Assembly: GCA_023379025.1 (NCBI GenBank) | Contig: JAMCTH010000009.1 | Location: forward strand, 133,092 to 197,091 | Source: Patescibacteria group bacterium | GTDB lineage: Bacteria; Patescibacteriota; Microgenomatia; UBA10105; UBA927 | Direction of reading: 5' to 3' | Length of the DNA: 64,000 bases | In this document: positions 1-64,000 of the stretch, in pieces | How positions within the stretch are numbered: the first letter of the stretch is position 1 | Layout: each line of letters begins with the position of its first letter | The notes under the pieces: generated by a model | What the model was told of the DNA's origin: nothing | The model's database searches: none | Seen by the model: only the letters and a program-made list of their open reading frames with translations | Translations under genes and position numbers: made by a program

Positions 1-74
1 TCAAAATCGACCGTCATGCGGTCCAAACCTATCTTCTGGAAAGGAAAAAGCAGCCGGAAAAAGCAGCGCATGGT

Positions 75-1031
75 TTGTCCGCAACAAAAGGCGATGCGCT
101 TGTTACCCTGCTCGGACGGGTGACCCATATACGCGAATCAGCAATTCATGACAACTCATTCCTCGTCCGTGACTTGGGATTTGATTCGTTAAAACGCGTG
201 GAGCTCGTGTCCCTCATCGAAGAAGAGTTTGACCGTGAAATCGACGAGACCGCCATAGGAAAAGATACGACAGTCACTGCGCTCCGACGCCTCATACATA
301 CAACCTCGGTAACACAATATCCCTATGACATAGATACCATTGCCGCCGCGCTCCGAAAACCATGGAACCAAACCCTGAGAGTTTTTCTTCAAAATACGGT
401 CTTGTTTCCGTTTTTACGGATTTTCGTTCGGATTACCGTGGAATCCGCCATAAATTTTTCCGACATTACCCTGCCTGTTGTATTCGTCGGAAACCACCCG
501 AATCCTCCGTACGACGCCGCCTGTTTATTTCAGGCGCTGCCGACAAGAATACGGCGTCGCCTGGTTGGTCCGGGAGATGATACGTACTGGAAAAATGTCT
601 TTGCCCTCTGGACACGGTATGTTTCCTCACCGCTCACCGGAGCGTATCCCATCGACAAACACGGCGGACCGGTAGCCAAAGCTCTTGACGTCACCGCTGA
701 TTTTCTGGACGACGGATACGCGGTATTTATCCTGCCTGAAGGCGCCCCGACCCCCAAAGGAGCCCTCCTCGGCCCGCTCAAAAGCGGCGTCGAAGTACTT
801 CTCTCGGGCACCAATATCCCTCTTATTCCGTACTTTGTCTCGGGAAATCTCGGCAAAACCTTCCCGCGGTATGAGGAAACCTTTCACCTTCTTCATTATG
901 TTCCGCATGGGATTTCCCATATCCGCCTTGCGGTCGGCAAACCCTTTACGCTCCGCGATGTCCGGGGACCCGGAGCACTTGCGCTGATACGGAAAAATAT
1001 CCTGGACCTTGCGCCTCCGGTTCAGCCGTGA
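75..1031 (+). CDS. Acyl-carrier-protein-like domain fused to lysophospholipid (PlsC-type) acyltransferase domain; frame is open back to nt 3, so the gene is probably 5'-truncated by the window edge
   Basis: N-terminal LGFDSLKRVELV (phosphopantetheine-attachment-type DSL motif); downstream GNHPNPPYD (HX4-5D acyltransferase motif I) and FILPEGAPTPKG (FPEGTR-like motif III); no stop codon between nt 3 and 75 in the same frame. Confidence 0.6.
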   Translation: MSATKGDALVTLLGRVTHIRESAIHDNSFLVRDLGFDSLKRVELVSLIEEEFDREIDETAIGKDTTVTALRRLIHTTSVTQYPYDIDTIAAALRKPWNQTLRVFLQNTVLFPFLRIFVRITVESAINFSDITLPVVFVGNHPNPPYDAACLFQALPTRIRRRLVGPGDDTYWKNVFALWTRYVSSPLTGAYPIDKHGGPVAKALDVTADFLDDGYAVFILPEGAPTPKGALLGPLKSGVEVLLSGTNIPLIPYFVSGNLGKTFPRYEETFHLLHYVPHGISHIRLAVGKPFTLRDVRGPGALALIRKNILDLAPPVQP

Positions 1032-1855
1032 TTCTCCAGAAAGGAAAGGAGTCTCGTGGCAAGCGGTCCCGGCATATCCGACGGTATGTAATGCTCTGCT
1101 GCAAGCGGGCAAAGTTCCGCTCCGGCGATATTGGTATAAAGCGCCGTTCCCTGAACGGCATTTATTGCGGCGTCACGGGTCCCGTAAATCAAAAGCGCCG
1201 GGACACAGAGCTTCTCAAGCCACGGACGAAAATCTTCCCGCAGGATATCATCAAAACACTTTGCATAACTTTTAGCCGGTAATCTGCGAAGCTCTTCCTG
1301 AAGTTTTATACTGTTTTCCAGGGCCCGCTCTCTTTTTTTTCTGTTCGGGAAAATAATGCGGGCCAATACGTCATGAAGTTCTGGCTGCGCGGCAATCCAC
1401 TCCGCTATCTCAAGTGTTTTCCGGCTGTGAAGCGCAAATTCCAGTGCAGAAAGCCAAAGAAGCGGAAGGCGTTTTGTATGATCGCGAAGCGGGGAAGATA
1501 CCATGACGAGCGCCCGGACGCTTTTTGGGTGCTCTCCCGCATACCGAAGCGCAATAAGCGACCCCAGTGAGTGTCCCACGATGACCGGTTTCTGGATATG
1601 AAAATAGCGGATAAGTTTGTAAAGAAACCGGTGATACGTATGGAGTGTATAGACGCGTCCGGATGCGTTATGTGAACCATAGAGCGGCAAATCGAACGCC
1701 CACACCCTGTGATGGCAAGCGCAACGTTTCAATACTTCCGACCACAGCGCACAACCGGAAGCAAGACCCGGAAGAAAAACGATGGGCTTTCCTCTCCCGT
1801 CCGTAATATAGGTTATAGTCCTCCCGTCCATACGGACGGATTGTTTTTTTACCAT
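1022..1855 (-). CDS. alpha/beta-fold hydrolase
   Basis: GHSLGS nucleophile-elbow motif, 277 aa, typical length and architecture. Confidence 0.7.
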   Translation of the reverse strand: MVKKQSVRMDGRTITYITDGRGKPIVFLPGLASGCALWSEVLKRCACHHRVWAFDLPLYGSHNASGRVYTLHTYHRFLYKLIRYFHIQKPVIVGHSLGSLIALRYAGEHPKSVRALVMVSSPLRDHTKRLPLLWLSALEFALHSRKTLEIAEWIAAQPELHDVLARIIFPNRKKRERALENSIKLQEELRRLPAKSYAKCFDDILREDFRPWLEKLCVPALLIYGTRDAAINAVQGTALYTNIAGAELCPLAAEHYIPSDMPGPLATRLLSFLENHG

Positions 1856-1909
1856 ATGACGTCTTCCTCTTCATGCTATCAAAGCGGAAAAGCAAAAAGA
1901 AGACCGCAG

Positions 1910-2560
1910 TCAGTCGCTGCTGCGGACGGCAAGTACTGTCCCCTTGTGCACGGTGACCCTGGCTTTCTTTCCGCTGAACTCATTACTGATGCCGAGAGTT
2001 GACGGACGGGTAACGTTGTGCTTTGCCACCTCATACCGAAAACCGCGCAGCGTTATGACAGCGGACCGGCTCAGCGGAAGAAACGAAATATACCGATAAC
2101 GGCCGGAACGCTCCAGTATCGCTTCCCGGGGAAGAAGAAAGAGTTCATTGTTCCCGTCCCGTATCCGAAGATCGGTAAACACCCGTCCCCATGTTTCCAG
2201 AAGATGTGCCGCCGCGAGACTATGGTCTACGCGTCCTCCGGTTACGCCCCACAGCGTTATCCGATCCGCAGGTATCTCCCGGACATAGCGGAGGGCCAGT
2301 TCCAGATCCGTCTGATCCTTCTTCCGGGGATAGGTGATAAGTTTCGGAATGTCCCGCCGGATGAGCGTCATTTCCTCCCGCGAAACCGAGTCAAAATCCC
2401 CAATAGCAACCGCGGCAACAATATGCCGCTTGAGAAGCCACGCCGCACCACGGTCTACACCGATAATCACCCGGCAAGCGGCAATATCCGGCAGAAACCC
2501 ATCTGATAAAGGTCCTCCCGCGACGATGGCGATCTGATTTTCTGTCTTCGTTATTTTCAT
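1910..2560 (-). CDS. thiN: thiamine pyrophosphokinase (likely start at MKITKTEN; ORF track extends to 2596)
   Basis: GDFDSV, TDLE and GGRVDH motifs characteristic of TPK catalytic domain. Confidence 0.75.
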   Translation of the reverse strand: MKITKTENQIAIVAGGPLSDGFLPDIAACRVIIGVDRGAAWLLKRHIVAAVAIGDFDSVSREEMTLIRRDIPKLITYPRKKDQTDLELALRYVREIPADRITLWGVTGGRVDHSLAAAHLLETWGRVFTDLRIRDGNNELFLLPREAILERSGRYRYISFLPLSRSAVITLRGFRYEVAKHNVTRPSTLGISNEFSGKKARVTVHKGTVLAVRSSD

Positions 2561-2571
2561 ACTCCTGTCAG

Positions 2572-3381
2572 TCAGCGCGCCAGGGAAACCGCCCATACAT
2601 GCCGGAAGCCGGCACGCTTGAGTGCACTGACTGCTGATCTCATGGTAGCACCGGTCGTAAACACATCATCAAATACAAAAAGATTAAGAGACTGAAAAAC
2701 CTGAAGGTTTGATGGGGTAGTAAAAACACCCCTCATGTTTTCCAACCTCTTTTTCCTGTCTTTCATCCCAACCTGCGGTGTCGTCTTTTGCATACGTTTC
2801 AACATGTCGGTACGCGTGTGAATGCGTAACTTTGCAGCAATGAGGTTTCCCAGTATTTCTGCCTGATTGAAACCCCGCTCACGGTATCGGGACGGATGAA
2901 GGGGGATGGGGACAAGCATCGCTTCACTATCACAGTGTTTCATTGCGGAAGATAACGATTGGGGCGGAATAAGTTCAATAAGTTCGCGGGCCAGGTCTGA
3001 AACCAGGCGATATTTAATGGCTTTAACGGCCTTTTTTATGACCCCAGTGTAGTGAAAAAAAGAAATGAGGCCGTCTACGGTGTAGCGGGTTTTACAAACA
3101 GGATGGGTCATGCCGTCAATCGCCGGCCGTTCACATATTGGGCAGATTGTTTCACTCCGCACAATGGGTTTCACGGTAGCGCAGCATCGGCCACAAATAT
3201 ATTGACCGATCCTGCCGCAGCCAACACACCGCCTCGGGAACAAATAATCAAGGATATTCACCACAAAACCTCTTTTTCGGTTCTGATAAAAATCCCGCAC
3301 CGGATGAAGAACCGCCTCAACGCAGGAGAGGCCTGCTTTGTGGAGATGCCGGGTAATGAGCCCGGGTCCGAAGAAATACAC
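2572..3381 (-). CDS. comF: ComF-family phosphoribosyltransferase-like competence protein (true start may be internal)
   Basis: N-terminal CxxC...CxxC zinc-finger pairs, FNQAE, and C-terminal FVFDDVFTTGAT PRTase motif. Confidence 0.75.
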   Translation of the reverse strand: MYFFGPGLITRHLHKAGLSCVEAVLHPVRDFYQNRKRGFVVNILDYLFPRRCVGCGRIGQYICGRCCATVKPIVRSETICPICERPAIDGMTHPVCKTRYTVDGLISFFHYTGVIKKAVKAIKYRLVSDLARELIELIPPQSLSSAMKHCDSEAMLVPIPLHPSRYRERGFNQAEILGNLIAAKLRIHTRTDMLKRMQKTTPQVGMKDRKKRLENMRGVFTTPSNLQVFQSLNLFVFDDVFTTGATMRSAVSALKRAGFRHVWAVSLAR

Positions 3382-3399
3382 GAGAAACGTCTACAAGCG

Positions 3400-3759
3400 T
3401 AGTCAGTCAACAGATGTCGTCTTTCCCTGATCCGGCTGACAGGAAAGGAAAGGCCAAGGCGTATTGATCGTGACCCTGCCGGAACGCCGAACCGGCAAAG
3501 CTGAACCCCGGCTCGATGTACACCTCATGGCGGCCACCGGAGAAGCCGGCCGTGAGATGGACGTTAGGCCCGAAGGTATTGTGCGTTCGCAAATGCCAAT
3601 CGTGCCTGCCGTCGCTCGAGAGCCAGCATTCTGAGTGCCAGTTCATCGAGCTCGCTAAGAGTAGACTTAGCAATTATGGTTGACAACAGTTTTACGGCTC
3701 GTTTGTCATCGCCGGCTTGCGGTTTTTAATGTACTTGCCTCGTCGAGTCGTACATCCCC
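3400..3759 (-). ncRNA. ssrA: candidate tmRNA (ssrA), 5' end at 3759 immediately downstream of smpB; 3' end not located
   Basis: Minus-strand sequence GGGGAUGUACGACUCGACGAGGCAAG closely resembles canonical tmRNA 5' ends (e.g. GGGGACGUUACGGAUUCGACAGGG); followed by UAAAAACCGCAAGCC similar to the pre-tag region of E. coli ssrA; ~390-nt gap with no convincing protein, position downstream of smpB. A canonical T-arm/ACCA 3' end was NOT found. Confidence 0.3.
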
Positions 3760-3791
3760 TTCGTGAACAGGTTTCACAACCTTGTCCTGAT

Positions 3792-4235
3792 CTACCTGAG
3801 TTTCCCCCTATATTCTCGCTGGATCTCGCGGTCCTGGTCCTCCCGCCGTTTTGCTTCTCGCTTTTCATACTGCTTTTTCCCGCGCGCGAGGCCGATTTCG
3901 AGTTTTATGAGAGGGCCCCTAGTATACCAGGCAAGCGGTATCAGGGTCAAACGGGATGTATCGAGCTTGTTTTTCAGCGCGATAAGCTCTTTTTTATGAA
4001 GAAGCAGCTTCCTGGTGCGCTTTGGATCGTATCCTTCGGGTCGTGCGTAAATATACGGAAAAATATGTGCGTTCACGAGGTATGCTTCTGAACCGATAAC
4101 ACGCACAAACGAACCGTCCAGCTTCGCATGGCCGGTTTTCAGCGATTTGACCTCCGGCCCCGTCAGCTGCACGCCCGCCTCAACATGTTCGAGAACCGTG
4201 TAATCAAATGTTGCTTTTTTGTTATAAATCTTCAT
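3792..4235 (-). CDS. smpB: SsrA-binding protein SmpB
   Basis: MKIYNKKATFDY...GPEVKSLK...KLLLHKKE, 147 aa, full-length SmpB signature. Confidence 0.9.
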   Translation of the reverse strand: MKIYNKKATFDYTVLEHVEAGVQLTGPEVKSLKTGHAKLDGSFVRVIGSEAYLVNAHIFPYIYARPEGYDPKRTRKLLLHKKELIALKNKLDTSRLTLIPLAWYTRGPLIKLEIGLARGKKQYEKREAKRREDQDREIQREYRGKLR

Positions 4236-4253
4236 ATGGCGGACAACTCACGG

Positions 4254-6089
4254 TTATTTCAGCGGAAACGAATATAGTTTGCCGTTTGCCAATAAGAAAA
4301 CCAGTTTGTTTGTTTCCGAAACCGCAAATTGCGACGGCTGCAGGCTTGCATCCCACTGATATTGTGCGACATATGTACCATCCTTGTCCATCACTACAAT
4401 GCGCTTATTATCACTGTCCAATACATAAACCCGTTGGGCCGCGTCAGACGTGTATACGGACAGCGTTGTCCCAAACGGAGGACTGACACCCTGGGGCACA
4501 AATGTATCCGGTTTTCCCTGTGTAAATCGCAATACCTGGCCCCCGCGGGTTCCAATCCAGACCGAACCGTCTATCGCCATCCCTGTTGCAGCCCGAAAGT
4601 CTGGGATGGTATCCGGATTGAGATACTCCCGAAGCTCGGAAAATCCCGTATCCGTTGCCACGTATTTCCATATTCTGCTTGCCCCGCTGTCCAGAAGGTA
4701 TATATTGCCGCCAAATGCGACTACAGCACTGATCGTTTCCCAATGAGCATCGTTTTTGATGAGTCCTTGCGTCCCGGGCGGTGACCGAAGAGAAAGGCTC
4801 CTGATGCCGTCTGAAACTAAAACAAAGACGGTGTCCCCGTGTATACCGATAAGACGCGACCCGACCAGAGACTCCCCTCCTCCGAGCACCTGACCGCTTT
4901 TCGTATCGACGGACACGGTAAATACCGTATTAGTGGTGGCATCGAGAAGCGCAAGCGTGTTTTGTTCCAGTGCAAAGGTACGTATCGTCGCGTTTTTTTT
5001 AAGAAGACTTGCATCATAAAAGACGGACGGCGCTACCCTGATAACCTGCATCGCCATGGTCAGGCTGTCGGTAATCTGCTGATACAGCCGGTGCAACGCT
5101 TTCCCGTCCTCTGTGCCGGCAGACACGGTCGCAACAACAGGCGTCAGGAGATCTTTTGCCGCATTGAGCCGTTCCCTCCCTTTCAGCGGATTCAGATCGA
5201 GCAGCGCGACGCCTTCGTCATAGGAATGCTGGGCTTCATTCACAACCTGCCGGACCGATGCCGTTCCTCCTGCAGAACCCGCCTCTTTCCGGATGCCCAG
5301 CACGATGCTCGCCACAAAGAGAAGAAACAAGATGCCGGTCACCAAAAGGAGGGGGGTATTGCGTGTTTCGGCAAACGCGCGCAGCCGATGAACCTGCCGC
5401 GTCACTCTCCTCATGCGGTGGGATGCAACGGTCTGCCGCATCGTTGCCCAGAAGCGGGCGGGCGGGCGGGCGGTGTAGTTCGTGCTCACGGCCTCGGACC
5501 GCACGCGGCCGGCAGCCGGTTCTTCCTCTACCGGCACCAGTCCTTTCACCTGAAATATAAGCGCCGCTCCCCCGTCAGCCCCCGCGGATCCATGCAGAAG
5601 CAGGGTCAGTTTCTCCGCCACTTCTTCCGAGGACAAATGATCAAACGCGCCGGCGAGCTCGTCTTTTGTCAAACCGCGTTCAAATCCCCGTGTTGCCAGA
5701 ATAAAGGTGTCCCCTTCTCGGACTTCTCCGGAAAGACCGGAGGCACGCTCAAGCAGGACGGATACCGCGCTGCCGCGTTTGCAATACACGCAGCCCTCCC
5801 CCGCCATCACAAGATACACGACATTGCCAACCGGTACCATGAGGATGAGTGACCGTATGACGGATTCCTTCATACGGACTGCCAGATGTTCAACGTCTGT
5901 CAGAGAGGTAAGGTGCCCCGCCGCCGCTTCAGATAGGGCACTGAGGATGCGGATACCGCGGTCGCGTGCATGACCCTCCGGGTCTTCAATCTCAATGGCA
6001 CCGTACAGCTGGGGACTCAGCAGGACCTGCCCCCAACGGGTATCACTGACCGCGCCGACCACCGAACCGGTAGAAGGTGTTATGCGCAT
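4254..6089 (-). CDS. membrane-anchored protein: N-terminal cytoplasmic PP2C-like (possibly degenerate) domain, one TM helix, C-terminal extracytoplasmic beta-propeller-like repeat domain
   Basis: GDTFILATRGF resembles PP2C DGLW-region; hydrophobic helix PLLLVTGILFLLFVASIVLGI; C-terminal repeated motifs (IYLLDSG, VYVLDSDN, VWIGT) typical of propeller blades. Confidence 0.5.
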   Translation of the reverse strand: MRITPSTGSVVGAVSDTRWGQVLLSPQLYGAIEIEDPEGHARDRGIRILSALSEAAAGHLTSLTDVEHLAVRMKESVIRSLILMVPVGNVVYLVMAGEGCVYCKRGSAVSVLLERASGLSGEVREGDTFILATRGFERGLTKDELAGAFDHLSSEEVAEKLTLLLHGSAGADGGAALIFQVKGLVPVEEEPAAGRVRSEAVSTNYTARPPARFWATMRQTVASHRMRRVTRQVHRLRAFAETRNTPLLLVTGILFLLFVASIVLGIRKEAGSAGGTASVRQVVNEAQHSYDEGVALLDLNPLKGRERLNAAKDLLTPVVATVSAGTEDGKALHRLYQQITDSLTMAMQVIRVAPSVFYDASLLKKNATIRTFALEQNTLALLDATTNTVFTVSVDTKSGQVLGGGESLVGSRLIGIHGDTVFVLVSDGIRSLSLRSPPGTQGLIKNDAHWETISAVVAFGGNIYLLDSGASRIWKYVATDTGFSELREYLNPDTIPDFRAATGMAIDGSVWIGTRGGQVLRFTQGKPDTFVPQGVSPPFGTTLSVYTSDAAQRVYVLDSDNKRIVVMDKDGTYVAQYQWDASLQPSQFAVSETNKLVFLLANGKLYSFPLK

Positions 6090-6145
6090 ACCTCCATCCT
6101 ATCATGCTCGCTTCTGCCATAGCCGTATGGATTCAAGGCCGGTCG

Positions 6146-6364
6146 TTAAATAAGGATAACCGTCAGAATAAACAGTGCGATCGAAGCGGATAAGTGGATA
6201 ATCGTCAAAAGTCGAAGAATAGGCTCTGACGTCTCCTCAAGAACCGAAGCCATGAGCTGCTCCTGCCGGACAATGACCGCGGCAAACACCGTATACACCC
6301 CAAGACCGATGAGGATCAGGATTTTGAGCGTGAGAAGCGTCGTCGCAGCGATGTCCGGCATCAC
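6146..6364 (-). CDS. small two-TM membrane protein, unknown function
   Basis: 72 aa, two hydrophobic helices, tightly packed between neighbours. Confidence 0.35.
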   Translation of the reverse strand: MMPDIAATTLLTLKILILIGLGVYTVFAAVIVRQEQLMASVLEETSEPILRLLTIIHLSASIALFILTVILI

Positions 6365-7056
6365 AGGCCGCCCCCTTCCCCCTGCTCAATCAGGGACCGG
6401 ATTGTCGCAACGATCTTTTCCGGTTGCGGAACTGCCTCAAACTCTATATTCGGAAGTTCTCCTGCGGTTTCTACCAGAATATTGCCGTAGTTAAAAACCG
6501 TTGCCGCAATCCCGCCGGTCGTGAACGATATATCCTGAATTTTTGTGAGTTCCGCTTCGGAAAATCGCTTAAACAATAAATAGTAAAAATCGATGTCCAC
6601 GATGCGTTCATCCGTTACGATATAAATATTGAAAAACCAGTGGAGAAAACTCGCCAGAATAAATCCGAAGGCGGCCAGATACCAGAACATGGTCCCGATA
6701 AGGACAAACCCTCCGGGTAAAACAATCGGAAGATGCACAAACCGGAACAACACCGGCAAAAGGATAACAGGGGCAATGAGCAACAGCAATGCGATCAGGA
6801 TCCAGGGTATATTGACCACCACATGCTGCCGGAGGAATAACACGACGGTCTCCTGCGCTTCCTGCGTTTCAAAATGAACGCCTTCCGGATTGACCGCGAA
6901 GCTGGTAAAAATCCTCATGGGAGAATGCTTGGTGCTATCCATGGCCGGAGATGTCCGGGAGGGATTCTGACGCGCTGGCATTTCGAACAAAGTCGGCATC
7001 CTCTGTACCATACTACAAAAAAGCCGTTTGGGCAACTTGACCGCCCTTTTTCCCAC
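6361..7056 (-). CDS. membrane protein with bacterial PH (bPH_2/YdbS-like) domain
   Basis: Two TM helices followed by IYIVTDERIVDIDF...ISFTTGG...GNILVETAG pattern of bPH_2 domains. Confidence 0.5.
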   Translation of the reverse strand: MGKRAVKLPKRLFCSMVQRMPTLFEMPARQNPSRTSPAMDSTKHSPMRIFTSFAVNPEGVHFETQEAQETVVLFLRQHVVVNIPWILIALLLLIAPVILLPVLFRFVHLPIVLPGGFVLIGTMFWYLAAFGFILASFLHWFFNIYIVTDERIVDIDFYYLLFKRFSEAELTKIQDISFTTGGIAATVFNYGNILVETAGELPNIEFEAVPQPEKIVATIRSLIEQGEGGGL

Positions 7057-7071
7057 CCGTCTTCCCGCCGG

Positions 7072-8799
7072 CTATTTGTATTCGATGTTAAAAAGGGGAC
7101 TCCGTATGGCAATGTACCCCGGCGCACGCAGGTTGAAGGCATCTTTGAATTCGTTGCCGGGAATATCTATCGGTCCTTTGTTCGTCATAAGGTGCACGGT
7201 GTCGGTGTATCCCCCGGAATTATACGTGACGGAAACCGAAAAAATGCCGGTAAACCCTCCGAGATCCCTGAGTTCTCCCATTGAATACGGATTGCCGCTG
7301 ACGCCGTTGATCGAGCAGCTGTTGATCGTTACCGGCAGAATACGGCCGGCATCCCCTTTGTTATAGTTCCGTACATACCAGGCGTTGACAATATCTGCAA
7401 ACTCCTCTCCGGTGAGCCATGGAGAGGACTTGCCGCAGGTATCCGAGGAGTTGCTGTAACTGCTCGTATACCACCCTTTATAAAACCAGGGGCTACCGGC
7501 GATTTTTTCGTAGGCATCGCCGGTCCAGCACCCCTGATTTCCGCATTTGGTATCCCACCCCGAGGTTGTGAGGTAGCCGCCGGTCGTTGACGAATAGTAA
7601 GCCGTTGCACACTCAACCACTTCGCCCCGTGTGGCGGTCACGGCATCATGCCATGCTCCGGGCGGACTATTTGCCTTCCCGTCGTTATAGACCTGGCAGG
7701 ATTCGGATGTGCAGATCGCCTGGCCGGAACTTTTATAACTCATCGCATAGGAACGTGCGGCGACCGCCTGTGCTTTCAGCGCATCGGACGGAAAACTTGC
7801 CGGCATTTCCGCAATGCCCATAAGATAACGGTTTTCAAAATCCATGGATCCGTACCCTGAAACATTGATATTGCCTCCTGTATCCTTGCTTGACACATCG
7901 CAGCCGTAGTATGCTTTCAGGATGTCGTGATAGTTCTGCCCGGATTCTGCCCTTCCTTTGGCCCCGTACTGACTCATCCCCTTCCGGTGGGTAAATGCCC
8001 CGAAAGAAAACCCTGCAAATGCCGGACTAAAACCCGGATTATAGTTCGGTGATGCATTCGGATCGTCAGCAAGCGGCACATCTCCGACACTTGTCGTAAA
8101 TGTACCAGACCGGGCATTTAATATTGCCTGCTGCTGCGCGGTCAGGCTCGCAATAATACCGGTCAGTTGTGTTTCATAGGCATTGGCCTCATCAACCAAC
8201 TTTTGCGCGGCGGCCGCCCGTTTATCCGTCTCTGCTTTTAAAACGGCAAGCGTTGCCTGTTCCGCTTCAAGTTCCTTTTTTTTCTGTTCCAGAACATTGA
8301 CGGCTACCGCCGTCTCCGCAATGGCGGTTTTATCCTCATTGATGACCGCCTGCTGATAGCCCATCACACGGAACATCGACCCGATGTCCGAAGAGGACAG
8401 GAGTGCTGAAAACGTATTATAGCTGAAACTGCGCATATAAAACTCCCGGATCCGGCGGCTTGCTACCGTCAGAAGTCCGCCCAATTGTTTTTCTCCCCGG
8501 GCAATTTCTACCGCCTTCTGCGCCACCTCCCCTTCGATTGCCTGGATGCGCGCCTGAAATGCCGCAATGTCCGCCTCCATCTTCTCGAGGGCGGCAACGT
8601 GCGGCTGCTTGGCTACCTCCATCTGATTCCATGCGTCCTTGCATTTGTCGATCTTTGCCTGCAGATCGCCTATGCTGAGTGCGGACATATTGGACGTATC
8701 GCAGGTCTGCGCAAAAACAGCAGGGGAGACCATAATCATACCGAACAAACAAACCAGCGTAACGACCAGTGTCCGAAGGTAAAATTTCATAGGAAACAC
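7072..8799 (-). CDS. secreted SpoIID/LytB-domain protein with long N-terminal coiled-coil region
   Basis: Signal peptide MKFYLRTLVVTLVCLFGMIMVSPAVFA; heptad-rich segment; C-terminal HRKGMSQYGAKGRAESGQNYHDILKAYYG (SpoIID/LytB signature). Confidence 0.6.
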   Translation of the reverse strand: MFPMKFYLRTLVVTLVCLFGMIMVSPAVFAQTCDTSNMSALSIGDLQAKIDKCKDAWNQMEVAKQPHVAALEKMEADIAAFQARIQAIEGEVAQKAVEIARGEKQLGGLLTVASRRIREFYMRSFSYNTFSALLSSSDIGSMFRVMGYQQAVINEDKTAIAETAVAVNVLEQKKKELEAEQATLAVLKAETDKRAAAAQKLVDEANAYETQLTGIIASLTAQQQAILNARSGTFTTSVGDVPLADDPNASPNYNPGFSPAFAGFSFGAFTHRKGMSQYGAKGRAESGQNYHDILKAYYGCDVSSKDTGGNINVSGYGSMDFENRYLMGIAEMPASFPSDALKAQAVAARSYAMSYKSSGQAICTSESCQVYNDGKANSPPGAWHDAVTATRGEVVECATAYYSSTTGGYLTTSGWDTKCGNQGCWTGDAYEKIAGSPWFYKGWYTSSYSNSSDTCGKSSPWLTGEEFADIVNAWYVRNYNKGDAGRILPVTINSCSINGVSGNPYSMGELRDLGGFTGIFSVSVTYNSGGYTDTVHLMTNKGPIDIPGNEFKDAFNLRAPGYIAIRSPLFNIEYK

Positions 8800-8882
8800 A
8801 TGGGCACTGTATATTTTACCATGGAGGGTAAGGCATCATTGCCGTTCTTTTCTTTTTTCCCCCGCTCTGTTAGACTTAGTAT

Positions 8883-9245
8883 ATGAAGCGCATCCCAACG
8901 GTCTTATTGGCTACTTTTGCCTTGTTTGAAGCTCCCCGTGTATACGCTCAGCAGCCGCAGATAAATATCAACGGATGTATCGATACCGCGCTCGGCTGTA
9001 TCAATCCCGATCCCGCATCCATTTTTACTAAATTTTTTGATGTAGGCATCGGACTAGCCGGCGGCATCGCATTTCTTCTCATTATTTTCGGGGGACTCCA
9101 GATCATGACCAGCACCGGAAACCCTGAAAAGCTCAACGAAGGGAGGGAACTTGTCGTATCGGCAATTGCAGGGCTTCTCCTCATCATCTTTTCCGTCTTT
9201 ATCCTTCGGCTCATCGGGGTAAATATTTTAGGTGTTTTCCGGTAA
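8883..9245 (+). CDS. pilin-like two-helix protein (VirB2/TrbC-like), paralog 1, with Sec-type signal peptide
   Basis: Signal peptide ending VYAQ/Q; two hydrophobic helices separated by MTSTGNPEKLNEGRE loop; shares architecture with seven paralogs. Confidence 0.5.
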   Translation: MKRIPTVLLATFALFEAPRVYAQQPQININGCIDTALGCINPDPASIFTKFFDVGIGLAGGIAFLLIIFGGLQIMTSTGNPEKLNEGRELVVSAIAGLLLIIFSVFILRLIGVNILGVFR

Positions 9246-9254
9246 AATACGAGT

Positions 9255-9575
9255 ATGCATACCCTGGCTCAGTCGCTCAACCTCCCCGGCGGACAAACCA
9301 TCACCGGACCGGTACCCTATACCGATATCGGGAGCGTTCTCAGTAAAGCTCTTCCGTATGTATTCGCATTTGCGGGATTCGGACTTCTTCTCATGATCGT
9401 TGCCGCAGGTATTACATTGATGACCAGCGCCGGAGATGCAAAAAAAATGGAGCAGGGAAAACAGCGCTTAACTTATGCACTGGTGGGCTTTTTCGTGATA
9501 TTTTTTTCATATTGGATTATGCTTCTTATCGGACGGATATTCGGCATCCAGGAAATCAATACTATTTTTCAGTAA
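9255..9575 (+). CDS. pilin-like two-helix protein, paralog 2
   Basis: MHTLAQSLN N-terminus (cf. paralog 6), helices flanking MTSAGDAKKMEQGKQ loop. Confidence 0.5.
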   Translation: MHTLAQSLNLPGGQTITGPVPYTDIGSVLSKALPYVFAFAGFGLLLMIVAAGITLMTSAGDAKKMEQGKQRLTYALVGFFVIFFSYWIMLLIGRIFGIQEINTIFQ

Positions 9576-9587
9576 ACACCTTGTCCC

Positions 9588-10328
9588 TCATGTTCCGAAC
9601 CGCCGTTTCCGAAGGGTATAAACCGTAAGTGCCTCGTCCAACCGCTGAGGCGTAAACTCCGGCATATACCACTCGGGGAAATAGAATTCGCTATACTGGC
9701 ACTGCCAGAGCAGAAATCCGGACAACCGCTGTTCCCCGCCGGTCCGTATGATAAAGTCCGGATCCGGAATACCTGCGGTATCTAAAAACTTGCCGTATTC
9801 TTGCGTGGTTACACGGCTACATTGCTGTTTGGCTGCCGAAAGGGAGTCAACGGAATCCAGAATAGACACGGTAAGACGCTTCATTGCCCGTACTAATTCA
9901 TCTCTCCCGCCGTAATTGAGGGCAAAAACCGCGGTAATTCTGGTGTTGTGCTCCGTCTCAACAACCACATCGGCAAGCGCCTTTTGTATATCCCGGGAAA
10001 ATCCGCTGATGTCACCGATGGTTCGGATCCGCACCCCTTTCTTATGAAGCCGGTCCCAGCGGTCCCGGATGATATGGCGGAACAGCCGCATCACCCCCTC
10101 TACCTCTCTCTTGTCCCTGCCCCAGTTTTCCGTTGACCAGGCCCAAAACGTCAGATAGGAAATACCCCGGTCTGCTGCGTGTTCTATAAGAGGCTCCAGT
10201 ATCTCGTCCGCCACTTTTTTGTGCCCTGCAAGAACCGGCAGCCTGTGCGCGCGTGCCCAGCGGCGGTTGCCGTCCATGATGATGCCGATATGCCGGGGCA
10301 GCTGTTGTGATGTGTCGCCTGTCTTCAT
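9588..10328 (-). CDS. uppS: undecaprenyl-diphosphate synthase (start probably MKTGDTS at 10328; ORF track extends to 10373)
   Basis: HIGIIMDGNRRWA, FALNYGGRDE, cis-prenyltransferase family signature. Confidence 0.85.
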   Translation of the reverse strand: MKTGDTSQQLPRHIGIIMDGNRRWARAHRLPVLAGHKKVADEILEPLIEHAADRGISYLTFWAWSTENWGRDKREVEGVMRLFRHIIRDRWDRLHKKGVRIRTIGDISGFSRDIQKALADVVVETEHNTRITAVFALNYGGRDELVRAMKRLTVSILDSVDSLSAAKQQCSRVTTQEYGKFLDTAGIPDPDFIIRTGGEQRLSGFLLWQCQYSEFYFPEWYMPEFTPQRLDEALTVYTLRKRRFGT

Positions 10329-10852
10329 GTTTCTGTGATAAACCCGATATGTCGAAGTGAGGCAACTGCCCATGTAGAAAGGATCACTTCCTTACTTCGC
10401 CGTTTAGCGTCAAGTTCACGTTTGGAAAAAAAACAAACCTCCGCTACCTCATCCGGATGTGTCCGGAACGGCCCCTGATAGTAACCTCTGTATAATGCGT
10501 CAAATTCCGTCTCACGTCTGTCTCGGAACAGCCACTTTCCGACATATCTGATCGGTGCACGGATGCCCAATTCCTCGAATAGTTCGCGTTCCGCAGCCCG
10601 GCGGTATGTTTCTCCAGCGCTCACGTGTCCTGCGGCAGATATAGCCCAGAGACCGGGTTGCAGATCCTTGGTCAGACTCCGTTTTTGGAGAAGCACCTTT
10701 TTTTGCCTATCAAAAATCAGAACACCGACTGACCGGTGAATGAGCCTTCTATCACGGTGGCATTCATAACGGGTACGGACACCCAACGGATGATCACGTG
10801 TATCCACGACAACAAATTGTTCGCTCAGGTCGTCTGTCGTTTTGTGTTTCAT
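10325..10852 (-). CDS. NUDIX hydrolase, isopentenyl-diphosphate-isomerase-like (catalytic Cys of type-1 IDI not conserved)
   Basis: Nudix box GHVSAGETYRRAAERELFEELGI; overall similarity to IDI-1 (HRSVGVLIFD...KRSLTKDLQPGLWAIS) but ISAAGH instead of NSVCGH. Confidence 0.6.
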   Translation of the reverse strand: MKHKTTDDLSEQFVVVDTRDHPLGVRTRYECHRDRRLIHRSVGVLIFDRQKKVLLQKRSLTKDLQPGLWAISAAGHVSAGETYRRAAERELFEELGIRAPIRYVGKWLFRDRRETEFDALYRGYYQGPFRTHPDEVAEVCFFSKRELDAKRRSKEVILSTWAVASLRHIGFITET

Positions 10853-11730
10853 GTGTTGGCAAACCCCTTACCTGAATCGAGCCGCACCCCTTCTCCGTTC
10901 AGGCTGATCGGAATAAGGATTAATCGGTACCGCCGGGCCCATCGGCGGGCAACAGCCGCATCGGCGTGGTAGCACACTGCGCCGATCGGTCCGGCAGAAA
11001 GCAGCGCTCCGCCCGATTCCGCAAGCTGCCGGAAACATCCGGATCCGGGATCGTCCGCGGGCAATGGAGACCGATAATCCTGCCAGAATTTTCCGGAAAC
11101 AGCGACAAGCGCGTTGGTATCCCCTGTTTTCATAATCTCAGCAACAGTCCTGATATATGATTCCGAAGGAGCGGGCATGTCAAACGGCTTGCCGGTTTTC
11201 CGCACAACCAGAAAGCAATGGTTCATGTGCGACGCGGAGGAAAGCGGTAATTGCCACAGACTTCGCAGATATGTCAGCTCTTTCCGGTACCACAGAAACC
11301 CGCCGAACACTGAGCCCGTCATGTCTACCTCGTGGACCGGAGGAAGAATATCGCGTCGCATATTCACCATGAACGTGTGCGCCGTCTGGGGATTCCAGAT
11401 GCCTCTCATGGCATAAAGGAGGGCGGCTGTTCCCGCTGCAAGGAACGCAGACCGATAGAGCGCCGGGTTATGTAGGTCAGCCGGAAACGAAAGGCTATAC
11501 CGGAATGGTGGAAGCCGCCTCTGACGGTAGGTCCCCTCCAGATACTTTGTAATAAGGATAAAGAGGCCGGAAAATACGTCATCAGCGGAACGGGGCGCGC
11601 TTGTTGCCGGACTCAGGGTGAGGGTGAGACGCAGATCGGTCGCCGAGGCAAAAAGCGGCAACGCTTCATAGACGTAGTCCCCGGCAAGTGCAACCACAAG
11701 CGGCGCGGAAACACGGATACTGCGCTTCAT
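10849..11730 (-). CDS. possible GHMP-kinase-like protein (mevalonate-pathway kinase candidate), weak
   Basis: Size ~293 aa, N-terminal SAPLVVALAGDYVYE resembles GHMP motif 1; located between Nudix/IDI-like and isopentenyl phosphate kinase genes; motif 2 poorly conserved. Confidence 0.3.
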   Translation of the reverse strand: MKRSIRVSAPLVVALAGDYVYEALPLFASATDLRLTLTLSPATSAPRSADDVFSGLFILITKYLEGTYRQRRLPPFRYSLSFPADLHNPALYRSAFLAAGTAALLYAMRGIWNPQTAHTFMVNMRRDILPPVHEVDMTGSVFGGFLWYRKELTYLRSLWQLPLSSASHMNHCFLVVRKTGKPFDMPAPSESYIRTVAEIMKTGDTNALVAVSGKFWQDYRSPLPADDPGSGCFRQLAESGGALLSAGPIGAVCYHADAAVARRWARRYRLILIPISLNGEGVRLDSGKGFANT

Positions 11731-12536
11731 CGCTCCACCCTCGTACCCAGCACGGGCTCTCCGCGGACTGCTTTGGAGAGGCTGCCGTGTTCGATGCCGT
11801 CGATAATGAGCCCGGGTATTCCCTCCCGGGCCAGCGCCAGGGTTTCTTCCACCTTATGGATCATACCGCCGGTCACATCGGTCCCTGAGGACCCGGTCAG
11901 GACGGATTGGTAAACCGGAAAATTTTCCGTGGTGATTTCGGGAATGGTCCTGCCGTCCGCGTCATACACGCCGTTCGTCTGCCCGCAGTGAATGATGCGT
12001 TCTATAACGTACCCCTTCTTCTTAAGATGGAGCGCAAGATACCCCAACACTTTTTCCGTCGAAAATATGGTACACCCTACCTGGGTGTCGATAATCTGGT
12101 CTCCATAAAGAACCGGTAAGAGATTGAGCCGGAGAAGCGCTTCGATGCTCTCCGAAAAAACGGATTTGAGGCTGTGGTTTCGGGCAACCATGGTACTCAA
12201 GGGACTCACGGATACCGCATTGACTCCTTTCTCAAGCAGTTTCTTGACGACAATACGGTTGAGCTGTGCCGCTACATCGGCCACTTCCGCAATACCACGG
12301 TAACTCGCATCATTGATAATGCCTTTGTGTGTCTGGTATTTTTTTGCGGGGAAATGTGCAAAGGATCCCGCGCCGTGGCCCACGACGAGCTTTTTCCCTG
12401 TGAGTGTTGCTTTTTTGATCTCCTCGCAGATCGTATCAAGCGCGTGTTCCTTGAGGGAAAACGGCTTGGTCTTATCGGTGATAAGCGACCCGCCGATTTT
12501 CACAAAAACGATGGGTGTTTTTTTTGTTTGTGTCAT
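11727..12536 (-). CDS. isopentenyl phosphate kinase (amino-acid-kinase family)
   Basis: VKIGGSLITDK and GHGAGSFAH motifs, ~269 aa, characteristic of IPK of the alternative mevalonate pathway. Confidence 0.7.
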   Translation of the reverse strand: MTQTKKTPIVFVKIGGSLITDKTKPFSLKEHALDTICEEIKKATLTGKKLVVGHGAGSFAHFPAKKYQTHKGIINDASYRGIAEVADVAAQLNRIVVKKLLEKGVNAVSVSPLSTMVARNHSLKSVFSESIEALLRLNLLPVLYGDQIIDTQVGCTIFSTEKVLGYLALHLKKKGYVIERIIHCGQTNGVYDADGRTIPEITTENFPVYQSVLTGSSGTDVTGGMIHKVEETLALAREGIPGLIIDGIEHGSLSKAVRGEPVLGTRVER

Positions 12537-13291
12537 GATTGCATGCTCATAATTAATTGCCGTTGAGTCGGTGGGTCATGCGAAAACAATGTAAATGCCA
12601 CATCCTCTCTTCTCCCGGCAGATCCCAGAGCAACTACATCATGCCATCCTTTCAATCCGTGTGCAACAATAGTGAGCATTCCCGCCCGTGCCGGAAATCC
12701 TCCTAAATAAGTAAGCGGGTGCACCCATAACGGGGTATCGGTTTCGTTATCGTTTGGCTCAACAGGGTGAACGGCAATAAGCTCATTTGGAACATATGCC
12801 ATGCGCGCTTCCACCCAGACATGTTGATTGATGAAATAATGGCCAATTACCCGTCGGGAAACCTGCACCATCTCAGGCGCCCAACCCATCTCTTCTATAA
12901 TTGCCCGTGCCCGGGTCACTTCAAGCATCTCTCCCGGCCTACGCGTCTCTGCGACAACACTGTAATCCCCAAAGTATTTATCGTTTTCCGGCTTGTCTCT
13001 GCGTTCACGACTCACCAATATATAGGGATGGTGATCGATGTCGGTATATACAACGAGTACGACTCCACCTATTTCTTTATCCGGTGGCGGAGACCAATCC
13101 ACAATTCCGGAGTCTTCGTGAAGCATTTTTTCATAAACATCAGCACCAAATTCTGTTACAAGTTCCGGAGCGAGATGCATACTGGCAGTAGGCATATTAA
13201 AAGCAACGTCACCAAGGTCTCTAAAACCATTCGGAGTAAAACGGTTGGGGACGATTACCATGCTGCCCGAGCCATATTCAGCCAATCTCAT
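12533..13291 (-). CDS. hypothetical protein with degenerate Nudix-like motif
   Basis: RAIIEEMGW resembles REUxEExGU part of a Nudix box; otherwise unrecognised. Confidence 0.35.
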   Translation of the reverse strand: MRLAEYGSGSMVIVPNRFTPNGFRDLGDVAFNMPTASMHLAPELVTEFGADVYEKMLHEDSGIVDWSPPPDKEIGGVVLVVYTDIDHHPYILVSRERRDKPENDKYFGDYSVVAETRRPGEMLEVTRARAIIEEMGWAPEMVQVSRRVIGHYFINQHVWVEARMAYVPNELIAVHPVEPNDNETDTPLWVHPLTYLGGFPARAGMLTIVAHGLKGWHDVVALGSAGRREDVAFTLFSHDPPTQRQLIMSMQS

Positions 13292-13293
13292 AG

Positions 13294-13917
13294 TTAGAGA
13301 AACGGAACTTTAAAGATTCCGAGCGTATACGTGAGATAACTATATGCAGCAAAGACCGGAAGACAGATGCCCAATGCACCTACGATCCGCAAAAGATCCA
13401 GTTTCATGGAAAACCGGAGCGTCAGATAGGTCAAAAGGACTTTCCATGAAAGAATGGTTACGCTGAACACGAGAAAGACGAGACTAAATGCAATCCCTGC
13501 CATACTGGTCGTCCTGGGCGGCGGCAGCAAAACATAGAGCAGAGAGGTGACAAAAAACCAGCTTACCGTCGGAAGGAGGGTATATGCCCAGCCGATGCTG
13601 AGACTCCGATATCCGCCTCTCCCGCCCACGAGTTTTGCCGCCATCCACAGCACCAGAGAAGCGAAAAGAAACGAGATGCCGCTCATTCCTGCAAGCCATA
13701 AAAACGTCCGCGTCAGAAGAAACGGACGAAACGATGCGGTACGCACCGCTGCGGCCAGCCCGAAATACACCGCAAGTAATGCTCCTATATACGGCAGCTC
13801 CCAATATGTGGAGTGAAACATTATCGTGCGGTAGGTTTCATACGGCCGCGTAACGAGTCCGATGCTGTTTTTCCCGAACCGCACGCTTGCCACGGCAACA
13901 TCCTCAAGGAGGCTCAT
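13294..13917 (-). CDS. polytopic membrane protein (Yip1-like topology), unknown function
   Basis: 5-6 predicted hydrophobic helices, 207 aa. Confidence 0.4.
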   Translation of the reverse strand: MSLLEDVAVASVRFGKNSIGLVTRPYETYRTIMFHSTYWELPYIGALLAVYFGLAAAVRTASFRPFLLTRTFLWLAGMSGISFLFASLVLWMAAKLVGGRGGYRSLSIGWAYTLLPTVSWFFVTSLLYVLLPPPRTTSMAGIAFSLVFLVFSVTILSWKVLLTYLTLRFSMKLDLLRIVGALGICLPVFAAYSYLTYTLGIFKVPFL

Positions 13918-13941
13918 ACCAGTATTAGTCGGAAAAATCCG

Positions 13942-14172
13942 CTAAAACCCGCGCTGGAGAAGGGACACGAGGAGAGTAATTGCCGATCCGACAAAAAAAT
14001 ACAGAAGGGTCGCAACGCCGAACGCGAGAAGCACCAGCAGCGGCCAGGGCATAACCTTAAAATGCCGCGTCACCGTTTTATAGTGAGCGGTAAAGGGTCC
14101 GAGCGTCTGCGGGGGAAGATCGATGACTTCTTCCCACCGTCTAACGAATTTTTCGTACAATGCGTCTGGCAT
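13942..14172 (-). CDS. putative anti-sigma factor (single-TM small protein immediately downstream of ECF sigma)
   Basis: 76 aa, one TM helix LLVLLAFGVATLLYFFVGSAITLLV, position directly 3' of sigma gene. Confidence 0.35.
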   Translation of the reverse strand: MPDALYEKFVRRWEEVIDLPPQTLGPFTAHYKTVTRHFKVMPWPLLVLLAFGVATLLYFFVGSAITLLVSLLQRGF

Positions 14173-14174
14173 AT

Positions 14175-14714
14175 TTATACGGATAAAAAGGCCTCAACAA
14201 ATGCTTTTCTGGCACGGAACAGCTGGGATTCTGCGCCTTTGAGCGTAGTGGCAAGGCGGTCTGCAATATCCTCTACGGTCAGATTATCCATATATTTGAG
14301 AAGCAGAATCTCCCGATACCGGGGAATGATCCTCCCCAACGTACGGTGGATGCGGTCATGGAAAAGCCGGGAATCCAACTCCTCTTCCGGAGTGAGAAGC
14401 GGAGACACGAGTGTTTCAAGCTGCGGCATGCGGGAAAACACCACCTGCTTTACCTTTTTCCTCCGGTAATAATCCGCAACCTTATGCCTGCAGATGGCGT
14501 ACAAAAACGTACTGACCGAAGAGGTGCCGTTAAAGTCGCGCAGACCATCAAGAAACGCAAACAGTGTGTCCTGAAGTATCTCTTCCGCGTCTTTCGGGTT
14601 ATTGACCTTTTCCTCAATATACCCAAGGAGCCTGGGTGCGTAGGTTTTATAAAACGATGTAAGTGCCCGTTTGTCTCCAACGAGCATCCGGCGTATCACA
14701 TCACTATTACTCAT
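14175..14714 (-). CDS. ECF-type RNA polymerase sigma-70 factor
   Basis: Region 2 (YKTYAPRLLGYI...DAEEILQDTLF) and region 4 (LTVEDIADRLATTLKGAESQLFRARKAF) signatures, 179 aa. Confidence 0.8.
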   Translation of the reverse strand: MSNSDVIRRMLVGDKRALTSFYKTYAPRLLGYIEEKVNNPKDAEEILQDTLFAFLDGLRDFNGTSSVSTFLYAICRHKVADYYRRKKVKQVVFSRMPQLETLVSPLLTPEEELDSRLFHDRIHRTLGRIIPRYREILLLKYMDNLTVEDIADRLATTLKGAESQLFRARKAFVEAFLSV

Positions 14715-14732
14715 GGGGTACCGGCTACTATA

Positions 14733-15680
14733 TCACTTCCCGCGCTTCCAAACAAATATCACGAGTTCCCGCAGATACGCCCGGACGAGCGGAGACGGAC
14801 GCATAGCATCGAGTGCCGATAGTGCTTGTCGGGTAAGCGTCTCAGAGCGATTCGTACCAACGTCCGGCGGGATTTCACCGTCCAGTACGTCGTCACGAAG
14901 CTGAAACAGCTGCCCCACCGGGAGACCGAAACGGGCAAGCTGTGCCAGCGTAAGCGCTGAAGCTCCTGCAAGCGCCGCCCCCATCTGAAGCGGCCGGATC
15001 ACGCTGTACCATGCGGTTTTATAGGTATCAATCGTAGCTTTCGATATCGAGGGGTCTCCGTCCGCAAAAAGGATGTCGAGTGTTTGTCCGAAGATAATCT
15101 CCTGCTTCATCTGTCGGTACAGGGACAGAACACCCCGATGCTCCGTTTTTCCGGTCTGTTCATCTGCCCAAACCAGCGCAAGATCGCCCGCGAGAAGCCC
15201 CATGCTCTCGCCGAAGCGGATGCGCGCCACCCCTCCGACAGCCCTGCTTTTTGCCTGAAAAAACGCATGGACGGTGGGTCGTCCGCGGCGTTTCAGATCC
15301 GCATCCATAATGTCGTCATGAATGAGAGCAAACGTATGAAAAAGCTCTGTTCCGACCATAACCGACATCAGTTCTCCGGGTAAAGCCCGCGCTGGCGCAG
15401 CAGAGCGGACGCTATTGCTCTGTGTCATGTATCCCAACCAAACCAGAAACGGGCGCATGCGCTTTCCTCCGCCGAGCGTAAAGGCTTCAATCGCAGCAAC
15501 AAGCCGGATACATTGGCTGTCTACCTGTTTTGCTTCGGCAGTTTTTTGAACAAAAAACACGCGGAGTGCCCGATCAACTATTCGCTTCATTGCTCTTACA
15601 TCACGCTGAAAATCCATGCAGCCAGTATAATGGAGTATTTCCGGGTTTACAATTTGCCCAATGAGGAGCGTCATCGGCAT
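14733..15680 (-). CDS. trans-polyprenyl diphosphate synthase (FPP/GGPP synthase family)
   Basis: First and second Asp-rich motifs ALIHDDIMD and FQLRDDVLD. Confidence 0.8.
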   Translation of the reverse strand: MPMTLLIGQIVNPEILHYTGCMDFQRDVRAMKRIVDRALRVFFVQKTAEAKQVDSQCIRLVAAIEAFTLGGGKRMRPFLVWLGYMTQSNSVRSAAPARALPGELMSVMVGTELFHTFALIHDDIMDADLKRRGRPTVHAFFQAKSRAVGGVARIRFGESMGLLAGDLALVWADEQTGKTEHRGVLSLYRQMKQEIIFGQTLDILFADGDPSISKATIDTYKTAWYSVIRPLQMGAALAGASALTLAQLARFGLPVGQLFQLRDDVLDGEIPPDVGTNRSETLTRQALSALDAMRPSPLVRAYLRELVIFVWKRGK

Positions 15681-15720
15681 CTCGTTGACACTGGCATTCC
15701 CCTTCCCCTACACTACGGGT

Positions 15721-16044
15721 ATGGAGCGTGTGTTTGCTGCATTTGATATCGGTACCCAGGCATCGCCGTCATTCAGGACCTTTTCCAATTTCGGGGATCT
15801 TGTTTCCGTTATCGTTAAAAATGCCTATGTTCTGGCCGGTGTTTTAAGCTTTCTTTTGTTGGTTTTCGGCGCGTTCGGGTTTATAATGGGAGCAGGCGGC
15901 GGAGACAGCAAAAAAATGGAAGAGGCCAAACAGACGCTTACGTGGGCGGTGGTTGGACTTCTTCTGGTCATCGGATCATATTGGATCATCCTGATCCTAT
16001 CAAAAATTACGGGATATAATATCCTGTCACCGCCGGCGTCGTAA
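15721..16044 (+). CDS. pilin-like two-helix protein, paralog 3 (start set at MERVFAAFD)
   Basis: N-terminal M-E-R-V-F-A motif shared with paralogs 4 and 7; helices flanking MGAGGGDSKKMEEAKQ loop. Confidence 0.5.
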   Translation: MERVFAAFDIGTQASPSFRTFSNFGDLVSVIVKNAYVLAGVLSFLLLVFGAFGFIMGAGGGDSKKMEEAKQTLTWAVVGLLLVIGSYWIILILSKITGYNILSPPAS

Positions 16045-16050
16045 TTCCGT

Positions 16051-16398
16051 ATGGAACAGGTCTTTGCACAGGATGTCATAGGAAAAGTAAACGTGACCAC
16101 CCTCCTCCCCGGAGGGTATCACAGCCTCAGTGGCATCGGTCTCTTCTTTTCCAATGTCCTCCGGCTTCTCTTTGTCGCCGCGGGGATCCTGGCGTTTCTC
16201 AACCTCATTATCGCGGGGTACCAGTACATAACGGCGGGGGGCGACGCCAAAGCGCTTGAAAAAGCGTGGAGCAGAATATGGCAATCTCTTGTCGGCCTTA
16301 TTCTTATCGTCGGCTCATTTGCGCTGGCCGCCCTGTTCGGCTACATCATCTTTGGTGACGCCGGATTTATTCTGAATCCCAAAGTGTATGGACCATAA
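16051..16398 (+). CDS. pilin-like two-helix protein, paralog 4
   Basis: MEQVFAQD N-terminus; ITAGGDAKALEKAWSR loop between two hydrophobic helices. Confidence 0.5.
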   Translation: MEQVFAQDVIGKVNVTTLLPGGYHSLSGIGLFFSNVLRLLFVAAGILAFLNLIIAGYQYITAGGDAKALEKAWSRIWQSLVGLILIVGSFALAALFGYIIFGDAGFILNPKVYGP

Positions 16399-16801
16399 CT
16401 CTCTCTTTCATCATGTGCGCGTGTTGGCACAGGGAAGTTCTGACAGTCTCGGCACCATCGGCGGCGGCGGCTTGGGACCGTTTGCTGCAAAAAATTACTC
16501 CGGCGGAGGAACCCAGGCGCTCGTCGACATTACCAAAGCGGTTTCTGCCATCATCGGATTTCTCACGATTGCAGCGGGCATTTGGTTTCTGTTTCAGCTT
16601 CTGATCGGTGCCATCTCCTGGATCACGAGCGGCGGGGACAAAACAAACCTCGAAAACGCTCGGAACCGCATCATCCACGGGCTCATCGGGCTTATCATCG
16701 TCGTCATGGGGTGGGCTATCCTTGCAATCGTCGGACAGTTTCTGGGGTACGACATACTTCTTTCAAATCCCGGCAGCATCATAAACCAAATCAGGCTCTA
16801 A
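16388..16801 (+). CDS. pilin-like two-helix protein, paralog 5 (true start may be GTG near 16415)
   Basis: VRVLAQG N-terminal motif; AISWITSGGDKTNLENARNRIIH loop region identical at DNA level to paralog 6. Confidence 0.45.
   Translation: MDHNSLFHHVRVLAQGSSDSLGTIGGGGLGPFAAKNYSGGGTQALVDITKAVSAIIGFLTIAAGIWFLFQLLIGAISWITSGGDKTNLENARNRIIHGLIGLIIVVMGWAILAIVGQFLGYDILLSNPGSIINQIRL
16606..16678 (+). repeat. 73-bp perfect direct repeat, copy A (inside pilin paralog 5)
   Basis: cggtgccatctcctggatcacgagcggcggggacaaaacaaacctcgaaaacgctcggaaccgcatcatccac identical to 16966-17038. Confidence 0.9.
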
Positions 16802-16805
16802 CCGT

Positions 16806-17153
16806 ATGCACGAAACGCTGGCACAGCTCACCAATCCCGTCCTCCCGCCGATTATCGGCCAGGGAGGGTCGGCCAGCGGTATACGGGGAGCCGGCATATT
16901 TATCAGCAATCTCATTTCCATTATCTTCATCGTTTCATTTCTTCTTGCGTTTTTTTTCCTCCTGACCGGTGCCATCTCCTGGATCACGAGCGGCGGGGAC
17001 AAAACAAACCTCGAAAACGCTCGGAACCGCATCATCCACTCGCTCATGGGACTTATCATTGTGGCGGCCGCATGGGCCATCATGGTGCTCGTCGGACAGT
17101 TTATCGGGCTCGACATCCGTCAACTGCCCATTCCGTCCATATCAGGGCAGTAG
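16806..17153 (+). CDS. pilin-like two-helix protein, paralog 6
   Basis: MHETLAQLTN N-terminus (cf. paralog 2); contains 73-bp segment identical to paralog 5. Confidence 0.5.
   Translation: MHETLAQLTNPVLPPIIGQGGSASGIRGAGIFISNLISIIFIVSFLLAFFFLLTGAISWITSGGDKTNLENARNRIIHSLMGLIIVAAAWAIMVLVGQFIGLDIRQLPIPSISGQ
16966..17038 (+). repeat. 73-bp perfect direct repeat, copy B (inside pilin paralog 6)
   Basis: Identical to 16606-16678; flanking sequence diverges immediately. Confidence 0.9.
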
Positions 17154-17247
17154 ACATCACACATTGGCACACTATTGACAAGGTGATAATGTTTTGTAAC
17201 AATAGAAAGTACGATATTATCAGGCTATTCTTGAAAGAGGAGGATAT

Positions 17248-17580
17248 ATGCTGCAGGTATTTGCTCAGGATCTGACCATCGGTCAGCCATCAAACGTCAA
17301 AATATCCAATCTCGGCATGCTCATCAGCGCGTTGGTCGGAACACTGCTCATCCTGTCGGCCCTTCTTGCATTTTTCTTCCTCATCCTTGGCGGTATCCAG
17401 TGGATCACCTCGGGCGGAGATAAGGCAGGCATGGAAGCCGCACGGAACAAAATCACCCACGCCATCGTCGGGCTTATCATCGTCGGTGCCGCATGGGCCA
17501 TCATGATCCTCATTCAGAATTTCCTGGGGATCACGGTCATCGGCGGCGGCATCAACATCCCCAAGCCGTTCAATCAATAA
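17248..17580 (+). CDS. pilin-like two-helix protein, paralog 7
   Basis: AGGAGG Shine-Dalgarno 7 nt upstream of ATG; MLQVFAQD N-terminus; ITSGGDKAGMEAARNK loop. Confidence 0.55.
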   Translation: MLQVFAQDLTIGQPSNVKISNLGMLISALVGTLLILSALLAFFFLILGGIQWITSGGDKAGMEAARNKITHAIVGLIIVGAAWAIMILIQNFLGITVIGGGINIPKPFNQ

Positions 17581-17649
17581 AGCCGAGGAGCCGTCATTTT
17601 CCATACTCACCTGTGGACAAAAAACGCGTTTATACGTCATAATACAGGT

Positions 17650-17961
17650 ATGGTATTTGCCGCTACCTATATCGGTGATACGCCGCAAATCAAAGACCTG
17701 GAAACCCTCTTCGGCAACGTCATTGCTTCTGTCATGGGAATAGCTGTTGTCGTCCTCTTTGTCATGCTTCTTGTGGGCGGATTTACCTTCCTTATGTCCG
17801 GCGGCGACCAGAAAAAGCTGGATGCCGCCAAAGGAACGCTTACATCGGCGATCGTCGGAATTGTCGTCGTCATCTCTGCGTATCTTATCCTCCGCACGAT
17901 CGGTGTCATCACCGGAGTAAGCCAAATCACCACGGTAAACTTGAATCTCGGACACCCCTAG
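17650..17961 (+). CDS. pilin-like two-helix protein, paralog 8
   Basis: Two hydrophobic helices flanking MSGGDQKKLDAAKGT loop. Confidence 0.5.
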   Translation: MVFAATYIGDTPQIKDLETLFGNVIASVMGIAVVVLFVMLLVGGFTFLMSGGDQKKLDAAKGTLTSAIVGIVVVISAYLILRTIGVITGVSQITTVNLNLGHP

Positions 17962-18006
17962 CTTGACGGCACTCCCGGAATCATTGATAATACAAACTAC
18001 ACTGCT

Positions 18007-19578
18007 ATGCGGCGATTGTATCTATTGACCGGAGCCATCATTACCCTCCTGACACTTACCCTCTTGTCCCCTCGGGCATACGCTGCACCGCCGACGACAA
18101 CGACCACCTCATCCATCACCGGCACAACCAACGGGGTTGCCGGCGCGGGAACCAGCTGGGTGTATGCATCGGAATACCCCAACGCCATTGCTGAATGTCT
18201 AAAAAATAATGGAAATGGTGCGGCTGGAAATCTCTCCTGCTTTGTTACGGCATTTAACCATAATGACATGAAAAGCCTGACAACAGACATCGTCGCTATC
18301 CCCGGTATTGCATATAACATAAACGAGACAAATATTGCCTATATCCGCCGGATGCAGGACCAATCAGCGCTCGGCGGAGTAACCCGGATCATGGCCTCCA
18401 TGTATGGCACGCCACCCGCAAATCTTGCCTACTGGGCTGCAGATGCCGGACAAACGCTTGGCTTTATCCCTCACTCCGCCATGGCGCAGGGCATCGGCTT
18501 TACCGGGCTAAACCCGCTCCTGGGTGTCTGGAAGGGTTTCCGGAATATGGCCTACGCGCTTCTTGCTGTCGTCATGATCGTTATCGGATTCATGGTGATG
18601 TTCCGGAAAAAGATAGACCCCAAAACCGTCGTCACTGTTCAGAATTCCCTGCCGCGCATCATCGTCGTCCTTATTCTCATCACCTTCTCCTACGCGATTG
18701 TCGGGCTTCTGATAGATCTCATGTATGTGGTCATCGCGGCGGGGATCAAAATCCTTGACGCGAGCCTTCCCGGAGGGGCCACCGTCACGATATTCGGGCA
18801 ACAGGCGGACTTTTTAAACGGCGGTGTCCTTACGCTTCTCGGAAGCATCTTTGCCCCGCTTCTCAATACGAGCTCTCTTGCGCAGAATTTTGGGACCATG
18901 ACGTGGGTGCAGAATTTCTTTGGGGGGCTTCTTACCGCGGTACTCACCGGAGGCACGACGCTTGTGCTTGGGACACTCATAACACTCATTGTCTCAGTTG
19001 CCTATCTTTTTGGGTTTGTCCGAATCTTCTTTATGTTGCTTTCGGCCTATATTAATATAATTTTGGCGGTCATTATCGGCCCGATTCAAATTCTTTTTGA
19101 TGCCCTTCCGGGAGGAACGGGCTTTTCATCCTGGTTTAAAAATCTGTTTCTCAATCTTATTCCATTCCCGATTACCATCTTTATGCTTATTCTCGGATTT
19201 TCCCTAAGCAGCACGCTGGGAACAAATCAACTCTGGCAGCCGCCGCTTCTCCCCCAAGCGATCAATATCGGACCTGTCCAGACCGGCAACATCGCGTCAG
19301 GGCTCGCAACCACACTTTTGTGGCTCGGAATTGTCCTCACTATTCCAACGATTGTGAATAGCATCAAAGAAGCAATGAAGACCAAGGCCGCGGTTCCAGC
19401 CGGTTTTGGCGCCGTCCTTGGTCCTATTGGAGCAGGAGCGGGTCAAATTATCCAACTAGGATATCAGGGGGGAATAATCAAAGGTGCATTTTTCGGCCAC
19501 GACCAGAAAAAATATGGACCAGGCACAGATACAATGGGAAGGGCAACTACTGGCCAATCGACAGGTATTAGTACATAG
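18007..19578 (+). CDS. VirB6/TrbL-like polytopic membrane protein of type IV secretion system
   Basis: Signal peptide plus Thr-rich linker, ~170-aa extracytoplasmic domain, then >=6 predicted TM helices; position immediately after pilin gene array. Confidence 0.5.
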   Translation: MRRLYLLTGAIITLLTLTLLSPRAYAAPPTTTTTSSITGTTNGVAGAGTSWVYASEYPNAIAECLKNNGNGAAGNLSCFVTAFNHNDMKSLTTDIVAIPGIAYNINETNIAYIRRMQDQSALGGVTRIMASMYGTPPANLAYWAADAGQTLGFIPHSAMAQGIGFTGLNPLLGVWKGFRNMAYALLAVVMIVIGFMVMFRKKIDPKTVVTVQNSLPRIIVVLILITFSYAIVGLLIDLMYVVIAAGIKILDASLPGGATVTIFGQQADFLNGGVLTLLGSIFAPLLNTSSLAQNFGTMTWVQNFFGGLLTAVLTGGTTLVLGTLITLIVSVAYLFGFVRIFFMLLSAYINIILAVIIGPIQILFDALPGGTGFSSWFKNLFLNLIPFPITIFMLILGFSLSSTLGTNQLWQPPLLPQAINIGPVQTGNIASGLATTLLWLGIVLTIPTIVNSIKEAMKTKAAVPAGFGAVLGPIGAGAGQIIQLGYQGGIIKGAFFGHDQKKYGPGTDTMGRATTGQSTGIST

Positions 19579-19612
19579 TTGCCTCATTACCTCTCCATCG
19601 TCAACCATTTTT

Positions 19613-22600
19613 CTAGTGCCTACTGCTTTTTTGTTCCTCCTGAATGGATTCATTCGTTGCTACCGCTAGCGTAGCAACGGGTATAACCCACCAATACTTA
19701 CGGAATATCCCCCACGACATACGCCAGCCTAACGTCGCTTTAAAATCTCTCCTCAATTTATTGATGTATTTGATATCAGTAAAGACACCGACCCGTTGAA
19801 TTTCATTCAACACCTCACCAATTGTGTGCTCATCCCACTTGTTGCCCTCCGGACCGAGGTAGCGCACGGAAAGAGATACCGAAGAAGCTATGGATTCCGG
19901 CCATTCCTTTATCTTCCTACCCAACTTATTGTGTTCAAGAAAGTGTTTCCACCCCGGAAACCAACCAAGAACCGGCAAGTGTTCCGCTTCCATTTCACCG
20001 ATATTCTGCATAATTCCCTGAAGCCCAGGAACAAGTCCCAAAAGGCCACGCCATCCGTCCAAAAAAGGATTAAACATTCTGTTTCTATTCATCTCGATCC
20101 AGGTGTCTACGATATGATATAGGGCTTTTTCTGCATCAACCGAAGATGCATATGAGACAAACTGCTGCTTAAATTCATAGAACTTTTTGATGGTTTCCTT
20201 GGGATCTTTCGGCGACAGAAATTCCGGTTTATTGATGAGATCAAAAAATAAATCCCGTATCGCTGCCATATTGATCATATCGCGTCCGCGTCTGAGCATG
20301 ACGCTCGTACCGAGTTTAAAGAAATTTACCTCTTCCCAATCAAAATCAGCAACGGATAGGGTGATCGGAAATTTCGCATGCGCCCATGCTTCCATCGGTG
20401 TGAGATATTGATGATTCTTGGGATCACGATCAGTAGTTACATAACTGTGCACATCTTTCATGACATTTCTGAATGCTGCAATTTTATCTTCGGGTACTTT
20501 AAGCTGCGCCAGAAGCGGTTTTATATGTGCATCAAATCCTTCTTGACTCATAAGGTTCAAGTTTGGGTCTATCAGAAGGTCTCCTTTGCGAATCTTCTGC
20601 TCTGCTATCGAGAGAGCGCGTTGAAACGTGAGCCATTCGGGTGCGCCAAGAACATGGTTTTTTTCAAGTATGCCATCCATTACTTCACCCGAAAGAAGTT
20701 GCAAATATTTAGACGGTGTCCGTTTAAGCATACGATCAAGAACCTGCATACGCTCTGCATCGGTTTGGGCAATATAAAATTGAATACCGAGTGCTTGATT
20801 CTCCCAAGCCAGAGGGCTTCCGTGCTTGGCCATAATATGTTTTCTGATTTCATCGAACGTGCCTGCTTCAAAACGCCAGCCCGTCGCATCAAAGCTTCCT
20901 CCGCCGGCCAAAAAACCCGGTCCCAAAAGCTCGGTAAACGATACCCCCATTTCGCCCTCTGCAAACTCCATGATTTTGCGCATTCGCATCATTTCCGGAG
21001 AGTTACTGTAGGATTTTTCGTCATCCTTCCACGCTTGTGTTTTCGTTATTTTGAAGCCCCTCTCAAGAATTGCTTTTTCACGAAGCATCGCTCGGGCCTG
21101 CTCGCCCATGAGCCCGCCCATATTGAACCGGTGGGCAAAAAGCTCGGGGTTATAGATACGTACTATATCTTCCATAAACGGCGCCCACATAACGGATTTC
21201 CCCTCTATTCCGCTTTCCCGTAGCGTCCGGAACCGGTATTTTTCATGCATGGGCCGAATTGCCTGATAGGCCGATATTGCGGCGATGTGGCCGGAGCCTA
21301 TTTCAATCATCCGCGCCGCAAATATGGCATCTCGGATTTTCCATTCCTGATCCGCTATCTGTTGTCGCGTCATCCCTTGAGACAACATTTCTGCTACCAT
21401 ACGCTCGTGTACTTCGGCCTCTATTGGAGAATAACTTCTGTATACATCCAACGTACCTATTTTCTTTGCATCTGATGGCAATATCGTTTGTTTATCGGAT
21501 AGCCTGGTATAGAGTTCTTTTTTTTCAGTAATAAGCTCGGGGAGTCGTTTAAGAAGTTTTTGTTCGTCCCTATCCAAGGAAACACCTTTTTCCCGTTTCC
21601 CAATCAAATCATCATATTTCTGCTGAAGGGCAATCCACTGATTTCCTACCTCTGTGTAGACCAGAATGTCCTCATCATGAATTGTTACGCCACGCGCTAC
21701 AATCTCAGCTTGCGTTTTGATATTCTCCATGAGCAGTTTTCGTTCCGTAATTTCCTGCTGGGTAGTACCGAGTTGGTTTAAGGAATCCCGACGGCGCATT
21801 TCCATGTAATATTCATCCATGGTAATTTTTTTCGTCGGGTTTGTTTCCCAATACGGCTGAACTTCTTTTGCAAGATACTCAACCGCCTGGTGGTAACGAC
21901 TCATCTTATTTGCGACCATATCGCCGAGCGCGGTATCGTAGTGGGACATTGCCATATTTGCAAGCGGAACTTTGCCCCAGAAATCGAGATCCGCTCCAAG
22001 CATACGCTGAAGCGCTCCGACTTTATCTTTCACATCTCCAGGGTCATATGCTAATGCTTTCAGCAGATACTCGTGTCTGCCGCGATCCTTCCAAAGGTAT
22101 TCATACGGCTGTAACCTAATTGTGCCGATCCTATCACCATATTTCATCTTCATGAATCTTTTAAACGCTTCAAATTTGTACATATCGGGAAGTTCGGGGC
22201 GCTGGCTAGTTCTACCTACTCCGTAGATATCAAAAATAAACTCAGAAAACCATTTTGCCTCTCCTTCTTCGCCTGTCAATATTAATTGCTTTTCATCACT
22301 AGTAAATCCAGTTAGGGGTAACACGGTTATTTCCTGATCCCTATTCTGTAAATCAGGGGGTAAGGTTTGTCTTGCTTCTTCCCACGTAACGTTTATCTCT
22401 CCCATCCGTCCGCGGCCTTTTGCCAATTCTTCCTGATGTAGCTGTGCTAAAGTTACCTGTCGTTGGCGTAATCTCAAAATATACGGTTTTGCTTCACTTG
22501 AACGACGCAGACGAACGGAGTCTCGGGCGAGACGTTCAGCTTCTTCGCCAAGAACTTTCGGGTCATTTATCAAGGTAGGATCTGTATCAAATAATGTTTG

Positions 22601-23305
22601 AACGTTTTCAAGACGAACCCGCAAAGGAGAGCCTCGTCCGGGCGCACCTGGTGCTGAAGCGTCAAAAAATGTAAACCGAGTGCCTCCGCGAGGCGGACGG
22701 ACCCGTTGGCCAACTGCGGTATATCCGAGGTCGAGCGCCGCCTGATCTGGATCTGTAATTCCATAAACTGGAGCGTTGTTTTCATTAATCACATGAGTAA
22801 ATACCGCATGTTGTGCTTCCTGAACAATTGGTCTGACGTCTTCAGGAAGATCGTAAACGCGTTTCAAGACACCATTGGAATCGCTAAAAACTTTCTGTGC
22901 TGCTTGCCATTGGTCCGGCGTTGCTGTTTGGTTGTCAAATATTCTTCGGAGCTCCACAAGCTTTTGTTGGATCCCCACCTGATCTCCGCCCTTTGTATGT
23001 TTTGCCTGCTCGGCAAGCAAATCGAGCTTCTGGGTAAGCGAAAGGTCTGTATACGCCCGGCCGAACGCGCGCCTGGACGCGCCATCGAGAATTTCTATAA
23101 ATGGAACGGTTCGTTCGACAGCGAGATCAGGAGCTTTCCTTTCCCTGCCCTCAATCACTGAGGCGGCAGCCGCACGGATCCTTACTGCGACCTGTTCAGC
23201 AGTGTGTTCTTGCTGTAAGACGTGTTTCGGATGCCGTGTTTCACCATTCTTCCGGACAACCCTTTCTATCGCTCCTTTTATCCCGCCGAACTCTACTGCA
23301 CTCAT
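19613..23305 (-). CDS. giant (1230 aa) protein of unknown function, C-terminal TM anchor, no recognisable catalytic motifs
   Basis: Single uninterrupted ORF; highly charged, helix-rich composition; C-terminal hydrophobic segment YWWVIPVATLAVA; no N-terminal signal peptide; no Walker, relaxase or nuclease motifs spotted by eye. Confidence 0.6.
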   Translation of the reverse strand: MSAVEFGGIKGAIERVVRKNGETRHPKHVLQQEHTAEQVAVRIRAAAASVIEGRERKAPDLAVERTVPFIEILDGASRRAFGRAYTDLSLTQKLDLLAEQAKHTKGGDQVGIQQKLVELRRIFDNQTATPDQWQAAQKVFSDSNGVLKRVYDLPEDVRPIVQEAQHAVFTHVINENNAPVYGITDPDQAALDLGYTAVGQRVRPPRGGTRFTFFDASAPGAPGRGSPLRVRLENVQTLFDTDPTLINDPKVLGEEAERLARDSVRLRRSSEAKPYILRLRQRQVTLAQLHQEELAKGRGRMGEINVTWEEARQTLPPDLQNRDQEITVLPLTGFTSDEKQLILTGEEGEAKWFSEFIFDIYGVGRTSQRPELPDMYKFEAFKRFMKMKYGDRIGTIRLQPYEYLWKDRGRHEYLLKALAYDPGDVKDKVGALQRMLGADLDFWGKVPLANMAMSHYDTALGDMVANKMSRYHQAVEYLAKEVQPYWETNPTKKITMDEYYMEMRRRDSLNQLGTTQQEITERKLLMENIKTQAEIVARGVTIHDEDILVYTEVGNQWIALQQKYDDLIGKREKGVSLDRDEQKLLKRLPELITEKKELYTRLSDKQTILPSDAKKIGTLDVYRSYSPIEAEVHERMVAEMLSQGMTRQQIADQEWKIRDAIFAARMIEIGSGHIAAISAYQAIRPMHEKYRFRTLRESGIEGKSVMWAPFMEDIVRIYNPELFAHRFNMGGLMGEQARAMLREKAILERGFKITKTQAWKDDEKSYSNSPEMMRMRKIMEFAEGEMGVSFTELLGPGFLAGGGSFDATGWRFEAGTFDEIRKHIMAKHGSPLAWENQALGIQFYIAQTDAERMQVLDRMLKRTPSKYLQLLSGEVMDGILEKNHVLGAPEWLTFQRALSIAEQKIRKGDLLIDPNLNLMSQEGFDAHIKPLLAQLKVPEDKIAAFRNVMKDVHSYVTTDRDPKNHQYLTPMEAWAHAKFPITLSVADFDWEEVNFFKLGTSVMLRRGRDMINMAAIRDLFFDLINKPEFLSPKDPKETIKKFYEFKQQFVSYASSVDAEKALYHIVDTWIEMNRNRMFNPFLDGWRGLLGLVPGLQGIMQNIGEMEAEHLPVLGWFPGWKHFLEHNKLGRKIKEWPESIASSVSLSVRYLGPEGNKWDEHTIGEVLNEIQRVGVFTDIKYINKLRRDFKATLGWRMSWGIFRKYWWVIPVATLAVATNESIQEEQKSSRH

Positions 23306-23386
23306 ATAGCCCTTTCTTTACCTCTATTGTATAGTGTCATGACATAGGGAGCAATATAACGGGTTCGCGCCACCGGAAAACATAGA

Positions 23387-23722
23387 TCACCCCGTTTCAC
23401 CCGGCTTGAAACCGACAAACCAGAATCGAGGATCAACAAAGGACTGAATATCCAACACGCGGGTGTGTTGCTTCGGTATCTGACAGACTTTGATCGCTGC
23501 CTCAGCATCATTGGTTCCGGACTCACTGAGGGACCCATACGGAAGAAGGAGGGGAAAAACATGTGCGGGTCCGAGCGCCCGAACCGCAAGAAACAGGCCT
23601 GTTGCAGAGTCTACGCCGCCTGATACCGCTATTACGGCATCGGTAAAGCCCGTCCTCCGAAACGTCTGCCTCATGAAAAGCGTAAGCGTTTGAGCCGGCT
23701 TCCCGGGATCTATCGCATTCAT
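23387..23722 (-). pseudogene. nadE: NAD+ synthetase (nadE) 5' fragment - only the first ~110 codons incl. PP-loop are present
   Basis: AVSGGVDSATGLFLAVRAL...LPYG matches NadE N-terminus (SGGxDS PP-loop); ORF stops after 111 aa and no NadE-like continuation exists in any frame before the next gene (19613..23305). Confidence 0.5.
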
Positions 23723-24276
23723 TGATACAAACGGTGAGACCTCATGTAGTCGGCTACCGCCTCCGGAACAAATTCGGCAACAGAAAGGCCCGCCTTGATC
23801 CGTTCCCGGATTTTAGTCGCGGAAATGTCCGTCACGATAAGGTTTGGGTGGGACACCACCGTCATATTCGGACAGAGCGGTTCGTTTGGGTACCCGTTTC
23901 TCGGAAAGACATAAAACGGCAACTTCCGCAGGAGCTCCTCCCAATTGCCCCATAGGTGAAATGAGGGAAGCCAGTCTGAACCGATGATAAACGTATACGA
24001 GTGTTCTTTCGGAAGAAACGGCAGAAGGTTGATGGTGTTTCCGTCAAGCATATGGTCTATCTCAAGCGTCGAGACCCGCGTTCCGAGAGACTCGATGAGC
24101 TTCACCATCGCAAGCCGGTCGCCGACCGATGCAAGATCCGGCTTTGGCGGATCCTGTCCGTAATTCGGCAGAAACCAGACTTCATCCGTATCCGTAAAAT
24201 CCAACACCTGCCGGGCGATCATTATGTGCCCGAGATGCGGCGGATTAAATGCGCCGCCAAACAATGCGATGTGCAT
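23719..24276 (-). CDS. nadD: nicotinate-nucleotide adenylyltransferase
   Basis: GGAFNPPHLGH (H/TxGH) motif, ISATKIR near C-terminus, 185 aa. Confidence 0.85.
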   Translation of the reverse strand: MHIALFGGAFNPPHLGHIMIARQVLDFTDTDEVWFLPNYGQDPPKPDLASVGDRLAMVKLIESLGTRVSTLEIDHMLDGNTINLLPFLPKEHSYTFIIGSDWLPSFHLWGNWEELLRKLPFYVFPRNGYPNEPLCPNMTVVSHPNLIVTDISATKIRERIKAGLSVAEFVPEAVADYMRSHRLYQ

Positions 24277-24289
24277 AATGGTTTTTGGG

Positions 24290-26473
24290 TTATTTTGCTA
24301 CTTTTTTGGTATAGCGCTCCCGTGAAGCGCGGATTACCTTTTCCCTGTTTTGGTTTTTACTCCTCGGGAGAGGCAGGGTTGTTGCCAGAAACGGAGCTGA
24401 CGTGTGATTGTCGATGGAGAGCTTAAGAGCTATCTGGAAGTTCCCAAGATTAACCAACTCTTCCTCCTTATAAATCCCGCCGAATTCGGCTGATACGATC
24501 CTGGCGTCCAGAGCTCCGATCCCGAATGATGCGAGCGACCCGACGTTCCCGAAAATTGCCTTCTGTATATCTTCATCTATTTGTCCGATATATTGATTGG
24601 CGAGTGTTAAATTCAGGTGGTATTTCCGTGCTTCGGAAAGAATTTTGATAAACGATGATGTCGCAAACGTCTGAAACTCGTCAACATAAAGATAAAAGTC
24701 GCGCCGGTCCTCCTCTTTCATATGCACCCGGTTCATTGCGGCAAGCTGCATTTTGGTGATAATCATGGATCCCAAAAGGGCGCTGTTGTCTTCCCCGAGC
24801 TTTCCGACGGCGAGGTTGACGAGCACGATTTTTCCCTGGTTCATCATGGCTTCAAGGTCGATCGTGGAAGCCGGGTATCCCACCACCTGGCGGACCGTCT
24901 GAGCCGAAAGGAACTGTCCCACCTTGTTGAGGATGGGAGAAATGGATTCGCTGCGGAGCTGCGGTGAGAGTTTGTTGAACTCGTTTACCCAATAATTCTT
25001 AAGCACCTGGTCCGAAAGTTTTTCAATAGCCTTTGCACGAAATTTCTCATCCGTAAGAAGTTCCGGTACCTGAAGAAGGGTCGTATCAGGAAGGTAGAGA
25101 AGGGTCAGGAGCGTATTCCGCAGAATATACTCAAGGCGCGGCCCCCAGCTGAACTGGTACAGCTTATGGAATATCGATACAATTCCCGATGCGGCGAGGT
25201 CGCGAAGGGATGAATCGTGGAGCTCAAGAGGATTGAGGTGAAAAGGAAACGCAGTGTCATAGGGATCCAGATATGCCACATCGTTAATACGGAATGATGG
25301 CACATAATCAAGAAGAATTTCACAGAGATCTCCATGTGGATCAATAACGGCAACTCCCTCTCCATTTCGCATGTCATTGATCGCCATATTGGCAATCATG
25401 GTGGATTTTCCCGCCCCCGTTTTCCCGATAAGATACAGGTGTTTCCTCCTGTCCTCTTTTTTGATCCCGAATGTCGCGGTCTTGTTTTTAAACTCCGTCC
25501 TGGCAAAAAAATTGGTGTGCTTTTTGGCCTCTTCATCATCGGTTGCAATAGGCAGGTTTTCCGGAGCATCGCTTGCGGTTTTGGAACCCCAGGAAATATT
25601 TTTGATCATGGACAGCGTCAGCCCCGGAGGATGCCAGAGGGATGCGAGCTCGCTTGACCCCAACACCTGGTTGCGCGGCACAAGACGACCGCTTCGATCC
25701 ATAAATGCCTGTTCCAGTTGCTTTTTCTGCCAAAATGCCGGCTCCACAAGCGATAAGCTATTGCCCTCGCCAAGCGTGTACACACCGTAGGCGCCGCTCA
25801 TCGTATGAAGGAGGGTTTGCGCCTCACGTGTGTCCGATGCCACCGCCACAAGACGCACCCCGCACACAAACCCTGCCTGGTTTATTTTGGTTTCGATCAG
25901 ATTTGCCTGCGGGTGGCTCTTGGTTTTTCCCGTTGGGGAAGAAGGGTCGGGAACGCCGGCGGCTATCACGCCCGACGCTTTTCGTTGCCACCCGGAACCC
26001 GCCGGCCTGATCCAAAGTTGTACAGCCAACGCCTGCCCCCCGGGAAGCGCGGCCATTTGACCCAAAACACTGGCCAACAGGTCTGTGTCACGGACGTCTT
26101 TGTATGTTTTCAGGGGATAATAAAACGGGCTATCAAGTATAAGTTGGGCGGCAACATGAGGAAGGGATAAAAAATGCGGAGCATAATCAGGCGCCGGTGA
26201 AAGCAGAAGTTTCGGGTATTGCGCGGTCAGCTGGCTTTCAACATAGGTTTCTGCCCCGGCGGGCATCGCAACAAAAAAATGAATACCGGCGTTGACAGAC
26301 ACTATTTCAAAGGTAAAAAACCCGGCAGCCGTGGTACGGCCAAAGAACGCGGAGAGCAGGTGCCGCTTTCCTCCCGGCGCGCCAAGCGCCGCAAACACCT
26401 GTTCCATGACCACCGGTGTTTCTTCACTGCTTTTGCTGTTTTTCCCCTCAAGGAGCACAATCCCTTGTTCCAT
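24290..26473 (-). CDS. VirD4/TraG/TraD-family (FtsK/HerA-superfamily) ATPase, apparently soluble (no N-terminal TM helices), with unique ~300-aa N-terminal domain
   Basis: Walker A LIGKTGAGKST, AVIDPHGD, Walker B FYLYVDEFQ, and HLNLTLANQYIGQ typical of T4SS coupling proteins / DUF87 ATPases. Confidence 0.6.
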   Translation of the reverse strand: MEQGIVLLEGKNSKSSEETPVVMEQVFAALGAPGGKRHLLSAFFGRTTAAGFFTFEIVSVNAGIHFFVAMPAGAETYVESQLTAQYPKLLLSPAPDYAPHFLSLPHVAAQLILDSPFYYPLKTYKDVRDTDLLASVLGQMAALPGGQALAVQLWIRPAGSGWQRKASGVIAAGVPDPSSPTGKTKSHPQANLIETKINQAGFVCGVRLVAVASDTREAQTLLHTMSGAYGVYTLGEGNSLSLVEPAFWQKKQLEQAFMDRSGRLVPRNQVLGSSELASLWHPPGLTLSMIKNISWGSKTASDAPENLPIATDDEEAKKHTNFFARTEFKNKTATFGIKKEDRRKHLYLIGKTGAGKSTMIANMAINDMRNGEGVAVIDPHGDLCEILLDYVPSFRINDVAYLDPYDTAFPFHLNPLELHDSSLRDLAASGIVSIFHKLYQFSWGPRLEYILRNTLLTLLYLPDTTLLQVPELLTDEKFRAKAIEKLSDQVLKNYWVNEFNKLSPQLRSESISPILNKVGQFLSAQTVRQVVGYPASTIDLEAMMNQGKIVLVNLAVGKLGEDNSALLGSMIITKMQLAAMNRVHMKEEDRRDFYLYVDEFQTFATSSFIKILSEARKYHLNLTLANQYIGQIDEDIQKAIFGNVGSLASFGIGALDARIVSAEFGGIYKEEELVNLGNFQIALKLSIDNHTSAPFLATTLPLPRSKNQNREKVIRASRERYTKKVAK

Positions 26474-26574
26474 GGCTTAATAATACCATACGGAACGCCG
26501 CCCGCCACACACCCGGAGGAGTCCCGTGAAAACCTAAAAATAGAGTTTTCACAGTCCTGATGCGCTTCGTTATA

Positions 26575-26604
26575 GTTGCGAAGGTTGCCGCAACCTTTTA
26601 GAAT
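26575..26604 (+). promoter_or_regulatory. sigma70-like promoter TTGCGA-18-TAGAAT with a perfect 17-nt palindrome (AAGGTTGC-C-GCAACCTT) filling the spacer; candidate repressor operator for the PrgI-VirB4-hydrolase operon
   Basis: Direct reading of 26575-26604; a second 8-bp inverted repeat GTGAAAAC...GTTTTCAC lies at 26526-26552 in the same divergent intergenic region. Confidence 0.35.
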
Positions 26605-26632
26605 GAGAGTGGGTTTAACCGGCAAAATAATC

Positions 26633-28051
26633 ATGGAACAACATCCTGTACCGCAAAATGTCACAACGTTTCAGTTCCGCCTGATCGGTGACATGACAAT
26701 CAAACAATTCGGGTACCTCGCCGGGGGCGTGATCCTTGCGTATCTCTGTTACAAGCTTCCGCTTCCGTTCTTTTTTACCTGGCCGCTGACGCTCCTTACG
26801 GGTCTTGGAGGGTTTGGCCTTGCATTTGTCCCCATTGAAGAACGGCCCATGGACGTGTGGATCATGTCGTTTTTCAAAAACGTCTACAGCCCGACCCAGT
26901 ACGTGTGGCAAAAAACTAAACAGCCGGAACTGCATGCCGCATCCTCCGTGTCTGCTCCGGATCAAAAACCGGGGGGTGCGCAAGACCTGCGCGGCGGACC
27001 TCCCGGTGCTCCGGCAGCGCTCTCCCAAACACCACACAAGCAGGGTGCCTCGTTGGCTGCCCTGGTGCGGGCAGCGCTTTTTCCGGCCGGCACCATCGCA
27101 CATTCAGACACCACGGCGGCTCACCGACCGGCTCTTTCGGCGAACACCCCGCCGGCCGCAACAACCCACATAAAAACACCGCCGCTGCTTCTCCATCGTT
27201 TTTCCTATGGCATCGGCGCCGTCATCGCCCGGATCAAACGGCTTTTTGCAGCGCCCGCCGTATCCCCGAAGACTACACCGCAGTATGCGTTTTCAGATGT
27301 CTTTGCATCGCTCCATGCCGGGCCAAAAACTTCCCCGCACAAAGCACAGCCTTCCCGCCCGCCCGCCATCCTTGAAACGCTCAGGCCGGAAACGCCGTCG
27401 TTCCCCATTCCGTTCACCCCGATCCCAACAATTCCGCACACGCCGCAACCCCTGGCAACCGACACAGGCATCCAGACGCCGGCGCCTTCAAACACCCGAA
27501 CCGAACCCCAACCCCCAAACCCTCAAAGCCGTCTGACGGTCTCTCCCGTTGAAAAAGAGCGTATGGAGCAGCAGTTGCATGAGCTGAACAGACACGCCTC
27601 AGCCGCACCCTCCGCGACGTACATGACGCCGTCCGCGCCGGGAAAATCATCAAACACGGTGCGCGTCATAGCACCGGAAGGAACGATCAGGGCCGGTATC
27701 CCCAGGCTCACCACGGTCCCGAATGTTGTAACCGGCATTATAAAAAACGAAACGGGAGACCTGCTGCCCGGGATACTCATCACCGTACGGGACTTTGAAG
27801 GTGTGCCGCTCCGGGCGCTCAAGTCAAATAAGCTCGGACAGTTCGCCGCATCAACCCCGCTTCAAAACGGCACCTATGTGATTGAGGTGGAAGACCCGAG
27901 GGGAAAACACCACTTTGACCGGGCGCAGATTACGCTCGCAGGAAACCAGGCTCCCGCTCTTGAAATCAGTGCAAAAACCGAAAAACAGCTCAACCGGGAA
28001 CGGCTGGAACGGGAAATTTTCGGCCGCACACCCGGCGCGCCCCACACATGA
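26633..28051 (+). CDS. PrgI/VirB3-like small-membrane-domain protein extended by a Pro-rich linker and a C-terminal carboxypeptidase-regulatory-like (beta-sandwich) domain; start set at MEQHPVPQ
   Basis: N-terminal TTFQFRLIGDMTIKQFGYLAGGVILAYL + second TM helix matches PrgI-family (VirB3-like) layout directly upstream of VirB4; long P/A/T-rich low-complexity region; C-terminal GTYVIEVEDPRGKHHFD. Confidence 0.45.
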   Translation: MEQHPVPQNVTTFQFRLIGDMTIKQFGYLAGGVILAYLCYKLPLPFFFTWPLTLLTGLGGFGLAFVPIEERPMDVWIMSFFKNVYSPTQYVWQKTKQPELHAASSVSAPDQKPGGAQDLRGGPPGAPAALSQTPHKQGASLAALVRAALFPAGTIAHSDTTAAHRPALSANTPPAATTHIKTPPLLLHRFSYGIGAVIARIKRLFAAPAVSPKTTPQYAFSDVFASLHAGPKTSPHKAQPSRPPAILETLRPETPSFPIPFTPIPTIPHTPQPLATDTGIQTPAPSNTRTEPQPPNPQSRLTVSPVEKERMEQQLHELNRHASAAPSATYMTPSAPGKSSNTVRVIAPEGTIRAGIPRLTTVPNVVTGIIKNETGDLLPGILITVRDFEGVPLRALKSNKLGQFAASTPLQNGTYVIEVEDPRGKHHFDRAQITLAGNQAPALEISAKTEKQLNRERLEREIFGRTPGAPHT

Positions 28052-28704
28052 CGAAACAGATTGTTCCCATCCGCTCTTCCACACAGGAGTTCATAGAAAT
28101 AGAGGACGTTAGCCACAATATCGTTATGTTTAAGGATGGATCATGTGCTGCGATTATTACAACCACGGCTGTAAACTTCGGCCTCCTTTCAGAAAAAGAG
28201 CAGGAGGCAATTATCTATGCCTACGCAGGGTTTCTGAACTCACTCTCCTTCCCCGTAGAAATCATCGTGCGCTCGCAACAAAAGGATGTCACCGCGTATC
28301 TCAGACTGCTTGAGGCGCAGGAAAAGAAAGAAACAAACCCCAAGCTTGTCAAAAACATCCACGATTACCGCATGTTCGTTGCGGAAACCGTCAAAGAAAA
28401 GGATGTTCTCGACAAAAAGTTCTACATCATCATACCCTTTTCATACCTGGAGCTCGGCGCGTCAACAAAAGTATTGTTTGGCGGTAAAACCCGCGGACTC
28501 CCCTACCCCAAAGACTATGTTTATGAACGCGCCCTTTCCGTCCTGACCCCAAAATGCGATCATGTCATCCGACTGCTGGGACGGCTCGGCCTCCGCGGCA
28601 CACAACTCACGAGCGAACAGGTAAAAAAATATTTCTTCCTCGCCTATAACCCAAGCAGCAGCGCTCCCGAGGGAAAACCCGGGTCCGTGCCGGAAACACC
28701 ATGA
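28048..28704 (+). CDS. VirB4/TrbE/CagE-family ATPase, N-terminal domain encoded as separate ORF
   Basis: IVPIRSSTQEFIEIEDVSHNIVMFKDGSCAAIITTTAVNFGLLSEKEQEAIIYAYAGFLNSLSFPVEIIV matches the CagE_TrbE_VirB N-terminal domain; stop overlaps next start (ATGA). Confidence 0.55.
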   Translation: MTKQIVPIRSSTQEFIEIEDVSHNIVMFKDGSCAAIITTTAVNFGLLSEKEQEAIIYAYAGFLNSLSFPVEIIVRSQQKDVTAYLRLLEAQEKKETNPKLVKNIHDYRMFVAETVKEKDVLDKKFYIIIPFSYLELGASTKVLFGGKTRGLPYPKDYVYERALSVLTPKCDHVIRLLGRLGLRGTQLTSEQVKKYFFLAYNPSSSAPEGKPGSVPETP

Positions 28705-30689
28705 CAAATTTCAATCTGCAGACATTCATAAAAAAATTTATCGATCCGATGCCGGACGATACCCCCATCAGGCATGAGGCGGGCGTGCCCCTGTCTATTG
28801 CCGATGTCATCGCGCCGCCCCTTGTCGACGTGGACTTTGATTATCTCAAAATCGGCGAGTGGTATTTCCGAACGCTTTTTGTCGTTGGGTACCCGAGATT
28901 TGTAAGCGCCAATTGGCTCGAACCGCTCATCTCATTCAACCACACGCTTGATATCTCGATGTTTATTTATCCGACCAAATCGGAGGAGGTCCTTGAAAAC
29001 TTAAAAAGGAAAGTTGGTGAGATGGAAGCGACCATCCAGTCCGACATGAAACGCGGACGGGTGGTCGAACCGTCCATACAGGTCGCGCTCGAAGACGCGC
29101 TCTCCCTCCAGCAGGAGCTTGCAAAAGGTTCCGAACGGTTCTTTCAGTTTGGCTTATACATAACCATACCGGCCAAATCTCTTGAGGATGTAAACAAAAC
29201 AACATCGCAGGTAGAGGCAACACTCGGATCACTTCTTATCATTACCAAAAAAGCGGTGCTCCAGATGGATGAGGGATTTAGAACGACACTGCCCATGGGC
29301 CAGGACCGCATTGTTGTCACGCGAAACATGGACACGACCTCCCTCGCCACAACGTTTCCGTTCACGACGTCCGAGCTTACGGCAAACGAGGGCATTCTCT
29401 ACGGCATGAACGAGCATAACGGAAGCCTTATCATCTTCGACCGCTTCACCCTTGAAAACGCCAACACTGTCGTATTCGGAAAATCCGGGGTCGGCAAAAG
29501 CTACATGGTAAAACTGGAAATCATGCGCAGTCTTATGTTTGACACCGAAATCATCGTCATCGATCCGGAAAACGAGTATGAGGCGCTCACGCACGCGCTC
29601 GGCGGCGAATACATCCGGTTCCATTTTGGCTCGACCACAAAACTCAACCCCTTTGATTTGGCCCTTCTTACGCGGGGAGCGCCGAAGGACCTGCGGGCTC
29701 AGGATGCGGAGGAGGAGGAGGAAAGCGAACTCAACCAGAAAATTCTTTCTCTCCACGGATTTTTCCGCGTTGTCATGGGAACATTGAGCGCCACCGAGGA
29801 CGCCCTTCTTGATCGCGCGCTTATTCTGGCTTATAAACAAAAGGGTATTACTCCCGATCCCGCCACCCAAACCCTCGAACCGCCGCTTATGGAAGATCTT
29901 TATAAAGCGCTGGTCGGCATGGAAGAACCGATGGCAAGGGGCCTCGCCGACCGGATAGAAAAGTTTGTAAAAGGGAGTCTTGTCGGCATCTTTGATCAGC
30001 AGACCAACGTGGAGATCAGAAACCCGCTGACGGCATTCTCCATCCGCGACCTTGAAGAGGAGCTCCGGCCGATTGCCATGTATCTCATTCTTGATTTTAT
30101 CTGGACAAAAGTCCGCCGCGACATGAAAAGAAGAATTCTCGTCGTTGATGAGGCTTGGTATATGATGAAATATCCGGATTCCGGACAATTTCTTAACTCT
30201 ATCGCCAAACGCGCAAGAAAATATTACCTGGGGCTAACCACCATTTCGCAGGATGTTGAAGACTTTTTGTCCGTAGACCTCGGAAAGGCCATCATACAAA
30301 ACAGCAGCCTCCAGGTGCTCCTGAAACAGTCAACCGCGGCAATAGATCAGGTTGCAAAAGTTTTTTTCCTATCAGAAGGAGAGAAGCACCTGCTTCTCTC
30401 GGCGGACGTCGGAGAGGGGCTCTTTTTTGCCGGTCCGGCACACGCTGCCGTCCGCGTCATTGCTTCCCCAGTGGAGCACGAACTCGCAACCACCAAACCG
30501 CAGGAGCTGGCGGGAAGAAGGCCGCTGCAGTCCGGTCAGGCTTCTTCCGCAGGAGACCAGGCTGTTCAGCCGGCCGGAGCGGATGGGGCCCGGAAGCCTC
30601 CCGCAATGCCAACGGACCACAGAACGCTTCCTGTTTCTAACAGGCCGATATTTACTGTTGAAACGGTTGCCCAGCCGAAACTATCCTAA
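28701..30689 (+). CDS. VirB4/TrbE/TraC-family T4SS ATPase, C-terminal ATPase domains
   Basis: Walker A VFGKSGVGKSYMV, IVIDPENEY, Walker B ILVVDEAWYMM, LGLTTISQDVEDF; 662 aa. Confidence 0.75.
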   Translation: MTNFNLQTFIKKFIDPMPDDTPIRHEAGVPLSIADVIAPPLVDVDFDYLKIGEWYFRTLFVVGYPRFVSANWLEPLISFNHTLDISMFIYPTKSEEVLENLKRKVGEMEATIQSDMKRGRVVEPSIQVALEDALSLQQELAKGSERFFQFGLYITIPAKSLEDVNKTTSQVEATLGSLLIITKKAVLQMDEGFRTTLPMGQDRIVVTRNMDTTSLATTFPFTTSELTANEGILYGMNEHNGSLIIFDRFTLENANTVVFGKSGVGKSYMVKLEIMRSLMFDTEIIVIDPENEYEALTHALGGEYIRFHFGSTTKLNPFDLALLTRGAPKDLRAQDAEEEEESELNQKILSLHGFFRVVMGTLSATEDALLDRALILAYKQKGITPDPATQTLEPPLMEDLYKALVGMEEPMARGLADRIEKFVKGSLVGIFDQQTNVEIRNPLTAFSIRDLEEELRPIAMYLILDFIWTKVRRDMKRRILVVDEAWYMMKYPDSGQFLNSIAKRARKYYLGLTTISQDVEDFLSVDLGKAIIQNSSLQVLLKQSTAAIDQVAKVFFLSEGEKHLLLSADVGEGLFFAGPAHAAVRVIASPVEHELATTKPQELAGRRPLQSGQASSAGDQAVQPAGADGARKPPAMPTDHRTLPVSNRPIFTVETVAQPKLS

Positions 30690-30701
30690 TACCGGTTTTG
30701 T

Positions 30702-33035
30702 ATGCCCGATAAAAACCACACCACACCCCAGGGAACGCTCGAGACCTTATTCCGGAGTGACCCCGCGCTCCTAAAGGCCGTTCAAATATTTGAGTATGCA
30801 AAAACACAACCGGAGTGGGAAAGCAAACTTACAACATTCCTCCAACAGACATACAACCTGACACCCGGACAATACGTTCTGACGGACCGGGTGTTTGGCG
30901 AGGCAATTAAGGCTTTTGCCCGACACTATCTGTTTGACACGGAGAGCGACCCCTCTGAGGGGCAAACGCTTGCTTCCACCGTTCCGCTCGACATCATCGA
31001 AAGCGCGTTCGTTTATCCGGAACGGCACCTTCAGGAAGAGACGTACCGTTCGTTTGCCAGACGTTTAACTGAAAATTATTACAACCAGACCGAACGATAT
31101 CTCCGGCGGGAGCAGGCCGAATACAACGCACGGCACCAGCTTGAGGAGTCAAGGAGGCGAGAGCGTGTGGCGGCCGCCATTGCTGACGCCGCCCAAAAGG
31201 CGCAATCAGCCGATGTATTCGAGGTTGAAGCACGGAGGATTCTCGATGCAAATGATGTAGTACAAAACATCGGGCCTCAGCGCGCCGCAGACCTTGTCCT
31301 CAGGCGGGAAATGGAGGTCTTTTCTCCGGCATCGGCTGTCCGGGACAGGGCCCGCGCAATTACCGACGAAATGCTCCGGTCCCGCACGAACCGTCCGGAT
31401 CTGCTTGCCGCAACCCTCGTGGAACAAAGCGCGTCTCACCCAAACACCCTTATTGCTTCATTGGTACCGGCCGCAGAGCGTGAAGCGGCGGCCCTTGGCG
31501 TCATAACGGCCGCCTATGTTCCGGGACACCCCGGCACACCGCCGGACAGAATCTTGCGTGCCTACAAGGATGGTGCCGCACAGCTATTGGGTGATGTTGC
31601 TCTTGGCATGTTGAATCCGGAGACAAGAGACCGCGTCATCGAGGCGGTGAAAGGACAATCATTTGAGCGTGCCATAAACGACAGGGGCGGACTGGAGAAA
31701 CGGTTCGGGACAGGGACAACCCCGTTTCTCGTACAGCTCCGTGCTGATACGCACAAAGCGGTCGCGGAAAGTTCTGCTGCCGCCCTGCGGAGCGCCAACG
31801 CCCACGGGCTTGCGGACAGGTGGCTTGCGCCGCTTCTCCTGCGATGGGGGCCGGGAGCGGTTCCTGTTGACGAGACTGCGTTCGCGCTGGTAGGGTTTGT
31901 GCAATCTTCCGGATTCTCATCGTTCCGGCCGCCCACCCCACCCACAACCCCCCCCACCGCCCATCCCGGGCTTGTCCCAGGAATCTATGCACAGAAAGAA
32001 GGGGCGCTACAATTTCTCTCAGCCGTGTGGGGGTGTCCAGAATTTCATCTGGCCACCCTGGTTCAGCAAAATATGGTGTCGGTCCGGTTTTCATATCTTG
32101 CTCTTTCACAGGATTTGTTTCTGTGGATTACCACAATCGGCTCCCCGGTTAAAAAAGCGGGCGCCATGGGAACTCTGGCTGCCATCGGAAAATCGGGTCT
32201 CTCAACAGGACTCGCCATCCTATTAGCCCCTGAAACGGGGGGCCTAAGTTTAATCGGAAAGATGGCTCTCAGTTTTTCTATAGATAAACTAACCAACGGA
32301 ATTTCCGGGGCGTTCCGTTTTTTTTCAAACCCCACGGGAAAAGAGGACCGGCTGGCTATGAACGGGTGGCTACTCCCCTTTCTCATTATCGCCCTTACAC
32401 TCATCCCTCTTTGGTTATTGTCAACGGCTTTTATGAGAGTGACGTCCGGCGCATTCAGTGTAACATCGAAACAAATCGGCAGCGGCCCGCCGGCCGGTAC
32501 GCCCATTATTTACACCGGCCCTCCTCCTCCGGCAACCCCGCGCGTTCCCTCCGCGGGACTCGCGGGCTGTCCTGTGGGCGGCGGCGTAGTTACGCAGGGA
32601 CCAAACGGCGCGGAGTCCCACCGGGGAATTGACGCGTATGACTTTGCCGTACCAATGGGGACGCCCGTCCGGGCCACGAGCGACGGCTTTGTTGCTGCGG
32701 CGGTGACGTCGTTTCGTCCAAACGAGTATAAATACCAGGACTTTGGGAACTATGTCCGCATGGTCGGAAGCGGCCCGGGCGGCGAATACTACACAACCTA
32801 TGCACACCTATTGAGCATAGCCCCGGAAGTTCAAACGGCGCTTCAGGCCGTGAGCGAAATGACAAACAGTCCGGCACGGCAAAATGACCCGGAACTTCTA
32901 AAACAGGCGACGATACGGGCGGGAACCATCATCGGATACACCGATAATACCGGTTACAGCACGGGGCCGCATCTTCATTATCAATATAACGGCCCCGGGC
33001 AAATGGTACTCCCTGACGGCTGTGGAGGACAATAA
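30702..33035 (+). CDS. membrane-associated cell-wall hydrolase with C-terminal M23 (LytM) peptidase domain (VirB1/PrgK-like role)
   Basis: HRGIDAYDFAVPMGTPVRATSDGFV...GNYVRMV...YAHL...GYTDNTGYSTGPHLHYQY (M23 HxxxD / HxH signature); central block of TM helices; immediately downstream of VirB4. Confidence 0.7.
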   Translation: MPDKNHTTPQGTLETLFRSDPALLKAVQIFEYAKTQPEWESKLTTFLQQTYNLTPGQYVLTDRVFGEAIKAFARHYLFDTESDPSEGQTLASTVPLDIIESAFVYPERHLQEETYRSFARRLTENYYNQTERYLRREQAEYNARHQLEESRRRERVAAAIADAAQKAQSADVFEVEARRILDANDVVQNIGPQRAADLVLRREMEVFSPASAVRDRARAITDEMLRSRTNRPDLLAATLVEQSASHPNTLIASLVPAAEREAAALGVITAAYVPGHPGTPPDRILRAYKDGAAQLLGDVALGMLNPETRDRVIEAVKGQSFERAINDRGGLEKRFGTGTTPFLVQLRADTHKAVAESSAAALRSANAHGLADRWLAPLLLRWGPGAVPVDETAFALVGFVQSSGFSSFRPPTPPTTPPTAHPGLVPGIYAQKEGALQFLSAVWGCPEFHLATLVQQNMVSVRFSYLALSQDLFLWITTIGSPVKKAGAMGTLAAIGKSGLSTGLAILLAPETGGLSLIGKMALSFSIDKLTNGISGAFRFFSNPTGKEDRLAMNGWLLPFLIIALTLIPLWLLSTAFMRVTSGAFSVTSKQIGSGPPAGTPIIYTGPPPPATPRVPSAGLAGCPVGGGVVTQGPNGAESHRGIDAYDFAVPMGTPVRATSDGFVAAAVTSFRPNEYKYQDFGNYVRMVGSGPGGEYYTTYAHLLSIAPEVQTALQAVSEMTNSPARQNDPELLKQATIRAGTIIGYTDNTGYSTGPHLHYQYNGPGQMVLPDGCGGQ

Positions 33036-33037
33036 TC

Positions 33038-34069
33038 ATGAAACGCAGACACATCGTCGTCCTTTTTGCGCTTTTTATTGTTTCTCTTTTTTCCGCGTAT
33101 CTGTGGCGTACGCAAAAACGTCCGCCCCCGCCGCAACCGATAGGCGGAGCCCGGTCCGCCGTCCCGATACCTCCCCCGAGCTTTCCTCCCGTACCCACAA
33201 TAGAACAGCCTGCGTACGTCGTTCCAACAGAAGCGGCGTTTCCCGGTTCTCTCCCTGCGTATGTCCGCACGTCTTCATTTTCAGACAACACACCTCCTTC
33301 TTCTGTAGCGGCGCGCCTGGGGTTCTCTGGTACCCCAAAAACGCTCGCTACAAGCCGGGGGAGTGTGTATTTATGGACAAACGGGGCGGCGTCTTTTACC
33401 ATCGGAGGAAATCCCGCGGACTTTGATTACCAATCCGGAGAAAATGCGGGTCGGCAAATCACAACAATTACCCCGGAAGGCGCACGGGCAATGCTTGAGG
33501 CGTTTCTGAAAAAAGCAGGGCTTACGGGCCCTGAAACAGGGTTTTCATTAACGGCGATCCACTACTTTGACCCGAAAAGCCCGGGCGGAGCAAACGAGAT
33601 ATTTGATGCATCACGGGCGACTCTCGCTCTTTTTGTTTTCGACTATACGCTTGGAGGGCGCCCTCTCTATGGTGGTATTCCCGGCACCGGAGGCATATCC
33701 ATCCGTATAAACGGGACGGGCTCCGTTGTTTCCGTTTCCGGCTATTGGTATCCAGGCCTGAAAAAAGAGGGGTCCTTCCCCATTATTTCGTCTGCGGCGG
33801 CTGTGGCGCGGCTCATCGCGCATTCAGGAGTGCTGCTGGATGTTTCGTCAACAAACAAGACCAACGAAGAACCGGAAACGTTCTCCCTGGCAACCACAAC
33901 CATCACGAAAACGGAGTTGGGATATTATGCGTCCCAGGGAGAGTCCCGGCTTTCCCCAATTTTCGTGTTTTTCGGGAAAAGCAACAATGATAACACGGGA
34001 AATCCGGTAACGACGGTGAGTGTCGTGTCGGCGGTCGCAACATTATCCGCCACGCCGGCGCAGCGATAA
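33038..34069 (+). CDS. N-terminally anchored extracytoplasmic protein, unknown (possible VirB8-like component, speculative)
   Basis: TM helix IVVLFALFIVSLFSAYLW, Pro-rich linker, ~280-aa globular part; last gene of the T4SS operon, start overlaps preceding stop. Confidence 0.4.
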   Translation: MKRRHIVVLFALFIVSLFSAYLWRTQKRPPPPQPIGGARSAVPIPPPSFPPVPTIEQPAYVVPTEAAFPGSLPAYVRTSSFSDNTPPSSVAARLGFSGTPKTLATSRGSVYLWTNGAASFTIGGNPADFDYQSGENAGRQITTITPEGARAMLEAFLKKAGLTGPETGFSLTAIHYFDPKSPGGANEIFDASRATLALFVFDYTLGGRPLYGGIPGTGGISIRINGTGSVVSVSGYWYPGLKKEGSFPIISSAAAVARLIAHSGVLLDVSSTNKTNEEPETFSLATTTITKTELGYYASQGESRLSPIFVFFGKSNNDNTGNPVTTVSVVSAVATLSATPAQR

Positions 34070-34084
34070 ACGAAGCCCCCCTCG

Positions 34085-35197
34085 CTATTCTGCCCCGCTT
34101 ACTCTCACCGGCATAATGATATGCAAAAACCCTTCGTGTTTCACAGACCGGAAAACCCCTGAATTTAGTGCGCCCGTCATTTCAAACGCAATCTCGTCTT
34201 CCTGGTATACAGACAGGAGATCAAGAATAAATCTGCTGTTAAATGCAATTTCTCCCCCCTCCCCGTCGAGCCTGCCGTCCAGAGAGACACGGCTTTCTCC
34301 TGCTTGAGGCGTGTTGGATGAAATAACGGTGTTTTTTTCTTCGATACGCAAGCGGACAATGTTTGCGTTGTCCTTTGCAAAAATCGCGGCAGACCGGACA
34401 GCCTGATGAAGCTCTTTTTTGTCATAAATCACGCGGGTGGTGTGTTTTTGGGGAATAATTTTCCCAAAATCCGGATATTCCCCGTCAAGAGCGCGCGTTG
34501 CTATTTCCGTGTTTCCAAAACTAAATAGCAGCATGTGCTCCTGAGACATCGAAAAAGACAGCCCGTTTTGATCTTTTTCTTCCTGCAGAAGCCGTGACAG
34601 CTCCAGCAGGGCGCGGGACGGTATAACGGCATCCAACCCTTTTATCAGATCCCCTTCCAGGCGGTACAGAGACAACCGGTATCCATCGGTCGCCACAACC
34701 ATGGTGTCCTTTTCCTCATTTTTTATCCTTACTCCCGTAAGAATGGGTCTTCCTTCGTCCGAGGAAGCCGCAAAAAGCACAAGAGAAAGCGCCGACACCA
34801 TTTGATCTTTGTCTATGATCTGTTTCTTTGAGACTGATGAGGCGGGAAAAGGCGGAAATTCCGAGGCAAGCACCCCTTGCACCACTGCTTCTGATTTTCC
34901 GCCGATTACACGAAGTGATTCTCCCTTGGCTTCAAGCGTCACACCGCCTTGGGGCAGAGACTGTACAAACTCCGTAAGAAGACGGGACGGGAGACATAAA
35001 GCACCTTCTTTATCTACTTTTGCTCCCAACGAAGCCCTTTCCGTCGTTTCAAGGTTCGTCGAGGTGATATACAAAAGACCGTCTTTCGCTTCAAGTAATA
35101 CGTTTTGGAGAATAGGAAGTTGCGGCTTTAAGGAGACGTTTTTTCCCGCCCGCGTAAGTCCTTTAAGAAGGTTTTCCTGAAGCAGAGAAAGTTTCAT
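34085..35197 (-). CDS. dnaN: DNA polymerase III beta subunit (sliding clamp); start at MKLSLLQENLL
   Basis: Three-domain clamp pattern, N-terminal MKLSLLQENLLKGL...LPILQNVLLEA typical of DnaN; 370 aa. Confidence 0.85.
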   Translation of the reverse strand: MKLSLLQENLLKGLTRAGKNVSLKPQLPILQNVLLEAKDGLLYITSTNLETTERASLGAKVDKEGALCLPSRLLTEFVQSLPQGGVTLEAKGESLRVIGGKSEAVVQGVLASEFPPFPASSVSKKQIIDKDQMVSALSLVLFAASSDEGRPILTGVRIKNEEKDTMVVATDGYRLSLYRLEGDLIKGLDAVIPSRALLELSRLLQEEKDQNGLSFSMSQEHMLLFSFGNTEIATRALDGEYPDFGKIIPQKHTTRVIYDKKELHQAVRSAAIFAKDNANIVRLRIEEKNTVISSNTPQAGESRVSLDGRLDGEGGEIAFNSRFILDLLSVYQEDEIAFEMTGALNSGVFRSVKHEGFLHIIMPVRVSGAE

Positions 35198-35323
35198 TAT
35201 ATTGAAATATTCTATTAGTAATAGTAAATAGTAACTGCCGTGGAAAAGTGTATGTCTTTTTGTTTTTCCTGTCAACGCAGAGAGAATGTCCTGTTTTTTG
35301 TCTGGGGAAAAGAGGGGGAAAGC

Positions 35324-35370
35324 GGTGGATAACTTGGTGGATAAGTAGAGGATAAATGGGGATAAGTGGA
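35324..35370 (+). promoter_or_regulatory. cluster of four same-orientation DnaA-box-like 9-mers (GTGGATAAC, GTGGATAAG, AGGATAAAT, GGGATAAGT) in the dnaA-dnaN intergenic region
   Basis: Match to TGTGGATAA consensus in 7-8/9 positions each; classic oriC-associated location. Confidence 0.5.
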
Positions 35371-35378
35371 AAAGCAGG

Positions 35379-36728
35379 TTAATTTTGTACCCCAAGCTTT
35401 TGTTTTATCCCCGACACCTCGTCCCGGAGCCGGTAGTTTGTGGACATCTCTTTTGTGATGGTTTCAACCCCGTGCATGACGGTGGTATGATCCCTTCCTC
35501 CGAGTATTCCTCCGATATCCTCATGGGTAAGCCCCAGTTCCGTTTTGCAAAGATACATAATCACCTGCCGGGGCCGGGCGATGGGACGGTCTCTTTTTGG
35601 CCCTTTCAGCATGGTGGGCTTAATGTTGTAAAAGGACGCCACAGCTTCAAGGATTTCCTGGGGATGGATGCGGACAGCGGGGCTTAATCTCCCCTCTCCG
35701 TTCGCGGGTTTTGTACCGAGAATTGATGTTACGACATCGGGCGTAATGGGGGCGCTTACGGTTGTAAGCCTTCTGAGAAATCCTTCGATGGCCCGGGTGT
35801 CCGTCACGTTTGCCGCTATGAGCCGTGCTGCATCAGGCGGAACAGAAAGTAAAAACGCTCTCGCCTTTATGTTCACGATTGCGACCCTGAGTTCAAAGTC
35901 CGGCTGTGAGATGTCGACGGTAAGCCCGCCCTCAAATCTTGACCGGAGCCGCTCTTCGAGTTTGGATATTTCCGCCGGGGGCCGGTCGCTCGTCAGGATA
36001 ATCTGTCCCCCTTCCCGGTGCACCGCGTTGAACGTGTGGAAAAATTCTTCCTGGGCGGTCTGCTTTCCCGCGATAAACTGGACGTCGTCAACCATGAGAA
36101 GTTCCGCGCTCCGGTATTTCTGCTTGAAAAGGCGGGCCGTCTTTGTTTGAATAGCCTCGATAATGTCGTTTAAGAATTCTTCCCCCATGCAGTAGACGAT
36201 TTTTGCCCCGGGTTTTTTTGACAGAACGCTGTTGGCTACCGCGTGCATGAGGTGCGTTTTTCCCACGCCGACACCTCCATAAAGAAACAAAGGGTTGTAG
36301 GCCGAGCCCGGCGACTTGGCAACGGCGGTGGCCGCCGCATAGGCAATCTGATTGCTTGTTGAAACGGCAAAATTATCGAATGTTGCATCCCCCCTGATGT
36401 GGAGACTCCGCGCCCCCGGACCTTTCTGTATTACAACCTCAACAGCAGGCTGTTCAAACAGCGGGCCGGTATTTTTGGTTACCACAGGAAATACGACAAA
36501 AAGAACACTCGTGTTTTTTCCGGTTTTATGATCGAGGATGGTTTTTAGAAGCGAATAATACCGGGCTTCCACCATGCTCCTGATCAGGGCGCTCGGAAGA
36601 CCGACTGTTGCAATGCCGTCCTTAAGGTCCATAAGCCGGGCGTCTTTAAAATGTGTTTGGTATGTTGCTTTTGATACGGAGAGCTCGATCTCCGCAAGGA
36701 CAGATTTCCACAAGGTTGCTGCTTCCAT
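35379..36728 (-). CDS. dnaA: chromosomal replication initiator protein DnaA
   Basis: Walker A GGVGVGKTHLMHA, domain IV RPRQVIMYLCKTELGLTHEDIGGILGGRDHTTVMHG. Confidence 0.9.
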   Translation of the reverse strand: MEAATLWKSVLAEIELSVSKATYQTHFKDARLMDLKDGIATVGLPSALIRSMVEARYYSLLKTILDHKTGKNTSVLFVVFPVVTKNTGPLFEQPAVEVVIQKGPGARSLHIRGDATFDNFAVSTSNQIAYAAATAVAKSPGSAYNPLFLYGGVGVGKTHLMHAVANSVLSKKPGAKIVYCMGEEFLNDIIEAIQTKTARLFKQKYRSAELLMVDDVQFIAGKQTAQEEFFHTFNAVHREGGQIILTSDRPPAEISKLEERLRSRFEGGLTVDISQPDFELRVAIVNIKARAFLLSVPPDAARLIAANVTDTRAIEGFLRRLTTVSAPITPDVVTSILGTKPANGEGRLSPAVRIHPQEILEAVASFYNIKPTMLKGPKRDRPIARPRQVIMYLCKTELGLTHEDIGGILGGRDHTTVMHGVETITKEMSTNYRLRDEVSGIKQKLGVQN

Positions 36729-36818
36729 AATTGCTGCGGGCAGGTACGGGATTTGTAATAACGAGCACTATGTCTTCTGTCTCCACGGGACAAAAGGGAC
36801 CCGTGTAAGGCGCTTCCG

Positions 36819-36836
36819 TGGATAAGTTATCCACAT
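36819..36836 (+). promoter_or_regulatory. inverted pair of consensus DnaA boxes (GTGGATAAG / TTATCCACA) upstream of dnaA; part of candidate oriC / dnaA autoregulatory region
   Basis: TTATCCACA is a perfect E. coli-type DnaA box; palindromic arrangement gtggataagttatccacat. Confidence 0.55.
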
Positions 36837-36901
36837 CCTAAATGTGTCCTATTCTTTTGTCAATAGGATGAAAATATTAGCCTCCTACCCAAACACGGCT
36901 G

Positions 36902-38449
36902 TTAGAAATACCCTTCCCTTGTTAATCGTTCTTTTGTAGAAGGGGCCATCCATGAAGGAGAAACACTGTTGTTTGGAATGGCAAGCCGGGCGGTCTGCAG
37001 AATTGCCCGAAGTTGTTCTGCATAAAAATTTGAAACACCCGCGCTTTTGTTTATAAGATTATGAAGTTCTTTCGGATCAGACAATTTATCATATAATTCT
37101 GCAGACCCCGTGGATACGGTGTCGGGTTCAATATAGAGCCATCGGCCATTTTCAATGCGGTAATAATGTAACGTTTCTCCGGCGGCATAGAGACTGACAT
37201 CTGATTTGCCGTAAATTTCCGGTAAAAGCGAATTGCCCCGGGCTAGCGGATCAGGCTGAAGACCAGTAGCATCAAGAATTGTAGGAAGAATGTCGATGTT
37301 TCTTGACACACCTGTAAACGACGTTGGTTTTGCTTCCGGTACACGGACTATAAGCGGAGTGTAATAAAGCTCTGTATAAGGGCTTGGATCATGGGAAAAG
37401 CCGCCGTGTTCGCCAAAGTTTTCCCCGTGGTCCGACATAAGTATGACAATTGTTTTCCGTGCGACCCCGGGGGTCAATAGATACGCAAAAAAGCTCGATA
37501 GTTTTTTATCAAGCGTATGAATTTTTGTGTCATACATAAGCCTTAGGTAGGCACGGTGTTCGGGGTTTTTTGGATCGATATGTTGGAGGTAAGAATGATA
37601 GTATGCGCTCCAAGATCGAAGTATTCCGTTCTTATCCGGGACGCTGTCCAGACTAAAAAACAAACTCAGAAGTTTTTTGTCGTTGTCTGGGCCGGTGGAC
37701 GTAAAAAGGTCTTTATGCGTTTTAATGGAGTCTCTTGAAAAAATATCCTGATAATTGGTCCGCAGGTATTCCGCAAGCTCCTTGTGATACGCTTCTTCAT
37801 TTAGAGGAAACCCGTCCGGTTTTACCATGTTCACCATCGGACTAACTCCTGGATCAAGAAGATAAGGGAGGTGGAGGTACGCGGAATAAAACTGAATGAA
37901 AAAGGGGGCGCTCGATTTATTTATCTTTTTCAACTCCTGCAGCCAATTTTGGGAGTCAATAATGCTGTCGTAGCCCCGTGTTCCGCCGTTTTCCTTTGAA
38001 ATGGAATATGGCCCTGTCTGTCCGACATACAGCGTTCTATAGCCCGCCGATTGTAATATTTGAGCGAGGGTTGGGATGGTGGGACTGAGCCTGTCATCAA
38101 ACTCTGTGTAGACGCGGTGTTCCCATGGGTATACCGACGTGATTGTGGAAAACAGGCTTGGGAGCGTCCAGTGGGCTTGAGTATAGTTTTGTTTGAATAG
38201 TGCGGATTTTGCGGCAAACGCGCAGAGCTCTGGCGCCGTGTTTCTTTTATATCCATAACAAGGCAGGTCATCTGCCCTTAGAGTGTCGATATCTATAAGG
38301 ACAACGTTACAGTTCGGACACACGGTCCCGGATTGACGACCACGAGACAGTGTCGCGTCATGAATGGCGAGAAGAATCAAAATAAGCGCAAACACACACA
38401 GGACGGCGGGTTTAATGTGGGTGAGCGCCGTGTGTTTTATCGTTTTCAT
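36902..38449 (-). CDS. sulfatase-family (alkaline-phosphatase superfamily) membrane-anchored enzyme; catalytic Cys/Ser-x-Pro-x-Arg motif not canonical
   Basis: N-terminal TM, VVLIDIDTLRADDL metal-binding motif, LPCYGY, ~515 aa; paralog of next gene. Confidence 0.6.
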   Translation of the reverse strand: MKTIKHTALTHIKPAVLCVFALILILLAIHDATLSRGRQSGTVCPNCNVVLIDIDTLRADDLPCYGYKRNTAPELCAFAAKSALFKQNYTQAHWTLPSLFSTITSVYPWEHRVYTEFDDRLSPTIPTLAQILQSAGYRTLYVGQTGPYSISKENGGTRGYDSIIDSQNWLQELKKINKSSAPFFIQFYSAYLHLPYLLDPGVSPMVNMVKPDGFPLNEEAYHKELAEYLRTNYQDIFSRDSIKTHKDLFTSTGPDNDKKLLSLFFSLDSVPDKNGILRSWSAYYHSYLQHIDPKNPEHRAYLRLMYDTKIHTLDKKLSSFFAYLLTPGVARKTIVILMSDHGENFGEHGGFSHDPSPYTELYYTPLIVRVPEAKPTSFTGVSRNIDILPTILDATGLQPDPLARGNSLLPEIYGKSDVSLYAAGETLHYYRIENGRWLYIEPDTVSTGSAELYDKLSDPKELHNLINKSAGVSNFYAEQLRAILQTARLAIPNNSVSPSWMAPSTKERLTREGYF

Positions 38450-38459
38450 ATTGATTTCC

Positions 38460-39812
38460 CTATTTTAGTAAATAGGTATTTAGCTTTTGATCCAACAATA
38501 AAGAGTCTTTATAGTCCGTTCGAATAAGATTTTTTTGTTCTTTTTTGTCCGTCGCCACATTGAAAAGCTCCTGGGTGTCGTCCTCAAAATTTGTTATAAG
38601 TTTTTGTCCGTCTGGTGTCCTTACCGACCGCAGATTTGTTGCATAGCGGTATTCAGTTTCGGAAAACGCATCAAGCGGGATGTGGCTACCGTTTATGACG
38701 GGGAGCAGGTTTATACCGGCAAACTGCTTGTATACGTCCTGGCTGGGATGAATTCCAACAAGCGCGAGAACCGTCGGCATGATATCGATATTGCGCACCT
38801 GATCTGTGAGCGTCACCCGGCCCGTTTCGCCCGGCATAGCGATGATGAGCGGGATTCGGACAAGTTCGTCATAGAGGCTGTGTCCGTGGTCAATCTGCCC
38901 GTGTTCGTAGAATTCGTCTCCGTGGTCGGAGGTGATAATAAGAATGGTTTTTCCCATAAGCCCGAGGGAGGCATATTGCCTCAGAAACTCCGTGATCCGC
39001 TGGTCCGCCCGGGAAATTTTTTCGTCGTAAAGGGCGAGGAGGAATCTCACGTCATCCCGGGTCAGATAAATTTCTCCCCGTGCAAGCCCCTCCTCCCGGA
39101 GGTTTTTTTGTTCAGCTGCGGATCCAGTCAGCGGGCCGCGATAGGGAAAATCGACAAACCTGTGGTCATATCCTCCTTTCGGGACATACTGCCCATGGAC
39201 ATCAAATGCCTGCAAAAAGATAAATAGTTTTTTGTTTTTATTGGCTCCAATCCACCGAAGCGCATCCGGAAGGATGCTGTCGAAACCGCCGAAATTACTT
39301 TTGTCCGTATATACGTCAAATCCTTCGTTGAAGCCGAACTCCCGGTTCAGGGCCGCTCCGCCGGTAAATGCTGCCGTAGCGTAGCCATCGGCTTTAAAAA
39401 CATCAGCAATGGTTTTGATCCTGGGGGCAAGCGTGTGTAGGTTGGCAATCTGCTCTTTTCCGGAAGGGAGGATTATGTACTTATTTGTCACGCCGTGTGT
39501 TGATGGATAGACGCCGGTGAGCAGGCTCCCTACCGCCGGAAGCGTCCAGGAGGATGAGGAGACCGCATTCGTAAACACAATCCCCCTTTTTGCTACCGCG
39601 TCGATACCCGGCGTCGTGTTTTTGGGATATCCGTATGCTCCGATGTGGTCTGGGCGCAGCGGATCCAAGTCAATAATGATGACGTTGCATGTCTGGCACG
39701 GGGAAATACGGTACGGTTTTGGTTTCGGAAGTAAGCCGGGGGCGGCAATTATCGTAAGCGCTATTGCGCCGGCAAGCACCACACTCATGGTCTTTATGCG
39801 TATTCCTTTCAT
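38460..39812 (-). CDS. sulfatase-family (alkaline-phosphatase superfamily) membrane-anchored enzyme, paralog 2 (start set at MKGIRIK)
   Basis: VIIIDLDPLRPDHIGAYGY, TGVYPSTHGV, HGDEF C-terminal metal-ligand region. Confidence 0.6.
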   Translation of the reverse strand: MKGIRIKTMSVVLAGAIALTIIAAPGLLPKPKPYRISPCQTCNVIIIDLDPLRPDHIGAYGYPKNTTPGIDAVAKRGIVFTNAVSSSSWTLPAVGSLLTGVYPSTHGVTNKYIILPSGKEQIANLHTLAPRIKTIADVFKADGYATAAFTGGAALNREFGFNEGFDVYTDKSNFGGFDSILPDALRWIGANKNKKLFIFLQAFDVHGQYVPKGGYDHRFVDFPYRGPLTGSAAEQKNLREEGLARGEIYLTRDDVRFLLALYDEKISRADQRITEFLRQYASLGLMGKTILIITSDHGDEFYEHGQIDHGHSLYDELVRIPLIIAMPGETGRVTLTDQVRNIDIMPTVLALVGIHPSQDVYKQFAGINLLPVINGSHIPLDAFSETEYRYATNLRSVRTPDGQKLITNFEDDTQELFNVATDKKEQKNLIRTDYKDSLLLDQKLNTYLLK

Positions 39813-39846
39813 GGGACGGATCAAACGAGTATAGTATAAGCATAGC

Positions 39847-40449
39847 ATGGTTGTCTCGCGACGTATCGGACCTATCGCACTTATCTTTGCCGCACTGTTT
39901 GGCGCCTTGGTGGTGTATCTGGTAACGCGGGGTTGTGTTGGTATACGATGTCTTTCGTTTTCCGGAAGCACGCGTTTTAGAGAGAAGGATGTGTACGCAT
40001 CCGACCCCGGCGACTTCCGTGCGCTTTACACAAACGGCCAGACGCAGTTGCGGCTCGAAGCCCTGGCGGTTCAGAGTTCCTCTGACGCTTCGCAGAATAT
40101 TGCCGCGGAAGCCGTGCGGATACAGGGGTTGTTTGACAAAGCACCCGCCCCCTACCCCGGGGAAATATCCGATTCGATTGTCTGCAGCGACAGTGATAAG
40201 CCGGTATTTGAAACGCGGTACATCAGCGGCATTGAGGTATCGCAATTTACGGGGTACGTAAACAACCGGATGGTTTTCGGGGCCTGCACAAATGACCAGC
40301 GTGCATACCGGGAAACACTGGCGCTTTTCTACTGCGCGGACCAAAAAAAGATGTATACGTTGGAATTGATTTCCCCGTACGAGGCAAGCCACGACGCCTC
40401 GATCGTAACCGCTCAGCACGGCGTGGTCGGCTCGCTCCGGTGCCGCTAA
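39847..40449 (+). CDS. N-terminally anchored hypothetical protein
   Basis: TM helix IGPIALIFAALFGALVVYLV then ~170-aa Cys-containing extracytoplasmic part; no motif. Confidence 0.35.
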   Translation: MVVSRRIGPIALIFAALFGALVVYLVTRGCVGIRCLSFSGSTRFREKDVYASDPGDFRALYTNGQTQLRLEALAVQSSSDASQNIAAEAVRIQGLFDKAPAPYPGEISDSIVCSDSDKPVFETRYISGIEVSQFTGYVNNRMVFGACTNDQRAYRETLALFYCADQKKMYTLELISPYEASHDASIVTAQHGVVGSLRCR

Positions 40450-40455
40450 GGAGGA

Positions 40456-42492
40456 TCATTCGAAGACGTTGAGTGCTTTCCCCTGAACGAAGCCGGGGAT
40501 TGCCACACGGAGCGCTTTCATAATGGTTGGATACTGGTCGATCAGTGTAAACGGCTTGTTTCCGAGGAAGTTGCCCTTTTTTATGCCCGGGCCGGCGATG
40601 ATAAACGGCGTCCACATGCCGGGCACGTCTTTTGAGAGAATTGCCTGTTTATAGCCCGTGACCGAAGGCTTGGAAAAAACAGTCAGATCACTGGTCATTT
40701 CCTCGTTCCAGCCGTAGCCGGGCGCGTTGGCGATGATGAGGTCTCCGGCGCGGTCCGGATCCATTTGGAGATAGGCTTTTGCATTTTCCCAGTTGACGAT
40801 GTCCACGACCGGTTTTTGCCCGGTATCCGGGTCGGTAAGCTCGGCAAGCGTCTGCCGCACTTCATTTCTTAGGGTGATATACGCCGGTCCGGATGCCCGC
40901 TCATAGTTGCCCGCAAGGCCATTGGGGTTTATGTAGACGTGGGCCATCTTGAGGTAGATAACCTTGGAATTATTCCAATCAATGATCGGTTCTCCGGTTT
41001 TCGGATTGATGGTAAATTTGAGCCATCCTTTCCGAGCAAAGAGGTTGTTGAGCCGGACGTCGATATTGAGCGGCACCGCACCGTGATCCGAGGATAGAAC
41101 AATATAGGTGTCTGGACCTGCATTTTGTATGATTGCTCCGATCATGGTGTCCAGTTCCCCGTACATATCCTTCACTTCGTTCCAAAGCTCCTCGCGGGTT
41201 TTCGGCGGAGTGCTGTTGTATGCGGCGCTTGAGGGGTCTATCGCGCCCATCCACCATTTGCTGGTGAGCATTTGGTTTGGTGTATAAATATCATGAATGA
41301 CGGCGTTCGGGTGAAACTTTTGGACGATGCCGGAAACCGCCTTTGTATGCCACGCGAAGGACATGGTTGCCTCCTGCTCAAAGGTCCGTTTGTCTTCGGG
41401 GTAATAGATAAGCTGTGCCGGGAAGTTGTCGGCAAAGTCAACCATGGGTCCGGCGTACGCGTTCATAATGTCGGCCGCTTCGGGGGGAAACGCAATATAT
41501 CGGTTGAGGTTATTGTAAAACAGCCGGATGCGGAAAAATCCGTCCGGTCCCAGTTTAATGACTGTTGCTTTTACATCGCTGTTGACGGGAATGGTTTGTT
41601 CGCTTGTCTTCCACTGGAGCACGATAGGTTGCCACGCACTCCACTCCCCCGGTTGTATGTCGCCAAAGACACTTTTTTTATCCAGAGAAAACGCTACCCG
41701 ATCGTAATTTGTCTTTTTGTCGTTTGTTGAGTCATAGATGTAAGCGTAAACAGGCGTACCCCATCCGGTGAGTGTAACCTCTTCCGGCGGCGAATAACTT
41801 TTTGGAGCACGATACCACCCGCTTGGGCTAACAGGGTCAAGATATTGGGTCAGTTCCGGTCCGAAGAAGAAGAGGTGCACCGCCCTCCCCTGCTTGATGC
41901 GCTGGGAGAGGTCGCCCTTCGTTTCAAAGTTTATGGCTGCAAAGTCGGCGCCCCATCCTCCCCAGCGGCCCCGAAGCACGACCCCTTTGTTGATTTCCGG
42001 CGGAGTAGAACCCGGGACCGAGATAACCGCGACTTTCATGCCGGCATCCTCGAGCGTTTTCCAGATCGGAGGAACTTTTTTGGCGGTCGATCGGAATCCG
42101 GGAACCGCAACGGCATCAAGCGGCTTGCCTATTGCGCGCATCGGGCCGTCGTCCACCCCGTTTACCTCGGGGTACGTGCCGGTCAGGAGTGCCGCAAAGT
42201 TTGTCGGCGTGTGGCTTGGGAAATTAGGGTACGAGTAGCCATAAGAGCCCCGGTCCATGAGTTTTTTGATATTCGGGAGCTTCCCTTCCCTGGCCCATTC
42301 ATAGATATTGAAAAGGTACGGTTCGGCCCGCATGCCGTCCGGGATAAACCAGTAAAGCTTGAGGGTTGAATTGGATGATTTGGGTAAAGATACATAATAG
42401 CGTATACCTACGCTGGTTAGCGCCAGGACAACGATGAAAACGACAATTTTGCGCATCATGTATACACTACAGTCACAAATTCTTCTTGTCAA
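40456..42492 (-). CDS. type I phosphodiesterase / nucleotide pyrophosphatase (ENPP-like, alkaline-phosphatase superfamily) family protein
   Basis: LYWFIPDGMRAE...PNFPSHTPTNFAALLTGTYPEVNGV characteristic of the PF01663 family; N-terminal TM; 678 aa. Confidence 0.6.
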   Translation of the reverse strand: MTRRICDCSVYMMRKIVVFIVVLALTSVGIRYYVSLPKSSNSTLKLYWFIPDGMRAEPYLFNIYEWAREGKLPNIKKLMDRGSYGYSYPNFPSHTPTNFAALLTGTYPEVNGVDDGPMRAIGKPLDAVAVPGFRSTAKKVPPIWKTLEDAGMKVAVISVPGSTPPEINKGVVLRGRWGGWGADFAAINFETKGDLSQRIKQGRAVHLFFFGPELTQYLDPVSPSGWYRAPKSYSPPEEVTLTGWGTPVYAYIYDSTNDKKTNYDRVAFSLDKKSVFGDIQPGEWSAWQPIVLQWKTSEQTIPVNSDVKATVIKLGPDGFFRIRLFYNNLNRYIAFPPEAADIMNAYAGPMVDFADNFPAQLIYYPEDKRTFEQEATMSFAWHTKAVSGIVQKFHPNAVIHDIYTPNQMLTSKWWMGAIDPSSAAYNSTPPKTREELWNEVKDMYGELDTMIGAIIQNAGPDTYIVLSSDHGAVPLNIDVRLNNLFARKGWLKFTINPKTGEPIIDWNNSKVIYLKMAHVYINPNGLAGNYERASGPAYITLRNEVRQTLAELTDPDTGQKPVVDIVNWENAKAYLQMDPDRAGDLIIANAPGYGWNEEMTSDLTVFSKPSVTGYKQAILSKDVPGMWTPFIIAGPGIKKGNFLGNKPFTLIDQYPTIMKALRVAIPGFVQGKALNVFE

Positions 42493-43796
42493 TCATTTTT
42501 TGACGCTTGTTTTGTGGGCATAGTCGATGGTGAGAAGCTTTTGAACGGTCCGCGTTTTGTGGTGAAGTCACCCCACGCGCTGATCTGTGCGACTCTAAGA
42601 AATTCCGGCGCGTTCAAGAGGGTCTTTAGTTTTTCACCAATAACTTCGGCAAAGAGTTCGTTTCCCCTGGAATTAAGATGATGCCAGCCAAATCCAAAGC
42701 TGTCCGGCAAAAATATCGTGTCCGCCAGATTTTCATCACTGGTTCCTAACACGTCGGAGGTTGTGGGTGAATACGCCGTTTTCGATTCGGATATCCGATA
42801 AGTAAAAAGAGTTGGCTGGTGCGTGCGGGCGATCAGTTCACTTGCATCCAAATACGGCACACCCGACGATCGTAATGTCTCCTTTAATTTTTCGTATTTC
42901 TCCATAATCGGTTCCGTGTTGGGGGTTTGCGGTGCGAAGTAATACTGAAATGGTACTATTGTGGTTATAAGATAAAAATGGTTCTTCTCCGATAGTATTT
43001 TTATTTGGGACAATAGGTAAGATATCTTATCCAATTCAGTTTTATCAAGCAGTTCATCCGGAACATTTTTGGGAAGCGTGCACCCGAAGGTATAGCGTTC
43101 TCTTCCTGCGATAAGCGCCGGCAGGTCGATAAGAAAAGTAAAAAGCTTGGTGTTTCGTATCCAGATCGGGGTATGCTGAATGGCAAATGCGGGAAAAAAG
43201 AGGGTGTTCCGCCAGGCGGCTAACCTAACGTATCCACGAGCTTTTTTTTTGAAAAGACAGGCTTCATTGGCGTCAACAATGTCGTTCATATTAAAATTCC
43301 ACACTACGATTGACGGATGGTATTCGGAAAGGAGAAAATCCCGAAGATAAATATATTCCTGATCCGGCCCGTAGCCGTCTATGCCCCCATTATAGATAGA
43401 AACAGGATACCCCTCCTTTCGGAGAATAGCCTCCGTAATGTACGGGTAGGTGCTGCGGTCAGAAACGCCTTCTCCGTATACAAAAGAATCTCCAAGCATG
43501 AGCATCGGAATACCGGGGGTATAGTCAGCCGAAGCGTGCTCCGGATTTATCCGTAGACCATTAGGATTGGTACTGTATGTTCCATGGGTAATGCTTGCAT
43601 TTTGTCTATAAATTAATCGGTCGTCTGCAATATACGGCATTTCTAGTTGTTGCTGCGCCCCGACATACCCTTGGGTAAATCTCCAGTTGATTATTTTCGA
43701 TTTATATCCAAAAATCCCCAATGTGGCTTCGCATAGTGCGAGTGCCGCAAAAACACTTAGGAACAATACTCCGGATCTGATTATTTTTTTATGCAT
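42489..43796 (-). CDS. SGNH/GDSL-family hydrolase or acyltransferase-associated protein, membrane-anchored
   Basis: LMLGDSFVYGEG (GDS block I), GGIDGYG (block II), C-terminal DSFGFGWHHLNSRGNE (DxxH block V). Confidence 0.55.
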   Translation of the reverse strand: MHKKIIRSGVLFLSVFAALALCEATLGIFGYKSKIINWRFTQGYVGAQQQLEMPYIADDRLIYRQNASITHGTYSTNPNGLRINPEHASADYTPGIPMLMLGDSFVYGEGVSDRSTYPYITEAILRKEGYPVSIYNGGIDGYGPDQEYIYLRDFLLSEYHPSIVVWNFNMNDIVDANEACLFKKKARGYVRLAAWRNTLFFPAFAIQHTPIWIRNTKLFTFLIDLPALIAGRERYTFGCTLPKNVPDELLDKTELDKISYLLSQIKILSEKNHFYLITTIVPFQYYFAPQTPNTEPIMEKYEKLKETLRSSGVPYLDASELIARTHQPTLFTYRISESKTAYSPTTSDVLGTSDENLADTIFLPDSFGFGWHHLNSRGNELFAEVIGEKLKTLLNAPEFLRVAQISAWGDFTTKRGPFKSFSPSTMPTKQASKND

Positions 43797-43839
43797 GGCT
43801 TACAATGATTATAATGCATAGTAGATTGAAGTACTTTTT

Positions 43840-46308
43840 TTGTTCTGCGCCGCCATGACCCTGATTAGCACATTGTTTTTTTTCCTTCTCTATGCACTTG
43901 CCGTTCTGAACGGCGGCATATCGTTTGCCGCGGCCGTGCTTCTTCTGGTATCGCCCGTAACCGTTTTCGCGTTTCTTCGGTTGAAACGCGTCGTCTTTAG
44001 AGGGTCGCGTGTTTTTGTAATTACATGTACGATCTGGATGATCTCTTTGTTTCTTTCATTTCTGTCAACGCTTCATGCACCACGTTTGGACGTGTCGCTG
44101 GTGTTGGTTTTGGAGAACGCCGCATCGTTTCTTCTTTTTGTATATTTTTACTTTTCTTACGATCTGATGGAAAGGCGTATTACCGCACAACTTTTTATTT
44201 TTATAGGATTTGTTCTTTCGATAATAAGCATGTATTTTATTCTTTTTCCTCCTTCATGGATTTTCCCGAAATTATCCCTCGTTTATGCGTCGTATGGTCA
44301 CAACCACCTGTCGGAGTATTTGCTTCTGATTCTTCCGACAACGCTCTTTTTTTGTACGGACGGCAGAAACAAAAAAAAGCAAGCGATTTGGGTTTTTCTT
44401 TTTGCCTTCTTCGTTTTGAATCTGTTTCTAACCTTTTCCCGGGCGGCGGTTGTTGTATTTTTCCTGATGATGCTCGCTATTTTAATACGATATTTACGGG
44501 GGCGATACAAGCGGATAATTATTGGTTTGTGTCTTCTGCAGCTTGTTGTGACGATATTGTTTGTTGTGGTGACATCCGGCGGTTCCCGCCGGAACATTTC
44601 CCTCCACTTTTTATCCGGAGGACAGACATTGTGGATACATCGCCAGACACAAAAACCCTTGTCATCAGAAACAAGGCCGGATTATTGGGATCAGGCATGG
44701 CGGGCCTTCCGGTCGCGGCCATTGACTGGTTACGGGCCGGGTTCGTTCAAACTCGTTTCTTATCGGTTCCAAAGAGTGGCAGACCAGTGGTCGTGGTTTG
44801 CGCACAGCCTTTTTTTCCAATCGCTTGCGGAACTTGGCATCTCCGGAACCATTGCTTTGGGCTTATTGATGGGATTTCCGCTCATTTTTTTGGTCCGAAC
44901 GCACCTTGCGCGGGGAGAAAAAAAACTATCCCTGGAGAGCGCATTAATGATAGGGATTGCGGGCGTGGCGCTTCACGGACTCGTTGATTTTACCTTTTCC
45001 TTCCCGGCGGTCTGGTTGAGTTTTTGGGTGGTTGTCGCAATACTCATGAAAAAAGCGGAAAGGAATACGATCGTGTTACCGCGCATAACTACAATGTTTT
45101 TTTCTCTTGCCTCGGTACTTCTTTGTGTAGCGGGGTTGGCACACGGCGTTATGTTGTGGAAGTTGGAAACCATGACTCTTCGCCCCGTCAATGAATATGC
45201 CTGGCCCGCTTCCTGGTTCCTCAGGCTCTATCCTTACGAACAGAATTATATTGATGAGTACGTATTAGATGTATCGGGCCAGGGTGGGTATAAGTTATTA
45301 CTTCAGGCGAGGCCGTATATACGGTTTTTTGTGAGGGATGATGCACAAATAGACGCCGCGTTTGCAGAAGCCTATGTCCGGAACGGAGAACCAGACGGAG
45401 CTATTTTTATGTATAAAAAAGTGCTTTCGGAGAATCCAACAGACCAACAAAACTATTTTAAGTTAGCCATGCTTTATAGATCGTTGCGTGAAACACGTTC
45501 CGAGTTGGATGTATATACACTGTTGTTCGATCGAAACCCGGCACCAGAAACAAAAGTCATGGTATTTACTAGTTTACATGAGCTTGGAAACAGTCTCTAT
45601 AATCGCGGTAATTTGTCAGATTTGTTCCCTGTGTACCGGTTTTTATTATTAACCGATCCAGATCATGAAGAAATTCTTCGAAAATGGTATCCTGTTGTGC
45701 CACAGGCACAGGAATTGATTTCTAAGGGGAAATTCGTTGATGCGGTGCGGCTTGTTCGGCAATACGTCGGAATGTGGGATGGAGTATCGTTGGGCTCCCA
45801 CGAGAATCAGAGGCAATCGATCGGATCCGCCTTATATTTTTTAGCACATCAGTTATATGAAAAGGGAGATCTTGCCGGTGCCGCCGGCGCGATATCCCGC
45901 GCATTGACGTATCTTCCTCATGAGGCCGACTACTATCGGGCGTACGCTTCGTACCTATTGGCGCAAGGCCGGTTAGACGAACTTATTTCAGCGCGAGACA
46001 CATGTTCCCGACGCATTTCCTATTCCGGCTGTCTTTATCTTTTTTCGGATCCGTCCTGGGAAGCTTACTGGTCGGCTCAGGCAGTGATTGAAATTTCCAA
46101 GCACAAAATCAATCGTGCCGTCCGTGCAACAAAACTGGCACTGGTGGCTGATCCATGGCGCGGAGATCTGTATGTTACATTGGGGCTACTGTTTAAATTC
46201 AATGGCGATCATCAGAATGCAGTGAAGTACCGCGATCAGTGCGCGGTGATATTCCGAAGTGCGCCCTGGTGCGATGATGTGGTTGCCCCGAAAGGAACAT
46301 TGTTTTAA
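43840..46308 (+). CDS. polytopic O-antigen-ligase/Wzy-like membrane domain fused to C-terminal TPR-repeat domain
   Basis: ~10 TM helices with large loop containing FSRAAVVVFF (Wzy_C-like), followed by ~400 aa with TPR-like AYxxLAxxYxxxG repeats. Confidence 0.5.
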   Translation: MFCAAMTLISTLFFFLLYALAVLNGGISFAAAVLLLVSPVTVFAFLRLKRVVFRGSRVFVITCTIWMISLFLSFLSTLHAPRLDVSLVLVLENAASFLLFVYFYFSYDLMERRITAQLFIFIGFVLSIISMYFILFPPSWIFPKLSLVYASYGHNHLSEYLLLILPTTLFFCTDGRNKKKQAIWVFLFAFFVLNLFLTFSRAAVVVFFLMMLAILIRYLRGRYKRIIIGLCLLQLVVTILFVVVTSGGSRRNISLHFLSGGQTLWIHRQTQKPLSSETRPDYWDQAWRAFRSRPLTGYGPGSFKLVSYRFQRVADQWSWFAHSLFFQSLAELGISGTIALGLLMGFPLIFLVRTHLARGEKKLSLESALMIGIAGVALHGLVDFTFSFPAVWLSFWVVVAILMKKAERNTIVLPRITTMFFSLASVLLCVAGLAHGVMLWKLETMTLRPVNEYAWPASWFLRLYPYEQNYIDEYVLDVSGQGGYKLLLQARPYIRFFVRDDAQIDAAFAEAYVRNGEPDGAIFMYKKVLSENPTDQQNYFKLAMLYRSLRETRSELDVYTLLFDRNPAPETKVMVFTSLHELGNSLYNRGNLSDLFPVYRFLLLTDPDHEEILRKWYPVVPQAQELISKGKFVDAVRLVRQYVGMWDGVSLGSHENQRQSIGSALYFLAHQLYEKGDLAGAAGAISRALTYLPHEADYYRAYASYLLAQGRLDELISARDTCSRRISYSGCLYLFSDPSWEAYWSAQAVIEISKHKINRAVRATKLALVADPWRGDLYVTLGLLFKFNGDHQNAVKYRDQCAVIFRSAPWCDDVVAPKGTLF

Positions 46309-47485
46309 GGGTTTTATCTAGCAATGCGGAATTATAGTGTTTACGAACAAATGCCTTTGCGTTATTAGACACTTTATGATGCAGCTTTTTTTCTGTGAGA
46401 AGAAGTGATATGCATTTCGCAAAATTCGCCGGATTATCTGCGAGATAAATATTTTTCCCATGTGTTACGGGAATACCTTCTGCCCCGACGCTCGTAGAAA
46501 CGATCGGTACGCCCGCGGTCATTGCTTCCAGAATTTTGATTCGTATGCCGCTCCCGGAAAAAAGCGGGACAATAAAAACCGACGCCTGTTTAAAATAAGG
46601 CCTTAGATCCGTCACGTGGCCGACAAAACTGATTCCACCCGGAAGATTTTTCGGCAGATGCCTGACGTGCTCGCCGACAAACATACAGTTGACAGGAGCC
46701 CGTGCCTGTTTAATCAGGGGAAAAACATATTTTATAAACCAATTCACGCCAAGCCTGTTTGGATACCACGTAAGTAAACCGACAAATAAAATCGTATGGC
46801 CGTCTCCCCCTGCATATTTTTGTACACGCAGAGTGCGGACCGACGGAGGAAGGATGCGCAGATGAAAAGGTGTATCTCCGGAAGTAAGTGCCGTAAGCGC
46901 TTTGCTGTCCGTACGGCTTATGGTAAGGACGGTATCAAAGCATCCCAATGCGCGTTTTAATACTCTCTCGTACTTGACGCTTTCCAGGAAAAAAAACGTT
47001 TTCCATTTCCATCTCGGTTCTTCCCGTGCTACCCGCCGATAGAGAATGTGCTCGGCGTTGTGTGTTTCAAGAATGCGTTGGCCCCTAAAGTTGCTCGGCA
47101 GATAGGGAGTCATACTGGCGTGATCGATCCATATTGCATCAAAATCTGAATTTGCGAGAGAGGATAAAATGAGACTTTTCATCAAAGGGTTATAGAACTT
47201 AAATACGGCATATGGATAAGGGCTTCCCAGGCTCCTAAACATAGTCAGGAGTTGCCGTTTTCGATCCTGTTCCGCTGAAATGGAATTCAATACCGTTTGA
47301 ACGTCAAAAAGACGCAGTTTCTTTTTCAGCAGGTCCCCGTATGGGCGGTCGGACTCGTTTTGAATAAACGTATGAAGAACAACCGTATGGTATTTTGTGA
47401 GCGCACTCAGCGTAGAAAACGTTTTGATCTTTCCGCCGGCGTCAAGAGGGAATGGCAATAACTGGGTAATATAGAGAATTTTCAT
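46199..47485 (-). CDS. glycosyltransferase family 4 (GT-B fold, group 1)
   Basis: C-terminal half GHVTDLRPYFKQASVFIVPL...GIRIKILEAMTAGVPIVSTSVGAEGI (EX7E-type motif region). Confidence 0.7.
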   Translation of the reverse strand: MKILYITQLLPFPLDAGGKIKTFSTLSALTKYHTVVLHTFIQNESDRPYGDLLKKKLRLFDVQTVLNSISAEQDRKRQLLTMFRSLGSPYPYAVFKFYNPLMKSLILSSLANSDFDAIWIDHASMTPYLPSNFRGQRILETHNAEHILYRRVAREEPRWKWKTFFFLESVKYERVLKRALGCFDTVLTISRTDSKALTALTSGDTPFHLRILPPSVRTLRVQKYAGGDGHTILFVGLLTWYPNRLGVNWFIKYVFPLIKQARAPVNCMFVGEHVRHLPKNLPGGISFVGHVTDLRPYFKQASVFIVPLFSGSGIRIKILEAMTAGVPIVSTSVGAEGIPVTHGKNIYLADNPANFAKCISLLLTEKKLHHKVSNNAKAFVRKHYNSALLDKTLKTMFLSGQPHHRTRAHFGISPRTDRGTSLHSDDRH

Positions 47486-49008
47486 TTCCTATTGGCCAGC
47501 CTATTCGGATGGTCTGATATTGAGGCGTAGAGACCGAACATACACATAAGTAAGGTAAATTGGGAGCCGCGCAGGAAGGCTGGAATAGAAAACCCAAAGA
47601 GAAGATAAACGCAAATTCCCAGGAACAGGGCTTTACTGATGGGTTGGGTAGCCTTCGGGTGATGCCGGAGCACGGCATATACGAATATGAGGAAAATGCA
47701 CAAACCCGGAAGCCCCATCTCTGCCGCAATGAGAAGATAGAGGTTGTGGACTTCCGCCAGAAATCCGCGGCTGACTCCGGTTATATTGAACGCCGTCATT
47801 TCGGGAACAAAATTATTTATCCCAACGCCGAAAATCGGATGAAACTGAATGAGCGCCAGAGCTTCCTTTGACAGATTGACGCGTGACGTGATGGTGGTGT
47901 TTGTTTGTCCGGATATCAGAAGATCCTCGATTCTGGGGACGGCAATGTTCGGAAATACATAAAGTAGCATGAACAACGCGCTCAAGAGTAACGCAATTTT
48001 TACGCGAAGAGATTTCATGGTTTTCTGCAGCGATTCTTTTATCAATGCCCACTCCGTACGCGCCACGAATAGCATGAGGAGCGCGGTTATAGCATAAGCG
48101 GTGCGGCTTGATGAAAGAAAAATCGCCCCGACGGCCACGAGTAGTATCCACAGCAGGAGCAGGCGGACCGTTTTGTTTTTTTCCGTGATAAATAGATACA
48201 GGGGCACCGGGAGAAGCATAAGAATATAGAGCGCAAACACGTTTGGGTCGACAAGTGTTCCGCTTGGGCGGAAAATGGTTGTTCCCTGTGTGGCAACCGT
48301 ATTGGACATTTCGCTGGATTTAAAACTTGCCAGGTCAAAAAAACGTCCCGTAGGCCCTCCTTTTACAAACTGATATCCAGCCCATGCGCTCTGAAATACC
48401 AGTATGCCGATGAAGCCTATGATGCACCCCCTGAGCCGCACTTGTGTGCCAGTCATGATTCTTGACGCGATGAAATATACAGCAATCCCTTTTGTAAGAC
48501 TGAACAAGCCCACGATCGGGCCTGCTGGCTCGACTGCAACAAGCGCCGATATAGACGCCCAAAGCAGTAGCGCGATAAGGAGATAGTCTGTTTGAAAAGG
48601 TTTAAACGTGCCTCTTTTGCGCACCAGGAATATCATAGCGCAGAACAGTACAAAAAATAGGATGTCCGCATAATTTACGAGAAACCATACAGAGTACTGT
48701 TCTGGCGGGGCGCCAGGGGCAATATATTGTGATAATAGTATTTGTCTGCCCCACCCTACATCAAACTGAGAAAGAAGAATTGCGGTTATACACAGCGGAG
48801 TCAGAAGCTCTTTATACAGAGCTGTAAGAATTACAAAAATACAAAAAAATATATACAAAAATTGTATAGTTCCGGAGTATTGACCAAGCGTGTGTGCAAC
48901 AAAAACAGCAGACCCGGCTGCGGCAACCGCAAAAAGCGGCGGCAATCGGGTCAGAAACACGTCGATTACGTTATACAGAACCGAACCGGATAGTAAATCG
49001 TTTTTCAT
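47482..49008 (-). CDS. O-antigen ligase / oligosaccharide-repeat polymerase-like polytopic membrane protein
   Basis: ~11 predicted TM helices, loop with FLSSSRTAYAITALLMLF typical of Wzy_C family. Confidence 0.5.
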   Translation of the reverse strand: MKNDLLSGSVLYNVIDVFLTRLPPLFAVAAAGSAVFVAHTLGQYSGTIQFLYIFFCIFVILTALYKELLTPLCITAILLSQFDVGWGRQILLSQYIAPGAPPEQYSVWFLVNYADILFFVLFCAMIFLVRKRGTFKPFQTDYLLIALLLWASISALVAVEPAGPIVGLFSLTKGIAVYFIASRIMTGTQVRLRGCIIGFIGILVFQSAWAGYQFVKGGPTGRFFDLASFKSSEMSNTVATQGTTIFRPSGTLVDPNVFALYILMLLPVPLYLFITEKNKTVRLLLLWILLVAVGAIFLSSSRTAYAITALLMLFVARTEWALIKESLQKTMKSLRVKIALLLSALFMLLYVFPNIAVPRIEDLLISGQTNTTITSRVNLSKEALALIQFHPIFGVGINNFVPEMTAFNITGVSRGFLAEVHNLYLLIAAEMGLPGLCIFLIFVYAVLRHHPKATQPISKALFLGICVYLLFGFSIPAFLRGSQFTLLMCMFGLYASISDHPNRLANRK

Positions 49009-50235
49009 TCAGGTAATGAGGATCCGTTTTAGTCTCTGAACATTGGCGGGCAGGCTGAAATATTTACGAAGATATTTTTGGCTTTTTCCCCCCATAGCCA
49101 AGCGCTGAGCACTTGGCATTGTATAAAGGGTTTCCAAAGCATAAATAATCGCATCGGATTGTTTTTCTTCTATCAAGATACCATTGTCACTGTGGACTGC
49201 TTCAGGAATAGAGGCGATCGAAGTTGAAACGACCGGCAGCCCCGCGGCCATCGCTTCAAGTATGGAAACAGGAAGTCCATCCTGGTTGTGATTTTCATCG
49301 GTGATACAGGGGAGGATGAATGTATCGCTTCCGCGCAGTTTACGATCAAACAGTGTTCCGTGGGGTAGGGCTCCATTGAGATGAATGGATGCGGATAGGC
49401 GGTGTCGCCTTATCTGCCGGACAATATTTTTTCTTTCGGGCCCGTCACCGATAATTTCCAACGATGTGTCCGGGTGAGCGGAATGGAACTGGCGAAACGC
49501 TTCGATGAGGTACGTAATTCCCTTGTGTTTGACCAGTCGTGCGACGGTTATTATTTTGAATCCTCCATGTCTCGCGCCCCTTTTTGGGGGCGGACGATGG
49601 ATGTGCGTTCGTGCGTTACTGTTTGAAAGCCCGGAACGAACGACATGCATTTTGTGTTGATGGTTGTTTTTACATATACCGGCGAGATCTTTCCGGACTG
49701 CCTCTCCAATGGCAATAACCGAAGCGGCGCGGGCAACCCTCTCTTTGATCCAATATTTTTTTTCATTTTCCAGATGACTGTGAACGGTGAAGCTGTATGG
49801 GACTCCCGTAAGTAGGCTGGTAATCATGGCAACGAGTGAGGGTTCGGGAAAGTGTGCGTGTAGCCTGTTAATATGGTGCGCCCGGACCTGTCCCGCGAGC
49901 CAAAGCGACAGGAAATAATGATTATAGTACAGGTGGCGGGCCCGCAAAATGGTTAAAAGATTCCATAGTGGCGCTTTTATGAGCAGTTGCACGCGGTCGC
50001 GGTTGGATTTGATGATATAGCTTGGGGCAAATATCACTTCTGGCAGAAGGGCGAGTGCCTGTTTTTGACTCGCCGCCTCTACTTTTTTCTGAAGGGCAAA
50101 GATTTGTATCGAGACACCCTGTCGTCTCAATTCGAGAATTTCGTTTGTGATGAAAGTTTCCGATATGCTGGGAAATTCTCCGAGGATATATGCGACACGG
50201 ATATTTTTGGGAGATGAGGCTTTGCGGAATAGCAT
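49009..50235 (-). CDS. glycosyltransferase family 4 (group 1)
   Basis: IIGDGPERKNI...FILPCITDENHNQDGLPVSILEAMAAGLPVVSTSIASIPE. Confidence 0.75.
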   Translation of the reverse strand: MLFRKASSPKNIRVAYILGEFPSISETFITNEILELRRQGVSIQIFALQKKVEAASQKQALALLPEVIFAPSYIIKSNRDRVQLLIKAPLWNLLTILRARHLYYNHYFLSLWLAGQVRAHHINRLHAHFPEPSLVAMITSLLTGVPYSFTVHSHLENEKKYWIKERVARAASVIAIGEAVRKDLAGICKNNHQHKMHVVRSGLSNSNARTHIHRPPPKRGARHGGFKIITVARLVKHKGITYLIEAFRQFHSAHPDTSLEIIGDGPERKNIVRQIRRHRLSASIHLNGALPHGTLFDRKLRGSDTFILPCITDENHNQDGLPVSILEAMAAGLPVVSTSIASIPEAVHSDNGILIEEKQSDAIIYALETLYTMPSAQRLAMGGKSQKYLRKYFSLPANVQRLKRILIT

Positions 50236-50312
50236 GGTAGTGTCTTTTCGTGTATCGGGGCAATTTCTGGTATTATAGTATATTGATTTTGGCTTTTCGA
50301 TGAGGGGCTAGC

Positions 50313-51059
50313 ATGCATACATTCCGCTTATTGGATTTAAACATTTTTTCGGGTTCATTAGAACAGGCGCTCCGTATTATAGACAACCGGGTGCGGAAGA
50401 AACGGCAAACAACGATATTTACCCCAAACTTGCACCACCTTGCTCTTATGTCCAGGGACGCTGAATATAAAAATATCTATCGCACAGCGGATACTTTATT
50501 TATAGACGGAATGTCGGTTGCCTGGTTATTGCACTATAAATACCGCATCCATCCCGAGCGAATAAACGGAACGAATCTCGTGGCATCCCTTCTTCCTCTG
50601 TGTGTCCGTAAAGAATTTAAGATATTCTTTTTGGGTTCAAGCGTAAACGTGCAGCAGAAGTTGAAACTGATGCTTACACGCACATATCCGGCGTTACATT
50701 TTGACTTGTATGCCCCACCAGTGCGGCACGATTTTACAGAGAAGGATAAACGCATCATTTTTCAGCGGATACGCTTTTTCCGGCCGGATATACTCCTTGT
50801 AGGTTTTGGCGCACCAAAGCAGGAACGTTTCCTTTATCAGGCGAAGAGAATTCTCAAAGTGCCTGTCAGAATCGCCGTCGGCGGCGCCTTCGATTATCTG
50901 GCCGGGGTGCGGCCGCGTGCACCGAGCTGGATGCAGCAACATGGTCTCGAGTGGTTCTACCGCATCGTGCATGAACCGAGACGCTTGATTCCCAGATATC
51001 TGAAATACGACGCTGGATTCATTTTTTCCCTCGCGCTGGGAGATCTGAGACTACTGTAA
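50313..51059 (+). CDS. WecG/TagA/CpsF-family glycosyltransferase (GT26; N-acetylmannosaminyl-type transferase)
   Basis: TIFTPNLHHL, LFIDGMSVAW, FFLGSS, PDILLVGFGAPKQERF, VPVRIAVGGAFDYLAG, WFYRIVHEPRRL. Confidence 0.8.
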   Translation: MHTFRLLDLNIFSGSLEQALRIIDNRVRKKRQTTIFTPNLHHLALMSRDAEYKNIYRTADTLFIDGMSVAWLLHYKYRIHPERINGTNLVASLLPLCVRKEFKIFFLGSSVNVQQKLKLMLTRTYPALHFDLYAPPVRHDFTEKDKRIIFQRIRFFRPDILLVGFGAPKQERFLYQAKRILKVPVRIAVGGAFDYLAGVRPRAPSWMQQHGLEWFYRIVHEPRRLIPRYLKYDAGFIFSLALGDLRLL

Positions 51060-51075
51060 TTTACCGTCACGGCAT

Positions 51076-51744
51076 ATGTTTTACAGACATACGAAGGAGA
51101 TATTTTCAAGAAGGGCAGCAAAAGACCTGATTGATTATTATGGGGGTAACGGCGGCCATAATCTTAATACATCCCGGGGAGAGCTTGGATATGCGCTGTT
51201 CCATTACGCGATGATTAGTAATATTCGGCCGGAGAGGGTGCTTTGTGTCGGATCGATGAAAGGATTTATTCCGGCAATCTGTGCTATGGCGTGTAAGGAT
51301 GCCGGCAGCGGCAACGTCGATTTTGTGGATGCTGGGTATGATGAAGCCAACGCAAATAATTGGGGTGGGATAGGCTACTGGAAATCGGTTGATCCCGACA
51401 AACACTTTTCGTATGCCGGTCTTTCGGCGTGGGTAACCACTCACGTTATGACTACGGAACAATTTGCGAACACAACGCGCCAGCGATGGCAATATATCTA
51501 TATTGACGGCGACCATTCGTACTTGGGTGTGAAAAAGGACTATCAACTGTTTTGGCCGCGATTGGATAAAGGGTGTTTTATGAGTTTTCATGACGTGTTA
51601 TTGCGCAGACACACGGATGTTCGCTACCGTGGATTCGGAGTTTGGAAGTTTTGGAACGAAATTCCAGAAAAAGGGAAAATCACCATCCCGTTTACTTATT
51701 CCAAAACACTTCCTTCAGGACTCGGCATTCTTCAGAAAGCATAG
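51076..51744 (+). CDS. class I SAM-dependent methyltransferase-like protein (Methyltransf_24/TylF-like)
   Basis: IYIDGDHSYLGVKKDYQLFWPRLDKGCFMSFHDV pattern of the family; 222 aa. Confidence 0.45.
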   Translation: MFYRHTKEIFSRRAAKDLIDYYGGNGGHNLNTSRGELGYALFHYAMISNIRPERVLCVGSMKGFIPAICAMACKDAGSGNVDFVDAGYDEANANNWGGIGYWKSVDPDKHFSYAGLSAWVTTHVMTTEQFANTTRQRWQYIYIDGDHSYLGVKKDYQLFWPRLDKGCFMSFHDVLLRRHTDVRYRGFGVWKFWNEIPEKGKITIPFTYSKTLPSGLGILQKA

Positions 51745-51779
51745 GGAGAATTACCTACATCTGTTCAGAATTCGACAAT

Positions 51780-53048
51780 ATGACATTTCTATTACGCGAC
51801 ACACACAGCGCTTATTGTAAGAATACTCATTTCCCTGCAGAACCAAGCCGGCTGGCAACGGTGCTTCGGTTATTAAAATTCAAACTGACGTCTTTGGGAG
51901 CGGGGAAAAACTCGTTATTCGGCCCATTCAGTATGCCAGTAAATTCGATAGGGCTATTTGGGTGGAGCCTGTTTTCATCGCTTAATCCGCATGGGTACGG
52001 GGAGCTTCTCAAAAAATTTCCATCCGTCAGCAACGACTTCCAATCTTTTGAAGCAGACATAATAGCACACATGATTGACTTGTACGGAGGTAATCAGAAG
52101 GATTTTACGGGCATGATTTCTACCGGCGCAAGCGAAGGAAATATATATTCTGTTTGGCTGGCAAAAACCCGGTTTCTGAAACAGAAGATACATAGAATGG
52201 CGCTTCTTATTACTTCCCTGTCTCATGAATCAACGCGTAAGGCTGCACAGATGATGGAAATACCGGTATATGTCGTCGGGTTGGATAAAAATCTGGGCAT
52301 GTCTCTTTCGTCAATGGAACAGACAATACGCACATGTTATCAATCTGGATATCGTGGTTTTATACTTTGTACCACTGTCGGATATAAAAAAACTGGCACC
52401 GCAGATAAGTACGAGGACATGCTTGCTATTTTGGAGAAACTGAAGTACGGACAATGTCCCACCATGCAGCATTTTGTTTGGATTGACGCGGCTCTCGACG
52501 GTTTTATTGCTCCATTTGTCGGGAGAAAATTTTTACCCCTCCGGCATGTGGGCGTGGATACTCTTGTGGTTGATTTTCATAAGCTTGGTCTTACTCCGTA
52601 CGCCGCAGGCCTTATTGTTCTCAGAAGGACCGTAACGGAACATATAAAAAACTGGGAGACGGCAAGTCTTCTTGATTCGAGATCAACGCTTCCTTCGGTC
52701 TCCGGTTGGGCAGCTATCCACAGTCTCGGAAAAAAAGGGTTTCAGACAATGTACGAAAAAAGTAACAGATTGCGTTCGGAGTTTCTGTCGTCGCTGTCTG
52801 GGCGATTATCAATGCTTCCCACATACATATCTCAGTATGACGTCTCCCTTTTTCTGGAGTGTAACAGGCATCAATGGCAGCAATTCAAGCAGCTTGAAGA
52901 GAGATTCTTTCTCCGGTGTCACCATGAGGATATCTCTACCGAACGCGGGCGCAAAAAATTATATGGGGTAAAAATATATTTTTTCCCCTGGCAATCTTCG
53001 GATGAAACGAAACGTTTACTGGACGCATGTAGCGATTTGGATATATGA
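51780..53048 (+). CDS. PLP-dependent group II decarboxylase-like enzyme (start set at MTFLLRD to avoid overlap)
   Basis: LVVDFHKLGLTPYAAG (pyridoxal-Lys HK motif), GASEGNIYSVWLAK. Confidence 0.5.
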   Translation: MTFLLRDTHSAYCKNTHFPAEPSRLATVLRLLKFKLTSLGAGKNSLFGPFSMPVNSIGLFGWSLFSSLNPHGYGELLKKFPSVSNDFQSFEADIIAHMIDLYGGNQKDFTGMISTGASEGNIYSVWLAKTRFLKQKIHRMALLITSLSHESTRKAAQMMEIPVYVVGLDKNLGMSLSSMEQTIRTCYQSGYRGFILCTTVGYKKTGTADKYEDMLAILEKLKYGQCPTMQHFVWIDAALDGFIAPFVGRKFLPLRHVGVDTLVVDFHKLGLTPYAAGLIVLRRTVTEHIKNWETASLLDSRSTLPSVSGWAAIHSLGKKGFQTMYEKSNRLRSEFLSSLSGRLSMLPTYISQYDVSLFLECNRHQWQQFKQLEERFFLRCHHEDISTERGRKKLYGVKIYFFPWQSSDETKRLLDACSDLDI

Positions 53049-54361
53049 GAAAAAAACGGATATTATTTGTAGGTTGGGGAACGTGGGTATCTGACTACCC
53101 TTTTGTGGTAGCCACACGTAAGGGATTAGAAATTTATGTAGCAACCGGCCCTGAATATCCTTCGTGGATGAAACGGTACGTTAAAAAAGAAAATATTATA
53201 GTTACCAACCCGTATGACACGGACAGAATTCTCATTGACGTTATTAGTTTTTGCCATAAAAAAAACATTCATCTTGATGCGGTAGCCTCCCATTTTGAGT
53301 TAAACGTGACTCACGCTTCGCTTCTCGCATCAGCATTGTCATTGCCTGGTATTCCACCTGCAGCGGCGAGGCGAAGTTCAGCAAATAAGTTTCTCATGCG
53401 CTATACGTGTCAGAGCTGTGGGATACAGATGCCGCGGTTTGCCATGTTTCAGACGGATGACCAAGCGTTTGCCACACTTCGAAACGTTGGCGTTCCCGCT
53501 GTTATTAAACCGGTTATGTTCGGTCATAGTTATGGTGTCGTAAAAATAGAAGAACAAGATTCACGCCGCACGATACTTGCAAAACTCCGGCGGGCAAGAA
53601 AACAATTGGACCCACGGTATCATCCGTTGATGCGCGATTATCACAGGTTTAACGGATATTTTTTAGCGGAAGAATATATTGATGGTCCAACGGTGAGCGT
53701 AGATGGCCTTATACAGAACGGTCGAATTATGATATGTGGTCTTGCCGAATTTGTGACGTCCGACAGAACATTTACTCAGGAGTCAGCGTACTTTCCTGGA
53801 CGGGTATCGAGAGGTGCCCGTGACCGCTGCTTTGAGTATACCAAACGCATCATTCGCGTTCTGGGGTTTGATCATTGCGGATTCCATTGTGAAATGAAAC
53901 TCACCAAAAGAGGGCCCGTACTTCTGGAAGTAGCTGCCCGTCTGCCCGGAGGGAAGATGACAGTCGGGTATCAGACGGCCTACGGCGTTGACATGATGGA
54001 TTTGTATATAGACATCTGTTTGGGGAAATACGTTGATTATTCGTTCCGTGAACATCGGAAAGTCGCATATCACAACTCGATTTTTACCTCGAATTGGGGA
54101 ATTGTGACTGGAATGAAGGGATTGGATACATTGGCCAGAAACAAATATTTTACCCTGTTTTGGAAGGCAAATCCCGGTGACCTGATGCTGCCGGAAGACG
54201 GAATTCCCGAGTCCGTCCTCTACTACCAGCTACACGCGCCGACCTACGACACGCTTAAGGAACACCAGCAAGCGTTCAATGCAACATATCAATTCGCTAT
54301 ACAAAAGACGCCGGGGGCTTTGATAAAACGGTTGCATTATCTGTTTCGGCATCGGGTTTGA
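53045..54361 (+). CDS. ATP-grasp domain protein
   Basis: VPAVIKPVMFGHSYGVVKIE (ATP-binding lysine region), FLAEEYIDGPTVSVDG, 438 aa. Confidence 0.65.
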   Translation: MRKKRILFVGWGTWVSDYPFVVATRKGLEIYVATGPEYPSWMKRYVKKENIIVTNPYDTDRILIDVISFCHKKNIHLDAVASHFELNVTHASLLASALSLPGIPPAAARRSSANKFLMRYTCQSCGIQMPRFAMFQTDDQAFATLRNVGVPAVIKPVMFGHSYGVVKIEEQDSRRTILAKLRRARKQLDPRYHPLMRDYHRFNGYFLAEEYIDGPTVSVDGLIQNGRIMICGLAEFVTSDRTFTQESAYFPGRVSRGARDRCFEYTKRIIRVLGFDHCGFHCEMKLTKRGPVLLEVAARLPGGKMTVGYQTAYGVDMMDLYIDICLGKYVDYSFREHRKVAYHNSIFTSNWGIVTGMKGLDTLARNKYFTLFWKANPGDLMLPEDGIPESVLYYQLHAPTYDTLKEHQQAFNATYQFAIQKTPGALIKRLHYLFRHRV

Positions 54362-54362
54362 T

Positions 54363-55193
54363 ATGAGGAATCCCTTCCGCGCTATTACCGAGAAATTTCC
54401 AGCCCGGCAGAACAGGAAAACAACATTGTTTAAAGGAAAATCCGCATACCGCGTCCTGGTGATTGAAGAAGACGCCGGTGCCAAGACTCGGATCATGTAT
54501 GCGGGAAATCGCCGTTTTGTCGCCGGTATTCGCACAGATTCCGGGTTCCCGTTATATTCACCGTATTTTTTGGCGGATATTTTTGTTCCTCACCCGGCAT
54601 CGCTTCTGTTTCTCGGGGGGGGGCCAAATGCCGTACCAACATATATCTGGAACACCCGACATCCGAAAAGGACAACCGTCATTGATCGTGATGCGTTGAC
54701 CATTTCGTTATCAAGAAAATATTTTAGTGCGCCAAAAAATCCTCACTACCGAATGTTGTCCCGGGACGCAGCGGACTACCTCCGAAGCTACAGAGAGACG
54801 TTCGATATTATCTACCTGGATCTCGGGTTGACCAGAAAACGTGTGGATTCGGGAGATCTGACTTGGTTTGCCACCCGCACCGCGTTGTTGCAAGTCCGCA
54901 AACATTTAGAGGCGGAAGGTGTTTTACTTTCGAATATAATCGCACGCATGAACGGTGAAGAAGGGCGATTTTTGCGTACCTATCTTCGGCTCCACCAGAG
55001 TGTTTTTCCTGGCTGTTATTTGTTTTCAGAACACAAAGACAAGCCGCAGAAGCTCCAGCTTCATACCATTGTCGCGCTGAACCGCAATAGAAATATTCAA
55101 TCGTGGTATAACAGATTGCTTCAAGATCCGGGTCGGCCGTTGCCCGTCAGCGTATATCATGATTTATTTCGGCGTCTTCATGGTGTTGGATAA
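54363..55193 (+). CDS. spermidine-synthase-like / class I methyltransferase-fold protein
   Basis: LLFLGGGPNAVPTYIWN...VIDRDALTISLSRKYF...FDIIYLDLG resembles PF01564 core. Confidence 0.4.
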   Translation: MRNPFRAITEKFPARQNRKTTLFKGKSAYRVLVIEEDAGAKTRIMYAGNRRFVAGIRTDSGFPLYSPYFLADIFVPHPASLLFLGGGPNAVPTYIWNTRHPKRTTVIDRDALTISLSRKYFSAPKNPHYRMLSRDAADYLRSYRETFDIIYLDLGLTRKRVDSGDLTWFATRTALLQVRKHLEAEGVLLSNIIARMNGEEGRFLRTYLRLHQSVFPGCYLFSEHKDKPQKLQLHTIVALNRNRNIQSWYNRLLQDPGRPLPVSVYHDLFRRLHGVG

Positions 55194-55198
55194 GCAGA

Positions 55199-56050
55199 TT
55201 ATTCTACATCGATAACCGTCGCATACTGGAGATTGACGTTTGGCAATGCGATAAAAAGATCGTTCCCGATGATGATCCTCTGATCATCGCGAAATATCAA
55301 TCCGCCGTCTTTTTCTTTAATAAGCTGCATTTTCATTTTTAGGGTGATATCCATTTTCAGCGGGTCCTGATTCGCGATGGAAAGCGTACCGCCGCTTTGT
55401 GAATCAATTTTGACCGTTGTTTTTTCTGCGGGTCGTACGTCTTTTGCCACGACTTCCGCTATGGGAACGCCGTTCACTTTGAATGCATCGCCCACGTGTA
55501 TGGCGTCCGCAAACCAAGGGTATCTGTCATACAATTTGAGCGTGACGATTTTTGTTACTTTTTCTCTCATGTCCGGCAAACCTTCTACATCAATAAGAAG
55601 CCCCTGAACTGTGGTATGAGAAAGATTCAGGGTAAGTGTGCCGCCGACGGCTAAAGGTTTGCCGTTATAAAGATATTGATGACTTTTTGAATCATACGAG
55701 GAGAGAAATCTGATTTTCAGATACGTGATAACACGGTCATAGCCTGTGTCATAAGATTTGGTTTCAAGTACTTCTGCGGTCGTTGCTCCACTCCAGTCGA
55801 CCTCACGATCCCCTTTCTGAATCGATTGTGCAAGCCATCTGGGAGGAGGATAGTTGTCATACCACCACTGTTCGGGTGAAACTTTTATCTCCGCGGTAAC
55901 CCACGTTTTTTGCCGAAACAGCTGCTTAGCAATGACAACAAGGAAGAGCAATATTGTGATAATTACAAGTGCATCAAAGATATGGATCTTGCCGAATAAC
56001 TTTCCTTTTCGATCGATAACCGATCTGAAGAACGGAGGTAATGACGTCAT
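55199..56050 (-). CDS. N-terminally anchored hypothetical protein, last gene of ABC-exporter operon
   Basis: TM helix IFDALVIITILLFLVVIA; start codon abuts stop of ABC ATPase gene. Confidence 0.4.
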   Translation of the reverse strand: MTSLPPFFRSVIDRKGKLFGKIHIFDALVIITILLFLVVIAKQLFRQKTWVTAEIKVSPEQWWYDNYPPPRWLAQSIQKGDREVDWSGATTAEVLETKSYDTGYDRVITYLKIRFLSSYDSKSHQYLYNGKPLAVGGTLTLNLSHTTVQGLLIDVEGLPDMREKVTKIVTLKLYDRYPWFADAIHVGDAFKVNGVPIAEVVAKDVRPAEKTTVKIDSQSGGTLSIANQDPLKMDITLKMKMQLIKEKDGGLIFRDDQRIIIGNDLFIALPNVNLQYATVIDVE

Positions 56051-56051
56051 A

Positions 56052-56771
56052 TTACAATTCTCCTTTTAGGTATTTTACCACTAAGTCCCTTGGACCGTCT
56101 CGGACTATTTTGCCGTCAACCAAAACCACTATCCTCGAACAGGTTTTTTGAATGAATTCAAGCCAGTGCGTTACCATCACAATAGTTTTGCCGCGTTTGA
56201 AGTATTCATTTATTTTCTCTTTATATTGCAGTTGAAAATTTTTGTCTCCCAAACCGAGGCCTTCATCCAACAATAGAATATCCGGTTCGGCATGGATGGC
56301 GACGGAAAACCCTAACCGCAGCTTCATGCCCTCGGAATAGGTGTACAACGGGGTATCAATAAATTGTTTTATGCCGGCGAACGCGATAATTGCGTCTATT
56401 TTTTTTAGGATCTCTCTCCTGGACATTCCCAGCAGCATGCCGTTGAGCATGATATTTTCTTCTCCGCTCAGATCAGGATGGAATCCCGCCTCAAGATCGA
56501 TAAGAGAAACAGGATTTCCATAACGCAGCACCGTTCCGCTTGTTGGTGTTGTAATGCCGGCGATTATCTTCAGCAGTGTTGTTTTTCCGGAACCATTCGG
56601 ACCGATAATGCCAAGGCGGTCCCCTCTGTGTATGAGCAGATTGACGTCCTGCAACGCAAAAAAAGATTCATTTCGGGCAGACATAAATTGTTCTGCCAAA
56701 GTCGGCTTTTCGTGATGGATGATATATTGTTTCGTTACGTGTGCAACTCGGATAACTGTTTTAGTGTCCAT
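56052..56771 (-). CDS. ABC transporter ATP-binding protein (Wzt/TagH/KpsT-type polysaccharide exporter)
   Basis: Walker A GIIGPNGSGKTTLLK, signature/Walker B LLLDEGLGLGD. Confidence 0.8.
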   Translation of the reverse strand: MDTKTVIRVAHVTKQYIIHHEKPTLAEQFMSARNESFFALQDVNLLIHRGDRLGIIGPNGSGKTTLLKIIAGITTPTSGTVLRYGNPVSLIDLEAGFHPDLSGEENIMLNGMLLGMSRREILKKIDAIIAFAGIKQFIDTPLYTYSEGMKLRLGFSVAIHAEPDILLLDEGLGLGDKNFQLQYKEKINEYFKRGKTIVMVTHWLEFIQKTCSRIVVLVDGKIVRDGPRDLVVKYLKGEL

Positions 56772-56780
56772 AGGATGCCG

Positions 56781-57602
56781 TTACAGCCAGTCATCGAAAT
56801 TTTTACTTTCTTTCCGAAAGATCATAGCCCCTGCCACCGTCACTACCGCTATGACCAGGAAGTTTGCAGACAGCATAAATAAACCGGGAGCCGGTTCACC
56901 CAGGAACGTAAGCTGGAAGAGCTGAAGCGTTGACGTCAGCGGATTGAAACGCCAGATCCAAAGTAGTGAACGCGGAATCATCGACAGGGAATAGATGATC
57001 GGAGTCGCGTAGAACCACACGTTCAAGAACGCCTGTACGAAAAAATTGACATCCCGGTACCGGACGTTCAATGCGGCAGTAAGAAGGCTCAGCCCTGTTG
57101 AAAAGACTATGAGTTGGTATAAGCCGAGTACTAAGGCTGGGAGTCTGTGCAGGTCGAACGTTCCGATAAACAGGACTGCAACGGTGTAGAGCAGCATGGA
57201 CAAAAAGAAATGGATGAAGTTCGATAAGATAATGGACAGCGGAATGACGGTCCGAGGGAAACGTGACTTTTTTATAAGAACTCGCTCGTTCACGATACTC
57301 GGGGTGGTTTTATTCAGTGACAAAGAGAAAAAATTCCAGACCAGAAGCCCGATAAACAGATGAAAATAGTAATGAGCAACAGGCTCTTTTATAAAAAACG
57401 TGAATACGGTTCCAATAATGAGCATTTGGAGCAGGGGGTTAATGATCATCCATAAAAAACCGAACATCGTATACTTGTAGCGGGCCCGGATTTCTTTTTG
57501 GGTCATGACGAGGAGAAGTTCGAGATAATGATGCGGGTGATTAAGCATGGAGCATATTATAGTATAATATGCCTCGTCAGAGAACATATGCGACCAATAC
57601 AT
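56781..57602 (-). CDS. ABC-2-type transporter permease (Wzm/TagG/KpsM-like)
   Basis: 6 TM helices, 273 aa, position directly upstream of ABC ATPase. Confidence 0.65.
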   Translation of the reverse strand: MYWSHMFSDEAYYTIICSMLNHPHHYLELLLVMTQKEIRARYKYTMFGFLWMIINPLLQMLIIGTVFTFFIKEPVAHYYFHLFIGLLVWNFFSLSLNKTTPSIVNERVLIKKSRFPRTVIPLSIILSNFIHFFLSMLLYTVAVLFIGTFDLHRLPALVLGLYQLIVFSTGLSLLTAALNVRYRDVNFFVQAFLNVWFYATPIIYSLSMIPRSLLWIWRFNPLTSTLQLFQLTFLGEPAPGLFMLSANFLVIAVVTVAGAMIFRKESKNFDDWL

Positions 57603-57788
57603 TCCGTTCAGAAATTAGTCACCCTTGTCATCCGCGCACTATTTCTTAACGGAAGTTATTTCGTAGGTATTGGTGTCACGTCGTCTGTTGCATGGTTTTT
57701 CGGCCATCGTTTTTTGCGCATCAACCCTCAAAATTCAACATGGGAAAAACATACGACGCACGGCGACGAAACAACAATGTACTAACGT

Positions 57789-59498
57789 ATGCGGATTCTC
57801 GGCATTTCCTGCTATTACCACGATGCGACTGCAGCGCTTATTGAAGATGGCCGTATTGTTGCCGCGGCAGCAGAGGAGCGGTTTACCCGTATAAAACACG
57901 ATAATGATTTTCCCAGGAACGCGATCCGATTTTGTCTCGACTGGACAACTCTCTCTACGTCATCTATTGATGCCGTTGTCTTTTATGAAAAACCAGTCCT
58001 GAAATTTGAGCGCATCCTCCATCAGCACCTCGCGCATTTTCCTAAAAGCCGGAAAATATTCGTCGATACAATCGGATCATGGTTTGATCTGAAGCTCCAG
58101 ATCGCAAAGAGCTTACAGAAGGAATTCGGGTATGCCGGGCGTATTGTCTATGTGGAACAACATATATCCCATGCGGCCAGTTCCTACTACCTATCTTCAT
58201 TCCGTGATGCTGTGATCGTCACGTTTGATGGGGTTGGTGAATGGGCGACCACGACGGTTGGTGTAGGACACGAGGCAACGGTACGGGTAGATAAAGAAAT
58301 TCGATTCCCCCACTCGCTTGGACTTTTGTATAGCGCGCTCACCGCGTATCTCGGGTTTTCCGTGAACGATGCGGAGTATAAGGTGATGGGACTTGCGGCA
58401 TATGGAGACCCAAAACCGTTTAGACAGCAATTTAACGAACTTGTCCGGAGCTTTCCTGATGGCAGTTTTGCATTAAATATGGACCATTTTGATTTTAGTT
58501 GGGCCGACCATATGTTCAATAGTCGTCTTTCAAAACTTTTTGGCTTCCCACCAAGACAGCCCGAAGCGCCGATGGAGCGTCACTTTGAGAATATCGCGGC
58601 TTCCCTTCAGGAGAAGCTGGAAGAAGTAGTATTTGCCATATTAACAAACGCTCATGAACGCTACCGTATTGATAATTTATGTCTTGCAGGTGGGGTCGCG
58701 CTTAATTCCGTCATGAACGGAAAAATACTCAAACGGACGCCCTTCCGGCATGTCTACATAACGCCTGATCCGGGTGACGGGGGCGGTGCGATCGGAGGAG
58801 CGCTCTATGTCTGGAATCTTCACAAAAGAAAGAAGCAGAGCGTGCCGTTTTTTCCATTGCTGGGACCGAGTTTCCCCAAAGAACAGATAGAAGATGTTCT
58901 TCGGGGTACGGGGCTCCCGTATACCAGAATCGAGGATCGGTCGGTGTTCCTGGGGACTGTCGCCGATCATCTTATGCACCAAAAAATTATCGGTTGGTTC
59001 CAGGGGAGGATGGAATGGGGGCCGCGAGCATTGGGAAGCCGCAGCATCCTTGCTTCTGCCGCCAAACCGGAAATGAAAGATATTATCAATGCAAAAGTCA
59101 AACATCGGGAATTATTCCGGCCGTTTGCCCCTGTTGTTTTAGACAGAAATGTTAAGGAGTATTTTCATGCGGATAAACCATTATCTCCGTCAGCAAAATA
59201 CATGCTGATGGTGTATCCGTTTACCGAGAAGGGGAAAAAAGAAGCACCTGCCACAGTCCATGTAGATGGAAGCGGTAGGCTCCAGGTAATTGAACGGGAA
59301 GATAACCCGCTTTATTACGATCTTATTGAGCTCTACGGCAAAAAAACCGGAACGCCGATTATTATCAATACATCATTTAATGTCCGCGGTGAGCCTATTG
59401 TATGTTCTCCGCGTGATGCAGTACACTGTTTTTTGCATACGGATATCGACTATCTGGTTATAGACCGCTATATCGTGAGCAAAACGCCGTTTCGATGA
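57789..59498 (+). CDS. carbamoyltransferase (NodU/CmcH family)
   Basis: MRILGISCYYHDATAALIEDGRIVAAAAEERFTRIKHDNDFP N-terminal signature; 569 aa. Confidence 0.85.
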   Translation: MRILGISCYYHDATAALIEDGRIVAAAAEERFTRIKHDNDFPRNAIRFCLDWTTLSTSSIDAVVFYEKPVLKFERILHQHLAHFPKSRKIFVDTIGSWFDLKLQIAKSLQKEFGYAGRIVYVEQHISHAASSYYLSSFRDAVIVTFDGVGEWATTTVGVGHEATVRVDKEIRFPHSLGLLYSALTAYLGFSVNDAEYKVMGLAAYGDPKPFRQQFNELVRSFPDGSFALNMDHFDFSWADHMFNSRLSKLFGFPPRQPEAPMERHFENIAASLQEKLEEVVFAILTNAHERYRIDNLCLAGGVALNSVMNGKILKRTPFRHVYITPDPGDGGGAIGGALYVWNLHKRKKQSVPFFPLLGPSFPKEQIEDVLRGTGLPYTRIEDRSVFLGTVADHLMHQKIIGWFQGRMEWGPRALGSRSILASAAKPEMKDIINAKVKHRELFRPFAPVVLDRNVKEYFHADKPLSPSAKYMLMVYPFTEKGKKEAPATVHVDGSGRLQVIEREDNPLYYDLIELYGKKTGTPIIINTSFNVRGEPIVCSPRDAVHCFLHTDIDYLVIDRYIVSKTPFR

Positions 59499-59635
59499 AA
59501 GACCTGCTTGCCTTCCTTTGGAAAGAAAAAAAATGGTGGCTTGTTCCGCCGCTGGTTGTGTTTGTCATTTTTGGGGTTCTTCTTGTGCTTTCAACCGCAT
59601 CTCCCGTCAGCCCGTTCATCTATATGTTGTTTTGA
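59495..59635 (+). CDS. small (46 aa) single-TM protein; start overlaps carbamoyltransferase stop (ATGA)
   Basis: MKDLLAFLWKEKKWWLVPPLVVFVIFGVLLVLSTASPVSPFIYMLF; to my recollection similar small proteins are commonly found right after NodU-type carbamoyltransferase genes; not in supplied ORF track (<60 aa). Confidence 0.4.
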   Translation: MKDLLAFLWKEKKWWLVPPLVVFVIFGVLLVLSTASPVSPFIYMLF

Positions 59636-59666
59636 TCGGCCCGTGGTACAATCAGCTTCGTCGCCG

Positions 59667-60275
59667 ATGGAACTCATTCGACTGCTTATCTATTACCTCT
59701 TCCTCTTTTTTCTTACGGCAGGCTGCGTGCCGCTCGGTATTATTGTCTGGGCGATGATACGCTTCACGGACCGGATGCCGGTACTGTTTTGTCAGAAGCG
59801 CACCGGAAAAAACGGCTCGCCGTTTGTCATGTATAAATTCCGCACGATGAGGGTTGGGGCCGTAAAGGAGCAAAATCGGTTGCAGTCGAGAAATGAAGCG
59901 GATGGGCCGGTATTCAAAATCAGAAATGACCCACGATTCACTCAGATCGGCAGGTTTTTAAGTCACACCGGCCTGGACGAGCTGCCGCAGCTTTATAACG
60001 TCCTGCGCGGTGAGATGGCGCTCATCGGCCCCCGACCGCTCCCGGTTGCTGAGGCGAAAAAACTCAAGCCCTGGATGCGGGAGCGTGAGCGCATCAAACC
60101 CGGTATCATCTCTCCGTGGATCCTCGAAGGGTATCACCGTGAATCCTTTGAGGCATGGATGAAAAGTGATGTCCGCTATGTGAAGCAAAAAGCGTTCCGG
60201 TATGACGCCGCCTTAACTATTCAGGCTCTATTCTTTCTGCTCAGGTTATTTGTTCAGGAACTTGTTGCCAGATAG
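59667..60275 (+). CDS. undecaprenyl-phosphate sugar phosphotransferase (small PglC/WbaP-C-terminal type); start set at MELIRLL
   Basis: N-terminal TM then LFCQKRTGKNGSPFVMYKFRTM...DELPQLYNVLRGEMALIGPRP signature of bacterial sugar transferases. Confidence 0.75.
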   Translation: MELIRLLIYYLFLFFLTAGCVPLGIIVWAMIRFTDRMPVLFCQKRTGKNGSPFVMYKFRTMRVGAVKEQNRLQSRNEADGPVFKIRNDPRFTQIGRFLSHTGLDELPQLYNVLRGEMALIGPRPLPVAEAKKLKPWMRERERIKPGIISPWILEGYHRESFEAWMKSDVRYVKQKAFRYDAALTIQALFFLLRLFVQELVAR

Positions 60276-60307
60276 GTTTCTTATTTTGCAGATCGCCGGA
60301 ATGTGCA

Positions 60308-60559
60308 GTGTATAGATATTTGCCCTATACTATACGTATGACTGGGGTGTGGGACTACCGGGAAAAAGATCTAAGGAAATCGAAAAAAGGGAGAATACTG
60401 CTTCTCGAGCGGCTTATTAACTATGGCCCGGGGAAAAAGAAGCTGAACCGCCGTGAGATTAAGTCACACTGGCGTGCGCTGCGCCTATTTCCGAAGAAAA
60501 AGCGGCTCTTGGAACTTCTCTTATGGCCAGATCGATACTCACCACAAATCAAGCACTAA
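60308..60559 (+). CDS. small basic protein upstream of AbiEii gene; possible cognate antitoxin/regulator (weak)
   Basis: 83 aa, K/R-rich, 3' end overlaps AbiEii start by 37 nt. Confidence 0.3.
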   Translation: MYRYLPYTIRMTGVWDYREKDLRKSKKGRILLLERLINYGPGKKKLNRREIKSHWRALRLFPKKKRLLELLLWPDRYSPQIKH

Positions 60560-61179
60560 TCCTTGAACAATTCAAAAAGGATGACGCGCTTTTTCCCTTA
60601 TTTTATTTCTCGGGCGGTACGGCGCTCTCAGAAATGTATTTTCACCATCGTGAAAGTCAGGATCTCGATTTTTTCAGCGACAAACCGTTTAACCCCCAAA
60701 CGCTGATAGCAAGCCTTACTGCGTGGTCAAAACGCCTCAATTTCACGATCACGCCGCAGTTTGTGGACCCCACCTCTATCTATCTCCTGCGTTTTGCTGA
60801 CGGAAACGAAGTAAAAGTAGATTTTGCCCCGTATCCATACCCCTCCTTAGGTGAACGGCAACGATACAAGGAAATGATCGAAGTCGACAGTCTTCTGGAT
60901 ATCGGCGCCAATAAACTCCTGACGCTTACCCAGCGATCTGAGGTAAAGGATTTTGTTGACCTCTATTTCCTCTTTAAGAAGTTTTCGTTGTGGGATCTTA
61001 AGGATGCGGTGAAAGCGAAGTTTCGCGTAGAGCTTGACCCCTTTACCCTTGCTGCCGACTTTACCGGTGTTGAGGTGTTTGCGTTCCTCCCCACTATGCT
61101 TGTCCCTCTGGCTTTGGATGAACTGAAACAGTTTTTTCTGGGTGAGGCAAAGAAATTAGGACAAAAAACGCTTACCTGA
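60523..61179 (+). CDS. nucleotidyltransferase AbiEii/DUF1814-family toxin (type IV TA / abortive infection)
   Basis: FYFSGGTALSEMYFHHRESQDLDFFSD matches AbiEii GGTAL...HR.S.D.DF motif block. Confidence 0.7.
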   Translation: MARSILTTNQALILEQFKKDDALFPLFYFSGGTALSEMYFHHRESQDLDFFSDKPFNPQTLIASLTAWSKRLNFTITPQFVDPTSIYLLRFADGNEVKVDFAPYPYPSLGERQRYKEMIEVDSLLDIGANKLLTLTQRSEVKDFVDLYFLFKKFSLWDLKDAVKAKFRVELDPFTLAADFTGVEVFAFLPTMLVPLALDELKQFFLGEAKKLGQKTLT

Positions 61180-61342
61180 GGAATACTCGTGGTGAGAAGT
61201 CTTTACGGTTGATTGTCCGCCATTTGGGTACCGGGGGTGGTTGCATTCTCCGGAGAACATGTGTACGATATCCTAGAGATACTGCTATGTGCCGAATACG
61301 GAATACATACGGTGTTATTGACGTCTAAACAGGATCACCAAA

Positions 61343-61367
61343 GACCCCGCGGAGGGGTCTTTTTTTT
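61343..61367 (+). terminator. rho-independent terminator (GACCCC-gcgga-GGGGTC + T8)
   Basis: Perfect 6-bp GC stem, 5-nt loop, followed by tttttttt. Confidence 0.6.
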
Positions 61368-61392
61368 GGCAATACACAAAACTATCTTATAG

Positions 61393-61421
61393 TTGACAAC
61401 TATATTTTTTGATGATACTAT
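61393..61421 (+). promoter_or_regulatory. sigma70-type promoter TTGACA-17-TACTAT with extended -10 TG; drives 61431..63575 with a very short leader
   Basis: agTTGACAactatattttttgaTGaTACTATaggttatatATG. Confidence 0.5.
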
Positions 61422-61430
61422 AGGTTATAT

Positions 61431-63575
61431 ATGTTCTTAGAAAGTACTGAACCTGCACCCCAACCGGGCGTAACGCATGTCGATGAGAATGCTTTTTTTC
61501 TCCGGACCGGACCGTTATCCCTCTCCAAAGCGGATCAGCTTGTACAAGCCGCAGATGACGAATTATCTCCCCAGAACCTAACCGCAATATCCGATGATGA
61601 GCGTATGGCGGCGCAGCTTGCCGGCGCGTTCATGGGGATTGCGGAAGATGTATTACCCGATGCCAAGACGATCAAACTCATTGCGGTAGATGATGCGGGA
61701 GCGATGCCAAAAGGGCATTTTATGGTTGGCGCCCGGGAGCGGCAGGCACGGCAGCAGGCTCTGGATTCCGTCGGACTCCATGAAGTGGGGGCTATACGGT
61801 TTACCCCGGATGGTCCTGTACGCACCGTTTTTGCCCAGGTGGTTGAGCAGAAAGCCCAGCGCAGACGGGCGAGGCAAAGAGCGGTTAATCTGGCGATGGA
61901 AGATGCGGTTGCTGATTTTGTGGAAACGGATGATGCAGCTCCCAATGTAGCGTTTATATTTGTTGGGAAAATCAGTTCGCTTCCCGTCCGTTTTAACCGA
62001 TGGTTTGACGCCGCGCTCCTTGCCAAAATCCCGGATCATTGGGTGCATGTCGGCAGGTTGAGGAGAAACGTGGGGAAGGATGCGCGGACGGCAATATCCG
62101 CAGGGCGGTATCTGGTGGAGGTGGCTCCGCTCGTCGGAGTGGCTGCGGCCTGTGCGGCATTCGGCGCACATCCGGATTCCGGCCACCCGGGCATTGTCAC
62201 CATTGGTCCCGATCATCCTACGCCGGTCCTGACGCCCGGCCCCGTCTTGACGCCGGATACGCCGACAGCTGTCGTCCGGACGCCTACCGCGACCCCAACG
62301 GAGGTGGTTACTTTCCTCCCCATTCCGACCTCGGAGCCGAAAGGAGGGGATGTGGCGGTTCCGACCGTGGATGCTGCGTCGCAGCAGGCCCAATACAGGG
62401 AAGCGCGATTGGAACTATCCGGCGCGTTCGGGTTCAAGGATGCCAACGTCACGAGCCAGGCCATAGACGGATCGGGCCGCGCAATCGGCCTGGCCACATT
62501 TACTCCTGAGAGTAAGGTTCCGAACAGATATTTCGTGATGGATAAAACAGGACGTATTCAGTGGCTCGGCGATGCTTATAACGCGTTGGTGTGGAAATTC
62601 ACCCCCGACGGGATTGTGCTCCTCGATCCGAACGGAACCCAGTTCGGAAAGGTAAAGGCGGACGGGACGCCCTCTGTAGATGATTTTGCCATGACGGCGG
62701 GCGGAGGTATACGGTTTATCGATACAAGCCTGCCGGTTGGGCAACAGCAGCAAAGTATTGCAGGAGAATTACCGGTCAAAGTGAGTAACGTGCAGGTAGA
62801 TGAGAAGGGAAACATTCTTGCGGCTCAGATAGCAAATGGATTTAACAAAGATGGAACAATCCATTGGGTTACACTCGATAAAACGAGTCTTGCACAATTG
62901 ACACTCTCCGCCCAGGCACGTCTGGATGCCAAAGTCGTGATTGCGACGGCGACTCCTCCTCCGCCCGAAGTGCCCAAGCCGGTCATCCTCCACACCTACG
63001 GCGGAGACTTCGACTTTTCCAAAATCCCGCCGACATATCCAAATGCATTAGCGATAGAACCGGAATTAGTAAACCTGAAAGAGGGTTCAGGTGTGCTTAA
63101 TTATTATGAAATTGTGTTGCATAGCGGCAAGACAAGCTATGACATTTTTACTACGCCGAATTTTACTCAAATACCAAATGCAGAATTGTTTAAACACACA
63201 GCATTTTTTATTAAAGTCAAAAGTGTTGAACCCAACGTACAAATGAATGGGCAGTATTCAGTGTTCCGCGTCAGATTTGACTGGGTGAAACCTTCAGGGG
63301 AAATGGTTGATGCCAGTGTTTTGCTTCAGACGAGTCAATCGGTAATGAGTAACTTCCCACATTTACGAAAATGGTGCTATTTTGCAGTACCCGATGAAAC
63401 AATTAGTCCAGCCATGATCCGGCCGGGAGACGAGATTGCATACAGTGCTCCGGGATATGATGGCTTTCCGCAGGAGATTGCCGATTCGTTCAATAAAGCA
63501 CAACCAGGAAAACCTGCCGAACAGGGTCTTTTTGGGCTTCCAAATGCCCAGATCCTCCTTAATCCCCAGCCATAA
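61431..63575 (+). CDS. large (714 aa) hypothetical protein, no TM helices or known motifs recognised; central Pro/Thr-rich linker
   Basis: Uninterrupted ORF bracketed by strong promoter and terminator; PTPVLTPGPVLTPDTPTAVVRTPTATPTEVVT linker; many antisense ORFs consistent with elevated GC. Confidence 0.55.
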   Translation: MFLESTEPAPQPGVTHVDENAFFLRTGPLSLSKADQLVQAADDELSPQNLTAISDDERMAAQLAGAFMGIAEDVLPDAKTIKLIAVDDAGAMPKGHFMVGARERQARQQALDSVGLHEVGAIRFTPDGPVRTVFAQVVEQKAQRRRARQRAVNLAMEDAVADFVETDDAAPNVAFIFVGKISSLPVRFNRWFDAALLAKIPDHWVHVGRLRRNVGKDARTAISAGRYLVEVAPLVGVAAACAAFGAHPDSGHPGIVTIGPDHPTPVLTPGPVLTPDTPTAVVRTPTATPTEVVTFLPIPTSEPKGGDVAVPTVDAASQQAQYREARLELSGAFGFKDANVTSQAIDGSGRAIGLATFTPESKVPNRYFVMDKTGRIQWLGDAYNALVWKFTPDGIVLLDPNGTQFGKVKADGTPSVDDFAMTAGGGIRFIDTSLPVGQQQQSIAGELPVKVSNVQVDEKGNILAAQIANGFNKDGTIHWVTLDKTSLAQLTLSAQARLDAKVVIATATPPPPEVPKPVILHTYGGDFDFSKIPPTYPNALAIEPELVNLKEGSGVLNYYEIVLHSGKTSYDIFTTPNFTQIPNAELFKHTAFFIKVKSVEPNVQMNGQYSVFRVRFDWVKPSGEMVDASVLLQTSQSVMSNFPHLRKWCYFAVPDETISPAMIRPGDEIAYSAPGYDGFPQEIADSFNKAQPGKPAEQGLFGLPNAQILLNPQP

Positions 63576-63633
63576 TGAGAGAGATGTATGAAAGCTTACG
63601 CTGGATTTATTGATACGGACATACCGGCGTTTT

Positions 63634-63659
63634 GACCCCCGACGAGGGGGTCTTTTTTT
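63634..63659 (+). terminator. rho-independent terminator (GACCCCC-gacga-GGGGGTC + T7)
   Basis: Perfect 7-bp stem, 5-nt loop, T-run; near-duplicate design of terminator at 61343. Confidence 0.6.
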
Positions 63660-63850
63660 GACCTTTTGCACGTTTCAAGTAGCCCTATCTAGAAAGAGAG
63701 GTGCCGGGGCAACCAAGCCACCCCCACAGGCCAGGTACGGTTAGCCCGTACACCGGAAGCGTTTCGCTGTTGCCATAAGCGGTAACCCGCGGGATGAATT
63801 ACGGTTGAAATTGGGGGTAAAACCCACTAAGAAACACTAGAGGTTTTCCG

Positions 63851-64000
63851 ATGTTTGATCCAGGACCGGCAGATGCCGATTTCGGCTTTGGCGTTGAGGA
63901 TGGCGATAACCGAATCGACATCTACTACGGGTATCACGGTTATCCGGGACATGGGCATATGGTCCTTGGCGACTGCGATGATGATGGCGAACTGGAAACG
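63851..64000 (+). CDS. 5' part of an unidentified gene running off the window end
   Basis: ATG at 63851, open through nt 64000 (MFDPGPADADFGFGVEDGDNRIDIYYGYHGYPGHGHMVLG...). Confidence 0.3.
   Translation, partial: MFDPGPADADFGFGVEDGDNRIDIYYGYHGYPGHGHMVLGDCDDDGELET

Follow-up and report, generated by a model that had tools for sequence, protein, structure and literature searches.

Results

The window, that is, the whole stretch of 64 kb analysed here out of a contig of ~280 kb, carries an isoprenoid operon for the lipid carrier, from a CPR bacterium of Microgenomates type. The original prediction had placed an isoprenoid gene cluster here; we found every ORF of its gene list, on the minus strand, and the family and profile matches agree with it. 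The features are the following:

9588..10373, minus strand: undecaprenyl diphosphate synthase (UppS), from Prenyltransf and TIGR00055 matches; probable start 10328
10325..10852, minus strand: NudB, an IDI-like Nudix protein with a NUDIX match, IDI metal ligands, the changes C67A and Y104F, and a canonical Nudix hydrolase box
10849..11730, minus strand: pseudo-MVK, a mevalonate-kinase-derived GHMP-fold protein, from remote MVK homology and fold; motifs I, II and III destroyed
11727..12536, minus strand: isopentenyl phosphate kinase (IPK), from NF040647, AA_kinase and solved-IPK matches
12533..13291, minus strand: X252, a fast-evolving Nudix-fold protein of 252 aa whose Nudix box, RAIIEEMGW, is degenerate (RA in place of RE)
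13294..13917, minus strand: Yip1-like polytopic membrane protein, from PF04893 in its orthologues
13942..14172, minus strand: candidate anti-sigma factor of 76 aa, from its position and one C-terminal hydrophobic (predicted transmembrane) segment
14175..14714, minus strand: ECF-type sigma factor, from Sigma70_r2, r4_2 and TIGR02937 matches
14733..15680, minus strand: short-chain trans-prenyl diphosphate synthase (FPP/GGPP-synthase type), from a polyprenyl_synt match; probable start 15617
15624..15652, minus strand: promoter-like site TTGTAA-17-TATACT, from a consensus scan, just upstream of the ATG at 15617

These genes form a single, tightly packed operon in the order prenyl synthase, ECF sigma, anti-sigma candidate, Yip1-like protein, X252, IPK, pseudo-MVK, NudB and UppS. 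Its spacing consists of ATGA overlaps plus 2-nt spacers, and 4-bp ATGA overlaps link the last five genes, from X252 to UppS. ORF starts were set by the longest-ORF rule and two of them, those of uppS and of the prenyl synthase, are probably wrong. The true start of uppS is likely at 10328 (Met16), which would give the ATGA overlap with NudB. That of the prenyl synthase is probably the ATG at 15617 (Met22), as supported by the length of the synthases of relatives (275-294 aa). We found ATGGATTTT a few bases downstream of the promoter-like site (15652-15624), a site that is weak evidence since the count of such sites is not above the shuffle expectation.

Catalytic motifs are intact in IPK, UppS and the trans-prenyl synthase. 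The latter (polyprenyl_synt, 117.1 bits with Pfam) has both aspartate-rich motifs, LIHDDIMD and RDDVLD, and is 42-47% identical to its positional orthologues in the related loci L003, L004 and L013. UppS (Prenyltransf, 231.5 bits with Pfam; TIGR00055, 225.4 for a cut-off of 109.55) contains DGNRRWA and RTGGEQRLSGFLLWQ. Genes for Und-P consumers (Bac_transf, WecG/TagA and Wzy-like) were also observed within the 64-kb window.

The 269-aa product of the central gene, already annotated as IPK by NCBI, had been predicted to be an IPK. It matches AA_kinase (115.8 bits with Pfam) and passes the equivalog threshold of NCBIfam NF040647, IPPK_Arch (188.7 for a cut-off of 120). An assignment as aspartokinase or other amino-acid kinase was rejected in view of this score. 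The protein also matches solved IPKs (8u0k, 121 bits; 3k4o from M. jannaschii, 101 bits), and its GAGSFAH segment aligns column-for-column with GGGAFGH of M. jannaschii, so that the IPK His is conserved. At E<=1e-10 we obtained 3835 relatives, the best 120 of which show 65-81% identity; Microgenomates IPKs at this level of identity number in the hundreds. On these matches, it is a genuine IPK.

The next ORF, of 293 aa, had been described as GHMP-kinase-like. It gave no match to Pfam or NCBIfam, including the MVK, PMK and MDD models, and it was an orphan in a word-index search. An exhaustive search gave 39 matches and showed it to be distantly related to CPR mevalonate kinases (E 1e-14 to P0002). 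Its AF2 model is confident (pLDDT 91.2) and the Foldseek matches are GHMP kinases; the profile of its family matches solved MVKs with 118 bits, and 30 of 35 family members match the NCBIfam MVK model, but not the window protein. By homology and fold, this ORF derives from mevalonate kinase. The kinase part of the description does not stand, as motifs I, II (phosphate-binding loop) and III are all lost: where intact family members have PGKVxLxGEHxVVYG, PxGxxLGSSAA, GxPSGxDN and KIxGxGG, the window protein reads APLVVALAGDY, LHNPALYRSA, PPVHEVDM and LSAGPIG. The pseudo-MVK gene directly follows IPK in 9 loci (the window and 8 others). In the window, ATGA overlaps with the adjoining stop codons are present on both sides, and the coupling to IPK is kept in L013, L019, L087 and L091.

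NudB had been noted as an IDI-like Nudix protein lacking the catalytic Cys, and indeed Ala replaces Cys67 of E. coli IDI and Phe replaces Tyr104. It scores 83.1 bits with NUDIX (Pfam), falls below both IDI equivalog cut-offs of NCBIfam (95.2 for 127; 66.7 for 105.8) and retains the IDI metal site and residues H25, H32, H69, E114 and E116, as well as W161. Its box, GHVSAGETYRRAAERELFEELGI, fits GX5EX7REUXEEXGU perfectly, a box that is retained by canonical hydrolases and not by IDIs (PMC5389931). Judging from these residues, NudB most likely hydrolyses prenyl diphosphates rather than isomerising them. Its orthologues in L003, L004, L013 and L016 are 45-62% identical. The best solved match of NudB is E. 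coli YfcD (PDB 2FKB; 70.1 bits, E 1.9e-18), which also lacks the IDI catalytic Cys; however, NudB stays under the YfcD equivalog cut-off (80.6 for 152) and has His at the IDI His69 position where YfcD has Gly in a pairwise alignment. YfcD has no assigned function (PMC5389931).

A second degenerate-Nudix ORF had been proposed, and X252 corresponds to it. Alone, X252 is sub-threshold with NUDIX (16.5 bits with Pfam) and an orphan in the word-index search; it is 34% identical to its positional orthologue in L004. A profile built from its positional family (A7), by contrast, finds solved Nudix hydrolases (E 4e-11), and hhalign relates it to the IDI/NudB profile with a probability of 96%.

The original prediction also included an ECF sigma/anti-sigma pair. 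The sigma factor is well supported by Sigma70_r2 (47 bits) and r4_2 (44.5 bits) with Pfam and by TIGR02937 (85.5 for a cut-off of 42.9). Its position is the same in relatives, including ahead of a full MVA operon in L090. Its partner begins 2 nt past the sigma stop codon and shares 58-67% identity with its counterparts in the closest relatives (Gottesmanbacteria-type) and 39-43% with those in more distant ones. It stays a candidate, with a role proposed from its position only, because the 76-aa protein has no Pfam or family match. No Pfam match was obtained for the Yip1-like protein of the window; its orthologues in L003 and L004 (50-54% identity) carry PF04893 Yip1.

We then compared the gene content with that of related loci. 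In the 64 kb, we found no decarboxylase of the MDD/PMD family (family and local profile searches), no AcnX/UbiD-type enzyme, no HMGS, HMGR or thiolase, no canonical IDI, no intact MVK and no MEP gene; neither a transporter for phosphorylated C5 compounds nor a prenol kinase was identified in the window. The L090 contig contains a complete MVA operon (sigma, 77-aa protein, Yip1, HMGR, HMGS, thiolase (AACT), DUF35, MVK, GHMP kinase, MDD, uppS) in the same slot between sigma/anti-sigma/Yip1 and uppS, with 51, 39, 36 and 48% identity to the window for sigma, anti-sigma, Yip and uppS, respectively. An MVK-MDD-IPK-uppS arrangement is found in L001, L028, L048, L073, L075, L078 and L079, and IDI-IPK-uppS in L010, L011, L017, L021-25, L029, L031, L033 and L082. 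Nudix-type genes flank IPK in the window and in relatives. Identity to relatives is 71-80% for IPK, 59-67% for uppS, 45-62% for NudB, 20-30% for pseudo-MVK and 25-34% or undetectable for X252.

Since in related CPR loci this slot is occupied by MVK-MDD-IPK or by a full MVA operon, the window version appears to be a reduced derivative. From a handful of contigs, compared without a phylogeny, we infer that it is the reduced end of a series of MVA operons, centred on IPK, and that the direction was loss from a full operon and not independent assembly. In this reduction HMGR, HMGS, thiolase, the second kinase and the decarboxylase would have been lost, canonical IDI being absent, and MVK would persist as a protein that still folds but has lost the kinase motifs.

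Discussion

It is already known that IPK occurs in CPR bacteria beside IDI-like and cis-prenyltransferase genes: Hoshino and Gaucher (2018, Mol Biol Evol; PMC6107057) reported CPR IPK in synteny with 'IDI-I' and cis-prenyltransferase, even without other MVA genes, and described its function as uncharacterised. The window agrees with those loci in lineage (mostly Microgenomates), in IPK family and in having an IDI-like Nudix gene and uppS next to IPK. However, the Nudix neighbours are treated there as IDI-I, whereas in NudB Cys67 and Tyr104 are replaced and the box is of the hydrolase type, and a second Nudix-like paralogue (X252) is present. That paper does not appear to describe a motif-less MVK-derived protein paired with IPK, or a slot shared with a full MVA operon. 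Two features appear to be new: the conserved pairing of IPK with pseudo-MVK, and the Nudix hydrolase-like paralogues derived from IDI.

The original prediction had read the cluster as an alternative (archaeal-type) mevalonate route. In haloarchaea and Chloroflexi, as outlined in PMC11052028, this pathway comprises MVK, phosphomevalonate decarboxylase and IPK (Dellas et al. 2013; Vannice et al. 2014), and IPK is the terminal kinase there as here. A working Haloferax/Chloroflexi-type route, with the 293-aa protein as MVK or decarboxylase, IPK last and upstream genes elsewhere in the genome, could invoke the genuine IPK, the intact, translationally coupled and, in the model, well-folded 293-aa protein, and the close CPR relatives with the matching order MVK-MDD-like-IPK (the seven loci above), which have no separate PMK in the cluster. 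But IPK alone is insufficient: the locus lacks two of the three enzymes that define the pathway, with no MDD-family gene in the window and no functional-looking MVK. The 293-aa protein has lost motifs I-III, matches no MVK, PMK or MDD model and shows 26% identity where the IPKs of the same genomes share 80%. As the HMGR/HMGS/thiolase slot of relatives is also empty, we consider this route improbable. Somewhat less credible still is that the 293-aa and 252-aa ORFs are functionless, decaying pseudogenes in an operon of prenyl synthase, IPK, Nudix protein and UppS. Their very fast evolution, sporadic loss (absent in L003, L004 and L016), orphan status and loss of all catalytic motifs would fit, but in 8 loci at 20-30% identity the pseudo-MVK frame runs its full length with no stop or frameshift (the ninth copy, in L089, is truncated where its contig stops). 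Neutral decay over such divergence would have broken frames, and the confident model and conserved ATGA coupling also argue against it.

A possible but rather unlikely reading is that classical MVA or MEP elsewhere makes IPP, and that IPK with NudB and X252 forms a plant-like homeostatic cycle setting IP:IPP (DMAP:DMAPP) and recapturing precursor, without external salvage. The Nudix-type genes around IPK fit it and our view spans 64 kb of the contig; plant IPK and Nudix hydrolases are described as operating so (Henry et al. 2015, 2018; PMC8248349), and MVA genes are reported in most Microgenomates (PMC6107057). In both systems IPK is combined with Nudix proteins that putatively hydrolyse IPP/DMAPP to IP/DMAP, paired here physically in one operon, but the Nudix enzymes of plants are not known to derive from IDI, and the MVA and MEP pathways are both complete in plants, while the CPR roles are predicted from sequence. 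Against this cycle, those genes are gone from the ancestral MVA operon position, where the MVK copy is degenerate, MEP is described as sparse in CPR, where IPK-IDI pairs occur without most MVA genes (PMC6107057), and the strong conservation of IPK noted above better fits an essential flux-carrying step than trimming.

For hydrolysis of IPP/DMAPP there may be another analogy. An IDI-like Nudix hydrolase of Methanosarcina mazei, specific for IPP/DMAPP, was reportedly described by the Hemmi laboratory in about 2022, and NCBIfam NF041653 is possibly based on it. Release of monophosphates by that enzyme would be a direct precedent for NudB, by analogy only, since with 50.4 bits for a cut-off of 300 NudB falls outside that family.

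We give about an even chance to the locus being a leftover IPK step, probably for salvage or homeostasis, rather than an alternative mevalonate route working de novo. It reads as leftover because the mevalonate genes of relatives at this slot are lost or degenerate here, and as salvage or homeostasis because the C5 monophosphate would come from outside or by recapture. Its source would most likely be the host or community outside the cell, or IP/DMAP freed by the two Nudix-type proteins and recaptured; we know of no precedent for IP uptake. An IPK opposing a Nudix IPP hydrolase in one operon, an apparent futile cycle unless regulated, speaks against the proposal, and intact MVK, PMK or MDD genes, a MEP pathway or an IDI may lie outside the 64 kb. 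Pseudo-MVK would most likely be a non-catalytic partner or a ligand-binding protein coupled to IPK, and both it and X252 could have new catalytic functions unseen through motif loss.

In the proposed leftover step, IPK would be the sole IPP entry point encoded at the locus, phosphorylating isopentenyl phosphate and probably also dimethylallyl phosphate, neither of which the locus can make. The prenyl synthase would then produce FPP, and UppS would produce C55-PP for the carrier of cell wall and glycans. In B. subtilis, an ECF sigma pathway (SigM) senses undecaprenyl phosphate (PMC11081497), an ECF sigma/anti-sigma system tied to lipid-carrier supply; here the trio of sigma, anti-sigma candidate and Yip1-like protein is conserved before isoprenoid genes and uppS. 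The window sigma, however, is under the SigM subfamily cut-off (73.2 for 147.95) and the anti-sigma candidate has no family match, and a SigM-like regulatory link of the module to the lipid carrier is a conjecture by analogy. Such a module would plausibly tie expression of the operon to envelope or lipid-carrier stress.

A nine-gene isoprenoid operon

From the ORF reading of the window we observed nine consecutive ORFs on the minus strand between 9588 and 15680, which confirms the isoprenoid cluster listed in the original prediction. They are:

14733-15680, minus strand: trans-prenyl diphosphate synthase of the FPP type (117 bits, with both DDIMD and DDVLD)
14175-14714, minus strand: ECF sigma factor
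13942-14172, minus strand: protein of 76 aa with a single predicted transmembrane segment
13294-13917, minus strand: polytopic membrane protein (Yip1-like), 207 aa
12533-13291, minus strand: X252, 252-aa protein
11727-12536, minus strand: isopentenyl phosphate kinase (IPK), 269-aa protein of the amino-acid-kinase fold
10849-11730, minus strand: pseudo-MVK, 293-aa protein
10325-10852, minus strand: NudB, 175-aa Nudix protein
9588-10373, minus strand: uppS, undecaprenyl diphosphate synthase

The nine genes form one tightly coupled operon. The X252/IPK, IPK/pseudo-MVK and pseudo-MVK/NudB junctions are ATGA overlaps, as is the NudB/uppS junction provided that uppS starts at Met16 (10328), and gaps of 2 nt separate the sigma factor from the anti-sigma candidate and the Yip1-like gene from X252. 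A scan for terminators and promoters gave counts within shuffle expectation, the only positionally sensible site being before the prenyl synthase gene. This promoter-like site (15652-15624) lies directly 5' of an internal ATG (15617), and a start at 15617 would give the prenyl synthase the length found in its relatives.

UppS exceeds the TIGR00055 cut-off (225.4 against 109.55), and its DGNRRWA and RTGGExRxSxFLLWQ motifs are readable in the sequence. The original prediction had also placed a sigma/anti-sigma pair in the cluster. Its ECF sigma factor stands, with Sigma70_r2 and r4_2 (regions 2 and 4 only) and a TIGR02937 score of 85.5 for a cut-off of 42.9; the anti-sigma partner is only a candidate, the 76-aa protein.

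The 269-aa protein is an IPK

Judged from its sequence, the 269-aa protein is a genuine IPK, predicted to phosphorylate isopentenyl phosphate with ATP. It matches the amino acid kinase fold PF00696 over the full length (115.8 bits, 2-234/234) and the equivalog NF040647 with 188.7 for a cut-off of 120. The runner-up NCBIfam models scored far lower (FomA 52, ProB 31, ArgB 26), which rules out aspartokinase or another amino-acid kinase and bears out the proposed identity. Its best matches among solved structures are all IPKs (8u0k, 121 bits; Methanocaldococcus jannaschii 3k4o, 101 bits). The window segment GAGSFAH aligns to GGGAFGH of the M. jannaschii enzyme, the segment carrying the catalytic His60, and the nucleotide/phosphate motifs KIGGSLITDK and DVTGGM are invariant among CPR IPKs.

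A threshold of E<=1e-10 gave 3835 relatives. Identity is 65-81% for the best 120 of them, and the few of these with a source name come from Gottesman-, Beckwith- and Pacebacteria, Microgenomates or Patescibacteria. The closest IPK among GTDB representative genomes is 77% identical. At NCBI the same proteins lie on a contig of 279,906 bp (locus tags M1555_04145 and M1555_04155), and the 269-aa protein already bears the name IPK there.

A mevalonate kinase derivative without kinase motifs

Alone, the 293-aa protein gave no match in Pfam, NCBIfam or PDB sequence searches. With a word-index search we obtained a single relative (P0002; 24% identity, E 1e-14), itself a homologue of mevalonate kinase (MVK) with 67 bits to a solved MVK, and with an exhaustive search 39 relatives at E<=1e-3. 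A profile built from 35 of these 39 matched solved mevalonate kinases with 118 bits; 30 of the 35 profile members matched the NCBIfam MVK model, and the window protein did not. The AF2 model computed on the profile alignment (pLDDT 91.2, pTM 0.90) had heptose kinases, MVK and PMK as top Foldseek matches (E 1e-12 to 1e-10, TM 0.55-0.70), and model and matches together show the two-domain GHMP fold.

We then compared the GHMP motifs I (PGKxxLxGEH), II (PxGSGLGSSAA, the phosphate loop) and III (KxxGAGGGG), and none of the three is retained in the 293-aa protein.

Kinase motifs in intact CPR mevalonate kinases and in the 293-aa protein of the window
Motif I: intact PGKVxLxGEHxVVYG; window APLVVALAGDY
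Motif II (phosphate-binding loop): intact PxGxxLGSSAA; window LHNPALYRSA
GxPSGxDN motif: intact GxPSGxDN; window PPVHEVDM
Motif III: intact KIxGxGG; window LSAGPIG

The protein does retain the WNP...FGGxLWYRKELxxLRSxWQLP block common to intact CPR MVKs and a C-terminal EGVRL. From these sequence comparisons we conclude that it derives from mevalonate kinase and has lost the kinase motifs; we call it pseudo-MVK because the GHMP fold is present but the kinase motifs are not. An assignment as an MDD/PMD-type decarboxylase was rejected, the profile and the relatives being MVK and not MDD.

A motif-less pseudo-MVK lies directly 3' of IPK in nine loci (the window and the related CPR loci L005, L008, L012, L013, L019, L087, L089 and L091), with the identical ATGA IPK/pseudo-MVK overlap in five of the nine. 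The pseudo-MVK orthologues (20-30% amino acid identity) are too diverged for dN/dS to be informative. Directly 5' of IPK, the close relative L089 also encodes a 262-aa class-I methyltransferase and a Nudix protein of unusual length, 372 aa (1533-3441).

Two Nudix-type proteins and no canonical isomerase

The nearest solved relative of NudB is E. coli YfcD (2fkb, 70 bits), followed by type-1 IDIs (about 35-45 bits), and NudB falls under both IDI equivalog cut-offs (95.2 for 127; 66.7 for 105.8) as well as under the YfcD cut-off. We aligned it with 35 related ORFs and with an E. coli IDI reference sequence, whose numbering checked out. NudB retains the IDI metal ligands His25, His32, His69, Glu114 and Glu116 (E. 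coli numbering), plus Trp161; at the IDI catalytic positions it has Ala for Cys67 and Phe for Tyr104. Its box, GHVSAGETYRRAAERELFEELGI, fits exactly the canonical Nudix box GX5EX7REUXEEXGU, which is kept by canonical hydrolases and not by IDIs (PMC5389931). Read from this alignment, the NudB residues are of hydrolase type, not of isomerase type.

In relatives, the ORFs 5' of IPK are canonical IDI-1 enzymes with W-x-N-T-x-C-x-H/N-P, Tyr104 and 'RR' replacing 'RE', with Cys (or Ser) and Tyr at the catalytic positions; those of L003 and L087 pass the cut-offs (142 for 127; 129-133 for 105.8). The window holds no canonical IDI-1 gene such as these relatives have 5' of IPK.

X252 alone gave nothing significant in Pfam, NCBIfam and PDB sequence searches and no relative in a word-index search, and its single-sequence AF2 model was unusable (pLDDT 34). 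With the ORF that L004 has at this position it shares 34% identity. A profile of the X252 family (14 positional homologues) matched solved Nudix hydrolases with E 4e-11 and the IDI/NudB profile with an hhalign probability of 96%. The Nudix box is perfect in some members of the family, such as the L003 copy; that of the window, ...GEMLEVTRARAIIEEMGW, has RA for RE and lacks the first Gly, so that the second degenerate Nudix ORF had been correctly recognized. The identities of the 293-aa and 252-aa proteins are given solely by remote homologues, positional orthologues and profiles.

Three further observations concern other loci. Firstly, one subgroup of type-1 IDIs is canonical in keeping Tyr104, Glu114 and Glu116 but has Ser for Cys67, with motifs WADTTSTHP, WDGSFSSHP and WDGSISSHV (L004/L015 8648-9199, L005 1174-1704, L008 8860-9393, L012 8432-8962, L041 2009-2605, L077 3647-4174). 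NudB-type Cys-less IDI-like Nudix proteins also adjoin IPK or MVK in Aenigmatarchaeota, which are DPANN archaea (L056 10779-11291, minus strand; L080 8230-8754; L049 14558-15103). Finally, a conserved 179-aa ORF stands at the IDI position of sister loci in L016 (4637-5176) and L014 (7043-7582) and gave no match to the local Nudix, IDI, GHMP or IPK profiles.

The window lacks the other steps of a mevalonate route

Among window ORFs of at least 140 aa, Pfam searches found no HMG-CoA synthase, HMG-CoA reductase or thiolase; nor did ORFs of this size include an FMN-type IDI, a MEP gene or a family match to the aconitase-X and UbiD/UbiX of the Aeropyrum-type route. No MDD-family gene was detected in the 64 kb, either by phmmer with the MDD-like protein of L001 or by Pfam (ORFs of at least 140 aa), and local profile searches of window ORFs of at least 60 aa revealed no additional ORF of the GHMP, MDD or Nudix/IDI-like kind. 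A functional MVK is likewise absent, the sole GHMP-fold ORF of the window having neither motifs I-III nor a match to the MVK model. The alternative (archaeal-type) mevalonate route originally proposed is therefore overstated for this locus: the IPK is genuine, but there is no decarboxylase and the MVK homologue is motif-less.

Related loci range from a full MVA operon to an IPK locus

We compared 80 GTDB-representative loci and several metagenome contigs, whose ORFs were labelled by phmmer and profile searches. IPK and uppS are adjacent in most close relatives, within four states of the surrounding genes.

Gene orders of the related loci (X, positional family of X252; parentheses, not in all loci)
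State a, complete MVA operon without IPK: sigma, 77-aa, Yip1, HMGR, HMGS, thiolase, DUF35, MVK, second GHMP kinase, MDD-like, uppS (L090)
State b: MVK, MDD-like, IPK, uppS (L001, L028, L048, L073, L075, L078, L079)
State c: IDI, (X), IPK, uppS (L010, L011, L017, L018, L021-25, L029, L031-33, L082)
State d, Gottesmanbacteria type: prenyl synthase, sigma, anti-sigma, Yip1, IDI, X, IPK, (pseudo-MVK), (NudB), uppS (L003, L004/L015, L013, L016, L019, L087, L091)

The window corresponds to state d minus IDI. The sigma/anti-sigma/Yip1 trio precedes every version of the locus compared. The L090 operon occupies the same slot as that of the window, as indicated by the identities of its sigma (51%), anti-sigma (39%), Yip1 (36%) and uppS (48%) products, and its MVK is among the closest intact relatives of the 293-aa protein. 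In L001, the MVK passes TIGR00549 and the MDD-like protein TIGR01240. Short ORFs at 7595-8153 of L001, with a faint zf-ChsH2 (DUF35) match, stand at the position of the thiolase and DUF35 genes of L090 and look like remnants of upper mevalonate genes.

Identity of related proteins to those of the window
IPK: 71-80%
uppS: 59-67%
Sigma: 55-60%
Yip1: 50-54%
NudB: 45-62%
Prenyl synthase: 42-47%
X: 25-34%, or undetectable
Pseudo-MVK: 20-30%

We infer that this locus arose by reduction from an MVA operon and that only IPK is still under strong constraint in it.

Other genes of the window

8883-9575 and 15661-17961, plus strand: eight tandem small T4SS pilin paralogues (PF18895; 23-43 bits, with six exceeding the cut-off of 26.6)
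24290-33035: type-IV-secretion-like set (TrwB/VirD4-like coupling ATPase, PrgI-family, TraG/VirB4-like P-loop ATPase, M23 peptidase)
34085-36728, minus strand: dnaN and dnaA, adjoining a GC-skew sign change (about 34-36 kb)
3338-4235, minus strand: tmRNA (Rfam RF00023, 99 bits) directly 3' of smpB
75-1031, plus strand: fusion of an acyl-carrier (PP-binding) domain and a lysophospholipid-type acyltransferase
43840-60275: Und-P-consuming glycan-assembly block (two Wzy_C, two GT4, WecG/TagA, ABC-2 exporter, carbamoyltransferase, Bac_transf initiating transferase)
51642-55193: PLP-decarboxylase, ATP-grasp and spermine-synthase-like trio inside the glycan block
60523-61179, plus strand: AbiEii-type nucleotidyltransferase toxin (72 bits)

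The pilin paralogues lie on both sides of the isoprenoid operon, an arrangement kept in L001, L003 and L004. The dnaN/dnaA region is probably the replication origin region, and the acyltransferase fusion possibly serves lipid remodelling or salvage.

Discussion

In a study published in 2018, IPK in CPR is concentrated in Microgenomates and syntenic with 'IDI-I' and cis-prenyltransferase, a synteny still kept by species without most MVA genes; CPR IPKs are described there as uncharacterised and their role in CPR as not known (PMC6107057). The headline of our finding was therefore already known. In the literature searched we found no description of the conserved IPK/pseudo-MVK pair, of a division of the 'IDI-I' neighbours among canonical IDI, Cys-less NudB with a hydrolase box and fast-evolving X, or of the positional series that leads from the full operon to the IPK-only locus. 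A search on CPR IPK biochemistry and YfcD function gave nothing usable beyond the cited papers.

The comparison suggests that IPK is the sole strongly conserved enzyme, the neighbouring mevalonate genes having been lost or turned into a pseudokinase and hydrolase-like IDI paralogues. We propose that IPK would phosphorylate isopentenyl phosphate (and DMAP), neither of which can be made by this locus, to IPP (and DMAPP), from which the prenyl synthase and UppS would produce the C55 carrier for the cell-wall and glycan genes of the window; undecaprenyl phosphate is indispensable to cell-wall building. The monophosphates could come from a host or community, or be recaptured following Nudix hydrolysis. 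NudB probably hydrolyses prenyl diphosphates. An IDI-like Nudix hydrolase specific for IPP/DMAPP, reportedly present in Methanosarcina mazei, would be a closer precedent for it than the plant IPK/Nudix cycle. That cycle is the functional precedent for such a hydrolase (PMC8248349). Had pseudo-MVK evolved neutrally, divergence of this extent would have erased it, yet it keeps its frame, its fold and its coupling to IPK; we therefore think that it probably acts without catalysis, as a partner protein or by binding a ligand. As a conjecture, the sigma/anti-sigma/Yip1 trio may tie expression to lipid-carrier stress, on the model of B. subtilis SigM (PMC11081497). Taken as a whole, this mechanism, with salvage or recapture and a flow from IPK through the prenyl synthase to UppS, is the one that we favour, though it seems to us evenly poised between right and wrong.

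Other readings have to be weighed against it. Precursors may be made de novo by an MVA or MEP route encoded elsewhere in the genome, with IPK and the Nudix proteins purely homeostatic; we consider this doubtful, though it deserves real weight. A functional haloarchaeal-type route in which the 293-aa protein takes part is improbable: the IPK would suit it, but the phosphate loop of the 293-aa protein is lost and the decarboxylase is missing from the window. Pure decay of the two fast-evolving ORFs (293 and 252 aa) is more improbable still, since their frames are intact across many lineages.

Salvage through IPK could be extended to a Microgenomates clade without any de novo route to isoprenoid precursors, living on C5 units taken up from outside (isopentenyl/dimethylallyl phosphate or the alcohols) by means of IPK, a coupled non-catalytic MVK-derived partner and IDI-derived Nudix hydrolases. 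L090, L001 and the window would then mark a stepwise top-down truncation of the mevalonate pathway with deepening host dependence. We regard this extension as speculative and rather unlikely.

Two annotation shortcuts are to be avoided: the presence of IPK is not the presence of an alternative mevalonate pathway, and an IDI-like Nudix protein is not necessarily an isomerase. The locus and its relatives suggest a testable answer to how C5 building blocks are supplied in ultra-small CPR bacteria. If the rest of the genome lacks both MVA and MEP, the locus would represent a bacterial case of natural isoprenoid-precursor salvage and would mark dependence on a host.

Follow-up and report, generated by a model that had tools for sequence, protein, structure and literature searches.

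Does the run of secretion-type genes beside dnaA and dnaN in the window, i.e., in the whole 64-kb stretch of DNA that was analysed, belong to a conjugative element, or is it a resident apparatus of the cell, and what would such an apparatus carry? A large part of the diversity of bacteria consists of Patescibacteria, which live on other microbes, to which they are attached. The T4SS of this group were described from 2023 to 2025 (Wang 2023, Quinonero-Coronel 2025 and a 2025 FEMS review; PMC10633639, PMC12102498, PMC12857230), and the split of TrsD and VirB4, the pilin arrays, the absent relaxase and the proximity to dnaA are already published there. In Southlakia epibionticum, the one species to which the Tn-seq data apply, the T4SS including its pilin array is essential for epibiotic growth (PMC10633639). 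The Patescibacteria T4SS is the sole T4SS known to be essential to its own carrier organism. The locus in the window is very probably a chromosomal, non-conjugative T4SS of Ca. Gottesmanbacteria (class Microgenomatia, Patescibacteria), which descended from monoderm MPF_FATA conjugation machinery. It is a well-formed example of an already published kind, the relaxase-free chromosomal T4SS cluster of ultra-small Patescibacteria, rather than a new kind. Each of its gene slots is either assigned or flagged, and it serves as a clean reference map for Microgenomatia, a class that has been little studied. This analysis demonstrates which components the locus encodes, in which order their genes lie, that these are core genes and that no relaxase is present. 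The features are the following (bits refer to PF18895 for the pilins):

8883..9245, + strand: outlying VirB2-like pilin paralogue, two TM helices (26.8 bits)
9255..9575, + strand: outlying VirB2-like pilin paralogue, two TM helices (32.7 bits)
15661..16044, + strand: tandem-array pilin paralogue 1 (29.1 bits)
16051..16398, + strand: tandem-array pilin paralogue 2 (25.5 bits, slightly under the cut-off of 26.6; aligns with the other paralogues)
16388..16801, + strand: tandem-array pilin paralogue 3 (23.4 bits, under the cut-off; aligns with the other paralogues)
16806..17153, + strand: tandem-array pilin paralogue 4 (31.8 bits)
17248..17580, + strand: tandem-array pilin paralogue 5 (32.8 bits)
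17650..17961, + strand: tandem-array pilin paralogue 6 (43 bits; weak matches to TrbC/VirB2 PF04956 and the Mbov_0395 pilin-like family)
18007..19578, + strand: polytopic membrane protein, candidate VirB6 (signal peptide and about seven TM helices predicted)
19613..23305, - strand: 1230-aa lineage-specific protein, predicted all-alpha, whose C-terminal tail is hydrophobic and which lacks a signal peptide; final gene of the VirD4-like/nadD operon
23387-23722: truncated nadE fragment after nadD (NAD_synthase matches profile positions 3-84 of 242 only)
23719..24276, - strand: nadD, a housekeeping passenger inside the operon (CTP_transf_like 76 bits)
24290..26473, - strand: soluble VirD4/T4CP-like P-loop ATPase, 727 aa (TrwB_AAD_bind 30.4 bits, cut-off 20.5; DUF87 above cut-off)
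26576..28051, + strand: PrgI/VirB3-like TM hairpin, Pro-rich linker and C-terminal CarboxypepD_reg-like beta-sandwich (Pfam)
28048..28704, + strand: TrsD-like protein, counterpart of the VirB4 N-terminal domain (NF041427 TrsD 30 bits; also matches N-terminal positions of the VirB4 models)
28701..30689, + strand: VirB4 ATPase of CD1110/MPF_FATA type (NF045971 377 bits, cut-off 325; PDB 4ag5 5e-46)
30702..33035, + strand: membrane-anchored M23 peptidoglycan endopeptidase in the VirB1/PrgK role (Peptidase_M23 51 bits; TM helix 560-578)
33038..34069, + strand: 343-aa bitopic protein with N-terminal TM helix, Pro-rich linker and alpha/beta ectodomain (conserved position, 19-29% identity)
34085..36728, - strand: dnaN, dnaA and the replication origin region, which are context and no component (Pfam; GC-skew minimum)

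The sequence-only reading had taken the locus for a minimal Gram-positive-type T4SS, which is borne out by a VirB4 of the CD1110 (MPF_FATA) family. The two-ORF VirB4 described there indeed consists of two ORFs, which are the ordinary TrsD plus VirB4 arrangement of this clade, TrsD being separate from VirB4 in 69 of the 80 best related loci. Since the NF045971 match spans model positions 185-730 of 752, the N-terminal part is absent from the VirB4 ORF itself. A frameshifted or broken VirB4 was rejected, as TrsD is a conserved separate gene. The genes of the core operon, PrgI, TrsD, VirB4, M23 and the 343-aa protein, overlap or lie just 2-12 nt apart, with trsD overlapping both flanking genes by 4 nt each. 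The scan for promoters gave no excess over a shuffled control, and terminator-like sites modestly exceed the shuffled control with the majority inside coding regions; these scans are therefore no help in defining operons. The ATG at 26633, rather than the TTG at 26576, is probably the start of the PrgI gene. Its product passes the PrgI cut-off (PF12666, 31.5 bits versus 27), and CarboxypepD_reg stays under its own (22.7 versus 32.3 bits). Among 30 orthologues, PrgI was matched in 26 and CarboxypepD_reg in 29, so that the proposed fusion of PrgI to a beta-sandwich holds; judging from these matches it is kept class-wide. The main text of PMC12102498 makes no mention of this domain on PrgI.

The M23 domain of the hydrolase comprises residues 645-770. 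Among 40 loci, 16 have M23 and five have SLT or SLT_3 in the place of the hydrolase, and at least 23 have a peptidoglycan-active domain there. Both the M23 hydrolase and the order of PrgI-like protein, VirB4 and hydrolase, read as a mirror of PrgI-PrgJ-PrgK, were correctly recognised from the letters. For the 343-aa protein no Pfam match was found, its profile matches nothing in the PDB, and an AF2 model from a shallow alignment reached a pLDDT of 36.6. Word-indexed protein searches with this and the 1230-aa protein returned nearly nothing beyond the query itself, and the family alignment search for the 343-aa protein gave nine homologues, mostly close to one another. The 343-aa protein is unassigned and may be an analogue of VirB8/TcpC.

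All eight small two-TM ORFs, the proposed six tandem and two outlying pilin-like genes, match Pfam PF18895 (T4SS_pilin) with E-values from 6e-5 to 5e-11, five of them reaching the gathering score. Each paralogue has a conserved SGGD-K loop between two hydrophobic helices, and in the alignment the eight are diverged, with 19-33% identity to the first. A full signal peptide (ending in RVYA|QQ) is present only in the paralogue at 8883..9245. The two outlying genes lie 6 kb off, past an isoprenoid cluster whose genes were confirmed with Pfam. Paralogue 5 is 79-81% identical in two related loci (L008 and L016), and the others reach 34-60%; as the best conserved paralogue it is the candidate major pilin.

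Directly after the pilin array, an invariable position in related loci, follows the candidate VirB6. Its about seven predicted TM helices agree with the earlier proposal of a VirB6-like protein; the family assignment is supported only transitively, through orthologues, three of 14 of which weakly match TrbL/VirB6 PF04610 (best E 0.0015). In profile searches the window protein itself gave neither a PF04610 match nor any other significant family match; against pLS20_p028 it scores just 17 bits, and its family profile has no match in the PDB. VirB6 is reported to be scarce in Microgenomatia (PMC12102498).

The setting of the locus points to a resident apparatus. All of the 80 best related genome loci come from Patescibacteria (CPR) MAGs with VirB4 identities of 56-81%, all 80 contain PrgI-TrsD-VirB4, and the nearest VirB4 relatives are found in Ca. 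Gottesmanbacteria MAGs (73-81%), in line with the suggestion that the machine is typical of ultra-small or episymbiotic bacteria. Gottesmanbacteria loci carry the full architecture from the VirB6-like protein through dnaA, and in a synteny comparison the gene order is kept across about 35 species-level genomes. Within Gottesmanbacteria, VirB4 has a median identity of 76%, the VirD4-like ATPase of 68% and TrsD of 64%, whereas DnaA reaches 67% and DnaN 50%; parts exposed at the surface evolve fast, with medians of 29% for M23, 27% for the 343-aa protein and 34-53% for most pilins. Because the gene order is conserved and VirB4 exceeds DnaA, the locus belongs to the chromosomal core and is no mobile element, as had been supposed from its place beside dnaA/dnaN and from the embedded nadD; these three genes have Pfam matches. 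dnaN lies 16 nt downstream of the locus, and the GC-skew minimum is at about 34-36 kb of the window. Neither relaxase nor integrase nor transposase was found among about 50 ORFs scanned in the window (seven ORFs of 108-283 aa were unscanned), which agrees with the sequence-only reading for relaxase and integrase, and the GC content of the locus (0.46-0.56) is inside the range of the remaining window (0.45-0.56). The nearest plasmid VirB4s are of the Firmicutes/Actinobacteria CD1110 family with 30-38% identity, which we count as support for a probable monoderm origin. A phage origin of the locus was rejected, since nothing in it has phage homologues apart from the ATPases and the M23 domain, which is generic.

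The soluble VirD4-like ATPase, whose gene runs divergent to the core operon, was correctly predicted in so far as neither a TM helix nor a hydrophobic segment is predicted and the Pfam T4CP cut-off is passed. Its similarity to a family carried by phages is far greater: the protein scores 226 bits with phrog_5156 and 30 bits with the canonical T4CP profile, and it is 24% identical to Bacillus phage G gp156 over 92% of the protein. The soluble N-terminal domain of about 330 aa is common to the phage proteins as well (the gp156 alignment starts at residue 56). Outside the P-loop it matches canonical coupling proteins only weakly, and the alignment with TrwB (1e9r) is restricted to the Walker A region with a weak Walker B. 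By these alignments the ATPase belongs to a family common to Bacillus jumbo phages. The counter-evidence named in advance, an assignment of the ATPases to unrelated families, thus fails for VirB4 and applies in part to the VirD4-like ATPase. A role as coupling protein is weakened by the missing membrane anchor and the closer family in Bacillus phages, which lack a T4SS channel. Across 29 Gottesmanbacteria loci the protein is 64-71% identical, and in 29 of 37 loci its gene adjoins the core operon in divergent orientation. Phylum-wide, only 148 of 5,713 T4CP homologues are near virB4 (PMC12102498). In phage G, gp156 directly adjoins gp155, which is VirB4-like and 32-37% identical to the VirB4 of the window; this neighbourhood suggests that the two ATPases cooperate.

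Gottesmanbacteria carry the operon of VirD4-like ATPase, nadD and a large orphan gene beside the core operon. Orthologues of the nadE that is truncated here encode 250-290 aa. The 1230-aa protein, noted before as free of recognisable domains, gave no match in Pfam, NCBIfam, PHROG or PDB. Its structure is predicted confidently as all-alpha, and the model has no fold match in PDB or BFVD. The slot of the large protein is hypervariable, and all that is kept in common is a C-terminal signature, made up of a hydrophobic helix, a charged segment and a run of Gly that ends in His. With hhalign, no homology was found between the 1230-aa family and same-slot large ORFs of other Microgenomatia (probability <1%), except for one locus (L014, 47% for an N-terminal stretch). 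The protein may act as an accessory factor, or it may be a substrate. One speculative reading, to which we give a low chance, is that the Gottesmanbacteria T4SS gained a substrate module, consisting of the phage-family VirD4-like ATPase and, from the same operon, a tail-anchored all-alpha protein of 1,000-1,400 aa as translocated effector or host-specificity determinant. If so, the machine would be otherwise invariant and the large protein its variable effector or host-specificity part.

How the machine works can be outlined as follows, whereby we infer pilus formation, the roles of the unassigned proteins, the substrate and the direction of transport. The products of the core operon would form a membrane channel, in which the PrgI/VirB3-like hairpin and the TrsD domain might serve as membrane docking site for a VirB4 hexamer, the M23 endopeptidase would make a local opening in the peptidoglycan and the 343-aa protein may serve as wall-spanning scaffold. 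VirB4 would extract the two-helix VirB2-like pilins from the membrane beside the VirB6-like protein for polymerisation, supplied by the eight diverged paralogues with that at 17248-17580 as likely major pilin, and a pilus or conduit would extend to the host bacterium. To our knowledge, pilus formation is proven in no monoderm. Tubular structures, maybe T4SS pili, were seen at a parasite-host interface (bioRxiv 10.64898/2026.06.21.733656). The soluble VirD4-like ATPase probably feeds a relaxase-independent substrate, and the co-transcribed 1230-aa tail-anchored protein may be its partner or cargo. Protein export that sets up a feeding interface is the likeliest use, and we regard it as roughly an even call.

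Rather unlikely, and still the best of the other explanations, is an uptake machine like archaeal Ced or Helicobacter ComB, which would import host DNA or RNA into a cell unable to make nucleotides. VirB4 and the VirD4-like ATPase give secondary matches to CedB (50.6 bits) and CedD (29.9 bits), two proteins of archaeal DNA import; the absence of a relaxase fits, and Patescibacteria cannot synthesise nucleotides. Moreover, a cultivated member feeds on the RNA of its host, and putative T4SS tubes are seen where the two meet (bioRxiv 10.64898/2026.06.21.733656), and S. epibionticum is viable without ComEC-dependent competence, whereas its T4SS is essential (PMC12857230). However, the Ced matches fall far short of the 700 and 600 bits that these families require and largely cover P-loop regions, and neither a CedA-like channel nor a DNA-binding component was found. 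Furthermore, we know of no T4SS of the MPF_FATA lineage that imports, which also counts against uptake.

It is improbable that the locus makes merely an adhesive VirB2-type pilus for host attachment without translocation, next to which the VirD4-like ATPase and the 1230-aa protein would be unrelated neighbours. The eight pilin paralogues diverge fast, as host-contact proteins do, the ATPase family is present in phages too, and the T4CP homologue is unlinked to virB4 in most Patescibacteria and non-essential in S. epibionticum (PMC12102498). However, the adjacent, divergent position of the VirD4-like gene in 29 of 37 Gottesmanbacteria loci and its conservation speak for a connection, as does the gp155-gp156 pair of phage G, and adhesion in Patescibacteria is already served by type IV pili (PMC12857230). 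Largely refuted, and very improbable, is an integrated conjugative element or remnant transferring DNA between cells like Gram-positive Prg/Tra/Tcp systems: VirB4 is of the CD1110 conjugation family, PrgI, TrsD and a T4CP-like ATPase are present and the nearest non-CPR homologues reside on conjugative plasmids, but relaxase, integrase and transposase are absent from the scanned ORFs, the dnaA/dnaN-adjacent position is identical in tens of species-level genomes, VirB4 is better conserved than DnaA, the GC content does not stand out, housekeeping nadD is embedded and relaxases are rare phylum-wide (109 in 3,035 genomes; PMC12102498).

The reading as a chromosomal, non-conjugative T4SS leaves three leads, namely the conserved fusion of PrgI to a beta-sandwich, the adjacent VirD4-like ATPase with jumbo-phage relatives, and the large, confidently modelled protein as partner or cargo. 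Details that are new are the class-wide PrgI-CarboxypepD_reg fusion, the divergent VirB6 candidate by the pilin array, the VirD4-like/nadD/large-orphan operon, the phage-shared ATPase family and the 1230-aa model. Similar to Gram-positive conjugative T4SS (pCF10 Prg, pIP501 Tra, CTn2/CD1110, pGO1 Trs), the locus has a VirB4 over the CD1110 cut-off, a PrgI-(TrsD)-VirB4-hydrolase order like PrgI-PrgJ-PrgK, a TrsD as in pGO1 and a monoderm architecture without VirB7/9/10 (PMC12102498). In contrast to them, it is off mobile elements and has neither relaxase nor oriT nor a PrgB-type adhesin, it has the VirB2-like pilins that they lack, and its hydrolase is M23 only, whereas some monoderm VirB1 homologues join SLT and CHAP (PMC12102498). 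From sequence, no homologue of the VirB8-like, NTF2-fold proteins PrgL, TraM and TcpC is demonstrable in the window. The P-loop NBD of the T4CP-like ATPase aligns with TrwB and DotL at the Walker A region; VirD4, TcpA and TrwB differ, VirD4 and TcpA being membrane-anchored, whereas here the N-terminal TM domain of VirD4/TrwB is absent and the phage-shared soluble domain stands instead. The closest counterpart is the Patescibacteria-clade T4SS (S. epibionticum SEML1_0006-0019; Quinonero-Coronel et al. 2025), whose VirB4 clade is nested in MPF_FATA, with TrsD, PrgI, pilin arrays of 2-11 genes, no relaxase and dnaA proximity (PMC12102498). Common to both are the MPF_FATA-related VirB4, the separate upstream TrsD, PrgI/VirB3, a VirB6 candidate, a peptidase downstream of virB4, tandem diverged PF18895 VirB2-like pilins, the absent relaxase and the chromosomal site near dnaA/dnaN. 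The window holds the Gottesmanbacteria (Microgenomatia) version and differs in a VirB6 candidate too divergent for standard profiles, two displaced pilins, the conserved C-terminal CarboxypepD_reg domain on PrgI, a VirD4-like ATPase directly adjoining the core operon and the lineage-specific 1230-aa protein co-transcribed with it.

By ORF listing and translation, the 15.6-34.1 kb part of the window consists of three transcription units. Unit 1, on the plus strand, comprises six small ORFs and then the VirB6 candidate; unit 2, on the minus strand and convergent with unit 1, is transcribed in the order ATPase, nadD, NAD-synthase fragment, 1230-aa ORF; and unit 3, on the plus strand and divergent from unit 2, contains five ORFs with 4-nt overlaps or 2-12 nt gaps.

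Features of the locus and its surroundings
8883-9575: two outlying small ORFs (pilins)
15661-17961, plus strand: six small ORFs, pilins (103-137 aa)
18007-19578, plus strand: polytopic membrane protein, VirB6 candidate (523 aa)
23305 to 19613, minus strand: large ORF (1230 aa)
23722 to 23387, minus strand: NAD-synthase fragment (111 aa)
24276 to 23719, minus strand: nadD
26473 to 24290, minus strand: VirD4-like ATPase (727 aa)
26576-28051, plus strand: PrgI-like (491 aa)
28048-28704, plus strand: TrsD (218 aa)
28701-30689, plus strand: VirB4 (662 aa)
30702-33035, plus strand: M23 hydrolase (777 aa)
33038-34069, plus strand: bitopic protein (343 aa)
34085-35395, minus strand, after unit 3: dnaN ORF
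35379-36728, minus strand, after unit 3: dnaA

The minimum of the cumulative GC skew in the window lies at 34-36 kb, and therefore the locus abuts the replication origin. The dnaN ORF carries about 66 extra N-terminal codons before the Pfam-matched start. In unit 2, only an N-terminal part of nadE is left, spanning positions 3-84 of the 242 in the Pfam profile; its orthologues in related loci have 250-290 aa, and in the window's genome it is probably a pseudogene or truncation. Between the outlying pilins and the array lies a minus-strand isoprenoid cluster (uppS, NUDIX, an amino-acid-kinase-fold (IPK-like) gene, an ECF-type sigma factor and polyprenyl synthase), in which the sigma-70 factor (14175-14714), about 1 kb upstream of the array, is a possible regulator. 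Divergent from the two outlying pilin genes, the ORF at 7072-8799 (minus strand) encodes a secreted protein of 575 aa that combines a coiled-coil with a SpoIID (peptidoglycan-remodelling) domain and may be a second wall-remodelling factor tied to the pilins. Elsewhere the window carries genes for envelope polysaccharide enzymes, sulfatases and thiamine pyrophosphokinase, and one for a tmRNA (3338-3759, minus strand; RF00023, 99 bits), the sole Rfam family detected in the window.

The locus is a well-preserved core chromosomal T4SS of this Gottesmanbacteria genome. A VirB4 scan with one genome per species returned 80 loci, all from Patescibacteria MAGs, with the closest relatives in Ca. Gottesmanbacteria (73-81% identity) and more distant ones in Curtiss-, Levy-, Davies-, Beckwith- and Woesebacteria. 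Many of these loci are titled 'uncultured Gammaproteobacteria' and agree in gene content with CPR-named loci; binchicken co-assembly MAGs titled 'uncultured Gammaproteobacteria bacterium' (loci L001, L003-L005 and others) carry the Microgenomatia locus, as do single records titled Bathyarchaeia or Nanoarchaeia, and all these titles give a taxonomy that is a placeholder or wrong. Each of the 80 loci has PrgI-TrsD-VirB4, and in most of them dnaN-dnaA follows 4-9 kb downstream. The full order in Gottesmanbacteria is pilins, VirB6-like / large ORF, (nadE), nadD, VirD4-like / PrgI, TrsD, VirB4, hydrolase, ~330-aa / dnaN, dnaA. Compared with the window's proteins, the Gottesmanbacteria orthologues have median identities of 76% for VirB4, 68% for the VirD4-like ATPase, 67% for DnaA, 64% for TrsD, 50% for DnaN, 34-53% for most pilins, 32% for the 1230-aa protein, 29% for the M23 protein and 27% for the 343-aa protein. 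The cytoplasmic motor is thus constrained at the level of housekeeping proteins, with VirB4 better conserved than DnaA and DnaN, whereas components predicted to be exposed are evolving rapidly. Relaxase, integrase and transposase families were absent among the ~50 ORFs scanned in the 64-kb window. The sequence-only reading had proposed a chromosomal, possibly core apparatus near dnaA/dnaN with neither relaxase nor integrase recognised, to be checked by synteny in related genomes, and is borne out on each point. An ICE or other mobile element is effectively excluded by the missing families, the conserved synteny and a GC content of 0.46-0.56, inside the range for the rest of the window.

All eight small proteins, read earlier as six tandem pilin-like genes plus two beyond the isoprenoid cluster, match PF18895 (T4SS_pilin; E 6e-5 to 5e-11), five of them reaching the gathering score. 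Each has two hydrophobic helices flanking a conserved SGGD-K loop; measured against the first paralogue, the others show 19-33% identity. The pilin at 17248-17580 (plus strand) shows 79-81% identity in two other Gottesmanbacteria species, versus 34-60% for its neighbours, which suggests a single conserved major pilin accompanied by variable minor or alternative ones. Most pilins have no signal peptide and begin with M-x-x-(V/L)-(F/L)-A-Q (starts 9255, 16051, 16806, 17248, 17650), resembling the end of the signal peptide that is complete in 8883-9245 (...RVYA/QQ). Orthologues in two related loci, L008 and L016, share this start (MEKVFAQ), and in-frame stops lie just upstream, and therefore the missing signal peptide is not a start-codon artefact.

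The remaining components were likewise largely as the sequence-only reading had named them. For its two-ORF VirB4, the 662-aa ORF scores 377 bits against NF045971 (CD1110 family, VirB4-like conjugal transfer ATPases; curated cut-off 325), spanning model positions 185-730 only, and matches 4ag5, a solved C-terminal domain of VirB4, at 5e-46; the preceding 218-aa ORF matches TrsD and N-terminal positions of VirB4 models, and supplies the missing part. Its PrgI/VirB3-like protein fused to a beta-sandwich has PrgI above cut-off and a C-terminal CarboxypepD_reg-like domain below it. Across 30 Microgenomatia orthologues, PrgI is matched in 26 and CarboxypepD_reg in 29, the PrgI hairpin being joined to the latter by a variable Pro-rich linker, with several invariant beta-sandwich columns. 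The longest ORF begins at TTG 26576 and the orthologues align from ATG 26633 (MEQHPVPQN...), which is probably the true start, 57 nt downstream of the annotated one. The M23 hydrolase carries its M23 peptidase domain at the C-terminus and has a single TM helix. In 40 loci (L004-L080 of the comparison), the slot downstream of virB4 holds M23 in 16, SLT or SLT_3 in five, DUF11 repeats in four, and S11, beta-lactamase-like and C39-like domains in single cases; its catalytic domains are swapped between lineages. The VirB6-like assignment is indirectly supported: the 523-aa protein, with its signal peptide and ~7 TM helices, has itself no significant family match, TrbL/VirB6 being weakly matched by 3 of 14 orthologues. 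This conserved polytopic family always comes right after the pilin array and is a probable divergent VirB6.

Neither the 343-aa nor the 1230-aa protein, the latter already described as without recognisable domains, matches any protein family. Structure prediction, proposed earlier for 33038-34069, gave for the 343-aa protein a low-confidence model (pLDDT 36.6, shallow alignment) with a TM helix, a Pro-rich linker and three helix-plus-sheet units, and its family profile found nothing in the PDB; by size and topology it is an attractive candidate for a TcpC/VirB8-like scaffold. A hypothetical protein listed by NCBI under 'Patescibacteria group bacterium' has the same sequence as the 1230-aa protein. 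In Gottesmanbacteria an ORF of 1,000-1,420 aa always lies between the VirB6-like gene and nadD/nadE, and those of the window and of loci L010, L013, L014, L016, L024 and L034 form several clusters with undetectable homology (hhalign probability <1%). Many have the same arrangement at their end, where a hydrophobic helix (often YWWV...) precedes a charged stretch and then a run of Gly up to the terminal His; it may act as a common signal for anchoring or recognition.

The 727-aa ATPase, named in that reading as a soluble VirD4-like protein, scores above the Pfam cut-offs for both TrwB_AAD_bind and DUF87; its alignment with TrwB and DotL lies around Walker A, and no TM helix is predicted in it. 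PHROG 5156 (phrog_5156, 226 bits) is a far closer match to it than canonical coupling proteins are; it aligns to gp156 of Bacillus phage G over 92% of its length, and also matches 0305phi8-36 ORF201 and proteins of SPO1-like phages. In the phage G locus (L081, 2177-6319), the adjoining gp155 is VirB4-like and 32-37% identical to the window's VirB4, and therefore even jumbo phages, which possess a VirB4/VirD4-like pair, have this soluble VirD4-like family in the company of VirB4-like ATPases. Of 37 Gottesmanbacteria loci, 29 have the VirD4-like gene immediately beside the core operon and divergent from it.

In T4SSs, VirB4 acts as pilin dislocase and assembly motor with VirB3 as its membrane tether, VirB6 sits at the pilin and substrate path, and hydrolases open the wall. 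Beyond component identity, operon structure, core status and relaxase absence, which come directly from the analysis, the plus-strand core operon would build a monoderm-type channel, in which VirB4 with TrsD and PrgI would polymerise the VirB2-like pilins, with the strongly conserved 17248-17580 as likely major subunit and the diverged paralogues as variants, into a pilus or conduit that may reach a host bacterium via a wall opened by the M23 enzyme. The VirD4-like ATPase adjoining this operon argues for translocation of a relaxase-independent substrate, and protein export establishing a feeding interface has about an even chance of being the system's use. Import of host nucleic acids, supported by the phylum's auxotrophy and an RNA-feeding preprint (bioRxiv 10.64898/2026.06.21.733656), is a distinctly less probable use, and a purely adhesive pilus is improbable. 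For the class Microgenomatia, the locus gives concrete leads on the missing pieces (VirB6, VirB8, coupling ATPase, possible cargo).

The reading as a Gram-positive-type T4SS of ultra-small bacteria is correct and agrees with published work, but it is not new, this kind of system having been described in 2023-2025. In Southlakia epibionticum, Tn-seq showed an unusual Gram-positive-like T4SS, with an essential pilin series and no recognisable relaxase, to be essential for epibiotic growth (Wang et al. 2023, PMC10633639). A survey of 3,035 Patescibacteria genomes found a VirB4 clade that is monophyletic and lies within MPF_FATA, TrsD as commonest companion of VirB4, PrgI/VirB3, genes for M23 or lysozyme following virB4, 441 arrays with 2-11 VirB2-like pilins each (notably in Microgenomatia and Saccharimonadia), almost no relaxases, scarce VirB6 in Microgenomatia, and T4SSs near dnaA/dnaN in Paceibacteria and Microgenomatia (Quinonero-Coronel et al. 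2025, PMC12102498); a 2025 review presents these systems as a new and distinct addition to the T4SS superfamily (PMC12857230). The VirB6 candidate, the hydrolase-slot swapping, the adjacency and phage kinship of the VirD4-like ATPase and the class-wide PrgI fusion, which is not mentioned in the main text of PMC12102498, go beyond these descriptions. Compared with canonical coupling proteins, the window's ATPase lacks the membrane anchor, and whereas only 148 of 5,713 T4CP homologues lie near virB4 phylum-wide (PMC12102498), the VirD4-like gene of Gottesmanbacteria adjoins the core operon in most loci.

Follow-up and report, generated by a model that had tools for sequence, protein, structure and literature searches.

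A conserved, predicted all-helical protein family of about 1200 residues in the type IV secretion locus of Microgenomates

The window, the whole stretch of 64,000 nucleotides of Patescibacteria DNA analysed here, encodes in its type IV secretion system (T4SS) locus a protein of 1230 residues (the giant protein), which belongs to a newly defined, conserved family of about 1200-residue proteins, which are modelled with confidence and have no known fold. This family is uncharacterised, all-helical and, according to its predicted topology, membrane-tethered, and it is a fixed part of the Microgenomates T4SS locus. As for its function, we tentatively favour the explanation that the giant protein is a lineage-specific part dedicated to the chromosomal T4SS, namely a platform at the cytoplasmic face that partners the VirD4-like ATPase and the VirB6-like protein. 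We infer both the platform role and this partnership; in their favour are the invariant synteny of the family, a constraint similar to that of VirD4, the conserved tail and the lack of a signal peptide. The T4SS of Patescibacteria derives from monoderm conjugation machinery, is essential for epibiotic growth in Saccharibacteria, and lacks a relaxase in most gene clusters (PMC12102498, PMC10633639).

All components of a Patescibacteria MPF-FATA-like T4SS locus, as described in the survey PMC12102498, are found at 15.6-34 kb of the window (Table 1). As the earlier note had described, the giant gene is a single large open reading frame situated inside this locus, between the VirB6-like gene and the nadD/VirD4-like genes. 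It is convergent with the VirB6-like gene, with a gap of 34 nt. The VirB6-like protein has a signal-like N-terminus and seven further hydrophobic segments, and shows a weak NCBIfam match to the conjugation membrane protein pLS20_p028. The VirD4-like gene lies upstream of the giant gene on the same strand, with only nadD and a nadE remnant between them; the stop codon of nadD overlaps the start codon of nadE (ATGA). The N-terminal region of about 330 residues of the VirD4-like protein corresponds to DUF8128 of its orthologues (an orthologue carries PF26449). No transmembrane segment is predicted in this ATPase: the best 17-residue stretch has a Kyte-Doolittle (KD) value of 1.49, and none reaches 1.6, the usual transmembrane cut-off. 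The dnaN and dnaA genes are at 34085-36728, and the minimum of the cumulative GC skew is at approximately 34-36 kb. An open reading frame of 221 residues at 17290-17955 on the minus strand was rejected as an antisense shadow of the pilin genes.

Table 1. Features of the T4SS locus in the window and of the giant gene
Feature	Position	Strand	Basis and remarks
VirB2-like T4SS pilin array, six genes	15661..17961	+	Pfam T4SS_pilin in 6/6 ORFs
VirB6-like polytopic membrane protein, 523 aa	18007..19578	+	eight hydrophobic segments
Giant gene, 1230 aa, ATG start	19613..23305	-	ORF listing and translation; conserved family
Tail anchor (predicted), R1202-K-Y-W-W-V-I-P-V-A-T-L-A-V-A-T-N-E-S-I1221	19643..19702	-	most conserved segment of the giant family
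Folded all-alpha core (predicted), about aa 215-1200, about 55 helices	19706..22663	-	AlphaFold
N-terminal region, about aa 1-210	22676..23305	-	variable in length and sequence; predicted helical, low confidence
Ribosome-binding site GAAAGG of the giant gene	23316-23311	-	read from sequence
Promoter-like element of the giant gene	23326..23354	-	-35 TTGCTC (23354-23349), 17-nt spacer, -10 TACAAT (23331-23326)
nadE (NH3-dependent NAD synthetase) remnant, 111 codons	23387..23722	-	Pfam NAD_synthase profile positions 3-84 of 242
nadD (nicotinate-nucleotide adenylyltransferase), 185 aa	23719..24276	-	Pfam CTP_transf_like, E=3e-21
VirD4-like coupling ATPase, 727 aa	24290..26473	-	Pfam TrwB_AAD_bind, DUF87, TraG-D_C
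PrgI/VirB3-like	26576-28051	+	Pfam/NCBIfam; divergent T4SS operon 26576..34069
TrsD/TraC-like	28048-28704	+	Pfam/NCBIfam; same operon
VirB4	28701-30689	+	Pfam/NCBIfam; same operon
M23 peptidase	30702-33035	+	Pfam/NCBIfam; same operon
343-aa membrane protein	33038-34069	+	hydropathy; same operon

The giant protein had been regarded as an orphan. This view has to be abandoned: the family comprises at least 94 clusters, since an exhaustive HMMER profile search for remote homologues gave 94 clusters at E<=1e-3, of which 73 reached E<=1e-30, mostly of 1170-1590 residues and in most cases full length. A word-indexed protein search with the single sequence or with a 53-sequence alignment returned only the giant protein itself and one homologue; this near-empty result reflects the limit of the candidate filter and is no evidence for an orphan. 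An open frame of 1201-1405 codons is present in about 20 independent genomes. The frame is intact across relatives and is interrupted only in two loci (L016 and L025), and the dN/dS values are 0.015-0.06, similar to those of VirD4 and VirB4; the gene is thus real and neither a chance frame nor an artefact broken in related assemblies. The informatively named genome records carrying it were all from Microgenomates, Gottesmanbacteria or Woesebacteria, and no member was found in the viral contigs checked. As the earlier note had stated, the giant protein has no recognisable motif: no domain was matched in Pfam, NCBIfam, PHROG or PADLOC, and six longer members gave no additional domains against Pfam.

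Forty related loci were retrieved (23 from genomes, 16 from metagenomes, and one by exact look-up). In all loci with flanks, the gene order is M23-VirB4-TrsD-PrgI, VirD4-nadD-(nadE)-giant, and the convergent VirB6-like gene with the pilin array. This order is kept even where the giant proteins share only 22-25% identity; nadD is always between VirD4 and the giant gene, and the VirB6-like gene adjoins the giant gene in every locus with flanks, the most divergent ones included. The constant presence of nadD directly upstream, and likewise of nadE where it exists, might suggest a housekeeping protein, or one related to NAD, that is no more than a neighbour of the T4SS, such as an NAD-consuming enzyme linked to nadD/nadE. 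This seems very improbable: the family is confined to genomes whose T4SS genes are arranged in this way, the neighbour from which the giant gene is never separated is the VirB6-like gene, and nadE is dispensable whereas the giant gene is not. There is also no ART, Sir2, TIR or other NAD-binding fold in the model, which is all helical, and a role as an NAD-utilising enzyme was rejected for want of a supporting fold or motif.

The earlier note had further proposed that the insertion of the giant gene had cost nadE its 3' part. The truncation of nadE itself was confirmed. The homology covers only residues 1-97 (23432-23722), including the PP-loop SGGVDS, with 47% identity to a 255-residue orthologue (tblastn), and nothing homologous follows. 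No counterpart of orthologue residues 98-255 was found beside the remnant, and no second nadE was found within the window. The complete NadE domain of about 250 residues, with the PP-loop, NaAD-binding and dimerisation regions, is therefore not present in the remnant, which, as judged from its sequence, is probably a pseudogene with about 60% of the enzyme deleted. The stop codon of nadE is 81 nt from the ATG of the giant gene. In the 126-nt gap between the end of the NadE homology and the giant start codon, an out-of-frame stretch, FRWREPVILLPMS*, faintly resembles the C-termini of NadE proteins (FKHHLPFLP*); this match was too weak for a nadE C-terminal remnant.

The cut in nadE after about 97 homologous residues, so near to the giant start codon, would agree with a recent insertion by which nadE lost its 3' part. 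This scenario is, however, refuted by the orthologous loci and can hardly be maintained. Every related locus carries the giant gene in this place; an intact nadE (250-275 residues) is directly upstream of it in six distinct loci (L001/L003, L004, L018, L023, L025, and L028), and a whole clade of at least 14 genomes has no nadE, with 56-92 nt between nadD and the giant gene. In addition, the GC content of the giant gene (0.455-0.50) is close to that of its surroundings (about 0.50-0.52), the gene has been under long-term purifying selection, and its conserved promoter-like element is still there in the nadE-giant gap. A short NadE is not the norm of the lineage, relatives having either the full-length gene or none. 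In a tree of VirD4, TrsD, and nadD, the loci without nadE fall into a single clade, and the window is placed among the nadE-containing lineages, which means that nadE decay here was a second, independent event. On this comparison, the truncated nadE represents a separate reductive loss of a dispensable gene that spared both the giant gene and its promoter-like element. It is a snapshot of ongoing reductive evolution, of minor interest: nadE was lost on two occasions, of which one was complete and the other is seen here with the gene half deleted.

The promoter-like element follows a pattern, TTGnnn-17/18-TA(G/C)AAT, that nearly all related loci show 10-55 nt before the start codon of the giant gene; its assignment as a putative promoter is at the level of a consensus. 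A generic promoter/terminator scan performed no better than on shuffled sequence, and omitted this element because its -35 hexamer matches at 3/6 positions only. It should be mentioned that an apparent promoter of its own implies that operon coupling of the giant gene with VirD4 is not strict, a point against the platform role.

The structure of the giant protein was predicted by AlphaFold with a 56-sequence alignment, giving for the core an all-alpha model with a pLDDT of 89.5 and a pTM of 0.89. When this model was compared with PDB and BFVD by Foldseek, no hit reached E<=1e-3 and the TM-scores stayed below 0.13. The predicted core is thus a confident all-alpha model with no known fold in these two databases. 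Sequence searches of PDB with the single protein and with the profile gave coiled-coil noise only, such as SNAP-25 at E of about 0.04. Three parts would make up the protein: a flexible helical N-terminus of about 210 residues, a rigid all-alpha core of about 1000 residues, and the conserved C-terminal tail anchor. The pLDDT of residues 1-210 was 35-60 when residues 1-1200 were modelled. In the family, 300-600 residues precede the conserved part; dN in the N-terminal region is 3-10 times the core value, and column conservation is lowest there. Residues G539, M706, E712, R716, F727, G734, R811, R862, R1005, D1009, and P1093 of the core are invariant in the 53-sequence alignment.

Conservation in the family peaks in the C-terminal 30 residues, with the consensus RKYWWVVPxATIAxA(4-6)EEKK..H. 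In the window protein, the tail anchor is followed by the charged nine-residue sequence QEEQKSSRH, and a helix is predicted at residues 1207-1228 (AlphaFold). The C-terminal transmembrane anchor claimed in the earlier note is credible at the family level; in the window protein alone, there is a run of only 14 residues (Y1204-T1217), which is below threshold. The best 19-residue KD value of this protein is 0.98, and that of its tail is about 1.0-1.3. Among 63 members, the best 15-residue stretch in the last 50 residues has a mean KD of 1.66, and the conserved hydrophobic segment ends 6-14 residues from the C-terminus. The N-terminus of the giant protein is not hydrophobic, and the claim that a signal peptide is lacking holds. 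A hydrophilic N-terminus and a single C-terminal hydrophobic segment, as in tail-anchored proteins, are thus seen at the family level, with the window score subthreshold. The net charge of the flanks is +2.4 on the N-terminal side and -0.5 on the C-terminal side, the former being more positive in 90% of the members. From the positive-inside rule, an N-in/C-out topology with the bulk of the protein in the cytoplasm is predicted. The only moderate hydrophobicity of the window tail counts against a platform and is also compatible with a translocated, membrane-targeted substrate.

In close pairs, dN of residues 300-900 of the core is lower than that of VirD4. In the Gottesmanbacteria clade, the VirD4/giant identities were 98/98, 96/96, 95/95, and 92/90%, and this tracking of VirD4 indicates machinery-like behaviour. 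In contrast, VirD4 is 95% identical between the loci L004 and L028, where the giant alleles share only 27% identity and DNA similarity vanishes exactly across the giant gene; the giant identity between L001 and L028 is 28%. As far as the sequences tell, this discontinuity is a local allele replacement. General hypervariability of the giant protein was rejected, other close pairs tracking VirD4 with dN/dS of about 0.02. Strict co-variation with the VirB6-like protein was also rejected: the latter switches type (63% versus 83-89%) where the giant protein does not. Allele replacement is commoner in host-contact or specificity determinants than in internal scaffolds, and the one between L004 and L028 speaks against a platform. 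So does the family-wide depletion of cysteine (0.10% versus 0.57% in the proteins encoded nearby; 26 of 63 members contain no cysteine at all), which is typical for exported or translocated proteins.

These two features, together with the divergence seen in the VirB6-like and M23 genes nearby, might point to a surface adhesin or host-contact factor, exported without a signal peptide (e.g., by the T4SS) and anchored C-terminally on the surface. A monoderm T4SS normally needs a surface adhesin, and none has been detected in Patescibacteria (PMC12102498). Such a role is nevertheless improbable. The signal peptide is lacking, the flank charges of 90% of the members point to the reverse topology, the wholly helical model contains no beta-rich, repeat or lectin-like domains, and the constraint is very strong with no hypervariability within clades. 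The predicted cytoplasmic bulk and the machinery-like evolutionary rate both argue against a surface factor.

The main rival explanation, a real but lesser possibility, is that the T4SS translocates the giant protein as its main substrate, an effector or translocator delivered to a host bacterium. The VirD4-like protein would recognise the conserved tail, the weakly hydrophobic tail would insert into the host membrane, and the giant gene would hold the genomic place that the relaxase had beside the coupling protein in the conjugative ancestors. In conjugative T4SSs, the canonical protein substrate is the relaxase, whose gene commonly adjoins the coupling-protein gene. Relaxases and Dtr proteins resemble the giant protein in being large, cytoplasmic, devoid of a signal peptide and encoded beside the T4CP gene; the giant protein has no relaxase (MOB) nicking domain (HUH/Relaxase, Rep_trans or MobC-type nuclease). 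Its gene is two genes downstream of the coupling-protein gene on the same strand, in a group of bacteria whose clusters mostly lack a relaxase (PMC12102498). The strong conservation and moderate hydrophobicity of the tail, the depletion of cysteine, the variable N-terminus and the allele replacement between near-identical genomes are all in line with a substrate. On the other hand, the giant protein is strictly one-to-one with the machinery and has dN/dS values as in the ATPases, whereas effectors are usually patchy and faster-evolving. Furthermore, the rigid helical core of 1000 residues would have to be unfolded for transport, and no catalytic domain was recognised (Pfam, NCBIfam, structure search). 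The conserved tail ends in an EEKK-rich stretch; to our knowledge, no secretion signal has been defined for monoderm or Patescibacteria T4SSs, so that this motif cannot be scored as one. That the giant protein is a new class of T4SS cargo or translocator in the place of the relaxase, exported and tail-inserted in the host membrane, is rather unlikely. If true, it would be the first candidate molecule for Microgenomates epibionts acting on hosts, and the divergent alleles found in place of one another in near-identical genomes would mark host specificity.

The T4SS of Southlakia epibionticum (Saccharibacteria) contains extended VirB6/TrbL-like proteins, SEML1_0011 (998 residues) and SEML1_0013 (1088 residues), which are large, essential and mostly helical, with unknown role (PMC10633639 supplementary tables). 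Their genes have the PrgI-VirB4 module on one side and the pilin array on the other, and their C-terminal helical domains resemble ARM repeats (PMC10633639). Compared by description, these proteins are annotated as polytopic VirB6/TrbL-like or permease-like, whereas the giant protein has one weakly hydrophobic C-terminal segment. It is not polytopic in the VirB6/TrbL sense (at least five hydrophobic helices), no 19-residue stretch reaching a KD of 1.6; the neighbouring 523-residue protein is. Unlike in an extended VirB6, a separate VirB6-like gene adjoins the giant gene. The predicted topology, a helical cytoplasmic domain with a single C-terminal transmembrane helix, is the same as that of TssL (T6SS) and IcmH/DotU (type IVB), tail-anchored helical subunits of secretion membrane complexes. 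In pIP501, the coupling protein TraJ, which has no transmembrane domain, is reportedly recruited by the membrane protein TraI. It provides a precedent: a monoderm T4SS whose VirD4-like ATPase, without its own anchor, relies on a separate membrane protein. TraI is small and is not known to be similar to the giant family, and the parallel is drawn only from the gene neighbourhood and the VirD4-like protein without a hydrophobic segment.

For the platform explanation, the tail anchor would put the giant body at the cytoplasmic face of the membrane, leaving about ten charged residues outside. The giant protein might then act as a membrane-tethered platform at the inner face of the secretion channel, where it would dock or organise the VirD4-like ATPase, which in this lineage does not have the transmembrane domain normally found at the N-terminus, against the VirB6-like channel protein. 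In the large class Microgenomates, the giant family belongs obligatorily to the locus, beside a coupling ATPase that lost its membrane anchor. The tail motif, the invariant Glu, Arg and Asp residues, and two very divergent alleles in close genomes provide handles on this family, which is a candidate for the missing membrane/substrate platform or for the missing cargo.

The ORF listing and the domain searches gave the coordinates and neighbours of the giant ORF as the earlier note had reported them, within a type IV secretion system (T4SS) locus. The minimum of the cumulative GC skew, at about 34-36 kb in the window, coincides with dnaN and dnaA, which lie beside this locus; therefore, the secretion locus adjoins the replication origin. 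It is a chromosomal, origin-proximal, monoderm-type T4SS as described for Patescibacteria (PMC12102498).

Features of the secretion locus in the window, and the giant alleles compared between two related loci
Feature	Coordinates	Strand	Remarks
Giant gene	19613-23305	-	Single ORF, 1230 codons; ATG start; GAAAGG ribosome-binding site ahead
nadE remnant ORF	23387-23722	-	111 codons; Pfam NAD synthase profile positions 3-84 of 242 only
nadD	23719-24276	-	Upstream of giant gene, same strand
VirD4-like coupling ATPase	24290-26473	-	Upstream of giant gene, same strand
VirB6-like gene			523 aa; downstream of giant gene, convergent; eight hydrophobic segments
VirB2-like pilin array	15661-17961	+	Six tandem genes, ahead of VirB6-like gene
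Divergent operon			PrgI/VirB3-like, TrsD/TraC-like, VirB4, M23 peptidase
dnaN and dnaA	34085-36728	-	Directly adjoin T4SS locus
Giant allele, locus L004	8999-12736		Compared with L028
Giant allele, locus L028	10001-13708		Compared with L004

The pilin paralogues are mutually divergent (tblastn identities among them of about 30-50%), and the conservation of individual paralogues between related genomes spans 66% to 94%. Their six-fold tandem arrangement matches what is reported for Microgenomatia and Saccharimonadia. A 221-aa ORF antisense to two of them (17290-17955, minus strand) is almost certainly no gene, because its "conservation" elsewhere only mirrors the pilin genes of the opposite strand. 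The mechanical ORF of the PrgI-like protein opens at TTG (26576-26632, plus strand); its start is probably the ATG 19 codons downstream (MEQHPVP...), as the similarity to orthologues sets in around residue 20. On the origin side (36902-50235), genes for two sulfatases, a GDSL lipase and a member of the phosphodiesterase family precede those for a pair of O-antigen-ligase-like (Wzy_C) proteins, one with a TPR-repeat fusion, and for two GT4 glycosyltransferases. This cluster is an envelope/glycan module and looks unusual for a reduced genome.

A word-indexed search with the giant protein returned only the identical NCBI entry, the hypothetical protein M1555_04215, and a single homologue (1244 aa, 38% identity). 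A profile built from the giant protein and this homologue was run with HMMER exhaustively against 1.84 billion cluster representatives, and 94 clusters were found at E<=1e-3 (73 at E<=1e-30). This means that the description of the protein as an orphan has to be withdrawn. The family members are mostly 1170-1590 aa long. Their conserved part is the C-terminal region of about 940 residues, preceded by 300-600 residues variable in both length and sequence. Genome and metagenome collections were scanned and yielded 39 loci with the giant gene (handles L001 onwards); no member was found in the viral-contig search. The informatively titled genome records are all Microgenomates, Gottesmanbacteria or Woesebacteria, and a few titles read just "Patescibacteria group bacterium" or "bacterium". 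It should be mentioned that L003, L007, L010, L012, L013, L016-L019, L022 and L023 carry a typical Microgenomates T4SS locus under TPA titles of "uncultured Gammaproteobacteria bacterium", which looks like a placeholder or wrong taxonomic label.

In all loci with flanks, tblastn with the window proteins gave a constant gene order: M23-VirB4-TrsD-PrgI and, divergently, VirD4-nadD-(nadE)-giant, then the convergent VirB6-like gene, the pilin array and a sigma factor. Even the most divergent giant members (22-25% identical) have the convergent VirB6-like gene next. In about 20 genomes the giant reading frame runs unbroken for 1201-1405 codons; it is broken in two assemblies only. In L012, a Microgenomates MAG, VirB4 is an uninterrupted 1258-codon ORF (about 50-3568, minus strand) whose Walker A motif (FGK|SIAGW...LFVHN|SGGGKS) accommodates an in-frame insertion of some 590 aa; LAGLIDADG-like motifs and a terminal His-Asn followed by Ser give this insertion the anatomy of an intein.

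The nadE ORF of the window matches NadE residues 1-97 at 47% identity and shows no similarity at all thereafter, so that its truncation, already recognised in the earlier note, is real. The explanation offered there, insertion of the giant gene at the expense of the 3' part of nadE, is unlikely and was rejected: six distinct loci (L001/L003, L004, L018, L023, L025 and L028) retain a full-length nadE after nadD and ahead of the giant gene, with frames open upstream of the stop over 250-275 codons, and at least 14 genomes have no nadE, with just 56-92 nt separating nadD from the giant gene. As relatives keep the giant gene beside an intact nadE or without nadE, it was in place long before. In a neighbour-joining tree of VirD4, TrsD and nadD (1122 ungapped columns), the loci without nadE fall into a single clade, and the window is placed among the nadE-bearing lineages. 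These sequence comparisons indicate that nadE is a dispensable gene, with one complete loss and a second, independent loss caught in the window, apparently through deletion of roughly 400 nt. No second nadE is present within the window.

The 126 nt left after the nadE homology still contain a promoter-like element (TTGCTC-17 nt-TACAAT, 23354-23326), and nearly every locus has the pattern TTGnnn-17/18-TA(G/C)AAT ahead of its giant gene. Between the -10 box and the giant start, two GCGCG motifs spaced by 6-12 nt, e.g. AAGCGCGTCAATATAGCGCGTT, are found within 100 nt upstream of the gene in the nadE-less Gottesmanbacteria loci L005-L011, L016, L018 and L020-L024, and not in the window. This pair may form a leader hairpin or serve as an operator.

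The AlphaFold2 model of residues 292-1230, computed from a 56-sequence alignment, is confident (pLDDT 89.5, pTM 0.89) and consists of about 55 helices with almost no strand. In a second run (residues 1-1200), residues 1-210 were low-confidence helices, and the confident fold began around residue 215. Foldseek found no structural relatives at E<=1e-3 in PDB and BFVD. Gly539, Met706, Glu712, Arg716, Phe727, Gly734, Arg811, Arg862, Arg1005, Asp1009 and Pro1093 are invariant in 53 sequences. The protein indeed lacks a signal peptide and recognisable motifs, as first noticed by eye. An NAD-linked enzyme seems unlikely, given that the model is all-helical and that nadE, unlike the giant gene, is dispensable.

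The most conserved block of the family is the C-terminus, RKYWWVVPxATIAxA(4-6)EEKK..H. Across 63 members, this tail contains a hydrophobic 15-mer (mean Kyte-Doolittle hydropathy 1.66) ending about 11 residues before the C-terminus. The net charges of its flanks are +2.4 on the N-terminal and -0.5 on the C-terminal side, the former being more positive in 90% of members. Because of these charges and the lack of a signal peptide, the protein is predicted to be tail-anchored with a cytoplasmic body. The hydrophobicity is sub-threshold in the protein of the window itself, so the "TM anchor" of the earlier note stands solely with the support of the family. Both the predicted cytoplasmic body and the all-helical model make a surface adhesin unlikely. 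Cysteine is about five-fold depleted in the family relative to the neighbouring proteins.

For the giant gene as a whole, dN/dS was 0.015-0.06 in five pairs of close genomes whose dS was unsaturated, the same as for VirD4 and VirB4. dN in the first 300 residues was 3-10 times that of the core, and dN in core residues 300-900 was below that of VirD4 in several pairs. The giant protein also tracks VirD4 within the Gottesmanbacteria clade (VirD4/giant identities of 98/98, 96/96, 95/95, 92/90, 84/82 and 77/64%). The sole striking exception is L004 against L028, where VirD4 and nadD are 95% identical but the giant proteins only 27%; housekeeping genes of L001, a close relative of L004, are about 90-97% identical to those of L028. 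The DNA similarity of the flanks (about 80%) ends at the nadE-giant spacer, is lost over the full length of the giant gene, persists in part in the VirB6-like gene (55% identical) and returns at the pilin array. The M23 peptidase, compared between L001 and L028 only, is unusually diverged (50% identical). This discontinuity is an allele replacement. General hypervariability was rejected, the break being local and other pairs tracking VirD4.

This allele swap, the cysteine depletion, the conserved tail with its modest hydrophobicity and the position of the gene close to that of the coupling protein, which is the relaxase site of conjugative elements, would suit a principal cargo or translocator of the T4SS; this main rival seems rather doubtful in view of the machinery-like conservation and the strict one-to-one presence with the T4SS.

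The VirD4-like ATPase has no possible transmembrane helix (best 17-mer, 1.49 on the Kyte-Doolittle scale), and its first 330 or so residues, the N-terminal third, correspond to the soluble DUF8128 domain in orthologues. Coupling proteins usually carry an N-terminal membrane domain; the DUF8128 region stands in its place here. The giant protein, helical and predicted to be tethered to the membrane, is dedicated to this T4SS, which it constantly accompanies, and it evolves under strong constraint. Because such a companion occurs with a VirD4-like ATPase lacking a transmembrane segment, we tentatively suggest that the giant protein might be a platform at the cytoplasmic face, which would organise or tether this ATPase at the VirB6-like channel.

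The main text of the 2025 survey of Patescibacteria T4SSs (PMC12102498) does not mention a component of the giant type. In the Southlakia T4SS cluster, two essential proteins (998 and 1088 aa) bear the annotation VirB6/TrbL-like and have C-terminal domains that are helical (PMC10633639). The giant protein differs from VirB6 in lacking the defining polytopic feature, and a separate VirB6-like gene adjoins it; unlike a relaxase, it has no nicking domain. Its likeness to TssL and IcmH/DotU is limited to the predicted topology. On these grounds, the giant protein is classed as a putative new component, specific to its lineage, of an already known type of system.
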